NCBI GenBank assembly: GCA_047495785.1 | Contig: JBLDXI010000003.1 | Coordinates: forward strand, 1,426,001-1,490,000 | Direction: 5' to 3' | From: Lepidodermella squamata | Lineage: Eukaryota > Animalia > Gastrotricha | Length of the DNA stretch: 64,000 nucleotides | Shown: positions 1 to 64,000 of the stretch, in pieces | Layout of the letters: the number at the start of each line of letters is the position of its first letter | How positions within the stretch are numbered: position 1 is the stretch's first letter | Notes under the pieces: model-generated | Told to the model about the DNA's origin: nothing | Database searches by the model: none | The model's input: only the letters and a program-made list of their open reading frames with translations | Translations under genes and position numbers: made by a program

Positions 1-33
1 ACAGGTGATCGAGAAAATCAAGGCTACAACTAC

Positions 34-2562
34 ATGGAGTGTCCCGCTTCGATTTCCCTTAGTAAACCAAAGCTCGAAAAGCATTGGAGGGTCGTGTCAG
101 CATGTTTTACTCATCATAATCACGAGGTTAGTGCTGAGAAATACGCTACTTACCCGGAACAGTGCAAGTTGAGCTCCGAGGAGAAAGAAAGTATTACAAA
201 GAGATTTGAAGGTATCCATGTTCGGCCGAAAACTGTGGAAAAACACGTCCGGCGGTTGACAAATAAAATGGTAACGGCGAAGCAACTAGCTAATTTGCGA
301 TTGTTGAAACCATCGGACCAGCTTCTTGCTGAAAAGCTTGTCAAGTTCTTAGACGAAGTCGAGGCTGATGGTGGTGTAGTTGAGGAAAGGGTGTCCGAAG
401 AAAATCACACTCAAGTCCTGTTTGTCTCTACAAAGAAGATGCGGCAGCGCCTTGAACGCCAGAAGCCGAAAACCATGATTTTGGATACAACCTTCGGGAC
501 CAATAAGTCGGGTTACAAGCTAATGGTCTTTTGCTATCCAAATGCTGATAATGGCAAAACTGCTATTGCAGCTATTGCCATGTTGGAGGATGAAAGCGAC
601 TCCAACGTCAAGGCGGCATTTCTTATTTTCAAAGAACTGCACTCGCCAAAAATATTCTTGGTTGACAAAGACCTGAAGCAGATCGAGCTGCTGCGGTCAA
701 CCTTTCTGTGTATCGTACTTCTATGTCATTGGCACGTCGCCAAGTATCTGAAAAACTTGATCGCCACAGCTCCCACAGAAGTTGAGGTGAAGGTGGAATT
801 GTATAAATTGATTCTTGCCATGATGCGCTCGCGTGATGATGATGTGTATGGAGAATACCTGGGTCAATTCAACGTCGCTGCGGAAGGAATACGAGTTCGA
901 ATTCAAAAGAAATATGTTTCATTGTGCGAATACTTTGAACGCAACTGGAACAGTTGCACCGAAATGTGGGTGAAGCATTTTCGCAGTCGTCTGGAAACAA
1001 TGGGTGAAAATACGACCAGCAGAGCAGAAGGATCATTCGGCAGTTTCAAGGTTATATTGCATGCAACACTCGGCAAGAAACCGAAGATCGAAGCTGTCGT
1101 GCCGGCTGTGTGCGAAATGGCAGATGATCAGGCTGAAACCATCCACGCCAAGAGAATTCAGCCTGTCTCCGACGAATTTCAAGCCGTCCTCTACAAGGCA
1201 TCTTTTGCAGTGTCATCTTTGGCGGTTAAAAAGTACTTTCAGCAACTGAAAGCTCTTAAAACCGTCGAATACAAGAAGCTGTCGCTTGGACAGGTGAAAG
1301 TTCTTGCAGCTGAAGGGGACAGAACGTACTCGACTTATCATGACCAATGCGATTGTTCCATTTTCAATCAAAGCAAAATTCCGTGTCATCACATTCTTGC
1401 ACTCCGTCAGAAAGATGACTTGCCTATGTTCGAACTGAAATTATTCGGGCTTCAGTATCATCGAATCAGCTCCAACGAGGCGCCAGCGAGTGATCAAGAC
1501 GAAGATTCAAGCTCGGAAGCTGGGCAGGCATCTGCACAGGAGGAGGAAGAGGAGGAGGAAACTTTTGACTTCGAGGAAGCCAATTTTCACAGCCCGCAAT
1601 CGAGCAAAGCGCAGCAAGCTAAGTCAGCCAAAGCGAAGTCGACCCAGAAGAAGTATCGCGGTGCCATGGATCTAATGACTGACATTGCGAATATCATGTC
1701 TCAGCATGGTATGGAGCAGTATGATCGCTACGTCGCCAATCTCCGTCAATTCAAAATGTTGATCAATGATGGTAAAAACGTTGTTGTCGGTGAAGAAATC
1801 AGCGAACGTCTTGACGAAGATGGCGAAGATGACGAACTTCCTGAATTGGCCATTCCTATTGAAGAAGCTGATGTCATTGAGCACGAAAAAACTCCCTCTA
1901 GGCCTGGATCGAAGTTCGCTTTGGCTTTCAAAACCGGCGTCAAGTGTCGAGGAAGACCGAAAGATTCAGACAAGCAGGCAAAATTCAATGCTAAGAAGAT
2001 CACGTCGAAACCATCTAACCCAGTAGCGCAGAAGTCGAAAAAGTTAGAATCTGGAGCTGAATCAGATGAAAGCGATAGTGTTGTGAAGCCATCAAGAAAG
2101 TCCGGCAAGAACGGTAACAGGCGATCGAAAAAGCTGGAAACCGATTCGGAAACTTCGAATGAATCTTTGCGAGAGTCCCTTTTGGAAGAATCTGAAGCAT
2201 CTTCGTCTAAATTTTCTGAACTATCGACAAACGTCTCGAAAGTCCAAGACAGCTTTATTGCTCGAAGCGGGTAAGACGCTCAACCTTTTATTGAAACAAC
2301 ATGAATTTCCATTATTTCTAGGATACCTTGGATCGCCGATTTGAATCTGGGCGTCGAAGATCGAGAAGCCATCGCGAACCCCAAGGGTTTGTTGACTGAC
2401 GATATAATGACGGCAATTACTCAATTAGCTCGAGCGCATTACAGCCTGAACTTGCCAGATGAAGAGGTGACCGCATTCGCTGCTCCCGTTGCAGCTGGTC
2501 GGGCAAGTCCCGGATATATGCCGGCCAGTGACAGGGGCTTTCAACTACACAATGGCCAGTGA
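34..2562 (+). mobile_element. MULE (Mutator-like) transposase with SWIM zinc finger; probable second exon 2322-2562 encoding the truncated start of a Ulp1-like protease domain; 5' end probably lies outside the window
   Basis: 746-aa ORF with CPA...HNH, ILDTTFGTNK, FLVDKD, CHWH and the SWIM motif CDCSIFNQSKIPCHH. A GT-AG intron 2271-2321 joins in frame to IPWIADLNLGVEDREAIANPKGLLTDDIM, which resembles the start of a C48/Ulp1 domain. Confidence 0.85.
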
Positions 2563-3000
2563 CAGGGGCTTCAAAAGCAGCAACTACAGCGATTTCCCGC
2601 GACGAAAAAGAAGGGCCGCACGCCATCGGCGGAGCTCGTAGAAATTAAGTTAAATTAAATTGGGTTATATTTATGAAAATGATGAGATGATGAGAGACGA
2701 GGAAGAATAAAATACCTTCGAGAGCATTTTGTCTTATTCATTTTGTCTTATTCATAGCGCAGCCACTTTTTACCGAGGCCGAGAACATCTCACAATAGAG
2801 CCCGTAATTTGAATAAGGGAACGCGAACAGATTTTTCGGCCAATATTTTTCATTTTGAAAATAAAAAATATTGGCCGAAAAAGTTTGTCCTTTTGTGCAG
2901 GCAATTCGTTTGCTCTATTGTGCGATTTTCTCGGCTACGGTAAAAAGTGGCTGCGCTATGTTTTGTCTTATTCCAGCCTTTTAGCTTAATTATTTTTCTT

Positions 3001-3172
3001 ATGTACGAATAGCAAAAAATGTGTACATAATATGTACGAATAGCAAAATAGTTGTACATAATATGTACGAATAGCAAAAAAGTTGTACATAATATGTACG
3101 AATAGCAAAAAAGTTGTACATATTTATGTACGAATAGCAAAAAAGTTGTACATATTTATGTACGAATAGCAG
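3001..3172. repeat. Minisatellite of about 30-31 bp, about 6 copies (ATGTACGAATAGCAAAAAAGTTGTACATAAT)
   Basis: Tandem units directly visible downstream of the MULE ORF; possibly subterminal repeats of that element. Confidence 0.9.
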
Positions 3173-4634
3173 CACCCCTTTTTATAATTAGTTATGAAAT
3201 TCCTCGAAATTTTTGAAAAGGCGTTTTATTGAGAAACTGACTTTTCCCCGCAACTTGCGATTTTGGTTCCGCTAAAAGTGAGACCTGCTTTTATTTATTT
3301 TTGGTCCATCGATCAACTATGACTCGGATGTAAAAAAGCGGTTTTTAATACTTCCTGTTCCTGCTTATTAGCCGGGTGATCATCGATTAATTTTTCGGTT
3401 TAAAATTAAATGCGGGGTATATATGCCCCTGTTTTTACTTGCATTATTCCTTTGTTTTTTTACATATCAAAAAATGTATCCACTAATGTCCCCAAAAATG
3501 TCCCATCAATTGGGCAACCATTTTTAATTTCGCAGATTTAATCAAGAAATTAAACTATTTTTTTAATTAACCCTACAGGGAGAGCATCTTATAGTTTTCC
3601 CGAAAGCATTTGATTTTGATTAAGGAATTTTGTGGAGATAACCCGGATGGAAGACCTGTTCGGTAATTTTCGGTATTTTACCCAGTTGGACAGAATTGAT
3701 AAAACTATTCCCAGGGCGTTCTGAATGCTTCTAAGATTTTTCTGGCCATGAAGTAAGACATTAGACTTTCTTATCCTTTGTCCGCGCATTCCCTTGTTAG
3801 CTTTAGGCTTTAGTTATGGGACACTGTAAGTGATTTGCCTTGTAAGTTCACGAGTGAATCAACGCTGAAATGTGATTTTTTCTCCCATCTCCAAGCCCAA
3901 ATAATTTGAAAGGCATAAATATCAGTTCCTTTCAAATCAGCAATCATCCATCAGCCAGTATTTTCGCCGTTTTTCCTTCACAAAATCGCATTGTCGAATT
4001 TCGGTGGTCATAATAGTAAACATAATATTTAAATGACCCAATAATATCAGGTTTCACCGTCGGATTTTACCGACTTGCATTCAAAAGACAACCGCTACAA
4101 TTAGTTGGTACATATTTTCAATATTGGATGGATGCAATATTGGATGATAAATGCGTTGATGTTCGCGCACTCTAAAAGTAATCCTTATTAGCCATCGGTT
4201 GGCATTTCGCTTTCTCGAAACCACGCGCGTGCAAAACTGATGCATAGAACGTGACTTTCCGGAACATTCAAAAATTAGCCACTCAGATGGAATTTAACTT
4301 GAGTAGTAGCTTTGTGTTCATCAACCAAGCCGCGCATCGCTTTCCCCAGTCTCCTTCGATATTTTTGCCATTCCAGAGAAACGGTGGAAACATCTCATTA
4401 TTCAGCCGAAAGATGATCCACCACGTTCTTCTCAGCTGAATTCATCCCGCTAATTATTCGCGAAAAATGTGTATTAGCTAGATTTTGTTAGTACCCAACC
4501 ACACTTTTCGAATTTACGCAAGACGAGACAGCTAATATTCCCCCAAAGGCAGCTGGTGTAACTTGACCCGAGTACCGGCTTCAAGATTCAAATTTGAAAT
4601 CTTTGACAAGGCAAAACTGATATCTCCAAAGAAA

Positions 4635-7158
4635 ATGAACAACCTCTTTCGATGGACAATTTTCGTCCTGGGCGCTACGATGGTCCAGAGTCAGGCTAAC
4701 CAAACAGCCCCTCAAAAGGGGCCCTATCGGTTGCTGGTACTTGGCTTCGCTTCGTTAACTGGCTACCCAGCTCTCGACGGCAAAACTTGCTTCCCTTCAA
4801 TGCAAGTTGCCATCGATGCAGCGAACAACCGATCCGACTTCTTGCCAGACTACCAAATCGAGCTGAAACAGGCAACGGAGGGTGTCCAAGGTACAGAGAC
4901 CCTGAAAGGCATCATGGCCTTCAGCCAGTACTTCCAGCAAAACGCTCAGCCTAACGAAGTCCAAGCCCCAGTTATAGCCGCTGGCCTCCTAACACCAGGC
5001 TGCCTACCCGCAGCGGCTTCTGTTCATAACTGGAACTCAGTCATGATCTGCCATGGATGCGCTTCACCTGGCGCGACGAACAATCGAAGGTTGTACAAAA
5101 ACTGGTACCTAAGCCGCATGCCGCCGGAAATGATGGCCTTCGCCCGCGTCAAATTCGTCAAAGAAGTCGGGCAATGGAATAAAGCTGCGCTGCTAACCAA
5201 CGCTTTGAACGAATATGACTATTCCTTAGCGAGATTTACGTTCAATACTATGACAAGAGCTGGGGTGAATGTAATTTGGTATGATACTTACATCACCACC
5301 CCTTCAAGGGACACTCTTCTTTCGCTGATGAAGGTGAATGCGAGGATCATTTTCACTGAGGGCAACGGCAATGGCTTTCTCACTCTGTTATGCAATGCCT
5401 ATTTGTTGGGAATGACTGGGTCGAGATATGTTTTTGTGGCCTCGCCGCTGCTTTTCCTTGACCCGAGGGAGCAACCTGACCCATTTCTTCCAGGGTGTTC
5501 ACGGGCTGCTCTGATAAGCCAGGTAAAAAACTTGAATTTTGGAAATTTTGGCTCCCAGGAGCTTCAATTGGGAGAAGCATCTCGAATTCATTCTAACCAG
5601 TCTAAAATCACGAATTTTTCAGGTTAGAAGTGCGTTCTATGTTGGAACCGTAACATCTGCAAGTGAGAACCAAGGCCCAACCACATTTGGCTACGATCTC
5701 CCCGAATTCGAGACCAGGCTCGATGCTTTGACCAACAAGCGAAGGAGTAACGAATATGTACTACGTCACCAGTGCCACGACACAATGCTGTTGGTTCTCG
5801 TAGCTCTGAACGAGACAGAAAGATTGTTGAGGTCAAGGTACAACCTAACTCTTCGAGCTATGGCGACACATCCTGAGTTGGTCATGCGGACCGCGGATGA
5901 GAGTATGAAGTACCTTGAAGTCTACAGCCTCACTACTGGGTATAAACGATACTCGGATCGCCTTCATATGGATGACGAGCCGCAAATGATAGCGCAATAT
6001 CAAGATAAATCAGGGCTGCAAGCGACTCATCGAATCTACCACGAATACGGGAAGGATGTGCTAGACGATTCGACGTACCATTCTTGGAAGATTCGAGACG
6101 TTATCTGGCAAACTTTAGACGGAAAGCCACCTCGGGACAGTCCTTCATCGAAAGTCGTGACTGATAACATCACGTTATCAACATCGGCAGCCTTACTATC
6201 AATTTGCGCGATTTGGCTGATTTCCCAAGCTTTGCTGGTCTTTAAAGACTGGTTGCAAGATCGGAGAACTACATCCAGTGATTCGAAGGCGTTCCTTCAG
6301 CTGAAAGTTTCGATTTGTATAGCTACCGCGACTTGTTGCATCGGGGCTGCGTTCTTCGCGCTGCCTCTTCATTTGATCGACAAAACTTGGGTTTGCTTCT
6401 ATCAAGTCGCGTTTTCAGTGGTCGGGCTCAGCCTCTTGAATGGTCAGCTGGTTGCGAGACACCTGGTTTATAGAGCAATCTTGAGTTACTACCGAATTCC
6501 TGTATCGAGAGCTGGCAGTGTAGCCGTCGGATCATCTTCTGGGAAATCGGGCGATTCAGGAAGGTCCAGCCAGTATCCGAAGCCCAAAGTATCAAGGGTG
6601 TCTTCAACTGCATCGAGCCTACCACCGGCCGAGGCACCAGGTATTCCCTCTGAAAAAGCAGTGAAATATCTATCAACATTCGCAATCTACACTATCGGGT
6701 TTCTCATTGCTAACATCTTCGTAGTTGCGGCTTGGTTCATGTTCGATGGTATGCAACTTCTGGAAACAAGTGAGAGCGAGAAGGTCTATGATTCTGCTAG
6801 CGATGCGTATGTAGCAACCATTACGCATTATTGCCATTCCGAACATCAACTCGCATGGTTGTTGACGCTATTCGCAATTCACGTCATTTGGCTTTCTATT
6901 GGATTAATGCGGAGTTACTCACTCCAGTGTCAGAAGTTTAAATTGACTAATGGCGAGGTTATGTATGTTCGACTCGGCCTCGTCAATGCGACAACACTGC
7001 TCATTGCGACAGTTGCGTTGATTTTCATTCTAGGGGGATCAGCTACTATTCAGTATATCGTCATTTCTGTCAACTTTTTGGTTCTAACAGCACTGACCAC
7101 CGTTGCCGTATTTTGGAGTTCATTTTTCGGCAAACTTAGGCAATGCATTCGACTCTGA
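4635..7158 (+). CDS. Class C GPCR, GABA-B-receptor-like (Venus flytrap plus 7TM); two exons, 4635-5522 and 5623-7158; about 807 aa
   Basis: Signal peptide MNNLFRWTIFVLGATMVQS; ANF-receptor-like domain (AIDAANNRSDFLPDYQIEL, NARIIF); WQTLDGKPPRD before TM1 with no cysteine-rich domain; seven hydrophobic helices; YCHS in ECL2. Phase-0 intron CAG/gtaaaa...ttcag/GTT joins the two ORFs. Confidence 0.88.
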
Positions 7159-7297
7159 TGGAGAGTTCAGGCTGACCTAAGACTATGGAAAGGAAATTTG
7201 TTGTTTTATTTGTTTATTCGGCTCTTACTACCGATTTTGTCATGAAATACCTGTCTGCGGTTTGAAAGATGAGCATAAACGAATTTCTGCTAGTTTC

Positions 7298-7506
7298 TTG
7301 TGTGTAGTAACTCAACTAATTATTTCATTACAATGCGCTATAATAAAAGTGAAGTGTTGATGAGTTGAGCTCTTAGCTGCTCACGTATAAAACTTTGCTT
7401 ACGAAAAAACACTAGTTGTTACAGTCTGGATTGAAGAGACCAATGATTTCGAAAGCTAATTTGCTAATCATGCAAAGCCGATTTTTGTTCCAGCGGAGAA
7501 ACAGCT
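7298..7506 (+). pseudogene. Remnant of a Cys-rich family gene: upstream motif plus degenerate exon 2, exon 1 lost
   Basis: 7471-7506 reads CKADFCSSGETA/gtaa (compare exon 2 of B, CKLDSCSSGETA/gtaa). 7298-7400 resembles the upstream regions of A and B. Confidence 0.65.
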
Positions 7507-8357
7507 GTAAAGGACAATTATCCAGCTTGAAGCAAACGTTACATTAACATGTACGGTCATTTGGGGCAAAATGAACCTTTGGGGCTAATTGGCCAAAAAT
7601 TGAGGTAATTGTTTTATTTTGATTTTCCGATATTTTTTGGCTCGAATAACGATTTTTCGCCAAGAGCAACTCTGGCAAAATTCCGGAATTTATTGTTTTT
7701 GACCATCCACCATTATCCACCTCGTGCGAAGTCATTTGAAGGCGTTTTATACACCATCATGTACATCGTCAATTGAGCGCAAATAAAACATAATATATTC
7801 ATTTATATATATTTATATTTTTTTTGGACTTTTGTGTGTTTGTTTCGTTTATATGACTCGTTGAACCACACAGTTTTTTGACATTTGCGGATTGCCATGA
7901 ATCGCTCGATACAAAATGGTAAGTAGGAGTAATGGTAGTAGTGTCGTAGTGTTGTGGGCGCCAAGGCGTAATTCGATATGTGAGGCCCGAAGGAACAAAG
8001 GATTAATAAAGGAGGTTAAAAACGAGGCCTACATTGCGCGTGAAGGCTTGCAGAGGACGACCAAGGCTCATGGATCAAAGGCTCAAAGGTTCAAGGCTCG
8101 AGGGTTCAAGGCTGACAACCAAGATCTGTCGAGTATGAAGCACAATGATTAGCCATTTCAAGCACATCTTAGATTTCAGGACGTGGCTTCCACAGGGCAA
8201 GGGCTGACGTCAAATTGACGCGAGGGCAGTTTGTTCACAGTAGGGCTCGAGGGCTAAGGATCTAAAGGCAAGGATTTGATGCTTTCATTCGTTCTCTCTG
8301 GAAGCCGGAAGGTATTGGTCTGTGGTTAGAGCAAGAGCGAAGTCCTACCGAGTTCCT

Positions 8358-8460
8358 TGTGTGTAACAACTCACTTAATTATTTCATTACAATGCGCTTG
8401 AGTATAATTGAAGCGTTCATATGGCAATTCACTGACCTGCTCACGTATCTTACTTCTTGC
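8358..8460 (+). promoter_or_regulatory. Conserved upstream block of the Cys-rich family (copy before gene A)
   Basis: TGTGTA..AAC...TTTCATTACAA...GAAG(C/T)GTT...CTGCTCACGTAT recurs at about 7298-7400, 8358-8460 and 23675-23770, shortly before the ATG of A and B. Confidence 0.55.
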
Positions 8461-8496
8461 ATAGAAAATACTCATTCTTGACAATCTGTTCACTCA

Positions 8497-11400
8497 ATGT
8501 TTTTAAATATTACCTTTTTCGTGTCTGCTTATCTGGCCTTCTTAGCTCAGCAAATATCGATTGTGGCTGGTTGCAGTCCGAGTAATACAGGCAAAGATGC
8601 GGGGCCAGTTACGTATCCCATGGTAAGATTTCCAATTTGACACGAATGAGTTGAAGATTTATATTCTCTACGGCATTCTGATTTCTTCCTAGTACGTTCA
8701 ATGCTTCTCGAATGGAATCGGATCATGTAAAGCCGAATTATGTTCAATCGGAGAAACAGTTGTAAATATCTCTTGAATAATATTTTTACTGAATTTAGCC
8801 CGTAACCCTTGCTCTACATAGATATCTGAAAAATTCTCGGACTTAGCCGTCTGTCAGAAATCTGCGCAGGTTGGAAAGTTTTTCTCCTCTAAATCTGTTA
8901 TCGGCTATTTCTACCATCTAACATAATTTTCAAGCGATTTGTGATTTGTGGTTACGGTAATGACAGCGTCACCTGCACCCCTGCCGTTCCAGGGTGCTCA
9001 GGATCTCTGCGTTTGGTGAAACAAGTGAGGAATTATTAGGATTTAGGGTGAATTATATTTACAACATAATCCGCTGGCCACTCGTCCTCTTCTTAAAATT
9101 TGATGTGTTCTTCAACATGTCAAAAGGACTTACCTGGACCATTATATTGTGAGCAAAGGAATTCCACCAATGGCTCAAGCTGAAAAGATGAAAACTCCAC
9201 TAAATATATTTATACTTATCACAACTAGTTAGCGGCAAATATTTTCGATAATGTCGATCAATGCGCAGCCACAATGAGTGAATTGACATCCGTAAGCGCC
9301 TAATCTGCTGCAAAACCTCCCTCTTTAAGCTTGATGAAATTTTCGCTGCTCTTATTCCCAGAGATATGTCATCTGCGAGAACTCTAATTCAATTCTTGCT
9401 TGCGTATCATCTCAGCCAGGATGTACCAATAATTTGACAGTAAGCTCGAAGGTAAGTTTCACCATTGACAACATACGGCTGCATCGAATGCTTATTCATA
9501 CGCAATGCATCTCCCACATATCAGTACGGAAATCAGTTATTCCAATCTGCTGAACAATGCGCATCGATCGTATCTGCTGACGCAAAGGTATGCTCATGAG
9601 AAAGTCTGCTGAGCTGTTTGTGACCAGCATTTCCAGTCTGAACTAAAGTGGATCCGCTGCTCGAACGGTGTTGGAGGACCCGTCTGCAGATTCAAACAAT
9701 GCGAAGCAGGAGAAATGCGGGCAAGCCACCAATGCAACAAATTAATGTTGGGTTTCACTGTTCAACTAACAGCTCAACTTCACAGCAAACATCAACTTTG
9801 AATCAGAACTGTCCTGCAAAACCACATTATACGTGTGGCAACTCATGATATTTCTTCGAGTTCATAAAAAGTTTCTTCATCAATTAGGTCGCTGTCCCGT
9901 GCTATAATCCGTTAGCGAGCTCCTGGCCCAGCTTTCAGATCGTCCCCGGTTTCGATCACACTTTTCCCGCGGGCTGCAAGTCTCGGCAGGTGCAACTTTG
10001 GGTACGCCCACTTTAAAATCAATCAGAAATTATTTGACTCCACTTTTTTACAGATTGGCAGCAATAATTATTTGCGATCGAGTGGCCCCAACCTAGACGC
10101 TCAGTTGTCAGCATTCAACACGTTCAACATTCAGGTTCTCCAGTATACGGAAAACGTGAACAAAGTGAAAATTTGCTAATGAATAAGACATTTACTGATC
10201 CGAAACAATGTTTTCAGTTGACTTACACAAGGTGTACCCGTGACAATGGCCTGATCTGCAGACCCACTGAGGTTGGATGCTACAACATTGGCGAAGGCAG
10301 TCCTCAGGAGCTTCAGGTCTTTTTTAAATAATAATACGAGTGTATCTCATAGGTGGATATCAGGATGAAAATTGGCCCGAAGGAAGAATATCCACCGATA
10401 TCACTCGTATACGGCATTGTGTTTGAGCTAAATATTGGATCTTTCGGGCGCACGCTGATTGGTCAATCGATCATTACTATGACTCCCGGATGAAACTTGC
10501 AGTAGCGCTATCCATTGAATTTTTTGCTACAAGTATTTTGTTGTGCAGTGATTTGCCACGATTATTATGGATTATTATGGAGTTTACGCTCGTGGTCAAT
10601 GGAAACCGTGGCGGGGGTGTGGCAAGGTCATTTTTGCATAAATATAAAATAATTTATTAGTTGTTTCATCCCGGAGTCATAGCAACAGTAAATCGACCAA
10701 TCAGCGCGCGGGTCGAAGATTAACTTACAACTTGAAACACAATGGGGTTTTAGTGTACAAAACCGACGCAGTATCCGTTGTCATTTGGCAAGCTGATACT
10801 TAGTAACAGTCGGGACATTGTTAATTCAATAAACTACTACCACTAGTGCTGCTTGTAAAAGAAGTAGTGGCTTAAAATTGACAAAATTATCAAGCTCTTT
10901 ATATCAGTTAACAGCAGGAAGAACGTTCTCACTCAACGACTGTCAGTGCTGTCAACGACTCTACGACTGTCAGTGTCATTACGTAAGATAAAAACTGTTG
11001 ATCGGAAAAACTGTTATAACTTATATAACATGTTCATCTTCAATCAGGCCGAAATTCGAATGTGGTACTACTATCAACCTAGACAGCAAATTGGTACATT
11101 GGGCGGTCCTATCATGTGTCTTTCTGACGTCATAACTAAAGTTGACAGCAACAAAGTATGTGACTTTTCCGCGTAGAATCCGCTGACACAGGCATTTGTT
11201 ACCAGCTTTTACCGTCATTCGGGAATTTCTCCGATATTTCAACATGCATGTCAAGCGCCCTCACCGTAAGAGATTCGCCAAAAATTTTAAAAGTAAACGT
11301 AAATGTGTGCCGGTTTTTTTCAGGTGGTTTTCACTAAATACATTCGTTGTTTGACGCGCGGAGGTGGCTATAGCGATTGGGGTGTGGGGCTTACCGCAAT

Positions 11401-11972
11401 CGTTTGCCGACCCGTCGAGGTTGTGGGCAACAATTGTGTTGAATCTGATTACAGCAGATCACCAGTAAGTTGATTCTCATAAAAAAATTAAAACAAATCA
11501 CTAATTTTGCCTTGATACATCCGAAACCATTGTGAAATCTTTACTCAGTCTTGTGCGTTCGTTTAGCATTTAGTAGCTGAGTCGAAAATATTAAATTTGT
11601 CTATGATTGATTACAGGAAGGGGCAATCTATTCAACCGTCTACGATTGCCTAAGGGCCGACGTTGGCCACGGTCCGGTAAGATTTCGGCGGCTTCATTTC
11701 CCTAGAGACCATGAAAATTGTCATTCAGGCCAAATGCTGCTGCTTTGATGTGAATACCGGAATAAGCATATTGATCGGGAGTGTTGTTAACATCACATCA
11801 ACAAACCCCAACTTTTGTTCGTGTCCGATCGGCTACTATATTCCGGTATGTTGCTTATTCGAAGTTTATTGAAACACGCAGATCAGAGATTACTGCAATT
11901 TTCGTTCTCAAGGAACCCTACGCCTATTCAATCGAAATGTTCAGCGATCCGAGCAATTCAAGAAAATGTTAA
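8497..11972 (+). CDS. Cys-rich modular secreted protein A; 17 exons, about 490 aa, all introns phase 0
   Basis: Exons 8497-8622 (signal peptide MFLNITFFVSAYLAFLAQQISIVAGC), 8693-8761, 8822-8869, 8935-9024, 9525-9587, 9649-9720 (GC donor), 9773-9832, 9888-10001, 10054-10164, 10218-10316, 10908-10982, 11048-11155, 11206-11265, 11324-11464, 11617-11676, 11729-11845, 11913-11972. Each is a multiple of 3, stop-free, flanked by AG and GT(GC), and matched by paralogous exons in B, D and E. Confidence 0.85.
10402..10755. mobile_element. MITE-like element with imperfect long inverted repeats, in intron 10 of gene A
   Basis: cattgtgttt...gctgattggtc...tatgactcccggatgaaac versus gtttcatcccggagtcatag...gaccaatcagc...aaacacaatg. 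Confidence 0.6.
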
Positions 11973-12135
11973 CATTTATCCATATTGCACTCGTAATTTT
12001 CTGCTGTACTTTGACGAACCTTGTTAACACACTGACACATAAACACACCAGATTTGTGCCTATACCTGTGACTGCGGAGTGCATGAATAACTTGTTATCA
12101 AAGTGATACAGCACATATTCAATAAAGTTGAAGCT

Positions 12136-12680
12136 AAATGCTTATCCAAAGTTGTGTGCAGCTCCATCTACCTCGAACACCTGGTCTACACCTGGTTTCT
12201 GCTCGTTGAAAACCATGGACGCTCAAGATTCAAGAGATTTGATCTTTGCATCTCTGCACGTTGCTGCATTTTATCTTCCTCGCTGGAAAGGCGTGTTCGT
12301 GTTCGGGCATCGTCGGGTCGTTCCTTGCCCAGTCCCAGGTACTTTACGCCTCCAATGATCCAATGATGCCGCTGCTCGACTTCGAGAGCGTCCGCCTGAA
12401 GGCCGACCCGTCTCCGAGCTCCGTGCTGTTGAGAAACAGCCTTCCTCGTGGTCTTCTGCTAAAAAAACCTTAAGAAAAAGTAGGAGTGCAACCCAAGACC
12501 TTTGGGTTGGGACCTCTGAGGTGATACCAATACGCAATAGAGCTCAGTGACGAAAAATTAGCAGATTCGGCAAATTTAAACATTTAGCCGATGCTGAAAA
12601 GAAACGAATTCAAGCCAATACATCAACTGTAACGCGGTATCGACGTAGATGGAGCTGCACACAGCTTGGGATATGCATTT
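12136..12680. mobile_element. MITE with about 40-bp TIRs; a CAGTGCTCCCTCG-type element end abuts it at 12682
   Basis: aaatgcttatccaaagttgtgtgcagctccatctac versus gtagatggagctgcacacagcttgggatatgcattt. Confidence 0.6.
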
Positions 12681-14009
12681 ACAGTGCTCCCTCGATTAGT
12701 GCACGGGGTCGGGGCTGTGTTCCGTGCACTTATCTAGGGATGCAGCAAACGAGGGCTGTTAAAGAGCTAGCGATGAATCATAAGTGTGTAGCTACGTTTT
12801 TTTCTTAGTTGCTAAGGAGACGCTGTTTTTAGTGGTTAGCCATATCTAAAAGCTAAGCCCGAGATCATTTTTTAAGGAGTCGCATTTTTTCTTAACAGCA
12901 TCTGTTGCCAGTAATGTATGGAAAAAGTTCGTTGGTCCACTAGGGTCATTTGAATCATGTTTCGGATCAATGGCCTTTTGGAGCAATTATCGTAATTATG
13001 GTGGCTGTTCTCATGATTATCATTACTGAAATAATTATTTAAATCGGGCTGGTAGTTATTATAATGTGAAAATTTAAAGCAGAATTAGTGCTCGAATCAA
13101 TTCGGGATTTCTAGAATTTTTGCACTATAAAATTCTGTGCCACGCCAATTTTTTCAACAGGAGCAAAAATCTAAGCATTTGTGATTTGTGATCTGTGATA
13201 TTTCTTAAAAAACTTTTAACTGATTTTAGCCACATTGAGATCCTGCTCCTCCCTGCGGTCGGAGAGGAGCGCCGGGTGAAACCCATTGAAGGGTAGATAA
13301 TAACCCTGACTTGGATTCGTCTTACAGCGGCTATTAGACTAAATAACAACCAAATCGATTAAAAGCAAAGTTCTACTCAGAAAATATAGCATTCGCTCAA
13401 ACAATATAGTTTTAGTACCAATGCTTATGCAATATTTGTATGGTATGACATGAGTAAAAAGTTTATATCTGTACGGAGCCGCCCGAGATTTACGAATCGA
13501 AACGAGCCGGAGGCGAGTTGAGATGATTTGGTCATGTCGACTCGGCTCCGCCTCGTCAACATGCCCGCATCTCGTGCTACTAATCTCAGATATAAATAAA
13601 TTAATGTTCCGATAAAGACCCGAACTGGGTAAATCTTTAACAAAAAGGAGAGCGATATTCTGTTGACAGTTTGTGCCCAGTGCGACGCTGGGTATATCGG
13701 TATGACGACGCGCCATCTCCACCAACGCATTGATGAACACAAATTGGCCTCGAGTTCCATCGGCAAGCACCTCAAGTCACATGATCTGCCGGATAACTTC
13801 AATTTGCACACCTGTTTCACCATATTGCGCAAATGCCGCAGCAGGTGGGAGTGCCTCTTGCACGAAAGTCTTCTGATTAAGAAGACGAAGCTTAAAATCA
13901 GCCTTAACGTGCAGACGGACTCGATCAAATTGAAGCTATTTTAGAATTCTTGTTATGTTTTTTCTTAATTGTTGTGATTGTTACTGTAATTCCTTTTCTT
14001 TTTTGTTTT

Positions 14010-14051
14010 AGAGTCTGATGATGGTACGAGCTAGTACCGAAACGTCACTTT
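14010..14051 (+). ncRNA. Minimal type I hammerhead ribozyme (pLTR copy 1)
   Basis: AGAGT-CTGATGA-T-GGTAC-GAGCTA-GTACC-GAA-ACGT-C-ACTTT: core boxes, stem II GGTAC/GTACC, palindromic loop-less stem III, GTC cleavage triplet, stem I AGAGT/ACTTT. Confidence 0.85.
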
Positions 14052-15942
14052 CAAATAAAACTGTCAACAGAATATCGCTCTCCTTTTTGTTAAAGATTTA
14101 CCCAGTTCGGGTCTTTATCGGAACATTAAAGCGCGATAATGACAATCTTGCTCTGTTTCGAAGTCTCGAGAACACGAGCAAGAAACTGACAAGTTGTTTG
14201 ATTGCGATTGACTTCATACGGCTTTGCCAGAACTTCTCAGTTACGCCTACGTTCGCGAGAGCTACGGCAGATAAGTCTGAGAAATGGAGCCAATCAACTA
14301 CCGTCTACCAACAGAACATCTTAGACGAGGAATTGCGATTCAAGCTCTCACAGTTGAGGGATCTCAAGACAGAATTCTCCCAGCAGTTCAAGCTGGCTCG
14401 GAAACGCTGGACCCCCTTTCGCTACATGGCATGTTTAGCAGTGATCGGCCGACTCCACTGGAAACACTTTGTTGAAAATTCGGAAGCAAACATTGATAAG
14501 TTCTCGCGACTGATCGATCCCAAAATTGATCTGGACAGACACATAATCAATCTTTCCAATTATCGACTCAGCTTCTTTGAAAAACTGGCCTTATGCCGCG
14601 GTCTCAATTTCTCTCTGCCCTCACCGGTGTCGAAGCAAGATGTCATGGCAGCGTTTGAACGCGGCTATTGGGATCTGGATAAGCGGCTTACAGATGAGAA
14701 GCGACCACTGGCTTCTTCGACGGTCAAATCGATCGCCTTGAATTACGCCGAAAAGAAGATCAATCCAGGACCACGCGCTTTATCTCATGCAATCAACAGG
14801 CTGAAGAACAGAGAGGACATTGTGATAACAGAGCCGGATAAAGGGTCAGGCGTAGTCATAATGAATACGGTTGATTACCACAGATTACTTCACCAGTCGT
14901 CAGTATCTGATACTACGAAATTCACCAAAATCGATGAAGCACGTCCGAAAACTCGAGGTCCTGCGCCCAAATACTACCATCCGTTACTGAAAAGGGAGGA
15001 AGAACTGAACGAAGCAGTCAAGAACCTTCTACCAAAAGCTGTTGCTGAGCAAGTTATGAGTAAAGGTGCGAGACTGGCACACTTGCGGGGATTGGTGTGT
15101 GGAGCACTGGTAAAGTCCGTTGGCGGGCTACTTCAGACAGAGGTCTATCACAAACCAACTGACACCGGACTTTTACTACACTTCCACAGCCACACGGATC
15201 TCAAATACAAGAAATGTTTGATAAAGACGATGCTTTACAGAGCTGATCGCCTGACAAGCGACTGGCCTGGTTTCGACAAGGAGGTAAAACTTCTTCGAAA
15301 GATTTTTACCGAGTTGGAATACCCTCAATCAATGTTTGATCGGATTCTCGCATCGTACCTGGACCGCCGTATGTCCCGTGAAAACTTGCCACCGAAACCC
15401 AAGGAGGATGCTGTGCGATTGGTTATTCCCTTCAAGGATGAAAAAAGCGCCCAAAGCCTCAAACACCGACTGAACGACCTGTCCAGCAGAATTCTGATTA
15501 CCATCCAGCCGATTTTCACAAGTCGAAAAATTGCCGAGGACTTTGGGGCCAGGGAACCCAAGCCCGATATTGTCAATCGTCAGTGCGTCGTTTACAAGTT
15601 TAAGTGTGCCCAGTGCGACGCTGGGTATATCGGTATGACGACGCGCCATCTCCACCAACGCATTGATGAACACAAATTGGCCTCGAGTTCCATCGGCAAG
15701 CACCTCAAGTCACATGATCTGCCGGATAACTTCAATTTGCACACCTGTTTCACCATATTGCGCAAATGCCGCAGCAGGTGGGAGTGCCTCTTGCACGAAA
15801 GTCTTCTGATTAAGAAGACGAAGCTTAAAATCAGCCTTAACGTGCAGACGGACTCGATCAAATTGAAGCTATTTTAGAATTCTTGTTATGTTTTTTCTTA
15901 ATTGTTGTGATTGTTACTGTAATTCCTTTTCTTTTTTGTTTT

Positions 15943-15984
15943 AGAGTCTGATGATGGTACGAGCTAGTACCGAAACGTCACTTT
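15943..15984 (+). ncRNA. Minimal type I hammerhead ribozyme (pLTR copy 2)
   Basis: Same sequence as copy 1, 1933 bp downstream. Confidence 0.85.
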
Positions 15985-17489
15985 CAAATAAAACTGTCAA
16001 CAGAATATCGCTCTCCTTTTTGATAAATAAATTACTCGTACTATATAGAATTGTCCCCAGAAATATAGGTTGAGTAGCTTTGACAATTCGATATTTTACG
16101 GTATAACATTCGTAAATCGTCGTATCTGAACTCGCCGCACTCGATTTACTCATCTCAACTCTTCTCCGGCTCGTTCCGACTCGTAAATCTCGGGCGGCTC
16201 CGTACAGATATAAACTTTTTACTCATGTCATACCATACAAATATAGGCTGGCACTAAACTTTCCCGATTCTTTGCGATATCGGCTCTTACCGATACTTTT
16301 GCCCTTCCTTAACATTTTAGCCGTTGCCATAGGTTATGCAGAAAAAGCATCATTGTTCCAAGTTCCAAGCCGGTTGGCATTGTGAATATGGAAAATCATT
16401 GATTTATAAGCGTGTTCGGGATTGCAGTCGCTCACGCCGCTAAACAAAATTGGTTCCGCTTTGCGGTTAATTCTGCGAAAAACTTGGCCTCGGTTCCGGC
16501 ATGCATAAGTCGGTATGGGTTCCAGTTTACGCCTAGAAAAGGATATGACTGCACCTCAGTATGTTCGAACAGGAATTTGCTACCTCATTTCGAATAGGAC
16601 GGCGAGAAGCTTTGTTCTGGTTCTCTTCAAATAGAGGCATTATTAAAACTAAAAAACCTAAGAAATATGCGTGCGATCATCTACCGAACGTTGCAACTGC
16701 TGTCTCATCGAGATGCGACTACAACCGATCGCCGTCATCACTTAGACAAAGTGCTGCCCGTCGTTCTCTTCGCCTAACCGATCTGCTGTCAACTTGTCTA
16801 CCGGTTTCATCGCGGCCGCCCGGTCATTCGCTGCGCTGATTTTCGCCGTATTTATGCCTGCTCGTTGTAACTCACTTGGCTCAACAACAGCGCATTATGC
16901 AACGCCAGTGGAGCAAGCCCGCGCTAACCTCGACAGAGCTCGACTAAGTCCTAAACGCTACTTTGACCGCTACGCCAACACTTGTCAGTTCTAGTTTCTA
17001 GTAGGACGACTTCGCACAGTCAAGCTGCACCGCATTGAAGTTACCTGCTGAGCAGAACACGAACACCATCGTCGTCGATATCGACCTCAAGCCGTTTGAC
17101 CAGTTTGAGGACTAGATGGCTGATCTACCTAAAACGCTAGCGCTGCACCAGCGCCAGCCAACTCGCGTCATGATTCGTCCCTTGAAGCTAGCGCTACGTC
17201 GATACCGAATTCGCTCTACCTGTTTCGAAGTGTCAACCTAACTGGCTCGTACGAATACGAATTGATCGTCTTAACATTTATCTGCTTTGCTCCCGCGGTT
17301 CTATCTACTCTCTAGCCCTGGTGAATTCCTATAGCAGTTTCGACGCACTACCGCGACGTGAGTGCGACGCTCGTGAAATCTCGTCTCCACTCGCCAACCG
17401 GTTCGTTCCGCCTCGATTTCACTCGTTTCATTCATTTTACTCGATCTATATTTCGTGCTTCTCTCAAATATAGATTCCTACTCATGTTA

Positions 17490-17897
17490 TATCCATAGAG
17501 AAAAAAATGACCAGAGTAAGCACTCAAGCTAAAATATTGATCTCCATTATTATAGAAGTGCGTTCTCAAAACGGATATCTCCGTTTTCTACCAAATTTTG
17601 CATGCCTATAGAACGCGAGCTGCTCTATCACGTGGTATAAGATTTGAGGTGGGCAATTGCTGCTCAGTCTTGATATCATCAAAATAAGTAAAACCATAGT
17701 GAAAACGAGGTTTTTGTATCGTAACAACGGCTGGGTTGCCCACCTCAAATCCTATACCACGTGATAGAGCAGCTCGCGTTCTATAGGCATGCAAAATTTG
17801 GTAGAATTATATTTTGAGAAAGTCAACTTTGAATAAAAATGAGGATTTAGAAATTTTACTTGAGTGCTTTCTCTGGTCATTTTTTCTCTATGGTTAT
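17490..17897. mobile_element. Palindromic (hairpin) MITE; a left-half copy occurs at about 31173-31370
   Basis: Outer arms tagagaaaaaaatgaccagag / ctctggtcattttttctcta. Near-perfect inner arms 17586-17656 and 17737-17806. Confidence 0.8.
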
Positions 17898-19587
17898 ATC
17901 ATACAAAATATAGAATTGTCCTCAAAAATAGATTCCGTGTATCAGGGGCGTAACCAGGAAACAATGTTGGTAATTGTTATGGATTTAGGAGCGAAATGTG
18001 CATATTTCTCTGGATAATCCAAGGTCGGCGAATGCCGATTTTCAATGGGAAATATTGAAAACATCGGGATTTCGAACGAACCGAGAAAAATCTCGGCAAA
18101 TTGGAAACTTCCTAACTTTACCTTTACCTTTACCTTTTCCTTAAGCTTTACGTAATGAGCAATTTTAGCCATAGAAAATTGGCCGAAGAGGGGGTTTTGA
18201 ATTTTCATTTTGGTAGTTGTTTGAACAACAAAAACAACCAGCTGGTTACCCCCTGCCCTGTATACACTCTGTCGCACTGGCTCAAGAACTCCGATCGCAT
18301 CCAATCCCTGACGAACGTCAGTCAATTCCTCTGGTATTGCGTGGCAACCCTCATGCGAGGCCTCGTGGGGGGTTAGCCGTGGTCGCGGCACGGCTCAGGT
18401 TCCAGCTCAAGCTGAACCTGTGGTATCTGAGCCAAGGTGCGGTCGTAGCCGGTATCTGTTATCTGTTATATCTGTTGGCGAAGCTGTCAGTAGCCGAGGT
18501 CAAGGTCGTGGCAAACTCACCAGCTCTGTTTCTGTCGATGAAGGACACAACGGAGGGCTAACAACTCGAAAGACGCGCCGGGGTTGAATTGTGGAACCAG
18601 CTGTCTAATTAGGTGTTCATCGGAAATCAGTATCTTAAAGTGTCGGAATATACTGTTATTGAAATATAGGTCGTTGTCTAATAACTAGTTTTTTGCCAAT
18701 TTGCTCAAAAAACGAGTTTGATATCTTGTAATAATGGATCCTATATAATGGATAAAAAAATTGGATCCTATGCCAAACATTTGGATCAAATGTCAAACTA
18801 TTATGCAATTCGGCGAAAATCAGGGACCCCAAAGTCCATGGAAATGATGTCGAATATGTTTTCTACCGGAGTTAAATAATTCCGCCATGAAAGGGTTAAC
18901 CTTCGCAGCGCAATTAAATTTTTCTGATAGCGATAAAATATTGTATCAATATTCTTGCTAGTAAAGAATAGTCACGTGCTCTCCCGTATTCATCGAATCT
19001 TCTAATAGAATGGGGCGATTTGGCGGCTATGCCGTTTTATCTATCTTAGGCAAGTCGCCCACCCCGCGATATTATACTTTTTCATCTCACTTCGTTTTTG
19101 ACTTATAACGACGGAACAAACACATCTAACGGCTCTCTGCACACTTTTTTGATACTTGCACCTAATTTTCCAGGTCGAGCCCTCAACAATGGGACCAATG
19201 CTTATTCTTATTAAATAAATAAATAAATATGGAGTCATCACCGCTCGCCGCTAACCGCCTGATTTTCGACTATTACGATAATAAAGAGCTATCGCGATGA
19301 TATATATATAATGATATTTAGAGAAGAATGCCTTATTTTAAAATAATGTTGATGAATAGTGTGAACTTATTCCAATAAGTAGTGCGAAGGGAAATCAGTA
19401 AGTAAACAGTACGCTAAAACCTTATAACTAGTTACCGAAATACTAACCCAGGCTTATACGAAAATGATACGTCGAAAAATGAGGAAAGTCGGCTGAAGTA
19501 GGAAAAGAATAGTCACATTCTATCCCGTTTTCATCACATCTTCGAATAAATGGGGCATATGAAATAGATCGGTCTCTATTAGGCATG

Positions 19588-19872
19588 AGTAGTAATAGGT
19601 ATCGGGACTATAGGTACACCTAAAAATTCATAAAAATAAAATTTTTGTCCCCAATCATATCACAGCTCGCAATTTTTCACCGTAAAACCTATCTACTGCG
19701 TATCGATTATAAACACCGCCTGAAACGTATTTTTTTGCCGTTTAGACCACCCTAAAAGCCAAATAAATAATTTTTCAGAAATAATTTTTCATTTATTCGA
19801 AAAATTGATTGTAGCTGTTATTTTTATGAAGAATTTTTAGGTGTACTTATAGTCCCGATACCTATTACTACT
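19588..19872. mobile_element. MITE with about 42-bp TIRs
   Basis: agtagtaataggtatcgggactataggtacacctaaaaattc versus gaatttttaggtgtacttatagtcccgatacctattactact. Confidence 0.75.
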
Positions 19873-20889
19873 GGCATGCCGGCAATAAAGCTTTCCGTTT
19901 CACACCTAGAAATAATACCAAAAAGGCAAATTGTATGCACCTTCTCCTAGATCCTAGAAATATAATACAAAAATCAGCCCACGTGAGTGAAACGAGCTGT
20001 GGTTGCCATATTTTGCACAAGAAATGGTATACATTACATTACATTACATCTTCTTTATTTCGTTACAAGATTTTAGAACAAAGTAGGAGACAGAAATGGT
20101 ATAGAGGTTTCAAAATTTCCAGTATAGCGCAGCCACATTTTACCGAAGCGGAAAAAATCGCACAATAGTCGCCTGTTCCGAGGAAATAAGTAAATTAAAA
20201 TAAGTATGTACATCCGATAATTAGAATTTCCTAATATAACTGCTAATATAATTCCTAAATCGTGTCGCTAAAATATCGCGGGTAGGGCAGAACGACTTGC
20301 CTGAAATAGAAACAATGGCTCAGAAAAAATGATGCGTAGAAATAACTGGCGCTCAGCTATGTTGCGACCGACTTGGCGAGTGGCGGATATGACATATTTT
20401 CTATTTGGCAAGTCGTTCTGTCGCCCACCGCGGCGAGTCGTTACTGCTTACCGCTTGATTCTCGTCTATTAAATGATAAAAAGCTATCACGATTATAATG
20501 ATATTTATTAAGTATTTAGGATTTTAAAATAATCTTGATCGTGTGCGTGAAATTATTCCAATACTGCCAAGGAAGCTTAATGAGTAAATAGCACGCTAGA
20601 ACTTTATAACCAATCGGATTAGTGAAAGAGACCTGCCTTCTAATCCAGTAAATATCAATTTACGAATTACGAATACAAATGATGATGATAACGATGGTAA
20701 TGACTCCAACGATTAGCTAACAACAGTTAACTATCGCCGATTTTATGCCGATGAGAGAAAACCTTTTATTGGTATACTGTGTTATATACAAACTATAACA
20801 TTGCCTTTGAGACACAGGATTATAAATTATTAAGTTTATAATTTGATGAGATTAATTGATGAATTAATTGCTTGATTGATTGATTAGTT

Positions 20890-21233
20890 AAGAATAACGA
20901 AGAACTACTATGATTGCATTTCGTTGCCAGTTTGTTTGCCTACATTCTTTTCGAACAACATTTTATGGAATATTGACCACAGACTAGACCTATCATTTGC
21001 TGAAAACCGCATCAAAAAATTCATCGTATTTGTGGAGCAATCGAAAAATTTCGGGGAAATAAATGTGCGTGCCATCGCTATTATTTTGCTTGTGCGCGCA
21101 GGGCATTTTATTGAAGGTGTGCGGGTCAAGTGCGCGCGTGCGCGGCTTCAGACGGACGGACAGACGGACAGACGGACAGACGGACGGACAGGCAATTTTG
21201 ACTGTATAGTACCGGGTTTCACCCGGCATTTTA
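20890..21233 (+). mobile_element. Possible Helentron-associated (HINE/DINE-1-like) element
   Basis: (GACG/GACA)n microsatellite at 21149-21191 followed by the 3' hairpin ccgggtttcacccgg and a T-rich end. Confidence 0.45.
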
Positions 21234-22291
21234 ACGGGACGAGCAAGCTAGGTTAAGCTAAAATTACACGAGCTTTCACCGAGCTATCAACGAGCTTTTC
21301 TGTTGAAGTATTTGTTAAAACGAATTCAAGATTATAAAGGGCTGAATCATCAACCAATTTATCTTAACGCTGAACAGCATCGTAAAGCACTCTAATTTGC
21401 CAATAAGTCATTAAATCATCCACTATCCACCAATCCATCAATGAGATTATAGTAGTTGTGAAGGAAAAAAATCACGAAAAGTCAGACGCGTGCACATCAT
21501 CAATTGCTCTCTGAATGGTCTGAGATAAAAAACGTTGATCTGTAAAGATCGAGAGATCACGTCGCCCAAAATTGCCGGGTTAATAATTGGGCATGTGAAA
21601 CGTTTATCAATTTCCAACTAAATTAGGCGGGCCTTTACTAATGGGACCTTTACCTTTACCTTCCTTATTAGAGAGCGAAAATTATTCGAGAAGCAGCAAA
21701 TTGGCTGTTGAAATATCCCGCGTCGGTCCAAAATTAACCAGCACCGCCTTTTCATTGCTAAAAAAGCTGTGGCTCAGCCAGCGTTGCTAATGAATACATT
21801 TTCTTGAACTTTAATAAATTTAATTTTGTAAATAATTTTTTCTTCCACTAATAAAAATTATTTAATTACCAATTTTGAGGGGGCTGTAAAAGTGTGGCAG
21901 ATAACGAGGGAATTGCACATAGCCAGGGTGCACTTAGCGAGGGAGCACTAGCTTCAACCTTATTGAATATGTGCTGTATCGCTTTGATAACAAGTTATTC
22001 TGTAAGAGTGTGGCAGATAACGAGGGAAATGCACATAGCCAGGGTGCACGTAGCGAGTGCTTGTTTAGTAACAAAATACCCAAACAACATTTAACATTCA
22101 ACTATAATAAAGGAATTCCAGGACGCCTAAATTTCAGATAATAATCGGCGCATTGTGACGCCGAAATTGCGTGTCAAGAAAGATCTAAAAATTAAAACTC
22201 GGCGTTCTTGCAGCAGAACCGGCTCATTTTTCGCCTACTGTCCTCATTTACCAAATCATCTTCGATACAAAAATGCAGCCTGTAAGACCTA

Positions 22292-23158
22292 CCGTCGTTT
22301 GGGGTGAAATGGGCACTTAGGGCGATTTAGCCGAAAATTGATGTCATCACATTACTTTTAATAGCTCATACAGCTATGTAGTTATGTAGACTGTAATTCA
22401 GATCTCTGAAAATATTTGTGCAGATAACCTTCAACAGACCCCCTACATCTGTAAAAATTTTCAGCCAGTGATGTCCGAAAATGAGGTCACGGCAAGCCAG
22501 TATATTTACAGGTAAGTTTAGGCGGGTAAAAACGACCCATTTTAATTGAATTATCTGTAACCAATTGAAAGGCTTTGAGTTCATGTGACATTTTTTCCTT
22601 CCACCATTTCCTTTGGTGATAACAAGGAAAAAAACCGCAACCCGAGGCGATGCACAGGTATGGCCAGGTAATTGTGCCCAAATTGCCCCATGGAAAAATC
22701 TTATATGGGGGCGAATTGGTCTTTTAGTTTAATTGGTCTATTTAATTATGAGAAGCGTTTAAACGTTCCCGACCACATGGGACAGTCAGGAACAGGCCAG
22801 GAATATAAAAAAAAATATTTGAACATTTTATTGATAAATAATTAATAAATTAATAAATAGTAAAGTAAAAAAAAGCATATAAAAATGTTGCATCCGGGAG
22901 ACGAACCATCACCCGCCACAGACATGCGGCACATTATAACCACTCGACCACTCAACAATCTCAAACTACTGTTATTCATTATCCATTTATAAAGATTAAG
23001 CCGCCCAATTCGCCCCAAAACACCTGCCCAATTTGCCCCATATCTGGGGCGAATTGAGATACATGAATCTTCGGAATCAGGACCCTTGGAAACGTGTAAA
23101 TATGCAATAAAATCAGGGGGTAATTTTTGTTCACTGCTCAACTCGCCCCAAAAGACGG
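22292..23158. mobile_element. Tc1/mariner-pogo-type MITE with TA target duplication
   Basis: TA-ccgtcgtttggggtga...tcgccccaaaagacgg-TA; internal GCCCCA/TGGGGC repeats. Confidence 0.65.
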
Positions 23159-23825
23159 TATGTATTCCTGCAGGCTGCTCTATTGTTAGATTTTATCTTG
23201 CGACGCAATTTCGGGGTCACTATATCAGGAAATTTATGAAATTAGGTTTGATCATTTACTTTAAGTATGGGAAAGCCTATCAATTGTCGAAAATATTATT
23301 TGTAGGGTAGCAAACCAGAAAGTGCACAGTTCATACCTATACGTAATAATCCGGCCATTCGGCCATTCGGCCATGTCAATATGCAATGAATGCATTGCAA
23401 TTACGAGGTACAAGATTCCATGATTAGATACTATGGCTAACCATTAAAATCAACGTCACCCTAACAACTCTAAGAAAAACGTAGCGACGCACTTATGATT
23501 CATGGAAGCCACGGTTGACACCGAAATAGGTATTACGAAGCCTCGATCCCACACTGCATGCCCTGCCCGGCCCGTAAGGTTGAAGCTATTTTTTAATCAC
23601 TTATTGGACAGGTCTAGCCGATCCTTATTGAAACGGCCTGTAGCGTGTAAGCGAGAAAGAAAGAATAAGTTCCTTGTGTACAACTGTTAATTGTTTCATT
23701 ACAAAGCGGAGAAAAACTGAAGCGTTGATGTGTTGAGCAGTAGACTGCTCACGTATTCTACTTCTGCAACGATGCAATAAATTTGTCGTTTAACCACAAT
23801 AGATTTGTATAGGTTGACTTGTCTA

Positions 23826-26800
23826 ATGTATTTGAAGGCGAACTGCTTTTCCTTTTCGCTGGGCTTCCTAGCTCAACTCATACCGATTGCAGTCTGCTGT
23901 AGCCCCAGTGGTCAGCCTGCCGCTAAAGATTCCGGTCAAGGTTCATTGCGTATGGTGATTTTATCTAATCTGCCAATTATACCCTGAATGCATCATGGCT
24001 TTTTCACTAGTATATTCAATGCTTCTCAAATGGAATTGGTTCTTGCAAACTCGATTCTTGCTCAAGCGGCGAAACAGCTGTAATTATATTGTTGTGAGGA
24101 TTTTTGATGCCGGGTATCAACCAAATCTTGGTGTTGTCGTTGAACATCGATCTATTTCGGGCCTTCATTCATCGAGACCAATCCACGATATACACCCGAA
24201 GAGTATATCCGGGATCAAAAATCCTTTTTAATGTTAATTATCTTCTCAGCGAATCATCTCTGCTCACTTTCACTCTAGATATCTGATAAATTCTCGGATT
24301 TAGCAGTCTGCAATAAATTTATTCAGGTTAAATTTCGGTATTTTCTAACTATGAAATAGTTGATCCCGACTCTGCTTTCTAGCGTTACGTGATATGCGGT
24401 CACGGAAATGACAGCATCACTTGCACACCTGCTGTTCCTGGGTGCTCAGGATCTTTGCGTCAGGTCAAGCTAGTGAGTTCCTTCACATCATGATATTATT
24501 AGCCTCTGATTATTAATTATCAAATCATATACTTGAAACTCACTCCTACATTGGAGGAACATATGTAGGAAAAATTCTAAGAAATGTCCTCGTATTTTAA
24601 GATGGAGGTACAGAACTGTATAATTAAACAGATGAACGGTATAAGATTGCCATAATTATCATGAGACGTACTAGGACGCCGGGGCTCGATTAAAACGACT
24701 GATTTTCGCGTTATTTTTTAATGAGGTCCGAATGTCACAACGGCAAAAAATCACCTCATTAGCAGCGATAAGCAAAAAGTCTCATTCACAAAAAGCACGC
24801 GTTTACGCAAAGATCAATTTTTTGCAGCGACCACAAGACCTCGATCTTCATCTCTAAACCTAAAAACGCCGGGTTTCGCGCGCCGTTTCTTGTAATTCAT
24901 TTTCACTTTAAAAAATATTAAATAACCAAAAATAATTAAAATGAATAATTTATAATTTGCCACTCAATTATTATGTTTAGTCCGCGGTCACGTGAATCAT
25001 TCTGCATTATTCCGGCACGTGACGCAGAGAATTTTGTATGGGGAGATAGGAGCCCCGGCGTCCTAGTACGTCTCATGATAATTATTCATGGTCCATGATA
25101 TTTACGTGATATTTACCGTATTTTTTGACCCAGTTTGCGAGTAATATTTTTTACTCTGTCGACCAGTGCGTGGCCACGATGGGTAAATCAACATCGGTAA
25201 AAGCATTATAGCTTCCCATTTGCACCTAAATCTTGAATGTTTTTGGACTTTGTCCCCAATTCAGCAATTCGTCATTTGCGAGAACGCCAACTCTATTCTG
25301 GCCTGCATAGCCTCCCAGCCCGGTTGCACCGGTAATTTGTCTGTCAGTTCCAAGGTGAGAGATAGATGTAGCAAAGGGTTGTATCATGGGCGATAGCAAT
25401 ATTAAATTCTTCAACACGTTAACTGCCAAAAATAGACTGTGAGATCGATATTTGGATCCAAATACTAAGCCTGTCAAAATTTCCTGCACCCAAATTTGGT
25501 GTCAAACTAACCGCTGGGCCATGGCCTACATTTTGCCCTGCGGCGCATCGTTGACCTGAAAAAGGACATTTCGACAGACCCGGGATTTGGATCCAAATAC
25601 CCATCTCACAGTCTATTTTTGGCAGTTAAAGTGTTGAAGAATTTAATATTGCTATCGCCCAAGATACAACCCTGTGCTACGCCTCTCTTTCTCACCTTCA
25701 ATTCTTCCGAAAAGTACGGAAATCAAATATTTCAATCAACTGAACAATGTGCAGTAGCCGTATCTGCCGATGAAAAGGTATGCTTGTGGTGAAAATCTGT
25801 TAGCCGTTAAAGCATTTCAAACTCAACAAGCCCAGGCAGAAATGGATCAGATGCTCGGACGGTATAACACCTGTCTGTCGACCGCAGCAATGCGGAGCAG
25901 GTGAACAAAGGGTGAGCTAATGATAGTTAGCTGTCGACGGGTTTAATTTTTGTTTCAATCGACAGCTCAACTTTACAGCAAATACTAACTTCGAATCTGA
26001 GCTGTCTTGCAAAGCTTCGTTATACGTGAGGATAACCTGATTAGAAGATACATGCATGAAATCCAAGAATCCAACGTTCATTGTTCCTCAGGTTGCTGTA
26101 CCCTGCTATAATCCGACAACTAAGCCTGAATATCACGCATTCGAAATCGTCCCGGGCTTTGATCATATCTTCCCCGCTGGCTGCAAATCTCGGCAAATGC
26201 AAATCGCGCTCTGGGTCTGCTTGATTTCCAAAGCCTAAATTTATAAGCATGATTTTCATACAGATAGGCGACGAATATTTGCGCTCAGACGTCCAAAACT
26301 TCGATGCTCAGTTGTCGAAATTTCCTGTCTGGGACGTTTTGCATTATTACGAGAACTTGAACAAGTTGCGTACGTTAAAATAATTCAGAAATGTTGATCG
26401 ATGCAGTGAGTTTTGAGTTTAGTTGACTTTCACAAGATGCTCCCGTGGCAACACCTTGATCTGCAGACCTATCGAGATCGGTTGCTACAATACCGACCAG
26501 GACAATCCAATGGAGTTACAAGTAATACATCTTGTTTTTCACCATTACTTGAAATATTTCTTTCAAATCTGAATCAAATCACATCTGAGTGTTGCAACCT
26601 TTCCAATTTTTGCTCCAGTTAACAGCTGGACTAACGATGAGATTTAACGAGTGCGAAGTCTATGTAAGTGACCCTGATGAAGATATTTTTGCTGATGTTA
26701 GGTATAAGATATCTATAACCAGTATGAAGAACGTATGTGGTACTATCTTTATTCCGGATTGCCAGTTGGTGCTACGTTCGACGAGCCGATTGCTTGCCAA

Positions 26801-27590
26801 CCTGATTACGTCACAAACCTTGCCGGTTTTCAGGTCTGTCCTTCAGTTAAACCGTATTCCCAGAAACGGACATAGGTATGTTCAACCAGCTTATGTCTTC
26901 ATTCGGAAACTTCGGTGACTACGGCTCCTGCAGATTCAGAGCTGTTACTGTTAGACATTATCTGCAAAGAGATATAAATATATTTTGATACTCTTATAAT
27001 ACTCCCAGCTGGTTTTCTCAAAACACATTCGCTGCTTGATAAAGAGCCCCGTTCGGTGGGACATTTGGGGCTCGGGACTTACTGCAATCGTTTGCCGGCC
27101 TGTTGACATTGTGGGCAACAACTGCCCCGCGTCAGATCTCAGCACTGCACCTGTGAGTCACTCAGATAATATTCTATATTGCTCAACACAGAACTCAGCG
27201 ACAATTTTCTAATTTTAATCTGATCTATTCAAATTCCTTGTTAACTATCATAACAATATAGGAAGGAGGACCATACTCATCTTACTCTGATTGCCTCACT
27301 GCTGAAGTTGGCCATGGCCCGGTATGGTTTTGCTTGGATTTGTTTATAGCGACCTGAAAAATTACCATTTAGGCGAAATGCTGCTGCGCGCAAAATATTT
27401 ATAATACGCAAGGAAGAAAATTGCTCGGAACTGTCGTTAAAAACTCCACTTCTTGTACCTGTCCAAGCGGCTACTATCCGGTATGCTGTGGGTTTAAAAA
27501 TGTTCATGCATAAAATGCACATTTCAATTTCTGTAGCACCCCTGGGCCGTCCAATTTTACAGCGACCCGAGCAATTCTACTGGATGCTAA
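23826..27590 (+). CDS. Cys-rich modular secreted protein B; 17 exons, phase 0; exon 9 donor non-canonical
   Basis: Exons 23826-23954, 24011-24079, 24279-24326, 24383-24472, 25715-25777, 25840-25911, 25966-26025, 26092-26214, 26264-26365, 26423-26521, 26619-26663, 26723-26833, 26890-26949, 27009-27152, 27262-27321, 27373-27480, 27537-27590. Exon-by-exon similarity to A. After exon 9 the sequence is AAG/ttgcgt rather than GT. Confidence 0.8.
24652..25085. mobile_element. MITE with perfect about 35-bp TIRs, in intron 4 of gene B
   Basis: ataattatcatgagacgtactaggacgccggggctc versus gagccccggcgtcctagtacgtctcatgataattat. Confidence 0.85.
25352..25698. mobile_element. Hairpin MITE with about 110-bp arms, in intron 4 of gene B
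   Basis: gggcgatagcaatattaaattcttcaacac...tgccaaaaatagactgtgagat and its reverse complement at about 25603-25680. Confidence 0.8.
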
Positions 27591-28157
27591 CGCGAATTTA
27601 TGGTGATATTGAGGTTCTTTGGAAATTTCCCGTCAGCATTGGAACAGTAATAAAATTCAGTTATTTCCGTCAATGTATCAGGCTGGCTTTATTTGACGTT
27701 ATCATTCGGCGCCTGATTTGCCATTTGAACGTATTTGAAAATGGCAATGCCGTTCTCTCAAGGGACGCCTAGAATGGGCTATTTCAAGAATGGTCGCCAA
27801 TAATTCAAGTTAATTATCACGATATATCATTTGTGGACTCAGCCCACCTGAAAAGTGAACTAGAGAGAGAGAAGAGAGAAATCAACTACTCTAGGAATTT
27901 ACAGAATTGAGTGCAACTAGGGTAACAGCTCTACCTTAAGTGAATGCTTTTATTCTATGACGATTCACGTACTCACTACGTAAGCTAATAAATGACGTAG
28001 GTCAAATCGTCAAATCGTGATGTTTACATTTCGTCATGCTAAACAGACTACACAGCTTACGCGATGTAGCAGAAAAAAGCGGTTTATGTAGGAGAAAAAA
28101 TACACATCAACGCATATTTGCCTTTGATTTGACATTGTTGAAACTGTTTTTTATATA

Positions 28158-29342
28158 ATGCTTATCATCTGCAGCTTTCTTTGTTTACTGAGCTTCATCA
28201 GCCAGTTGTTAGCCCAAGACACCGAATGCACAAGCTGCTCCCTAGCCTACGCCCAATGTGGTGGTACGGGCTTCAATGGTCCGACTTGCTGCACACCGAC
28301 CTATCAATGCCAGTATCAAAACGACTACTACTCTCAATGCGTGCCTAGTTCAAACTCGGACCCGAATTGCCCGGGGAACAGTGCTTGGGGGCAATGCGGA
28401 GGAGCAAATTACCAGGGCCAAACCTGCTGCCCAGCTGGCTCGAAATGCACTAAGAAGGACGATTACTACTCCCAATGCATTCCTATAAACTACCAACTCT
28501 GTTCTGGCGGTGATGGAACTACGACAACTACGACATCTAGTCCAACAACCACCTCAAGAACTACAACTACCAAGGCACCCATGACTACAACAAAGGCGAC
28601 TACTACTACTACTTCAACAAAAGCTACGACTACAACGTCAATGAAGAGCACGACCCCTGCGAGTAAAACTACTACAAAAGCTGCAACAGCGACTGCAACC
28701 ACCACAAAGGCCCAAACAACCACTACGAAGTCCAGTTCCGGATCTTCCAAGCCTAAATACGAGCAGGTAAAGGCTACGGAGCATATGGCGTATGAGGTTG
28801 GAGCCTGTGAGTTGCCTGGGGCTGATTATACCGTGAATTACCCAGTTGCCTTGGGCGACATCGATGCCCTTCAGACTTACAAGTTCATTCCGGAGTTGTG
28901 TGGGCACATTTTACGCATAAATTGCGGCAATTCTGATGTTGACATCATTATTACGAACTCGAACTTGGGCGGTGGTATGGATTTGTACAAGTCGACCTGG
29001 GAATTCGCAACGGATTATTTGCCGCCTGGTATTACTGGATGTTCGGTACAGTTGACGGATAGAAATCCGATCAATGGCGCGGAGAACCAGTGTTACTACA
29101 ACGACGGCTGGCAGGATTATTACCGGAATGTCGCTTTATTGAACACTGGCAGTAAAATTGTAATCGGGGCTACTTTGAGCGATGGCCGCAAAGGCGCTCA
29201 TCGTGGCAGTAATCCTTATTGGGCGTTTGACGGCTTTACACCTCTGAATACGACGGTTACGTTTCAGTTGGATGATGGCACGACGTATGCGATGAGGATC
29301 GGTGACTGCAAAGACGCGAATCCTAAAAGGAAGTGGAGCTGA
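28158..29342 (+). CDS. Secreted protein with two fungal-type CBM1 domains, a Thr-rich linker and an expansin-like C-terminus (swollenin-like architecture); intronless
   Basis: Signal peptide. [13 protein letters not shown]...QNDYYSQC and [15 protein letters not shown]...DDYYSQC match CBM1. Poly-Thr linker. GAC..PVALG..CG..GGMDL looks DPBB-like and is followed by a CBM63-like segment. Confidence 0.85.
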
Positions 29343-29689
29343 AAAGTAGTGATATTTAGAAATTGGTAGATTTCTATTGATCATGAATTTTCTGCTTCAT
29401 AAAATACGAGGTCGGATCCTGAATAGTTAATAACTTCCTGTAAAGATGACAGTTAGTAAAATAAACTAAGTAGTTGTATGATCGTGAAAGTATTTTTCTT
29501 GCTACTAAATTGATGATGCTGCTCAAACCACTTTTTGCTGGAAGGTAGGGATGGGTTTACGGTTCGGAGAAAAAACATTGGAGCCGTTAATAACTGGCAG
29601 ATTAGAACTCTTGTGATAAGATAACGCAGCAAGGACAGGGTTATACATATTGCTAGTCATTATACTAGTAGGCCGTGTGAAAATCCAAA

Positions 29690-31126
29690 ATGTTGACCTA
29701 CTTAGCTTTTCTACTCATGCTAGCCAGTTTGATCACGGCAGGAAAAGACGACTGGGTAGCTACGGGAGGGGATTACGCCCGTTCAAGTTACAAGTCCACG
29801 GACTCTGCCGGCAATGCATTTGAAATAGCCTGGACTTACCAGGCCAGCTCAACGGAATCATCCAACCGCCAGCCTTTAGCTTACAAATCGCGCGTTTTAG
29901 TTCTAGCTGAAACGGACGGCCTCTTCATAGTTGACGCGAAGACTGGCGCATTTATAAACAACGTTAAGCTGAACAACAAAGCCAACTTCCAAGATCATAT
30001 TCTTGATCCAGACAACGATCTTTTCTTTGCCGCTGACGCAGATGGTATCATCTATGCAGTAGGGTTGACGAGCGGCTCTGAGAAATTACTCTGGACGAGA
30101 ACCACAAGTTCTACCCCACTAAGCCTCATGCCCAATCCTTCTTTGAAATTGCTATATGCATCGTTATTCCAATTCAAAGTTTATGAGACGTTGGCTCTCG
30201 ATTACTCCGGTGAAGTGATCGATGGTTACGGCTACTCTACATTAGATAATGCTTACATGCTGTCTCTGAGTAACAATCGATTGTTCGGGCTCACCGATTT
30301 AAACGAAAGCTCGATTGCAGAATTTAAAACACGTGAAAATGGAGACTTGATATGGAGTGAGAAATATGGAGGAGGGAGTACCCAGCTCTACGGACCAGTT
30401 TTGAGTGAAAATTTAGCTTTCGCAGCCTCGAATCAGGAAATATATGCAATTGATATTGATTCGAAGTCTGTTAAATGGACTTCAAAACTTGCTTCTCCGT
30501 ATTGCAACGTGTCTCTTCTTGGAACTAACGGGTATTACATTTATCGACTGTGCAAAGGGATCGTCAGTAGGTACCCTATTGATAGCCAAGGGGCGCCGTA
30601 TGAAGCTTTCAAACTTACTGACGACAGCTTGAACATGTTCATAATCCTTTCTTCTTCGGTAGTTGTGACAGTGGCAGATGGGGTTGATTTATACGATGCT
30701 GCGGTCGTTGGCGGGAAATTGGCTATGTATAGAAATAGCGAATTAGCACCTGCGACTGATGTGATATTTTACGATGGCATGTTTTACGGAATGACACGAG
30801 GCATGAATATCTTCGCGTTGAAGCTGGTGTTCAATGGAACTACAACCACGGCAGAACAAACGACTGCTGCTGCTGAAACTACCCCAGTTGTTACGACTAA
30901 CTCAGCTGTAACTTCGCAAGCTGCTACTACGGGGAGTCCAACAACGGAAATTCCTGCGACAACTCAATCTGCGGCTAGTTCGTCCCTTTCCACGACTCCA
31001 GATATTATCTCGACCACTGGGAAGAACGGAGCAAATATGCTTTATGATCGATATTCATTAATCATTGGTATTTTCTGCTTTACGGCTGTAAGATTGAGAT
31101 TCGATGAGAGTGAGATTCGAAGTTAG
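29690..31126 (+). CDS. Secreted or membrane-anchored PQQ-like beta-propeller protein with Thr-rich stalk; intronless
   Basis: Signal peptide; DWVATGGDYARSSY and repeated blade motifs (LFIVDAKTG, IYAVGLTSGSEKLLW, IYAIDIDSKSVKW); T/A/S-rich stalk; hydrophobic C-terminus after NGA (GPI or TM). Confidence 0.7.
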   Translation: MLTYLAFLLMLASLITAGKDDWVATGGDYARSSYKSTDSAGNAFEIAWTYQASSTESSNRQPLAYKSRVLVLAETDGLFIVDAKTGAFINNVKLNNKANFQDHILDPDNDLFFAADADGIIYAVGLTSGSEKLLWTRTTSSTPLSLMPNPSLKLLYASLFQFKVYETLALDYSGEVIDGYGYSTLDNAYMLSLSNNRLFGLTDLNESSIAEFKTRENGDLIWSEKYGGGSTQLYGPVLSENLAFAASNQEIYAIDIDSKSVKWTSKLASPYCNVSLLGTNGYYIYRLCKGIVSRYPIDSQGAPYEAFKLTDDSLNMFIILSSSVVVTVADGVDLYDAAVVGGKLAMYRNSELAPATDVIFYDGMFYGMTRGMNIFALKLVFNGTTTTAEQTTAAAETTPVVTTNSAVTSQAATTGSPTTEIPATTQSAASSSLSTTPDIISTTGKNGANMLYDRYSLIIGIFCFTAVRLRFDESEIRS

Positions 31127-31683
31127 AAGGGACATTGCGATCAATCTGTTACCGCCTTATAATCTATAAACCTGAGAAAAAAATGACCAGCGTAAACAAT
31201 TTAAGCTAAAATTTTGATATGCATTATTACATCGAGTGGTTCTCAAAACGGATATCCCCGTTGTTCACCAAATTCAGCATGCATATAGAACGCGAGCTGC
31301 TCTTTCACGTGGTATGAGATTTGATGTGGCTAATTGCTGCTCAGTCTTCATCTCATCAAAATAAATGAAATTTGGTTAGAGTGGCTAGGTTACTCGTTGC
31401 CTCTTTGTTCACCAGCCATTTTAAAACTTTAGTATGGAACGGCAATTTACGAGTCTATCGACATGTGCATTTCAACTGTCAACAAGTACACAGCGGTGAC
31501 TTGATAGTGCAGCCTTTCATTGCTTGGTATTATATCCTTTCTGTTTTCAGCGTTTTGTTGTGTGCATTACGGAGAACTCATTACCCACGTGTGCTCCTGC
31601 AATTCCCGGTTGCACTGGCGACTTGAAACCATCAAATCAAGTATGACGCTGATTCTTGAGACCCTTGATTGAATTAGGAATTA

Positions 31684-34600
31684 CCCAGTCGGAAATCAGT
31701 AGACCGAGAAATAGCGGAATGATCGAATTAGGATCGAATAAAGACCCATCAACTATGATCGTGGAAATTAGGTCACAGCTAGACCGAGGCGACCATTCAA
31801 ACAGCCCGAATCGTGTAAATTGCGTCTATACCCATAGATCGAGGCTCCTCGATCGCCAATAGGTCAGATTTTTTCAGATTCGGACAAGCCATCGCCATTA
31901 TTCAGCACATGTAATAATTACACGCAGGCCTAGCCACTTGGAGCAGGCCAGGGTCGTTTTAACAGGATCTAACCAGATCGATCTAGCCAGGGTCGACCCA
32001 CAAGCAGCGATGCTCTGATTTGACCAATAACTGAGCCACGTTCTAGCTCATCAATTTCACACACATGGATCTAAGGCGATAGATCTAGAGATGACCTACG
32101 GCAATATTCAGGTCATAAATTGTCTTGCTCGATTCAAAATTGGTTTGAGTCCAGCACGTGTCGTTATGACGCACCATTGTTACAGCATCGGATTTCTGAA
32201 CTACTTTGAGAATGAAATAAATCTCTCATTTCGCAATTCTTCAACCTAATTCGAACTTGTTATTTTTCATTATAATTTTGGTTTGATTTTGTTGAGGCTG
32301 ACTTGCTTTTTTCACTGCTATGCTAAGGGCTAAGGCTATGCTGCTACCTCATTACTCTTAGTTGATAGTATTAGTAAACTTATTATGAAACCACATAACC
32401 GCTAAACCACATGTAGTTTCTAGTTTTCGAACCCCAATTTAACCGACTGGGCTAAATAAACTTCAGTCACACATTTCATATTTTTAGAATGTTATCAATT
32501 TCTATGCCGATGTCACGGGCGAGATATGGAGAATCGCAATTGATAGCCTTAGTAAATTTATTAAGATTTTTAAGATCAGAGAAATTCTGAAAGCCTGTTT
32601 ATTCACCCACTAAATCTTACCTCTAAAATACATGTAGATTCGAACCCCATTTCAACTAAATAAAGTTTTCGACATTTTTAGAATTTTATAAATCTCCATC
32701 CCGATGTCAGCCGTCGGCCGTAGTACAGGCTTGAAATGTCCGTCTTTTTTTTCCTGAATTTGTTGATATTTCTACTTTGGATCTTCAAACTCACGTCAAC
32801 CATTCTCGCCCGTCAACTAAATTTTTTGCGAAATTGCTTCATGTTCAACTTCGCGTACCAAGGCAGTTCCAAATCGTGATCTACTTGGTTTGTTATTTGT
32901 TTCGAAAATTCCACCTTAATTAATGAAGCTACCTCATATAGTTTCCTGTCGATCCCTTTTCAACAGGCTGACTGATCAACACCGGAAGATATCGTCGCGG
33001 TCCTAATTAGCAAATCTTAGTCTTTTATCCTATGCCGAGTCACAACAAAACAACCACCACTGCGGTAAGAAATTTTCCAGCCTCTGCTAAAATTCAAGCT
33101 AAATTAAAAAAATAGAGTAAAAATAAAATCGTAAAAATCTGAATTCCAATATCCAAATTTGTTAGATTGAACAGAAAGATTGCCTCAAAATTATTAGCAA
33201 CTTGAACTAATTTGGCGAGTTGACTATTAAAAATCACTTTGGCATTTCAGCCTAAAATTGTGCTAATAATTCAGCTAAATTACAAATTTTCCGAACAAAA
33301 ATCGAATTTTGAATTTTGGATTTGTTTAGATGCTATGATTATGATGAAGACCAATTTTCGGACTAAAGAAAAAGATGGAACGATTATGGTTGAAAACTGC
33401 GACAGGCAGCTGGTGAGTGAATAAATTTTTTTCATGTTCCCATTATGTCTAAAAATAATTCCCTCAATTTATGGATCGCCTAAAGCATCGTCAACTCTGC
33501 CCAAAATTTCGAATTGTTTTTCGAATTTAACCGTCGTCAAATTATGTGAGTAACAATATATTTTTTTATTATTGCAAAGACTAGGAAAAAAAATTTCAAA
33601 ATTTTCAAAAAATCATTACTTTGTTTTGAATTTTCCAGAAACAAAAGTCGATTCAAAATTTTGGCACGAGGAGGAAGTACGGCCGAATTTCAACGCGGGA
33701 AGTCAATTTTCACCTATTGTTCTGTATTTCTGAGACGATTGTTCAGGTTCAGGTTTGAAAACCGTGCCAAGGTAACGTGTGCAATCACCCTTTCGCCGCG
33801 TCAAGTCGGGTTCCAAGTTCCAACGGAGGTGAGGGTTTCAATACCCCGCTAAAATTTTCCTGAAACAAATTATTTTGAAAGTAGATGAAAGCTGGAGGGC
33901 AGAAAGCCGAAATAACTCGAGGCAGCAACGGCTGAGTTGCAGGAAAATGGTATCGAAATTGTAAGCAGAGAGACATTTTTTAAATATTTATGTGATTTTT
34001 GATCAATATTTTCTGAAATTCTCATGTAATTATTTCATGTTATTCTTTCGCCTGAATCTTCAGCAATTTTCGCCAAATACTAATCGTTTGTCGAATTCAA
34101 CCACCGTGAAATCTTGTTGGTAAGAAAAACGCATTTTTACAATATTTTGTTTTATGGTATCAGCAATAATAAAAAATTGAAGTTATTGAATTTTGTTTCT
34201 AGATGCAAACGATGGTTCAAAACTTCGGGCGAATTTCAACGCGAATCTCGATCGAAGTGAAAATGGCAAGTCAATTTTGCAGCTATTTTTTATTTATTTT
34301 TTGAGAAAAATGTTTAGGTTCACCGTGCCAAGATAACGTGCTCAATTTCCTTGTCGCCGAGTCAATTCGAGCTCCCATTTCAGGTAAGACCCAGTGATTA
34401 ATTATTGCGAAAAATGTGATTCTCATCTTAAATTTATTTTCGCAGAGATAAAAGTTCGCATATTTTCGCTGGACTGAAGTAGCGAGTGACGAGTGACGAC
34501 GAGAAGGTGAACTCGAGGCGGCTACGACTTCATTTCTGGAAAATTGAATTGACATTTCAATCAGAGGGACATTTATTTATATTTATGTGATTTGTGACCT

Positions 34601-34956
34601 ATTGCTTCATCGTGCTAGTACGAGGAATAGAATATTGCGAAACTTATTTTTAAATAAATAAATGGAAAACATTGGAATAATTCCTTTTAATGAGAGTAAA
34701 TGAACCAAGTAGAGGAACAGCTGGGGCCGTGATTCATGCGGGCAGTTCAAGCCGGTGTTATGAACTGGATCTACGCACGATCTAATCGCGAAAATTTAGA
34801 CCTACCGCCGGTCTATCCATCAGGATCTATCCGCCGTCTAGGTAGTCGCTAGCTAGATCTACCCCAGTGTCATTTTTCGCATCCCACACGATCTATCCAG
34901 ATAGACCCAATAATAGCGGTTAGGGTCTAGCTAGGATCTATTTTTTTACGACTGGG
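31684..34956. mobile_element. Non-autonomous DNA transposon with CCCAGTCG termini and TA duplication (EnSpm/CMC-like), in an intron of copy C
   Basis: TA-cccagtcg...cgactggg-TA; clusters of GATCTA/TAGACC subterminal motifs at both ends. Confidence 0.6.
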
Positions 34957-35293
34957 TAACGGAGAAAATGTGTAGTTCGGCTCTCAAAGCTACGATTCTG
35001 CAATGCTTTGCCGATCATCTATTTCAAAGAATCTTACTGTAACTTTAAGACAGGAGTATCAATCGTTTGATGTGTGGAGATGTGTGAAAGGCGAGAATCC
35101 ATTGCCATTTCTACTTTCAAGGTTCTTCTTTTTGTGCAAACATTAGCAAATACAAATACCTTATTTCCCATCAGCGATATACAGTTTGTGATTCCGCAAG
35201 CTCACAATCCGTATGGGTAGCTGCTATTCCTGGATGTACGGGAAATCTCCGTGTGTCAAATCAGGTATTGAACTTCTGGTTCAATACCTGATA

Positions 35294-37037
35294 CAGTGCT
35301 CCCTCGTTAGTGGCACCCTCCTTAAAAGAACTCCCTCGTTTGTAGACCGTAATTTTGGACCCTGCTAAATAAATTAGTTGTAAATTTTTAATGAAAGAAA
35401 AAATAATTATTTGATAGATTTAAATAATTAAGCGTGAACATATAAAATAATAAAGCGTTCCTAGAAACCTAGCGGCGCGTTGTCGTGGTTTTGAGAGATC
35501 CAGTTATTTCAAGTTTAGTTCAAACGAGTTGAAAGATCAACAGTCCATTAAGCTGTTCTTGTGGCTTTGAAATGGCTTTGATTATGCAACAGAGTGTGTG
35601 GATTAGCTGCCACTCAAGTCGTCTTGTTTTTTTGTTAAACTTTTCCATCAGAAATTACGCCAGTTTATCAGACAAAATCAGCAATTCATTTCACTAACTT
35701 CTATAAAAATGCCCGTCAATCTTCTATCTCCTCGATTTGCAGGTTTTTCCTCACGTCAATTGTTGATCAACTAAAAGACTCATGTGAATTGCCCTGATTT
35801 TTCATTTTTTAGCTTTTTCCCGGCCAGAAAATCTCTTGAAATTTACCAGCATTATTAGCATGATCAAATTGGGATAGGAATCGTGTTTTTAAGGAAACTG
35901 AAACATCCTAATTTTGTTCCCAGCTGTGTTGCGTAATCATGAAGAATCATGTCCTTATTGTTTTAAGATTTATTTTAATTTCGATACATGGATTCATTCT
36001 CATAAAATTAGACCGATTTCATTCGTTCCAGTTGTCCTGAGTTATTGGAATTATTAGCCGATTTTCGATAGTCGATAGGCCTGATCTAACATGAAAATGG
36101 CTGCCACTACTCTACGATTTCATTGCTCAACGCCTTGGCAATTTTACGACAATTTTTTCACAACTTTTAATCATTCAATTTTGACTTTGAAAATCGCAAC
36201 ATCCCGAGGAGGGGCGGCGGGAGCTTCTGCCCGAGTTTTGTACCTTGCTCTGATCTTAATAGGCCAGTCGAATGAAAACGAGATCACGCCTGAGAAGATA
36301 CACATTTATTCTATTCAATCTAAACATCCTCTTGTTCCCTCTTCCCTCTTGACGGAACCACATGTCTTATGGCTTGAAATCGGTCCGTGTTTGCTCAATG
36401 CCATTAATTCGATGAATTTAAAACAGAAAAAGTCAGGTTAACCGCGAAAAAATTGTCGAAAATACATTATTCATCCTAATTGTTTCATATTATTTTTTAT
36501 ATAATTATACGAATATTAGGCGAAACATGAGTTCTGGATTGAACACTTGAGAATGTTTGGCTGAATATGTTGGTGATTTATTCAGAAGTATTCTGGTCAA
36601 TCTTGACCAAGGTGATTGATTTTTTAAGCTGCTATTTCAAATGAAATTTGTTTGCGAAATCGGACGAGCTGGGCATTTTTGAAGTAAATTGAAATAATGA
36701 GATTCCAGGTTTTTTTATTCTGAGTTCGTTAACCCCAGGCAGGACTTGAAATCAGAGTAAAAAAACAAGGCCAACCAGCCCTGGCTAATAAGAATACAAA
36801 CTGGGCGACGAACTTACAATTCATAGTGTTACTGTTTCACAGCCTTCAGCGAGCGAAATTTGTAATGACACGTAATCCGTGTCCGTCTCTTTCTGCGCGT
36901 TGGCATGCCAACTGTCTTAAGACGTAGAAACGGTCTATTTTTAGCTTCTGCATTCAATTACAGCCCTCGTTATAGCTTTCCCTTGTTTAAAGACCGGGTC
37001 TGGCTCCCGACCCAGTGCTTTTATCGAGGGAGCACTG
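35294..37037. mobile_element. Tc1/mariner-pogo-like element, CAGTGCTCCCTCG TIRs, TA duplication; related ends at 12682, 52513 and about 58157
   Basis: TA-cagtgctccctcg...cgagggagcactg-TA; no intact ORF inside. Confidence 0.8.
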
Positions 37038-37243
37038 TATCACTCCTACGTGGTAACGCACTCCCATTTTCTTAGTACGCTGCGAGATATTTCGACTCAG
37101 CTGATGAGTGTGCCACGCTGATCACAAAAAATCAACCGATACCACGATATCGATGGTTTTACGCTATAACAGACCGATCGCATACACGCTCAAAAAACTC
37201 TGCAGCATACATAAAGGTATGCAGGGCTACTAGCGCGTATTCG

Positions 37244-40195
37244 GAGTACTGCGCACTATAAAAAGTACTACGCGCGCATAATATTATAATATATACTTAT
37301 AGCCCGCATTCTGTGTGAAAAATAATGAATGCACTGGACAATTGACCAACAAATATACTGAGCTTTTTGTGGATGTTTCCATGAAATTTTCGGATTACCT
37401 GGTGGAGAACAGTCGAACGTATCCAGAAATTGATAAAAATGCATGTGTAACCGTGGGTTTTCTGCCGTTAGGCGACCTGATAGCGACCTGAAAGTGCAAA
37501 AACCTTGAAAAAATGCACCCACTGGCGCTTTTGGCGGCACTTCTTCAAGAAGCAGAATAGGTTCAACCACAGGTTTGTCACATTCCCTAGTAGAGCACAT
37601 AAAAGGCTTTGTGGGGAACTAAGAAATAGCTAGTTAATATGGTGGTTATCCACGGCTTTTCAGTCGTTTCCCTCCCGGCTTGCAAATCATAGAGAAAGTG
37701 AAAATTTGGTGTTTTCAGTCGCTCTTATCTCGAAAAAACCCATGGTTGCACCATAGCTTTTTGTTGTCAAATTGGAGCCGGCGCTGGGAGGAAGGTTTTG
37801 ACAGGAAAAGCAGCAAGGATCCCCACAGCTTATCCACGACTTTTTCGTCGTGATTAGCACTCACTTCGTCCGACCCAACACCTCGAAAATGCATGACCTT
37901 GCGTCTTTTGGAGCACTGCTGCAAGAAACGGTATGGGTTCAACCACAGTTTTGTCGAATTCCCTAGTAGAACACAACAAGATCTAACTTGGGAAGATAAA
38001 TTTAGTAAATTTAGTGTTTATCCACTGCTTTTCAGTCTTTTCCCTCCACTTCCGAATCAAGTCCGAATCGAAGGAAAAGTGAGCATTTTTCATCCTTCAT
38101 GGCACTCATTTCGAAAAAAACCATGGCAGCACCGTAATTTTTCGTAGTCAAATGGGGGAGGCAATTGAGAAGAAGGTTTTAAAAGGGAAAAAAGCAAAAA
38201 CCACCACAACTTATCCACGACTTTTTCGTATGCTTAGCAATGACATTTCAAGCACAAAATCGAGATTCGGAGCCGTTCTATTCTGAAACCGCACAACGCG
38301 GAGACTTTATTCCAAGTCTCACAAGTTGATAAGAGTGCCTTCATCTATAAGGATACCATAAGGATAACTAATATGATGAATTGGGGTATCCCGTACCAAC
38401 AATTTTCAGTATTCCGTAAGAAATATGTTACTGAGCACTTTTCATTGTTCAGTGCGTGAAATCACAATGAAAAGTGCTCATTAGCATAATATTTCATCCT
38501 GCGTAATACTGAAAATTGTTGATACGGGTATGCATTCCGCCCTGAACCGTTGCCCTTACCGCGGCAACAAGACGCTCGAGATGCGGACCCATACCATTTA
38601 AATCCCTGGTATCTGTGGACTGACGTAGTACAGATTACAGATAGGTTTCCGATTATCCTTCTTGCCTCTCATGCTCGCTTGCATCAACTTAAAGAAAATA
38701 CGGTGGTAAAACCAGTAGATTTTGCTAATTACTCCTGCGGAATGCTCTTTGTGAGATGTAAGTAAGTTGGTTTCCCTTTGATTTAGTAGGAGTGGTAAAG
38801 GTACCATTTTGACACTTTGTATCAAGAACGCGGGCGAGATATTTTAAAATGCCCACAATGGCAGGTTGATTCATTGTTGCTAGTTAGCTAACGCGTGGAG
38901 GCTTTCCTAGACGATCGTTTTACACTCGCCGAGAGTCCACTTTCAACGACAGCAGGGCGTACGCGACCCGACCCAACATTTGCCGTGAATTACGTTGCCC
39001 GCTACCGCCACGGGGAGACTGCCGTTGTCGCTTGAACAGTAGTAAGGTCTACCATCAAAAGACTCATTTGGGTAATTTAGTTCAGGTGGATGGAAGGTTT
39101 TAGAGAACTAAATCGTTCAGCCAAACCATGGCTGCAACTCGAAAGCGAGAAAAGTTGCCAGTGGTTATTAGTACGGCCGTGCATGCCGCTGCAGGATCCA
39201 GCCCAAGGGCCAACCGAGGCCGCTACAATGGATCAGAGGGCCATTGTAGGCCACTACAGTGATACTTTTCCGGCTAATGGTTTTACCACCAAAATGTCTT
39301 GGATACGATGCAAGTTAAAACGGGTGTGGATAACTATGATGGGGAACGCATCTTTACTAAGCAGCTAAACGGAAACGAGCAACTGAAATCGGACTAAAAT
39401 CGGATGACTTTGGATAAAAACCGCATTTACTGACAATTTCTTACTTCCTTAGTAAGATCTTGTTGTGCTCTACTAGAGAACGCGAAATAACTGTGGTTAA
39501 AACCAATCTGTTTCTTGCAGCAATGCCCCAAAAGACGCCATGTCACGCAGTTTCGAGGTGTTGGGTCTGACGTAGTGAGTGCTAATCGGGACAAAAAAGT
39601 CGTGGATAAGTTGGGGTGGTTCTTGCTGCTTTCCCCGTCAAAACCTTCCTCCCAGTGCCTTCTTCTATTTGACTACAAAAAGCTACGGTGCAACCATGGG
39701 TTTTTTCGAGATAAGACAGGCTAAAAACACACCATTTTCACTTTTTCCTCGTTTTGCAAGCCGGGAAGGAAAAGACTTCAAAGCCGAGGATGACAACCAT
39801 ATTAACTGGCTATTTCTTACTTCACTAATAGGCTCTCCATGTGCTTTGCTAGGGAATGTGACAAACCTGTGGTTGAACCCATTCTGCTTCTTGAAGAAGT
39901 GCCGCCAAAAGCGCCAGTGGGTGCATTTTTTCAAGGTTTTTGCACTTTCAGGTCGCTATCAGGTCGCCTAACGGCAGAAAACCCACGGTTACACATGCAT
40001 TTTTATCAATTTCTGGATACGTTCGACTGTTCTCCACCAGGTAATCCGAAAATTTAATGGAAACATCCACAAAAAGCTCAGTATATTTGTTGGTCAATTG
40101 TCCAGTGCATTCATTATTTTTCACACAGAATGCGGGCTATAAGTATATATTATAATATTATGCGCGCGTAGTACTGTTTATAGTGCGCAGTACTC
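37244..40195. mobile_element. Foldback-like element with about 700-bp inverted arms
   Basis: 37244-37595 is nearly identical to the reverse complement of about 39845-40195. Similarity decays inward. The left arm contains a tandem subrepeat of about 377 bp. Confidence 0.85.
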
Positions 40196-42289
40196 TCTAT
40201 AGAGGTTTTTATCACTGGTCGCCTTTAGCGCAAAATCATCGATATGTGGTGTGCAACAACGCTGACGTTTTGCTGGTCTGTGTTCCAGAGCAACCAGGGT
40301 GCACAGGTGGTCTGTCGCAAGCCAGTCAGGTTCGGATTATTCAAAAATAATTGCACGTATTATCTTTCGTTGCTATTCTTCTAGTATATTTCTCAATCAT
40401 TTACTTCGTTTAGCCAATGCCTCAACGACACAGTAACACTCTCAGCGGTACGTTCCAATCGTCTGAAGAAAGATAGGAATCTCTGTATGACACCAACTCC
40501 AGAAATACCGAATTTGTGACTCTGGATCTGGATTACCAGTCTGCGTCACTGCAGCATTTGGGTGCACGGGTACTTTCAAGCCATCCAGCCAGGTTAATGC
40601 TCAAAACATTCACTGTGTTTCCTGATTAAAATGGTCTCATTATCCTACATAGTTCGGAACACTTACCTACGATACGCCAATTCAGTGCTACGCAGAAGTA
40701 TCCCGCATATCCGAGGTATGACGATTTGCTGTGATTTTACAGTTACTTGAATGGCAGACCGCCATAGCAGCTAATTCTCGAAACAGCGAACGCGACAAAA
40801 CAACGACCGCACAGTATTACACAGTACAGGGAGAATTTTCGCTGTTTTTTCGGTTTCGTTGTTCTGCGCATTCGCTGTTTTGACGTCTACCAGTTTACCG
40901 CCCTGTACAGTGGCAAAACAATTTGATAAACAATTATGCGCTTCTATTAATTATTAATTAATTCAAAATTATTAAGCGTTTTGTCCTCTGTCAATCGAAC
41001 GACGCAATGGTATTATGCATAACTGCGGCACCTGGTTGCACTGGAAACTTGCGTCGCATTGACGAGGTACATAAGTGGCTTTATTTCATTTCTCATGATA
41101 TGGGCAGTATAGAGAACGTTCGATTCGGTGGATCAATGCAACTCGGTTTTGACTGGCTACTATCAGGTGATTTTAGACCCCCTTCTCTCAACAAATGTAA
41201 CACATGAGAATAGCCAACGACAAGATGGATTCGATGCTTAAATGGCTCCCAACCATTCTGTCGCACTAATCAGTGTGGCGCCGGTGAATTTCGGGCGAGT
41301 CTCACTTTGGCTAAAGGTTACAACGCCAAAATTTTAACAGAAAACTTGACCTTGAGTCCTGATCCCCCTAATTTCGCGTAGAGGCTTTCACACGGAAGAC
41401 CTATTTTACTATCTGATAGGGAGCTGAAACTTATGCTGCCATAAAAACCAGCATTTTGACAAAAAAACCACTTGCAAGTTCACGCCTAACCCATATGATT
41501 GTGAGGCTGCACTATGTTGTTTTGGTTTCAGAGCTGAACTCCGTCAGCAAGGTAATCAACAATTTCTAAAGATATTTGTTTTGAAACAGCTCAAATTTAC
41601 GTCAGCGATCACTTTCGAATCCGAGCGCGCATGTCTCTCAACATTATATGCATGTTTTCACATGAAATTTGCTTTAAAAACAACATCATGTTTTCCATTA
41701 GGTGGCGTTACCTTGTTATCAACCAATAGCAGATAGGCCTTACTTCAACGTCGCTCCTGGTTATGATCACGTAGCTCCTCCCGGCTGCAAAGATGGGCAA
41801 GTTATTATACATTTAATTCTAAAGATGCCTACCCCTTATTTGCAATCTGAAAGTGCTGCCTTCACTTCCTTGTTGTCCATCAACTTCTTGTGGGAGCTGT
41901 TATCAAACGCAGAAAATTTGAAATCGGCAAGTTACAAGAAATATCAACGCCAATATCCAACTTCAGCTTGAACTTCAACGAAACAGATGAAATACAAAAG
42001 GACTCGAGGCTGGCTCGCTTTCGCGAGCCGGACGCCTCTCGGCCAATATCGGAGTACTATAACTCGTTATGTTCGACGCGAATCCACTATGTATGTTATC
42101 GTTCGGTGGGACAAAACGAGCCGGACCGGGTAGGATAGCTAGACAGCAAGGGTGAATTTCTAAAATTAAAAAATCCATCCTAATATTTTCACTAACGTTT
42201 TGCAAAAATCATTGCTATTTATTCATTTTTCGATACCGCGATTTATTTCACGCATCATTTTTGCGGTTGCTTTCACGGAAAATTGCTTA

Positions 42290-42650
42290 TATGGGACGCC
42301 CCGCCTTATTGGAACCCTTGGCTTCGAAGCTGAAGAAGAAGATGAAGAAGCGGACCAAGAGCGTACGCTGTTCCAGGCAGTCGATTGTGTCTTGCTGCTG
42401 GACTACAACGCTGTCCGCGCCTAACAATCGGTTTTTTTGGAAGAAGTTCAATTCCGAACTGCGAATAGGATCAAAAGAGCGCTCTACAAGAGGCTGAAGT
42501 TGGGCGAGCATTCCATCGACGCTTTGGTGAAGAACGCAGTGTCGAAAGCCGGGATTAAGAAAATTCTCTCCGGCCACTGCGTGCGGAAATGTACCTGGTG
42601 GACTAGTTGATGCCCAATGAAGTAATACCAGAAAGGGCGATGCGTAAATG
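42290..42650 (+). mobile_element. Degenerate Crypton-like tyrosine recombinase fragment
   Basis: One frame reads ALYKRLKLGEHSIDALVKNAVSKAGIKKILSGHCVRKCT (HxxR box), preceded by a frameshifted ...YNAVR-PNNRFFWK segment. Confidence 0.55.
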
Positions 42651-43410
42651 AATGCTCTTTTCAATTACCGAATCTTGAAGCTGGAGGAGCAGCCTCGCCC
42701 ATGCTCTCTTATAGTTCGGAGATGGAGCAGCCTTTGGATGATCCCAACGCGAGCAATCAACAATACAAGCTAGTAGCTGACTCGAACGGAAATAGGGACG
42801 ACTTCATCACCCTCTTTCAGTTCCGCCCTCCTACGGACCTTTGCCACGATGCCATACGTTTTGAAAATTTTGAAAATGTCAATAAAGTAATGATACCGCA
42901 ATAATGATTTGCATCTCTTAGAGCAAAAATGTCGGGCTTTTCCTTATTTATTAAAACAAAACTAGTTAAGAAATAAGAAAAATGCGTGTTCTTTTGGCTA
43001 GTACAGTCAGGGGCGAGTGGTCGAGTTAGGCAATTTGACAAATAAAATTAAGAAAATCCCCCTTAAACGTCTGTTATTTGTATTTTGGCCAGTATCGATA
43101 ATTTTTGTACCACCGGACGATAACGATATGGCTCATGAAAACATTTCCACATAGAATGCCTCCGATCAAAAGTCATAATAAATTCTGAGGCATCCTTTGA
43201 TGCCAAGCAAAACCGATATTATATCGGCTTTTAACTACAAGAAGCTTGCCCAGACCAGCGGAAATTTCTGACGGCGCGCGTGTGATAGCGGCGGTTTTGA
43301 AGTGCCTCGAATCCATTTTGAGAGGAAGTCGAGCAGCCGCATGACTTCGTTTCATTGATTAAGCGAAATTGTCATCTACACAGCCAGACATTTTCAACAC
43401 TAGACTGAAG

Positions 43411-46400
43411 ATGATCAACTTTTTTAAGGTCACAATTCTCGCCTCCACTTTGATCAACTCATTAGCGCAAGAAGGTCAATATTCAAATAAATCTGTGGAA
43501 AAGGGTAAGCGATATCGGTTACACGTCCTTGGCTTTGCGGTTCTTTCAGGGTATCCGGCGCTTGACGGGAAGACCTGCGTACCTTCCATGCAAATTGCAG
43601 TAGATGCAGCTAACAATCGGTCTGATTTTCTGGCAGATTACCACATAGAACTACGCGTGGCAAATGAAGGCGCCTCGGGTACAGAGGTCATGAAAGGCGT
43701 CATGCAATTCGACCAATACTTCCAGCAAAACAAGAAAATCGAAGAAATTCAGTCACCGATCATAGCTGGTCCATTCTTCACACCAGGGTGTCTACCAGCA
43801 GCGGCATCAATTCACTACTGGAACACGGTAATGATTTGCAACGGGTGTGCATCTCCAGGAGCTACATCCAACCGGAGACTTTACAAAAACTGGTATCTAA
43901 GCCGCATGCCACCAGAAATGATGGCATTTGCCAGGGTCAAATTCGTTAAGGAAGTCGGGAGATGGTCGAGGGTAGCTCTACTGAGTAATGCCCTAAATGA
44001 ATATGACTATTCCCTTGCTCGTTTCACGTTCAATACAATGACTCGAGCAGGCGTTAACGTTATATGGTACGACACCTACATAACTACGCCGTCTCAAGAA
44101 ACGGTCAAATCACTGCTCGGAGTTCACGCCAGGGTTATCATCACGGAGGGCAATGGTCCAGGCTTTCTAACTCTGCTTTGTCTTGCGTATCTGCTAGGAA
44201 TGACTGGGCTGAAATACGTTTTTGTCGCTTCGCCCTTGTTATTCACCGATCCCAAGGCTTACCCTGATCCTTTCATGCCGGGATGTTCCCGCGCTGCGCT
44301 GACAAGCCAGGTACGTTGAAACATATTTTTTTTAAGTCATCATAGTGTTGATGGACTGTTAATGCACAGCGATCGAATATCCTTACTTCTTTTTCTCACC
44401 AATTTCCCCGGAATTCAAGTGTGAAGATTGAAAAACCGCACGTTGGATTTCGTTAAAATGTTGTGTCTAGGCGATTGACGCTTCTCTCCGTCAAAAGTAA
44501 AAACGGACAAAATTGATGTTCGCACGCTCTAAAAATAGCTCGGATGTGAGTAGAATAATTGAAGAGATCGAATATATCGCGACAGAACGACTCGACTAAA
44601 ATATAAACAAATGGCGTATTGCTTTTAATTCGCAGGCACACAACTGACTTGGCGAAGATACAACAAGTTTTACGCCCATCTGTTTATGATCGTGGCTCTA
44701 GGCGAGTCGTTCTGTCGCTCAGTGCGATGTGTCATGGCACACTTTTTCAGCCTTTATCAGGATGCGATCTTCGATCCCGGAGCTGCCGGGGATGGAAAAA
44801 TGTTTTTTGCTGTATTTGCCAAAATGACTAGTCATTTCGGTGAATAACCGAGTGAAGCGAGAAAATTTTGAAGATTTTCTACTAAAACAAGCTCCACAAC
44901 CTCTCAAAATTAACGAAACAGTGGGATAAATTCTCATTTTGCTGTCCAGCCCGGCCGAGCTGGGGGGGGATGATCCCCCCCATCCCCCCCCCTGAAAGTC
45001 GCACACTGGCCTTTATATTTAACTTCGTACACCATCCCAAAGCCTGAGCCCACCTTTAACCTCAGCTGACCTTTTACCCTGAATAATCATGAACTTGAAA
45101 CCATGAATTAAATTTGAAAACCCCAGGTAAAAAGTGCATTCTACGTTGGAACTGTGACTGCAGCGACTGAAAATCACGGTCCGACAACACTCGGTTATGA
45201 TTTGTCGGAATTCGAGGCGAGATTCGACGCAGCGACAAACAGCCGTAGATCTGTCGAATACATACTACGTCACCAATGCCACGACACCATTCTCACAGTC
45301 CTGGTCGCTTTGAATGAGACTGAGAGGCTGCTAAAGACAAGGTATAATCTAACGTTGCGAGCAATAAAGACCCATCCCGAATTAGTCATGCTGACAGCGA
45401 ATGAAAGCATCAAATACATCGAACTGCACGGGCTTACCACAGGCTTCAAAAGGTACTCAGCCCGTCTTCACATGGATGAGGAGCCGCAAATGATAGCTCA
45501 GTGGTACCCGGAGAGAGGGCTCCAGCCAGTTTACAAAATACTTCATGAATATGGCAAAGACGTTTTGAATGATACGACTTATTACTCGGTAAAGGTCGGG
45601 GATGTAGTGTGGCAAACTTTGGACGGAAAACCGCCGAACGATGGGCCTTTGTCTCAAGTGATAACAGACAATATTCCGATTTCAGCCTCGGCAGCTTTAA
45701 TATCGATTTCCGTGGCTCTCTCTAGTTTCCAAGGATATTTGATCATAAGAGACAGGATGAACCATCAACGGAATCCTTCTGTTGATTCGGGTGTGTTTCT
45801 CCACGTGAAAGTACCGGTTTCAATAGCTACAATTATCTGTAGTATGTCGGCTATATTGTTCGCTTTACCGCTTCATCTCATCGGCGAAGATTGGGTTTGC
45901 TATTGCCAACTCTTCTTTTCTGTACTTGGAATTACCTTACTGAATGGGTCCCTTGTTGCTCGGCATTTTGTGTACTTCTCCACGTTTCAAAACTATCAAA
46001 ACGTGATAATGGTCAAGCCTAGTAAATCTCTCACTCCTCTAGGGAAACTGAGTGTTAGATCGAGCAGAGTCAGTATGGCGAATAGCAGGACCAGCTTTTC
46101 TCAAATGACATCCGCCACAGCCATAAATCCTAATTCGTACTCGATTCCCTCAGAAAATGCTGCTCCGAATCTTCGCACCTTCGGACTTTGCATCGTGACC
46201 TTTGCAATCGTCAACATCTCGGTATTAACAGTTTGGTTCGTCATAGGTGGTTTTGAGTTACGGAAGACTGACGAAAGCGAGAAGGCTTATGATGAAACGA
46301 GTGACACTTACTGGGCAAGAAATAGTCACTACTGCCATTCTGAGTACCAATTCGCCTGGCTTTTGGCTCTTTTCGCTATTCATGCTATTTGTCTCTTCAC

Positions 46401-46705
46401 TGGGCTTGCAACCTGTTATACAATACAGTGTTGGAAAATGAAGCTGTCCAATGGCGAGGTTGTATTAGTTCGTATTGCTCTCATCAATGCTGCTACTCTT
46501 TTTCTCACAACAATGCTAATTTTCTCGCAAAATAAGTCGCGCAAACGGTAATCACCCTTCAGCGCTAATTGTTCTCCTGTCGGCCTCGGTTACCAATCAG
46601 TACATTGTCGTTTCAACCGCATTACTCATTCTATCGTTGCTGACAACAATGGCGATTTTCTGGGAAACTTACTTTCGCAAAATTCGCTCAGCTTTGCGGC
46701 TTTAA
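43411..46705 (+). pseudogene. Second GABA-B-like class C GPCR paralog (exons 43411-44310, 45127-46705) with a frameshifting 49-bp insertion in TM6
   Basis: Strong similarity to the first GPCR and the same intron position. The ORF stops at 46551, while the end of TM6 and TM7 (LIVLLSASVTNQYIVVSTALL...ALRL*) continue in another frame from 46565. GCTAATT is duplicated at 46515 and 46564. Confidence 0.8.
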
Positions 46706-47382
46706 TCACGACGGCATTTGATCGGAAATGCAGCAGCAGGATTATGCGATGGGCACCATGGAACAATGCGAAGCCATCTACTCTAAATTATTCACACTCT
46801 AATTTCACATGCTGCTCGTTTGTGTAATCATATTGTAATGTCTTAAGAAGAGCTTTATTATCAAGCTCGATTACGTAGATGCTCAATGGGCACCGCGTCC
46901 TCGGTGTTTTGAAACAATTTTGCGTTGACAATTTCAAGAAACAGAGATGCTGCTTGGTTTATAATGAAAAACCTCAAATATGAAACCTGAGATTCAGCAT
47001 CAGAAGCCTATTAAACAACCTAACAATATTTTCTGGATTTTTTCCTATGAACGCCATAACGGAATACATTGGATCAAAGCTCTCAAGAAAGATTTAGTCC
47101 TCGTTTCACTCTTGTAGGGTATAGCTTTAAAATGGGTTTTTCTAAATCCATCCATGATTTGCTTACTGCTTATTGATTTTAGATGACATGAAAGCTATTA
47201 ACTGAAGGTAATATAATTCAAATTGGGCGCATAGATTACTAGAAGCTTTTCCCGATGGAACCTCACGAAAAGAGTGTAGCACGAATGCGTTACAGATGAA
47301 TGATGAAGCTATGATTAAGTCGTGACAGCTTCATTTTCAGAACAATAACATAATCGCGTATTCATCTTATTCGTTATACAAC

Positions 47383-50300
47383 ATGCATGCTCAGGCCATT
47401 TTACTTTTCTTTTCGACTCCTTGGATGCTGCTGGTCGCGGAAGCTTGCAGCCCAACCGCGCCAGCTCGTGATGCGATTAACTCACCCGCTGTCAACCAGA
47501 TGGTAGAAAATCAAAACGACTTCTTCAGTCATTTAAAGCTGTAATTATTAGTACATTCAATGCTACGCAAAAGGCGTCGGAACATGCAGACCGGATGCTT
47601 GTACTCCGGGCGAATCAGTTGTAAGCGTCTCAGTTAACTATTTATAGTAAGGAGCTGCTTAAAATATCAGTCTAACGCTAGATTTCTGACAAATTTTCTG
47701 ATCAAACCGTATGCCAGAGGTTTACAATGGTATTAATCTTTTCTGTTTAATTCTGCTTGTAAATTCGAGATTTTGCAGCGTTATGTCATTTGTGCCTACG
47801 GGAATGACACATTGACGTGCACACCGGCTGTTCCGGGTTGTTCCGGGGCTATGCGCTTCGACACACAGGTTACACCAGCATATTCTCAACATCCTGTTTT
47901 AATGATTGATGTACATTTCGGCAGTATGGAACTTCAATTTACGACTCAGTGGATAGTTGCTCTTCAGCTGTAAGCAAATATACTGCGGTAGGTAACTTCA
48001 GACATTTGCTCAAGAAAGCTCCAGTCACCCTAATTGTGGGACATCATCACCCTAAGTAGGGTGACTTTTCTTCTCCATTGCTGAAATTTTTATTGTAATC
48101 TAGCGGTTTATCGTTTGCGATTCGGAGAACTCAATACTAACATGCACCCCCGTCGCACCTGGTTGCACTGGTGGCTTGCGACCGTCCAGCCAGGTATATT
48201 TATATTTGTGAGGGATAAGAATTCAATCGAAGAAAGTTGAAGCTGAGTATGGAGATTTGGCAAAATTACGCACCCCCTAGCGTTCTAAAATGTTCAAAAA
48301 CACAAGGGAGCTCTATGATGATTGCAAATTATGGGATTTTCTCCCTCATTTCCCCCAGTTTCATCATTGGTGTTTATCAGTTCTTTTTAATGACCAAATA
48401 ACCAAATGAATCAGTTTTATTTTTCGTCCTCCGTAGGCATGTGATGTTAATGTTAGAGAGTAGAAAAAAAGGCCTTACCCGTGAGGGTTTAGGGGACGGC
48501 TGACGACAGGCGATCGGCTACAGGGGCCGACAGATCGGTCGCGAACAACCTGCTTTTGCCCAAAAATTCATAATTTTCGATGCTATTACACACTAATTGC
48601 CATTCATCCCGATCTCTGGCAGTTATTTCCGCTAATTTTAGATCCGCAATTTTGTGAATTTCAGTGCGTCGCATTAACAGGGTCGACTTACGAGGTCTCC
48701 CGCGTCTAACTGGCTCATTTGGGTTTTTAATATATTTCACATGAATATCGAACAAACCAATTTTAAGAAGACTCCTTTTCAAGCTATCGGTCCAGCGGGT
48801 TGGCGGTTTACCGCGAGGCAAGTACCAACTCGAGTCGACCGCTTTCCAATGATATATGGCATTCGTGAGACTTTCAGTGTCATACTCGTCTTGGCGAATA
48901 ATGTGCCCGAAATATTTCAAACGATGCTTTTCAATCATTTTACTTAATTCCAAAACGTCACAGATCAATTTAATATCGATGTTAGGTATATAATCTGTTC
49001 TAAAAAATCCCATAATGGTTCTGAGCCAGCGCATGAAAGTGACATTTAACCTTTGTTCCTGCTTAGTAGTTAGGTTCCAGGTTTCACAGGCGTAGGTGAC
49101 GGTAGGAATTACCACACATTTTAAAACTTTCAATTTTGTGGCTAGGCTTATATGTTTTCTGTTACACATCAGCTTGTTAAGAGCACCAAAACAGCTGCCA
49201 GCTTTCGCTAGGCGAGCTTTGATTTCCTCGTCCATTTTACCGTCTGATGTGATTATACTACCTAAATATTTAAAAGATGTAACTTTCTCCAATAATTTTC
49301 CATCTAGTTCCAGTTGATAATTGTTATCCTCACCATATCACCTTATACTGGGTTTTGCTAACACTAATTTTCAGACCAAGCTCCTGGCAGGCCTTGTTGA
49401 AGACATCAAGTAGTAATTTAATTTCCTCGTGGCTCATACCAATTAAAGTGCCGTCATCTGCAAATGCTATCAGATTCAAAAGCTGCTTACCAGTGATGGG
49501 GAAGCCACCCGGGGTGTCCCTCAATTTTTGAAAAATTTTATCGAACGTCGCGATAAAGAGTAGCGGGGACAGGGGGCAGCCCTGTCTTAAGCCCCTCCTT
49601 ACCACGAAAAAGTCCGAGAACTTATTGTTAATCCTAACCGCTACCTTGTTGAATTTATAAAAACTTTTGATAGCTTGGATCAGATTCGCATCGACACCTA
49701 ATTCGCATCGAGTGCAGCCCAGACCTTTTCGCGATCGATCAGGTCGTAGGCCTTCTCCAGGTCAATAAAAACCCAATGCATTTCTTTATTGCCGCAGCAG
49801 ATGACCTTTTCGATTAATCGCCGTAGAATGAAAATGCAGTCTCTACAGCCTTTTCGAGGTTGAAATCCAAATTGCCGCTTTGAGATATTGGGCGGGCCAA
49901 TAATTTTCCGCAATTTCCGCTCTAGAATAATAGCATTTCTTTTTATATTCAGCAGTTTATAGCAGTTCTTTTTATATCAAACGTTTTAATTATAGTTCGG
50001 CTCTCAAATCTACGAGTCTGCAGCGCAGTGCCGAAACGCCATCTCAGGAAACGTCATCTCTGGAAATGCAATCTCTGGGAATCAGACAGTTGGTCATCGA
50101 CTTGCTCAAGTTTCTGGGTTATTGATATCTTGAATTTAGCGATGGATCCGATGCTCAGATGGCACGACTCCATTCTGCCGTGTGAATCAATGCAGAGCCG
50201 GCGAAGTGCGAGTAAGCTTGCAAGATACATATATCGGGCTAATTTAACCCGCTAAGTTTAATGGAGGAATCCTATATACTTGGCGGGTTTTATTAGCCAA

Positions 50301-53300
50301 ATAACGATATATCAAATCAATTGAAATTCTCTTGAATTCTGAGTTTAAGTAGATCTCTACATCAATCGGTTAATTCAGGTTTTATGAAGCATGGGTATCG
50401 TGTAAAAGCTAATGTGCAAAAACAAGGAATCGTTGATTTTTGAACTCTATACAACACTGGGACCAAATAAGCATTGAAGTGTGAAACTACTAACATGCCA
50501 CTCAATTTTTCAGCTCCAGTTCACTTCGACGACCATCTTCGAATCCGAAAGCGCTTGCCTTTCTTCCTTATATGTAAGCTTTATCAATTTAAGCCGAATA
50601 ACGCCTTTGTACTTGCGTATTCTATCCGGCCTCAGTTTATAAAGGATAATGAATCGAGAGCAAAGGGCATAGTTGAGATTCCGCATTTTATAACGGCGAG
50701 CTGAGGCGTCGCTATTATTTCTTTTCTCCTTATCCTAGAAAACTCGGTTGCGTTCGGGTTGCGACGAAACCAACGAACGAGAACGCTCGTTTTCGTGTAC
50801 CTACAATAGAACCATGATTTTAATTTTCAGTGCTATTTCCCAATTAGTCGCGCAAATATTTCCTTTCCTTGTTCATTTCGCAGCTCCAATTTATTTTATA
50901 TTTTTATCTTGACCGTAACTTTCAACAGATTGCAGTTTCTTGTTACAAGCCATTAACAAATCCCGTCTATCCCGTCTATTCGTGGTACGAAATCGTTCCT
51001 GGCTTCGATCACACTTTTCCTGCTGGTTGCAAAGCTAGCCAAGTGCAGATCAGTATCTCAGGGGTAAACATTTCCATCTTAATATATAGATAATATATTA
51101 AGCACAATTCCATTTAAAATATGAACGCTATTATTTATTCATTTACTTTGAGTAATATTTCAGCAATTTGTTTTCAGGTCCCGCGCTTCTTGCATTCCGA
51201 GACGGCTGACATTTCCGTCATTAATATAGATCCGTCCTATCCGTACTTCTTAATGCACGACAATTATTTTAATGGAATCCTAATAAATCCGGAAAACCTG
51301 AAAGTGAGTGATTCTCTGGTGGAATTCAATCTCAAGTAATCGATTGTTTGTTAATCAGATAAGATACAAGAGGTGCGTGCGCAGCAACGGGTTAGTATGT
51401 AGACCAGTGGAAGTGGGCTGCTTCAACCCTGATCAGCAAGAATTTCTGGTAGGGCTCGCGGTTCAACAATTACGGTTTCATTTATGCTTCCGCAGCTTAA
51501 AACAACTGCAGACCAAACATTCAACTACAATGACTGCCAGAACAACATCGTTAGTCAAGCTTTTCATTGTTAAAAAGACAAGACTATTTCCTACTGCTCA
51601 GAATATGGCCATCTTCAGTTATTACGATCTATCAACCTCGGCTCCACTAGAATCGTCTGTCCTTCGATGCGATAGGGATTTCGCCCTTGAAAGAAGCAGC
51701 AAAGCCATTGTTGTAAGTAATTATTAATTTCAACTACAGATATAACGAATATTTGTATATTGCAGTTTACCAGATATGATTCTTACGCGAGTTGTGAGAC
51801 TAGTGTTCGAAATATGGTATCCCATTCGTCGATCATTCTTAATTTATATGTTTTACACCTTGAGGATCCACGCCTATACGGCATAGGCTTAAGCCGATAT
51901 TTTCAAGTCCCATAGTGAATAAACCGTGAGGGTCACTATGGATATGGATCATCCTATATTAATCGATTGCTGTAATCAGGGGCTTTCAATCGATGTCCGA
52001 TCGAAGTCAACTTGACACATTCAGAATCACGCCGAAAACACGAATATTGCAATTTTCGACTTTGTAAAGATCTTATTCCCAAAACTTCAGCGCACAATTC
52101 GATTGAGCATTAATCGATTAATCAATAAATTCGAGCATTAATTAATAGCCCTCGATTACAGCAATCGATTAATATAGGATGATCCTTAGTCCTTAGTGAT
52201 CCTCGCGGTTTGGTCTACATGGGAATTGAAATCATCGCCCATCCCGTATAGACATAAACCCCTCATCGGCGTACAACATATATATCATTTCTATTCAACA
52301 CTATTATATCCACAGAAATACTCCAGCTTCGTTCGATGTCTGTACAATCGTGATCTATGGATTCCGACACTGGTGCTCATATCATGTCGTCCTACAGAGA
52401 TAGTAGGAAATTCTTGCACCGCAAACGACATTAGCACGATTCCAGTAAGCCGGTTAAGCCATTCTTGAATTTCAGTCTCTATTTGAAAACTTTGAACACA
52501 TAAATTAGGGATACAGTGCTCCCTCGATTCTCGATTAGTGCACGGGGTTGGGAGCTTATCTGGGGATACAGCTAAGGAAATAGGGCTGTTTTTAGAGATT
52601 GCGATGTATCCATAGAGAAAAATGAGAAAAAGGTCATTTCTTACTCTATCGATGTATCATATATATGTAGCTACGGTTTTGTCTTAGCTACTGCGGAGAC
52701 GATGCTTTTTGGTTGTGGTTAGCCATTCGAGGCAAACCCGAAATCATTTGTGCATTGATCTGAAAATTATCAGATAAAAGCATTTCTAACGAGTACCAAA
52801 GTGAAAGTGAACTTTAGCCAACAATTTACATTCCGATCCATTCCAAAGGAATCCACTCGCTTATTCTGACATGTTTCGGCTTTTATTCAGCCATTTTCGG
52901 GGACAAGCAACAATAAGGGAAATCAACAATCAAGTTTCAGAGCTATTATCGAGCAAGTATTACATACCAATTTTGTCACCAATCGTTTCTTATGAGTATC
53001 AACAATTTTGAATTTTAACAAGCGTGAAAGCTTCGTTTAGCGATTCGAAACTGGGTTCAGTGGTTTTTTGTGTAATGACATAGGAATGAAATTTCGCTAC
53101 ATCATTTTTTGTTATTTTGGTCAAAATAATGACAATTACGTCGTATACTATTTAGAACCGATCTCTCCTGACACAATTCTGCCAACAAAATATGCCATCC
53201 ATTCTTTTTTTGGCTTCTGAAAGCCTAAACCTGGAAAATCTAATTTTGAATGTTTTCCATCTGACAGGAAGGAGGGCCTTACTCTTCCACATACGACTGT

Positions 53301-53628
53301 CTAACGGCCAATGTCGGACGGGGTCCGGTAAGGAGACGTTTCCCGAACAAAATGAAGATGAAATGAAATCTTCGACAGGCTAAATGCTGCTGTGACAAAA
53401 GCGGAACGCAGCTGACTGGAACCGTGCAGAAATTAGCCGTGCCAAATTCGAGCAGAGAGGGTTTAACTACATTCTGCTCTTGTCCGGAAGGATGGTCGGT
53501 AAGTCAAATCTCTAAGCATCTGTCAATTATCACATTATCGTCAGCATCGTTATTTATCGTTAGTCTATTTCAAGGTTGACAAGGGACAAGTGGCGTTTTA
53601 CGCCTTACATTTTACATGTTACTTGTAA
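47383..53628 (+). CDS. Cys-rich modular secreted protein D; 19 exons, all phase 0
   Basis: Exons 47383-47502, 47552-47620, 47682-47729, 47779-47868, 47925-47987, 48104-48193, 49996-50088, 50140-50211, 50514-50573, 50929-51063, 51178-51303, 51359-51448, 51497-51550, 51602-51712, 51766-51816, 52316-52444, 53268-53327, 53379-53498, 53575-53628. Canonical GT-AG throughout, no internal stops. Confidence 0.85.
48390..49935 (-). mobile_element. 5'-truncated, degenerate RTE-like non-LTR retrotransposon in an intron of gene D
   Basis: RT motifs QFGF, FIDLEKAYD, GLRQGCPLSPLLF, FADD, FKYLGS across three ORF pieces separated by stops. Confidence 0.9.
51908..52224. mobile_element. MITE in an intron of gene D
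   Basis: ggatcatcctatattaatcgattgctgtaatc versus gattacagcaatcgattaatataggatgatcc. Confidence 0.75.
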
Positions 53629-55497
53629 TAATATCTCACCTTGAAAATGACTCAACAAAGTTGAATCCGAGTTCTCCTCTATTCCAGTTGTCCAGTTTCA
53701 AAATGTCTGTATCCTTTTCATCAGCGTCCCTACTGGGTGGCGGACTATTTTTTCAGCGCTTCGGACTCATCGACAACATGCTATCTATGAAAGTTCCCTC
53801 TCGAGCAAATGAACTATAAAACGGAGTGCGATAGATAGTTGAAATGATGTGTGCTACACTTCCTAAAATTAGCATCATGTAATCACATTCTATATGAATC
53901 AACAACGTTCCTTCTATTTACGATTCAAGCCAGAGCCTTTTATCTTTTATCACACGTGTGACTAATACTAATAAATGATACGTGGGATGCTTTTTGCCTT
54001 TTAGTAACCGTTGTTCTACAATCATTACACTTACGAAAAAGGAGAAATCTTCGCACAGCTATTTTTAAACAGCAATACTTCGACGGAATGCTTTGACCGG
54101 GAAGCCTGTGACTATGGCTGTGGCTTTTTGTAAATCAAAGTCTGCCATTTCTTTCTGGCGCTTAGCGAGAGTGATAAACGGCCTTGGCCCTTAACGCGCA
54201 ACGGCGAGCTAAAATTTAGGACACGGGACTATTAGGCTCAAGAATGATAAAATAGAAAAAAATGAAGTTCGAGCGTGGAAAAATAGCTGTCACAGAGAAT
54301 CGAGCCCGAGGCAACAGCAAAGCAAAATCTTAGACAGTCTATGTCTACCTGTAGCCGGAGCTCATAGTAGGACCGCGGAAATGGTAGGGATAACAAAAAT
54401 CGACATAAGGCCTTCCTTTGACTGAGCTCACCCTACGGACCAATGTAAATAGTATGGATGATCCCTGCCATCCCTAGCGGACTATCGGGTTCGCTATCGG
54501 GTGTTTGCGGTGTACTGGTATATCCTCTACATGGCTACGCAAGCCTCGGAGGCTTCGATTCCTGGCGACATCAGTCTTTACTGAAACAAATCGAACCCGA
54601 TGAGTGGCATCCATCCTGCACTCGCTTTTGGGCGATGACATTCGCCGCTTAACAAAATTAAATAGTACCGATTTGCGGGTAATGGGCTAAAATGATGCGA
54701 ACACCTGACCCAGATTCCAGCATCCCTCATTTGGGTTCCAGTTTACGCTCATGGCCTATAAAGAAAGGATATGAGCGCATCAGTATGTTCTCGCAGGAAT
54801 TTGCTACCCATTTTATTTAATTACTTATGTCTAACTGTCACGCAAAAATTAGGAGTCCTTGGCGGAGAACGATAATTGAAAGGGCGGCGACGAGTGTGGC
54901 AGCGGCAACATCTTCTACCTTCAACCGGAAAATTTCAAATATGTAAAAAATGCTTTTTCTATTTTTCTTGAAAACGAGGTCAAAAAGGCGTTTTATGGAC
55001 GCAGTAATTTGTTCTTGGCCGGCGATTATTAAACATTTCAGTAACAATCCGGCTACGCAATTCCCGCAGCCTAACAGCAACAAAAAGCTACTGTTTTATC
55101 GCCCATTTCTGGCACGTTTTCTGTTTAAATTGTCGCTTGTCGTTTTCTAACGAAGCTTCATTAACCTTTCCTCTTTCCATGTTTCCCCTCCTCGCACAGC
55201 AAATTCCTTGAATCCGCTGAAATCCGCGGGCAAACAAGGCTAATAGTAGTAGAAATCAATTAAAGCAAAAATACATCTCCACCTAAATACAAATAAGATA
55301 TTAAAGATTACGCCGTAAAAGACGACAAATGATTCTATCATGAAATGCATGGTATCGAGTAATAATTTAGCAGCGTGCTGTTCGCGCGCGTGTAAAGAGG
55401 GGCGACGAGAGATTTCGAGATACGTGGTGCCCTCGACGGTTATTCTTAAACTCTCTCAGAAGGTTTTTACCACAACGATACTCAAGACGTATTTTCG

Positions 55498-58400
55498 ATG
55501 AATTCAAAACGAGCGGTTTTGCGTAGTGTTCTGCTTTATTTCCTCTCCGCAATACCAGTTGTTCTTAACGCTTGCTCCTCGACTGGAGTATCATCTCAAG
55601 ATTCTAATAACGGCATCTCCGTATTTCACATGGTAAAGAAGCATTTTTACACCTTTTTCGATTCATTATGTTCACATCCGCTTTGAAGTATGTGCAATGT
55701 TACGCGAACGGGGTTGGGACATGCAGGGCAGATTATTGCCGATCAGGCGAAACAGCGGTAATGCCAGTATTTATACGCCTAATTTCCTCAAATCTGAGTA
55801 AAATAGATTTCTGGAAAATTTCCGGAACAAAGCTCTTGTCAGAATTTAGCATCGGTATGCAGCTAATTTGGCATCTGAGATTCTTATTATAGGGTGTTTT
55901 CAAGCGTTACGTCATCTGCATTGTTAATGCTGACACTCCAACCTGCACGAATGCTGTCCCAGGATGTACGGGGGCCATGCGTTTTCACGGCCAAGTTATT
56001 CCCGCCCGTAAATCTATGACACTGAATAATACATCAATTCGATTAAAACCAGCTCAGCTTACAAATATACGAATCAGCAGAACAGTGTAGATCAGCGATT
56101 CCAAAGAATTCGACCGTATGTTGCAAGATTCAACCAACTTAACAACATTTTATTGAATATTAATTCAAGCAATATGTAATTTGCGAGACTGAAGATTCGT
56201 TACCTGCATGCGCGGCGAGTTGCTCGGGGATGCTAAAGCCATTCGATAAGGTGAGTTTCGTAGTCATGATGTGTTTCCCCAAGCCATTTAAATGGACATT
56301 TACCATTATTGAACCGTTCAGTATGCCGCGCTGACCTTCAATAATACAAGCCACTGCGCGTCTTTCATCTCTGAAAATATCAAGGTTTGATTTCAAGACT
56401 AAAAGGAAATCCTCAGTAGTAAGCAAGGCAAGAGGCGGGTAAATCGTTATCAAATAATGTGCTGAGCCTTCTACATGTTCTCGCTCGTTTTCAACCTCCG
56501 ATAAATTTCTATATCCTCGATCCCTAACATGTGTTTGTGTGACATTGTTATATGAAAATCTTTTGAATATATAGCGATGGCTTCGCTGTTCAGATGGAAC
56601 CTCTCCAGTTTGCCGTCTGAATCAGTGCGCAGCCGGTGAAGCGCGAGTAAGTTTGGATTTGTTATTATAATTGATTATTAGAAAATTCGAGAAATATGTT
56701 TTCCCTCCGAGGAAATTAATTAGGATATTCAGACTTAATTCAGCTAATCCACAATCCACATCTCCGTGTCTTGAAGGCAATGGTAACGCAGACTCATCGG
56801 CAGCTTTCTGCTAAGAACGAAAAAATGTCTCTATTTTTTTCTAATAATAATACTATCCACTATCAAATACTGAAACTGCGCAAACACTAATTGACACTGC
56901 TAACTGCTGAAATCACCATTCAATTGCTTCTGGACGCGAAAAAACCGTCCGAAGAATCGTGATCCTGAATTAATTCAAAAATCGCGTGACAAAAATCGCA
57001 AAACGACGTTTTATAAGAGCTTTTTTACGCCATGTGCCATGTTCCCATTACATTGGAAAAAATCAGAGTCTCATCCCGTTGGTACCGCATCCCACCATAC
57101 CCTATATCAATTGCTAATTCCTCACATCTGATGCAATTTTACGCTAAAATTACCAAGCTTCAATTGCCAAATTCAGCACGCTATGCCAGCCATATCGAGA
57201 GAGCTTCGCCATGGCTGTTGATTGCTGATTTTGAATGCAGAATGCAGTGATTTAGCTCAATAATGGCTGTGAAGTGAATAATGAGTGCGAATTGAGGTCT
57301 AATAAGTCGCCCATCTCTAGAAAGTACTCCCTACATAACTGCGCGAGAGCAGGGCTGGAGGCCGTGCAGTTATCCCGGGAAGCAGTAGTCAAGAGCGAAT
57401 AAAGAGCTTGTGATGCGCCTCGCTATTTTTTTCTTGGTTGCTACGGCGACAATGTTTTTTTTGGTTAGCCATACTTTCAAAGACCAATCATTTTTTAAAA
57501 TGATTTTACTTTTCACTGCCGCGCAGGAAAGCACAGAAAATTGCTCAGCGAGTTACCATCGGGGTTTTTGTGATTTCTCGAACAAAATTTGTATATTTTC
57601 GCCAAAATTGCAAATATGGCATGGAATATTCTCCCGGTAGGTTTACTAAAGAATAGGATTTTCAATCTAAAAGCTGCTAGATGGCAATTGTTGGGACACA
57701 CTGTGAAGGCCTAAATAATCATTTCGGTAATCAGTAGCCAGAGATGTGATTTTAAGATGCTGTTCAAGAAGCACATATCCGCTATTACATTCTCAGCCAA
57801 AGCCGTCAACATAATTCGGCAAGTAACATTGCATTTTGGATAGCCGACTGGACAAAATTACTTTAACAAACGTTAACTAATTAGACCAATAATTATTTCA
57901 TCTTATAACGTCTTTATGAAATAAAATGTCTCGAAACTGCACAAGTATCCTTCAAAAAATACTGTGTTTAATTACACGGGGTCAATAATGCACCACGATT
58001 CGATGCCAACATCTATCGGTTCTGTACTCAGTAATTATTTCAAATTAAAAAATAATTTTTGTAATCAATTTAAAACGCGGGACCGGTTTTTAGCTGGCAG
58101 TTTGCTAGGCAATTGCACTTATCAAGGGTCTAGGGTGCAGTTACCGAGGGAGCACTGTAGTAGGAATTTTCGGGGGTTGGTAACTTCAAAGAAACAATCT
58201 ATAAAATGTTCCTACTTTTCGTCAAACTTGATAATTGATCTTTCAATTCTAGCTCAAATTCACTCTTACAACCACGTACGAGACAGAAAATGCATGTCTT
58301 TCTTCTCTATACGTAAGTTTTGTTATTGGTAGAATATTATTCGTAGTGGTATAGTGACGAAGTAGTTGCTTTTCGTGCCCTCGAAAAATTTGCTTATGCG

Positions 58401-60311
58401 AGTTTCAGGTTTTAAAGCCCTCCACTTTTGATTTCGGCGGCAGAATTGTTATTGCATTTTGAAATAATTGCATTATTCTCTTGACAGGCTGCTGTTTCAT
58501 GTTATCAGCCAAAAACTGACCCTCCATCGGTGTACGTCGAAGTTGTACCTGGTTACGATCATACGCTTCCTGCTGGTTGCAAAGCTGGGCAAGTGCAGAT
58601 CAGCCTCGCGGGGGTAACTCTAAATAATAATCTCTTGAAATATACACTTCAGGCGTTGAGGCCTGATACCGCACGCTTATTAATGAAAAAACTGAAAAAG
58701 CTGCCGCTAAATGCCAAAACAGATCCTATAATGACATAAGTTTTTGACGAATTCGATCTGTGTGCGACGTTCAGGGGGAATGAAGGGGGAGGGGCAGCGT
58801 CCTCCCAGCTCGGCCTGCGGGCCAGACAACAATGCTATGACGATCGCAATTTCTTTTCAGATCGCCCAACGATACACGTATTCGCGAAATGGTGATATTA
58901 CATTCCTTTCCAATCCAAGTCCAATGGATATGATTGGGATTCTCGAAAATGAGGAAAACTTGAGAACGGCATGTGCGATGAAACCGAAGCCTGATGAATT
59001 TCTTATCGCTTTTTTCGTTCAACAGATGAAGTATAAAAGATGCACTCGGGCCATGCTATTAGTATGCAGGCCAGTGGAAATAGGCTGCTTCAACCCTGAT
59101 CAGCAAGAATTTTTGGTATGTAATCACCTATCACCTGGCTAATTCCCCGTGCCGTTCCTTTTCTAATATTTGATTTATAGCTTGTATCAACCGCTGCCCA
59201 AACGTACAGCTTCAAAGAATGCCGAAACTTGGTAAGTCTGCGATCTCGCCACATTATCTACTAACATGATTTTGCAAATAAGGCCGTTCCGTACAGTCAT
59301 TATAGTTTGGAAAGCACCAGACCGCTGGAAACAAGGGCAGGATACAATCCATTGGACTGTTCCAATGATTGGAACTCCCAGAATTACAGCTACTGGATCC
59401 AGGTATTTTAATACATACAGATCATTGAAGCCAATAAATCTAAATGTCATTATACCTAGCTGGAAAAATTCAATACGTTCGATGATTGCTGGTATTATAT
59501 CTTCCATACAGTTCGTTATTTCTTTGCCTTTCACCTATTGCTTTTCATCGCATTCTGCGACTTGTTAACCATGAAATATGAGTGAAATTGTGAGCATTTC
59601 CTGATTTCTGGGTGAACCTTTATCACAAGTGGATAGCAGCTCCAAAAGCTATTGCAGGCTTGAAGGCTAAAATCCACCGGTGTACCCCTATGATAAGGCT
59701 GATGATATCCGGTGCCAACAACTGTAAAAACTAATTTTTCTTTTCCTGAAATGATCTTAGAAGATATTCACAAGCTTCGTGCGTTGCCTTTACAAGACAC
59801 CCAGCAACATACAAAACGCTATCGTTTGCCGTCCTACTGACATCGTGGGAAATACGTGCAGCCAATATGATGTTAGCAAGACGCCGGTGAATTCCTTACT
59901 TGAAAGTTTGCATCCATAATCTAATCTTTTACAGGAAGGAGGGCCATATCCAAGTACATTCGATTGTCTAAGTGCCAACGTAGGACAAGGGCCGGTAAGA
60001 AGAAATCACTGTTTTCAGCTATAACCAACGATTCTAGAACACACTTCTTTCCGCAGGCGAAATGCTGCTGTCGGAAATCAAATGGTGAGCAAAAATTGAT
60101 TGGAACTGTACAGAATGGCCCCACGCCGACTGCGGGTAACCTATCACCTTTCTGCGTTTGTCCAGATGGAACGACAGTAAAATTAAGAGAATACGGCAAT
60201 ATTTATTTACATAAACTATTTTGTATTCAATAGCGTACAACAATGGGATTATATGACGAGTATTACAGCACCTCATCTACGTCTGCTGACTCTGACTGCT
60301 TTTTTCCATAG
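55498..60311 (+). CDS. Cys-rich modular secreted protein E; 19 exons, all phase 0
   Basis: Exons 55498-55632, 55689-55757, 55807-55854, 55905-55994, 56053-56115, 56170-56250, 56322-56384, 56575-56646, 58253-58312, 58488-58613, 58861-58968 (GC donor), 59026-59115, 59181-59231, 59283-59402, 59460-59510, 59761-59886, 59935-59994, 60057-60176, 60234-60311. Confidence 0.83.
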
Positions 60312-60879
60312 TGCTAAAGCTTTTAAATATCGCTTGGTGGTCAAAATCAAGATCAATCGTGACTGAAACCTAAATTCGACAGTTACTAAATACTAGGCCA
60401 TGAAAAACGATAAGGTGGTTATAGCTGAAATAAAATCATTGAAGGAAAAAAAGCTCAGTCAGGAACTGGCAAGACTTGGCTATTGGCCAGACAATACTGA
60501 ATACTGTGAAGACTACAGCTCTCCTTAAAAACCAAACGATACTTACACTACGACCTCCATAAATGCAAAAACTCGGTAAGTTGCGTGCGAAAGATTTTGT
60601 TGATTCGCAACTGATTCGCAATATCAATGAGCTTGTAAAAAACGGTCTGTAAATATCGAGATTGGGTGTTCGGGTAGATACCGCTCACGGAGGTGAAATT
60701 ACGTTGCCAACGACGCCTGTTTTTTAACCGCAAATAAAAATTATGAAACCATAGTTTTTATTTTGATGAACAATAATTTTTCATTAAATAACTACGGAGG
60801 TTTTTTTTTCATGGAGGTTGCATTTATGGGGGTAAGGTAGCACTGTATTTAACCAAAGATTCCAAAACAAAGCAAATTT

Positions 60880-61000
60880 CTGATGCCAATGGAGAGCAAA
60901 AATTGGTAGGAACAGAATGGCCCTACGCCGACTACGGGTAATCTTTTTGTACGTTTTCATCCAGATGGAACAACATTAAAATTATTGGAATACGGAATAT
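60880..61000 (+). pseudogene. Degenerate duplicate of the penultimate (AKCCC) exon of gene E
   Basis: aatggagagcaaaaattggtaggaac..gaatggccctacgccgactacgggtaa..ccagatggaacaaca matches about 60081-60200 with indels. Confidence 0.7.
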
Positions 61001-61681
61001 CGTATCACACCGCGCTTTCGGTTTCATGGTTTTAAACAGCTACCCGTGGTGACCCTGACATGAAAACGTTTACCGGGCTGCAATCCCTAAGTTTTAAAGT
61101 TTTTTATCGTTTTCTGCATGGGGAAAGACGTTCAAAATTCTGAGTTTCTGCGTCAAAGCTACTACCGTACCGTAAATTCCGAAATACAAGCCCAGGCGGC
61201 ACTACAAAGAACATCAAAGTGCCGACAAAGAGGTGCCGCCTGGGCTTGTATTTGAATACCGTAGCTACCGAAATACTAACCCGGGCTTATACAAAAATGA
61301 TACCTCGAAAAATGGGGAAAAGTAGGCTTCTATTCAAGACTAGGCTTCTGCAACGGGGACCTGACTTTACTTTCTGTCTTTCAATCTCAAAACGCATCAA
61401 AATTTTCATTATTAGTTATGGACGTGGCTATGTGAACACAGTAAAATGTGTGTCACGCAATGGCTATGCGTACCCAATGTGTGTGGCGTGATGGCTACTT
61501 GAACACACCCACTGTGTGTGCGGAAACGGCTAAGCGTACCGACCCCTGTAACTACAGGTTTTTCACTTAATCGGTAATAATGAGGTGATTATTGACAGCG
61601 CGGAAGACAGAATTCAGTCATTGTGGAGTATAGGCTATAAATGCAGGTAAAACAGGGTCATGTTAACCATAAAACTTCACC

Positions 61682-62880
61682 ATGACCGAGTCAGTTTCTG
61701 AATCAGTTGTTCCCGATATTATCAAGGATATTAAGGTGGGCGACCGTTTTCAGTCGCGCCACGACCTCGTTTACAAGCATTTGCTTACATTTCGAAACGA
61801 AGTACGCGAGACCTATGTATGCCGCGGTTCCGACACCAACTCGGTGAGAATACTCTGCACTCATGGCTACTGTCACAAGGAAAACATCACGTCAGGCGAT
61901 CGGCCGAATCAACACTTGGGCTTCACCGGCTGCCCAGCGAAAATCCTTGGCACCGTCAACAAGTCGGGCGTCGTCAAGATCACGCAAGTCGTGCGGTTCC
62001 ATAACCACGACCTGACCGACGAGCGATGGGTCATGTATTCCTCCAATCGCCGCCTCGACCCGCAGCAGGAAGCTGAAGTCCTGTCCCATTTGCACAACAA
62101 CGCCAAGGTGTCGACCGTTGCGCACCATCTGAGCAAAGCGACTAACAAGGTGATTACTGCAAAGCAACTTCACAATTTAGCCCAGGTAATTAGACTTTGT
62201 TATTACCCATTTTACCGATTATCTTACCGCGGTTCGTTTTTTCGCAGAAACACCGGCTCAGCCCCGAGGAGAACGCGCGTGTCCTCGACGAGACCCTGGC
62301 CGCCGTTAACGAGGGCGATGGCGTTGTGCACACCGCCCGCGACGACAAGGGCAACGTCGACATGTTGTTCATTGCTACAAATCAGATGATTAACGACGTC
62401 AACAAGTTCAAGCCGTCATGTATTTTGCTCGACGCCACCTTTAAGACCAACGTCGAGAAGTACAAGTTGTGTACTTTTGTCTACCTCTGCCCGCTGACCG
62501 GAAGCACCCGGGTTGCGGCCGTCTCTCTCCTCGCCGACGAACGCCAGCGCAACGTCAAGGCAATGTTGCAGGAGTTCAAGGCGATTTACGGCGCCGGCCC
62601 GTGGTTCTTCATGGTAGACAAGGACTTCGATCAAATCGATCTCTTGCGCGAGTTGTTCCCCGGCTGCATCATCCTGTTGTGCATCTTTCACGTGCTCAAT
62701 GCGGAACGTCATCGCCACAATTCGCAACAACGACGCCGTCCATCTAGTCGAATACAAGACCCAGGTGTTTGATGCGTTAAAAGCACTGATTAAGGCGCGG
62801 CGGTAAGAGGCCTTTAAGGAGGCTGTTGAGGCCTGGCGCGCACTAGTTCCGCAGCACGTGACGGTGAAAATTGCTCTGAT
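61682..62880 (+). mobile_element. Truncated MULE transposase (intron 62186-62247), related to the one at the start of the window
   Basis: GCPAKI...HNH, ILLDATFKTN, FMVDKD, CIFH. In-frame CAG/gtaatt...tcgcag/AAA splice. Frame lost after CIFHVL. Confidence 0.8.
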
Positions 62881-63091
62881 TGGGAAACTACGTATAAATC
62901 TTAGCTACGACACATTATTTGCATTATTTGATTTTTTATTCAAATTTGCAATTTAATGTGCGTGTCTGAAGTTAAACTGTCTGTCTGAAGTTAAACTAAA
63001 AGCCTCATTTTTGACTTTCAAATCGCATCTTTTCAGCCTGTATCCGAAAATAATTTCTGACCGATGAAAATAAGCTGAAACATGTTTACAG

Positions 63092-63930
63092 GCTGCGGTT
63101 CCATGTTATCAGCCATGCACTTATCCCTTGCCGTTATTCAGCGTTGTTCCAGGCTATGATCATACGCTGCCTGCCGGTTGCAAAACCGGCCAAGTGCAGA
63201 TCAGCATCACAGGGGTAATTCCTAATTCTCAATCAACATAGCGCCTCAACATAGGTAGATATCATGATAAAGATGGCTGTATAACTCTTAACAGATTACC
63301 AAACGATACTCGCAAAACGGTGACATCACATTCCTTTCCAGTCCTACTGTCATCAGCGCGGAAAACTTGAGAACCGCAAGTGATACTAGTAGACCCTGTT
63401 CAATTTCAAATCGCTACTTTCGTTCAACAGATTAAGTACAAGAGATGCACGCGAAACTTGGCATTGGTGTGCAGACCAGTGGAAATAGGCTGCTTCAACC
63501 CTGATGGAGGGGGCGAATTTTTGGTATTTAATGACCTGTCGCCTTCGTTAATTTCTGATGTCGTTCCCTTTCTCATTATTACATTGATTAAAGCTTATGA
63601 CAACCGCTGGCCAAACTTTCAGCTTTCAAGAATGCCGAAGCTTGGTAATTGCTGCCGCCATGCGAACCGTTCGAATTTGTTATTCCGCTGCTTAGATTGT
63701 TCCGTTCAGTTATTATCGATGGGAACTCAACAGCCCGCTGGAAACAAGGGCAGGATTCAATCCATTGGACTGTGCCAATGATTTCTACACTCAGGAGCTA
63801 TAGCAACTCCATGCTGGTATTCTGTGTTTGATATTTGAAACCGATTAATCTAATTGAATACATATATATATGCATATAGCTGCGAAAATTCAATACATTC
63901 GACGAATGCTGGCTTAATATTTTCACTACG
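63092..63930 (+). pseudogene. Cys-rich family copy F: exon types 8-13 (E-like), headless, continuing beyond the window
   Basis: Exons 63092-63214, 63295-63375 (GC donor), 63431-63523, 63594-63644, 63696-63816 (one extra base gives a stop), 63880-63930. Confidence 0.7.
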
Positions 63931-64000
63931 GTTCGTTACTGGTATCTTCCACCTATTGCTTTTCAAACGTTCTGTTATTTTGAACGCATAAAACCAGAAT

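Follow-up and report, generated by a model that had tools for sequence, protein, structure and literature searches.

Candidate genes for secreted cysteine-rich proteins, encoded throughout by phase-0 exons, form a tandem family in the gastrotrich Lepidodermella squamata

In the micro-exon genes (MEGs) of schistosomes most micro-exons measure 36 bp or less, and variation in their splicing has been demonstrated experimentally. MEGs, whose exons span 3-81 bp and are separated by long introns, are lineage-restricted, poorly annotated genes that produce secreted proteins from strings of short symmetric exons, traits that the gene family described here has in common with them (bioRxiv 10.1101/2023.06.21.545858). 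Extracellular modules shuffled in animals have been reported as exclusively of class 1-1, the reason for this being debated (PMC8001218). The present family also resembles these modules (EGF, Sushi, Ig, FN3; Patthy, PMC8001218), which are small, mostly beta, disulfide-stabilised units strung in secreted proteins and present in several gene contexts, and whose bounding introns of a single phase allow duplication or insertion without a frameshift. A third described system is found in the mate-recognition protein genes (mmr-a/b) of the rotifer Brachionus, which, like the family presented here, encode secreted or surface glycoproteins with tandem repeat units, paralog-variable in number and with no Pfam match; the mmr genes are intronless, and their 87-92-aa repeats are near-identical and predicted to be helical, the paper being silent on cysteine (PMC2746195).

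Sequence comparison in a stretch of 64,000 nucleotides of contig JBLDXI010000003.1 (64 kb, hereafter the window) indicates that secreted Cys-rich proteins without a recognisable domain are encoded there by a genuine tandem gene family (Table 1). With the G1 protein as the tblastn query, colinear exon matches were obtained at six loci in the window (E down to 1e-58), and the motifs listed in a first-pass annotation of this DNA recur in identical order, on the + strand only, in agreement with its claim of a tandem family with a common order of exon types. That annotation had also counted at least six paralogs; six or seven loci are indeed present, but only four of them (G1, G2, G5 and G6) are intact. 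The four gene models give products of 522-548 aa with 35-39 Cys, each with a signal peptide that has a hydrophobic N-terminus and ends at A/G ahead of CSP[ST]. The assembly is sound at G1, since the Logan contigs of one DNA sequencing run are identical to it, with zero differences, introns included; this run contains the introns and shows no joints at exon borders. As regards the incomplete copies, G3/G4 is without the signal-peptide exon, exons 1-3, M1 and exons 13-19, while in G7 exon 15 is frameshifted between 'CRPT' and 'GNTC', and exons 1-9 were not found. A FAR1/MULE-type element is located directly upstream of the G7 copy. The family is so far known only in the present genome.

Table 1. 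Members of the gene family in the window, with their exons, remnants and an example of the two-exon module
Feature	Position	Strand	Remarks
G1, intact	8497..11972	+	19 exons, 535 aa, 39 Cys, signal peptide
G1 exons 1-10	8497-8622; 8693-8761; 8822-8869; 8935-9024; 9229-9291; 9362-9451; 9525-9587; 9637-9720; 9773-9832; 9888-10001	+	
G1 exons 11-19	10054-10134; 10218-10316; 10908-10982; 11048-11155; 11206-11265; 11324-11464; 11617-11676; 11729-11845; 11913-11972	+	
Example module	8935..9291	+	A exon 8935-9024, phase-0 intron, B exon 9229-9291 (G1)
G2, intact	23826..27590	+	19 exons, 522 aa, 37 Cys
G2 exons 1-10	23826-23954; 24011-24079; 24279-24326; 24383-24472; 25134-25196; 25265-25354; 25715-25777; 25831-25911; 25966-26025; 26092-26214	+	
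G2 exons 11-19	26264-26335; 26423-26521; 26619-26663; 26723-26833; 26890-26949; 27009-27152; 27262-27321; 27373-27480; 27537-27590	+	
G3/G4, decayed copy	31433..42090	+	Five or more A/B exon pairs of the module, followed by M4, M5 and an exon-12 remnant
G3/G4 A exons	31551, 35175, 40255, 40503, 40977	+	Second Cys now Trp at 35175
G3/G4 B exons	31433, 34976, 40385, 40653	+	
G3/G4 WIRC exon	41214-41294	+	Next exons 41590-41649, 41702-41800
G3/G4 exon-12 remnant	41984-42075	+	Frameshifted, Cys lost
G5, intact	47383..53790	+	19 exons, 548 aa, 35 Cys
G5 exons 1-10	47383-47502; 47552-47620; 47682-47729; 47779-47868; 47925-47987; 48104-48193; 49996-50088; 50140-50211; 50514-50573; 50929-51063	+	
G5 exons 11-19	51178-51303; 51359-51448; 51496-51549; 51602-51712; 51766-51816; 52316-52444; 53268-53327; 53379-53498; 53725-53790	+	
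G6, intact	55498..60311	+	19 exons, 536 aa, 35 Cys
G6 exons 1-10	55498-55632; 55689-55757; 55807-55854; 55905-55994; 56053-56115; 56170-56250; 56322-56384; 56575-56646; 58253-58312; 58488-58613	+	
G6 exons 11-19	58861-58968; 59026-59115; 59181-59231; 59283-59402; 59460-59510; 59761-59886; 59935-59994; 60057-60176; 60234-60311	+	
Exon-17-type decayed remnant after G6	60882..60975	+	'NGEQKLVGT...GPTPTTGN...PDGTT' split over two frames
G7, 5'-truncated copy leaving the window	63092..64000	+	5' half missing
G7 exons 10-14	63092-63214; 63295-63375; 63431-63523; 63594-63644; 63880-63930	+	GC donor GCAAGT at the exon 63295-63375

In the four intact models exon 1 begins at ATG and all 76 exons are multiples of 3 in length, so that the 18 introns of each gene are all in phase 0 (72 of 72), with no internal stops. 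It had been stated earlier that 16-18 introns per gene all fall between codons; their position is as claimed, but their number is 18 in every intact gene. The short B-type exon following the 'CRP.E.GC' exon (10908-10982 in G1) is easily overlooked. The splice borders are GT-AG in 70 introns and GC-AG in two, namely intron 8 of G1 (donor GCAAGC at 9721) and intron 11 of G6 (donor GCATGT at 58969). These sites were deduced from conservation among the paralogs and from an unsplit homologue of the module, and the donors are ambiguous at exon 10 and at exon 7 of G5, where all the alternatives are in phase 0. A mutated donor (ATGCAA) at exon 10 of G2 was considered and rejected, a conserved donor being situated 12-18 nt downstream in all copies.

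Internal exons of the intact models measure 45-144 nt (median 78) and their introns 47-1802 nt (median about 60). Compared with MEGs, symmetric 3n exons are thus found throughout, but the exons are not of micro-exon size and the introns are not long; moreover, MEG products are small and not made of Cys modules, unlike those of the window family. With regard to class 1-1 modules, no module of the family has phase-1 introns on its two sides, since all the introns, that following the signal-peptide exon among them, are in phase 0, and the module itself is split by an extra phase-0 intron. The first-pass claim that only symmetric phase-0 exons are used, unlike the class 1-1 rule of animals, is supported. 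Unlike the mmr repeats, the units of the window genes are old and diverged, are built around Cys and are interrupted by introns (18 per gene).

Each protein consists of a signal peptide and nine units, with two exons per unit. Six of these units (M1-M4, M6 and M8) have one common skeleton, in which exon A contributes three Cys (aromatic-x-x-C1, 7-18 residues, C2, 4-9 residues, C3) and exon B a single one (aromatic-x-S/D-x3-C4); in the module alignment C1, C2 and C3 align in all A exons. Profile-profile comparison relates M2 to M3 at 99% (E 7e-19), M6 to M8 at 80%, M4 to M6 at 42% and M1 to M4 at 23%. The remaining units, M5 ('CY.P..PGYDH..GC'), M7 and M9 ('AKCCC..C.CP.G'), are strongly modified, and it is proposed that they are degenerate or elaborated versions of the module, their homology to the core not being significant in this profile-profile comparison. 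Two AlphaFold2 runs, carried out with the pair homologous to the example module of Table 1 from two other copies, returned one topology, in which strands span 2-7, 11-16 and 25-27 and exon B is helical, exon A being predicted as a beta-hairpin with an additional strand. The inputs were frames retaining the in-frame intron, with an alignment of exon fragments, and pLDDT was a middling 67-82 in the real parts.

The unit is also found unsplit, next to C-type lectin domains. A profile of the A exon finds 137 sites genome-wide, many of them within open frames of 160-245 aa, and in all eight frames scanned out of this set the module occurs together with Pfam Lectin_C; a ninth, near-identical frame (L031) was also observed. 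In these genes the module sits, in one exon, at the N-terminus of the C-type lectin exons, and the skeleton aromatic-x-x-C1...C2...C3...aromatic-x-S/D-x3-C4 is present within about 45 residues. An HMM of the spliced A+B modules of G1, G2, G5 and G6 matches the eight lectin-linked modules with 17-30 bits over positions 2-46, the scores of 2000 shuffles used as a control being at most 10.6 bits. The existence of an unsplit module fused in one exon to a lectin domain supports the splice between exons A and B. A phase-0 acceptor is located 0-3 codons ahead of the first aromatic residue of the module in eight of the nine lectin frames, the nearest in-frame phase-0 acceptor lying further upstream in the remaining one (L032).

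Thus, the lectin-linked module and the G1-type family have in common the four Cys, the length of about 45 residues and the preceding phase-0 intron. They differ in that the lectin-linked proteins carry Lectin_C, whereas the G1-type family is without a lectin or other known head domain and has three of its nine units (M5, M7 and M9) strongly modified. Taking into account that the four-Cys unit starts after a phase-0 intron everywhere examined, and that in the family it also ends at one, it appears to behave as a genome-wide class 0-0 building block. The uniform phase 0 of the family would then be the legacy of one ancestral two-exon module, since descent from a module both flanked and split by phase-0 introns leads to this arrangement.

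The searches for known relatives were performed with single exons or with stop-free frames containing in-frame introns, exon-sized queries having low power. Pfam gave no match for exons, multi-exon reading frames or the module portion of the lectin exons, and an exon-15 profile of 44 positions had 0 matches in 1.84e9 proteins, self included, in a library without the present proteome. A protein homologue search with a 150-aa C9 reading frame and a 245-aa module-lectin-module exon found none, a metagenome scan with an exon-4 profile revealed no relative, and PDB profiles and a protein language-model atlas returned nothing usable for exon-by-exon queries. Exon-by-exon searches of Pfam, the PDB, predicted folds and large protein collections agree with the earlier statement that no known domain could be recognised; in the same searches, no class 1-1 domain matched the module in sequence or fold. 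The PAN/Apple domain was considered and rejected, hhalign of the core module against 19 PAN_4-type proteins giving a probability of 0.1%, with no Pfam PAN match. A PAN_4 family is located nearby.

It is unlikely that the module is a highly diverged version of a described small disulfide-rich domain that exon-by-exon searches have missed, although query pieces of 20-50 aa give sequence searches little power, small arrangements like the predicted beta-beta-beta-alpha unit are common, and exon 17, ending in C-x-C-P-x-G-[YW], resembles the EGF signature, with a sub-threshold JAG1-like EGF2 match (E 0.027). That the array is a set of pseudogenes, or non-functional duplicated DNA, is extremely improbable. 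Two of the six window loci are clearly decayed, and several N-terminal-only copies are found upstream on the contig, but in the four intact copies all 19 exons are still open and neither splice sites nor scaffold Cys have been lost, with Ks ranging from about 0.6 to >1.4 and Ka/Ks being about 0.2, while the introns of the paralogs show no alignment beyond chance. Across nine paralog pairs Ka/Ks is 0.14-0.36, indicating purifying selection in all of them (0.20 for G6 vs G5; 0.18 for G2 vs G1, with 64% aa identity, Ka 0.26 and Ks about 1.4). In an eight-gene alignment 24 of 26 Cys columns are invariant, vs 71 of 332 non-Cys columns, in agreement with the earlier claim of conserved Cys and splice positions, and most paralog pairs retain 27 of 27 aligned Cys. 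Both these Ka/Ks values and the invariance of the Cys columns identify G1, G2, G5 and G6 as selected coding genes. The N-terminal-only copies (C3:1.37-1.39 Mb) were also considered as alternative 5' cassettes of a protocadherin-like kind, a proposal rejected because no 3' exon set is situated downstream.

The reading that we favour, with a probability of about 0.7, is that the genes encode secreted, disulfide-rich, bead-on-string proteins of about 520-550 aa that evolve by birth and death. The intact window genes have 19 exons and two copies of the M2/M3 unit, vs 17 exons and a single M2/M3 copy in the genes at C3:1.81 Mb and C9; the decayed copy has at least five such units, and in distal relatives there are 5-6 repeats of M5-type exons. 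Every boundary being in phase 0, the reading frame is kept when exon pairs are gained or lost. An alternative, put forward in the first-pass annotation as an undescribed diversification system and considered quite unlikely here, is that the uniform phase-0 exons are splice cassettes, skipped, mutually exclusive or repeated, so that each gene would yield many different secreted isoforms, in the manner of schistosome MEGs. Any internal exon could be skipped without loss of frame, several donors are weak or GC, and symmetric modules of 3n length are conducive to exon skipping in animals generally (PMC8001218). Against this, the three Cys of exon A and the one of exon B mean that an even Cys count survives pair-wise skipping only, the Ka/Ks values give no sign of diversifying pressure, the differences observed among copies are fixed at the DNA level, and exons of 45-144 nt are not micro-exons. 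As judged from the sequence, ordinary birth-and-death evolution in which exon pairs are duplicated seems more probable than diversification by splicing, because the paralogs differ by whole exon pairs and the skipping of a single exon would leave unpaired Cys. It is very improbable that the family proteins are ligands or co-factors of the adjacent class C GPCRs, forming co-duplicated pheromone- or taste-like ligand-receptor pairs. GPCR paralogs are indeed found directly upstream of G1 (4563-7158) and G5 (43369-46551), with 55-72% mutual identity, similar to the G1-G5 divergence, and a third lies near the upstream cluster; but no GPCR was seen in the 20-30 kb around the C3:1.81 Mb and C9 copies, and adjacency after a segmental duplication requires no functional link. 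A lineage-specific, mobile class 0-0 module with exon pairs serving as splice cassettes, whose isoforms might be matched to the co-duplicated GPCRs, is decidedly unlikely.

According to the birth-and-death reading, the genes would have been duplicated in tandem, once along with the adjacent class C GPCR gene, and whole exon pairs would have been duplicated or lost, some copies decaying. Purifying selection would hold the Cys and aromatic scaffold while the loops drift. The products might act as extracellular binding or stalk-like proteins, a putative function, and could be covalently linked through the single odd Cys that follows the signal peptide.

Taken alone, the family amounts to a modest claim, that of an orphan secreted family under purifying selection, and genes of this kind will escape annotation based on ORFs or on homology. 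The module, without known relatives, used in several gene contexts within a single animal and having every examined boundary in phase 0, would represent a natural counter-example to the class 1-1 rule if RNA and other species confirm it. Such a counter-example could be used to test whether this rule reflects intron insertion sites, such as glycine-rich linkers and signal-peptide cleavage sites, or a real constraint.

The motifs from which the family was proposed keep a fixed order in the window and lie on its forward strand only, and the protein of G1, the first intact gene, finds colinear exon-sized matches at six loci. Gene models were drawn up from open segments with AG and GT(GC) borders, from conservation among paralogs, and from further family copies taken for comparison from elsewhere in the genome (source assembly of 121 Mb in 151 contigs). 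The four intact genes (G1, G2, G5 and G6) have 19 exons apiece, every exon length being a multiple of three counted from the ATG, so that all 18 introns per gene are phase 0. These 72 introns (70 GT-AG, two GC-AG) have a median length of about 60 nt, and the internal exons measure 45-144 nt. The predicted products comprise 522-548 aa and 35-39 Cys, and all four carry a hydrophobic N-terminus ending in A/G followed by C-S-P-S/T, without any further hydrophobic segment. The ordered family of phase-0 exons described in the first-pass annotation was confirmed by explicit models with small corrections: four paralogs rather than six are intact, two loci being decayed, and each gene has 18 introns rather than 16-18, with one extra short exon.

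Features of the family and its surroundings (bare numbers are window positions; C-prefixed positions refer to contigs of the assembly, the window being C3:1426001-1490000)
Feature	Position	Strand	Remarks
G1	8497-11972	+	intact
G2	23826-27590	+	intact
G5	47383-53790	+	intact
G6	55498-60311	+	intact
Decayed locus	31433-42090	+	without 5' exons; one Cys to Trp; exon-12 remnant frameshifted, then nothing
G7, decayed copy	63092 onward	+	without exons 1-9; exon 15 frameshifted
N-terminal-only copies (M1 to M3), five or six	C3:1371631-1392714; C3:1308518-1309590	-; +	L014, L016-L018; 3' exons absent downstream
Class C GPCR paralogs (ANF_receptor + 7tm_3)	4563-7158; 43369-46551	+	directly upstream of G1 and G5
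Intron-free ORF, two fungal-type CBM1 cellulose-binding modules	28158-29342	+	
PQQ_2 beta-propeller ORF	29690-31126	+	adjoins CBM1 ORF; weaker copies at C3:1.304-1.316 Mb
Transposon ORFs	34-2274; 13425-15877; 61682-62772		MULE/ZSWIM-type transposase; GIY-YIG (Penelope-like) element; FAR1-type DNA-binding ORFs
Module + C-type lectin single exons, L027-L035	C4:318k, C4:41k, C4:1.50M; C36:225k; C40:316k; C29:2.896M; C19:2.965M; C46:807k; C64:103k		

Where the paralogs have GT donors, GC-AG introns (GCAAGC, GCATGT, GCAAGT, GCGAGT) lie at 9721, 58969, 63376 and, within the decayed locus, 41295 and 41650.

The status of these loci as genes, as judged from sequence, rests on evolutionary evidence. 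Ka/Ks is 0.14-0.36 in nine paralog pairs, whose Ks runs from about 0.6 to more than 1.4; another three pairs, more deeply diverged, were saturated and gave no ratio. Of the 26 cysteine columns in an alignment of eight genes, 24 are invariant, compared with 71 among the 332 remaining columns, and both exceptions among the cysteines occur in one decaying copy. Splice sites are conserved among paralogs, while their introns align no better than chance; the conservation of cysteines and splice positions noted at first reading is borne out. Contigs from one DNA sequencing run reproduce G1 exactly, introns included.

Each protein consists of a signal exon followed by nine two-exon units (M1-M9, with exons A and B). 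In M1-M4, M6 and M8, exon A reads aromatic-x-x-Cys, 7-18 residues, a second Cys, 4-9 residues and a third Cys, and exon B reads aromatic-x-S/D-x3-Cys; all A exons can be aligned on their three cysteines. In profile-profile comparison the homology of M2 and M3 is certain (99%, E 7e-19), the links M6-M8 (80%), M4-M6 (42%) and M1-M4 (23%) are weak, and M5, M7 and M9 have no significant similarity to the core units. Two natural, stop-free reading frames with the A-B intron in frame (the C9 and C3:1.81 Mb copies) were folded with an alignment of exon fragments; both predictions give exon A as a beta-hairpin plus a third strand and exon B as a helix, with pLDDT of 67-82 over the genuine exon sequence and under 50 over the insert encoded by the intron. 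Small tandem duplications are seen in two B exons, G1 exon 13 (10908-10982; 'DCQC..DCQC', four extra cysteines) and G5 exon 7 (49996-50088; 'AISGN' three times).

With the A-exon profile 137 genomic sites were detected, many of them on other contigs within open frames of 160-245 aa. Eight such frames were scanned with Pfam, and all eight hold, in one exon, a complete unsplit A+B module and, after it, a C-type lectin domain. An HMM of the spliced module matched all eight over nearly the whole length of the model at 17-30 bits, whereas none of 2000 shuffles scored above 10.6 bits. In these eight frames and a ninth, near-identical one (L031), a phase-0 acceptor is found 0-3 codons ahead of the first aromatic residue of the module, except in L032, where the nearest in-frame acceptor is further upstream. 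Taken together, the unsplit copies, HMM matches and acceptors argue that A+B is one domain and that the intron between its exons is real; the domain is a general building block of the genome, preceded by a phase-0 intron wherever examined. Several of these exons have a stop directly after the lectin domain, and on C19 the order is module, lectin, module.

No match to known families was obtained in Pfam (exons, multi-exon frames, module part of the lectin exons), PDB sequence profiles (exon-sized queries), a language-model protein atlas or, with the exon-15 profile, a library of 1.84e9 proteins, and word-index protein searches and a metagenome scan gave no relative; these negatives are weak, given exon-sized queries and libraries without this genome's own proteins, and so far they agree with the initial reading, in which no known domain was recognised. 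A PAN/Apple identity of the module was tried and rejected.

Family copies cluster on C3 at about 1.26-1.31, 1.37-1.39, 1.43-1.49, 1.53 and 1.81-1.83 Mb, where a 17-exon triplet at 1.81 Mb belongs to the same family, and occur also on C9 and C17. Copies differ by whole exon pairs: the window genes have two M2/M3 units, the 17-exon genes on C9 and at C3:1.81 Mb have a single one and the decayed copy has five or more, and an M5-type exon occurs five or six times in distal relatives. There are also pseudogenes, transposon insertions, small in-exon duplications and truncated N-terminal copies; the N-terminal-only copies are perhaps short members of the family, or else duplicates that have been truncated. 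The class C GPCR genes, 55-72% identical among themselves and with a third at C3:1399673-1401826 near the upstream cluster, seem to have been duplicated together with G1 and G5, as their position directly upstream of both suggests. The CBM1 and PQQ_2 ORFs look like candidates for horizontal acquisition; the only named relatives of the C-terminal half of the former are Brachionus proteins (~54% identity, some with PAN_4). The FAR1-type ORFs occupy the expected place of the 5' half of G7. Intron 12 of G1 contains a very high-copy short repeat (10384-10755; Logan word depth ~19,000 versus 26-44 in the flanks), with many contig ends and joints, which is probably a MITE-like element.

A single two-exon unit, bordered and interrupted by phase-0 introns, would have been duplicated repeatedly to build up the protein. 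Uniform phase 0 is expected from such a process, and the 18 phases of a gene are not independent events. It had been proposed instead that splicing diversifies these proteins, since exons bounded by phase-0 introns can be skipped, duplicated or swapped without a frameshift. This we consider improbable: purifying selection throughout counts against it, and skipping one exon would remove three cysteines or one, leaving unpaired thiols, so that only exon pairs could vary. Exon-pair variation is what the DNA shows. Phase 0 is the condition that permitted the expansion and no evidence of an active diversification mechanism, and the proposed mechanism is not supported.

In the way it works, the family resembles the classical mobile extracellular modules known from animals, although these are class 1-1, as are all reported shuffled metazoan domain types, whereas it is class 0-0 (PMC8001218). 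It does not belong with schistosome micro-exon genes, its exons being too long, its introns too short and splicing variation not shown, and it differs from the Brachionus MRP repeats, which are intronless and helical (PMC2746195).

The account favoured here is that of a family of secreted modular proteins, locked by disulfides, whose genes evolve by birth and death and through the duplication of exon pairs. With the canonical count of 35 Cys, a single odd cysteine remains just behind the signal peptide and could form intermolecular bonds, and an extracellular binding or stalk role may be envisaged. In sum, the family is real; it is composed of an undescribed domain, and its intron phases form a notable pattern.

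Follow-up and report, generated by a model that had tools for sequence, protein, structure and literature searches.

The question raised by this locus is whether one member of a tandem gene family, here called paralog C, owes its long run of repeated exons to a process still at work in a living gene. An earlier note had described accordion-like variation in the copy number of one module between paralogs. In the following I argue that module number does differ between the paralogs, at one place in the gene, and that C is probably what remains of a five-unit paralog that died recently, the units of which would have been gained by ancient duplication of symmetrical exon pairs.

The family forms a tandem cluster, A-F, on the + strand of the window, i.e. 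the whole 64-kb stretch of Lepidodermella squamata DNA that was analysed. Its basic unit consists of a 30-codon module exon with three cysteines, recognisable by the motif RFVxC..PGCxG, followed by a partner exon of about 21 codons with a single cysteine. Searched with an HMM of the module exon, the window yields 13 copies, every one on the + strand, with E-values (6e-12 to 4e-19) that set their homology far above background, the next-best match having an E-value of 0.23. All 13 are of whole-codon length (90 nt, except for the 81 nt of the second module exon of E) and have GT on their 3' side; on the 5' side 12 of them have AG, the exception being C3, with AT. Phase is 0-0 in all exons of the family, partner exons included, and module boundaries coincide with exon boundaries in this one common phase. 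The units being symmetrical and in phase 0, the gain or loss of exon pairs preserves the reading frame.

The module exons of C, D and E lie exactly where they had been placed before, and D and E do carry two each; for C, previously credited with at least five, the HMM finds exactly five. A and B, on the other hand, had been given a single module, which is wrong: both have two, the second one listed for each in Table 1 having been overlooked. Paralogs with one module occur only elsewhere in the genome, where a genome-wide exon map places three of them at 1.81-1.83 Mb of contig C3 and one on contig C9. The claim of copy-number variation between paralogs thus stands as to differing counts but not as to the count series, which becomes 1, 2 and 5. 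Further units with the signal-peptide, x1, x2 and module exons of the family are mapped to 1371-1393 kb of contig C3; they end after one or two modules, without x6-x14, and none exceeds two modules. Other parts of the earlier description are upheld: no two of the 13 module exons are alike (pairwise aa identity 26-83%), a one-Cys partner exon comes next after each of them, the remaining exon types (x1, x2, x6-x14) are present once per gene, and the expansion is limited to one position in the protein. Unit number varies only in the slot between the partner exon of the first module and x6, which is empty in the four genes elsewhere, is occupied by a single unit in A, B, D and E, and holds five units in C.

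Table 1. Features of the cluster and of paralog C, in positions of the window; module exons were located by HMM.
Feature	Position	Strand	Remarks
Paralog A	8497..11863	+	complete: signal-peptide exon, x1, x2, module exons 8935, 9362, x6-x14
Paralog B	23826..27498	+	complete; module exons 24383, 25265
Foldback MITE, one arm	31174..31370		adjoins 5' breakpoint of C; second arm absent
Partner exon p1	31433..31495	+	21 codons, 1 Cys; 67% identical to partner after D1
Module exon C1	31551..31640	+	30 codons, 3 Cys; AG/GT splice sites
Young transposon insertion(s)	31680..34958		fills C1-p2 intron; multi-copy, with other copies as much as 98% identical
Partner exon p2	34976..35038	+	21 codons
Module exon C2	35175..35264	+	middle Cys changed to Trp, 2 Cys left
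Young transposon insertion	35291..37040		intron after C2; more than 40 copies, nearest 95% identical
Partner exon of C2	37076..37216	+	over-long, 47 codons up to first in-frame GT
Foldback transposon	37246..40193		46 nt upstream of module exon C3
Module exon C3	40240..40329	+	3 Cys; conserved acceptor AG changed to AT
Partner exon p3	40385..40432	+	16 codons, 1 Cys
Module exon C4	40503..40592	+	3 Cys; conserved PGC changed to FGC
Partner exon p4	40653..40715	+	21 codons, 1 Cys
Module exon C5	40977..41066	+	3 Cys; AG/GT splice sites
Partner exon p5	41113..41166	+	18 codons, 1 Cys
Exon x6 of C	41214..41294	+	single-copy; GC donor
Exon x7 of C	41590..41649	+	donor GCATGT; GT in paralogs A, B, D
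Exon x8 of C	41702 to ~41806	+	no family-type donor
x9 remnant of C	41984..42001	+	3' end of intron and first 6 codons align with D, E, F; then cut
Multi-copy transposon	42000..43128		truncates x9; up to 95% identical to other copies
Paralog D	47380..53501	+	complete; module exons 47779, 48104; reverse-transcriptase fragment in one intron
Paralog E	55480..60179	+	complete; module exons 55905, 56170, the second with a 3-codon deletion

As for the nature of these proteins, I infer that they are secreted and disulfide-rich, and the family is a lineage-restricted orphan. Ten single exons have no match in Pfam at E≤10; natural read-through stretches spanning whole units gave nothing in two of three cases and, in the third, DUF5765 (E 0.034, 14.8 bits, below the 25-bit cutoff). 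An HMM of x8, the best-conserved exon, found no relatives of the family among 1.84 billion representative proteins, and its two matches were rejected, both being unrelated repeat proteins. The structure of one unit was predicted from a natural in-frame read-through (L035:4497-4700), which includes 17 intron-coded residues. In the model (pLDDT 75) the module exon forms three strands and the partner exon one helix; no fold match was found in the PDB (Foldseek E>1, VIA-align Z≤4.1), and on account of the 17 intron-coded residues no claim about the fold is drawn. Profile-profile comparison of the exon types yields only weak links (x1-x6 90%, x9-x12 93%, M-x6 26%), and a single ancestral module behind all of them is plausible.

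Turning to C itself, the array opens with partner exon p1, the likeness of which to the partner after D1 suggests that it was part of a lost upstream first module. The closest relative of module exon C1 is D2 (63% aa), and p2 matches the partner of D2 at 57% identity and that of E1 at 52%. Young multi-copy transposons, with 95-98% identity to further copies, account for the three large gaps in C. Subtracting them leaves 56 nt in the C1-p2 intron and 61 nt in the intron after C2. For the foldback element, a repeat scan reports arms of 784 nt (37212-37995 and 39444-40227) that are 89% complementary; the outermost ~34 nt of each are mostly unpaired, and the element therefore ends at 37246 and 40193. 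It has at least 20 paired copies in the genome, up to 96% identical and all starting at 37246, and it gave no match to phage records (megablast). Without the three transposons the array spans 1,757 nt, its introns measure 46-261 nt and its exons strictly alternate; the alternation of module and partner, as well as the phase, is unbroken across each transposon, where 56-75 nt of normal intron are left. Being compact, with normal short introns once the transposons are removed, C is one gene and not a set of collapsed fragments. Separate collapsed fragments or misassembly, which the earlier note had named as fatal to its account, are not seen in this compact, alternating 1.76-kb run. Incidentally, introns of D and E, both apparently intact, also hold transposons.

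If 'accordion' is taken to mean ongoing rapid change, the term is not borne out. Identity between the module copies of C is 33-50% (aa) and 46-54% (nt), without any near-identical units, and the copies differ among themselves as much as the two module types do; such low aa identity indicates that the duplications are ancient. The module tree is built on 30 columns only and is poorly resolved, so that it gives no firm order of gains and losses. Over the exons shared by C and D, dN/dS is 0.20 and dS 1.3.

Both ends of C are gone. On the 5' side, no x0, x1, x2 or M1 exon is detectable in 31100-31440, even at E up to 50, and two intronless genes on the same strand stop 300 nt upstream of C. The MITE at this breakpoint has more than 40 copies in the genome, 85-90% identical, and in most of these another arm lies inverted ~45 nt away. 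On the 3' side, neither the rest of x9 nor x12-x14 is present between the truncating transposon and the next gene. The latter, from 43369, is class C GPCR-like. C has thus lost its start, signal-peptide and terminal exons, as expected of a pseudogene, and yet the exons it retains contain neither stops nor frameshifts: the 11 array exons stay open through all their 294 codons, an outcome with a chance of about 2e-8, and the 14 exons together through all 377. The cysteine pattern is intact in four of the five modules, and canonical splice sites persist at most exons (AG at 12/14, GT at 11/14). The lesions are the lost acceptor of C3, the GC donor of x7, the replacement of one Cys by Trp and the over-long partner of C2, in which the donor normally placed after 21 codons is missing. 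No in-frame AG occurs before C3 in the intron sequence outside the transposon, and this exon is not spliceable in frame via a canonical AG. As to GC donors, they are tolerated in the family, since x6 of paralog A, which is intact, has one. A relaxed search of the C introns for more decayed modules gave short chance-level matches, then stops. The absence of both ends, together with the splice and cysteine lesions, suggests that C has probably ceased to work as a gene; judging from the copies, phases, transposons, truncations and lesions present in the DNA, loss of function is the most likely outcome.

A working C, its extra modules adding length to the variable binding or spacer region that the earlier note had in mind, and its start lying in an unrecognised exon or in a neighbouring transcription unit, is nonetheless conceivable, if unlikely. 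It would accord with the 14 open exons and their largely preserved AG and GT sites, with the dN/dS against D and with expansion at a single slot; also, a divergent start exon of C may have escaped recognition. Against it stand the missing signal-peptide, x1, x2 and M1 exons, the two genes that finish just upstream, the cut through x9 with the absence of C-terminal exons, and a C3 exon deprived of an in-frame canonical AG. It is highly doubtful that the five units would be alternative cassettes, mutually exclusive or combinatorial in the manner of Dscam, which diversify one secreted protein. The five module exons are alike in length (90 nt) and phase (0-0), and three of them, C3-C5, are closely spaced, but module exons are never adjacent: the partner is placed between them, as in the constitutive parts of intact paralogs. 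Moreover, divergence among the copies equals that between different module types, one copy has lost a Cys and another its acceptor, and the gene around them has neither end.

Along the same line, the array could in principle be a live diversity device, its cassettes being spliced combinatorially or exclusively into transcripts started elsewhere in the cluster, or acting as gene-conversion donors to the intact paralogs. Such a role, which appears very improbable, would amount to Dscam-like or pseudogene-donor-like variation of one surface in an orphan secreted family. That the array is an artefact of assembly, with fragments of several genes collapsed or misjoined at repeats, is extremely improbable, even though repeated elements coincide with both ends of C. 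The window contains no N, the copies are too divergent to be near-identical repeats that collapsed, the array is not interrupted by any x0-x2 or x6-x14 exon, and the alternating pattern, in phase, continues across every transposon with its short remainder of intron. In addition, a misjoin inside the MITE should leave it whole, and only half is present.

The reading of C as a relic suggests the following course of events. Tandem duplication and deletion of symmetrical exon pairs would have changed the number of units in the slot that follows the first module, the five units of C arising by ancient duplications and then staying long under purifying selection. C would later have been truncated at two transposon-associated breakpoints, one costing it the 5' exons with promoter, signal peptide, x1, x2 and first module, the other the 3' exons from within x9, and would have taken up three more young intronic transposons as well as its splice-site and cysteine lesions. 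Since no stop or frameshift is found in its exons, the inactivation, if real, would be recent, which falls short of proof. C would then be a paralog caught shortly after its probable death, with both ends gone, four transposons and frames still open.

To sum up, the locus is a case of ordinary repeat gain by exon duplication in an orphan family, and illustrates cleanly, on a small scale, how units can be gained or lost at one position when the exon pairs are symmetrical. For annotation, the label suited to C is pseudogene or fragment, and the models of A and B should include two modules each; the five-unit array of C would be noteworthy only if RNA showed its use.

Tandem exon duplication is known to vary the number of domain repeats in extracellular proteins, e.g. 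the SRCR repeats of DMBT1 (PMC9038570), and repeat expansions are found in fertilization proteins (PMC8830517). As in those systems, a Cys-rich extracellular module is here carried on frame-neutral exons, and its number varies between gene copies in one region. In contrast to them, the present copies are ancient (33-50% identity) and not near-identical, the variation is observed between paralogs of one genome assembly, and the longest array resides in a truncated gene. A further difference is that the unit comprises two exons in phase 0-0; classical metazoan modules are of phase 1-1. The exons of Dscam-type arrays are mutually exclusive. With Dscam the locus shares tandem exon variants of equal length and same phase in a gene for a secreted or surface protein, but the variants of C are not directly adjacent, a partner exon following every module exon; its units are serially arranged exon pairs, an order shared with the intact paralogs, and their host gene is truncated. 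The likeness to unprocessed pseudogenes lies in the retained introns, the lost promoter, first and last exons, the splice lesions and the transposons, from which C departs in that every exon it retains is free of stops and frameshifts.

Paralogs A, B, D and E, members of the plus-strand tandem family of Cys-rich genes A-F, share an identical exon order (x0, x1, x2, M, p, M, p, x6, x7, x8, x9, x12, x13, x14), as established by translated self-comparison and by exon-type HMMs built from the window, where introns are short and transposons many. The first exon, x0, carries Met and a hydrophobic leader; M is the 30-codon RFVxC..PGCxG module exon and p its partner of about 21 codons. Along the gene, exons with three Cys (x1, M, x6, x9, x12...) alternate with exons that have one (x2, p, x7, x13...), and every boundary checked reads AG/exon/GT in phase 0-0, the lesions of C being treated separately. 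Such a layout would fit a protein in which a single four-Cys unit, encoded by two exons, is repeated in a chain; in profile-profile comparisons, support for a shared origin of the exon types is weak (x1-x6 90%, x9-x12 93%, M-x6 26%). The proteins are probably secreted, since a hydrophobic leader precedes the Cys-rich repeats.

The window contains exactly 13 copies matched by the module-exon HMM (E 6e-12 to 4e-19; best other match 0.23), of 90 nt in all but E2, the second module of E (81 nt). With pairwise identities of 26-83% aa, every copy is different, as the earlier note had it; the note also gives exact coordinates for C, D and E, and its single module in A and B has to be corrected to two each. 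In the whole genome (121 Mb, 151 contigs; the window is C3:1426001-1490000) the module profile matches 29 copies and an x8 profile identifies ten strong genes of this type. Exon-type mapping of the loci fetched from the module-profile matches reveals four full genes with one module only (three at C3:1.81-1.83 Mb, one on C9), their partner-to-x6 gap being too short for another unit, and several short units with one or two modules 33-60 kb upstream of the window. With one-module genes elsewhere, two modules in A, B, D and E and five in C, the series across family genes is 1, 2, 5; more than two modules occur, genome-wide, at the C locus only. On the minus strand, C3:1371000-1393200 holds five or six tandem units with leader exon, x1, x2, first module and sometimes a second, x6-x14 being absent.

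Coordinates of the paralogs, their module exons and the transposons within C
Feature	Position	Strand	Basis
Paralog A	8497-11863	+	
Paralog B	23826-27498	+	
Paralog C	31433 to ~42001	+	
Paralog D	~47380-53501	+	
Paralog E	~55480-60179	+	
Paralog F	from 63095, cut by window end	+	
Module exons, A	8935, 9362	+	HMM
Module exons, B	24383, 25265	+	HMM
Module exons, C	31551, 35175, 40240, 40503, 40977	+	HMM
Module exons, D	47779, 48104	+	HMM
Module exons, E	55905, 56170	+	HMM
Transposon in C	31680-34958		up to 98% identity to other copies
Transposon in C	35291-37040		>40 copies, nearest 95% identical
Foldback element in C	37246-40193		at least 20 paired copies, up to 96% identical, all beginning at 37246

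The exons of C follow one another as p1, C1, p2, C2, p, C3, p3, C4, p4, C5, p5, x6, x7, x8 and an x9 stub (C1-C5 being the modules), in strict module/partner alternation and with 377/377 codons open. Three large gaps within C are transposons (table); for the foldback element a repeat scan gave 784-nt inverted arms (37212-37995 and 39444-40227), the outermost ~34 nt of each being mostly unpaired. Once the three are subtracted, introns of 56, 61 and 75 nt are left in their places, and the stretch from p1 to p5 comes down from 9,734 to 1,757 nt, its introns of 46-261 nt resembling those of the intact paralogs. An origin of the C exons from several collapsed gene fragments, which the earlier note named as fatal to its claim, is thereby ruled out, because x0-x2 and x6-x14 exons are absent from between the C units; the compactness of the array speaks against misassembly, too. 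A reverse-transcriptase C-terminal fragment (48489-49292, minus strand, 267-aa ORF) lies in the intron after D2, the second module of D, so that intact paralogs tolerate intronic transposons as well.

In its present state, C is probably the relic of a five-unit paralog. On its 5' side, searches at E up to 50 yield no exon of the signal-peptide, x1, x2 or first-module type; the intronless gene that precedes C on the same strand stops at 31126, and the segment 31174-31370 represents one lone arm of a MITE whose other copies almost always have two inverted arms, which points to a deletion breakpoint. At the opposite end, the alignment with D, E and F covers the end of the intron and the six initial codons of x9, a multi-copy transposon (42000-43128) replaces the sequence from the stub on, and neither the remainder of x9 nor x12-x14 is found between this transposon and the next gene start at 43369. 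As for the exons that are left, the conserved acceptor AG of C3 is AT, with no in-frame AG available; the middle Cys of C2 is Trp and the Pro of PGC in C4 is Phe; the partner of C2 lacks a donor at the usual place and extends to 47 codons; the x7 donor is GCATGT (GT in A, B and D), and x8 is without the family donor. The lesions include neither a stop nor a frameshift, and a GC donor is tolerated at x6 of the intact paralog A. Both facts would suit a C that is still functional, a reading we regard as unlikely; for C as a relic, they mean that its presumed death would be recent.

The units themselves are old. Identity between C modules is 33-50% in aa and 46-54% in nt, a divergence equal to that between the first- and second-position module types of other genes. 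In a weakly resolved tree of all 29 genome modules (30 columns), the modules at first position cluster together across all genes (support 92/90), with none from C among them; C1, C2, C4 and C5 group with D2 and E2, and C3 with A2 and B2. Among partners, p1 is 67% identical to the one after D1, and p2 57% and 52% identical to those after D2 and E1, respectively; in E (55905-56384), the partner behind module one corresponds to the partner behind module two in D and C (52-57%). Because p2 resembles the partners after both D2 and E1, E has apparently dropped a pair of partner and module retained by D and kept a different second unit, as also suggested by a 3-codon deletion removing the PG of PGC in E2. 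The partner relationships thus indicate that the slot saw both gains and losses, all of them old: of the accordion-like variation proposed earlier, the difference in unit number at one position stands, its gains and losses being ancient. A chance probability of ~2e-8 for the 294 open codons in 11 exons of the array, the cysteines and PGCTG motif kept despite divergence, and a dN/dS of 0.20 between C and D over shared exons (dS 1.3) together show that the gene, with its five units, was subject to purifying selection through most of its past.

The exon pairs are symmetrical and in phase 0, the number of units varies at a single slot, and the tandem paralogs share one orientation. Whole units would presumably be added or removed, with the reading frame left intact, by unequal crossing-over or by replication slippage, either between adjacent exon pairs or between tandem paralogs.

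Two class C GPCR-like paralogs, each with an ANF_receptor domain and a weak match to 7tm_3 (56-72% aa identity), immediately precede A (4563-7158, plus strand) and D (43369-46702, plus strand). The unit originally duplicated thus seems to have consisted of a GPCR gene and a Cys-rich gene. Between the former GPCR gene and A, 7292-7511 is a degenerate partial duplicate of the A 5' region, with a promoter-like block (7292-7410 vs 8351-8471, 75%) and half of exon x1 (7467-7511 vs 8722-8766, 87%), no intact leader exon being seen in it. F has x8 at 63095 and no upstream family exons within the window; the expected place of its 5' exons is occupied by a split MULE/FAR1-like transposase ORF (61682-62772, plus strand), related to another at 34-2274 (plus strand; 31-40% aa). 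A retroelement at 13633-16070 (619-aa ORF, GIY-YIG-like C-terminus, Penelope-like by eye) has 100% identical direct repeats (13633-14015 and 15605-15948) and is therefore very young. Two intronless plus-strand genes separate B from C (28158-29342 and 29690-31126): one codes for a protein with a signal peptide, a pair of CBM1 cellulose-binding domains of fungal type (Pfam E 1e-19), a linker rich in Thr, and a C-terminal domain; the product of the other has a PQQ-like beta-propeller (Pfam E 4e-10), a stalk rich in Thr and Ser, and a tail that is hydrophobic. The genome contains no close DNA paralog of either gene, and both may have been acquired horizontally.

The family is an orphan. Single exons match nothing in Pfam at E<=10, nor do two of three natural read-through stretches spanning whole units, the third giving a sub-threshold DUF5765 match (E 0.034, below the curated cutoff). 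An exhaustive profile search of the best-conserved exon against 1.84 billion proteins returned two matches only, both to unrelated repeat proteins. In the predicted structure of one unit (pLDDT 75; a natural in-frame read-through including 17 intron-coded residues, from which no fold claim is drawn), the module exon contributes three strands and the partner a helix; the model has no significant neighbour in the PDB.

The C array resembles a well-known phenomenon of extracellular proteins, repeat-number variation by exon duplication, as in the SRCR repeats of DMBT1 (PMC9038570) and in fertilization proteins (PMC8830517), secretion being presumed here. A Dscam-type exclusive exon array has a different layout, since module exons here are never adjacent. 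From DMBT1 and the fertilization proteins, the present case differs in its unit, a pair of exons in phase 0; in the ancient origin of the copies; in varying between paralogs; and in having its longest array inside a truncated gene.
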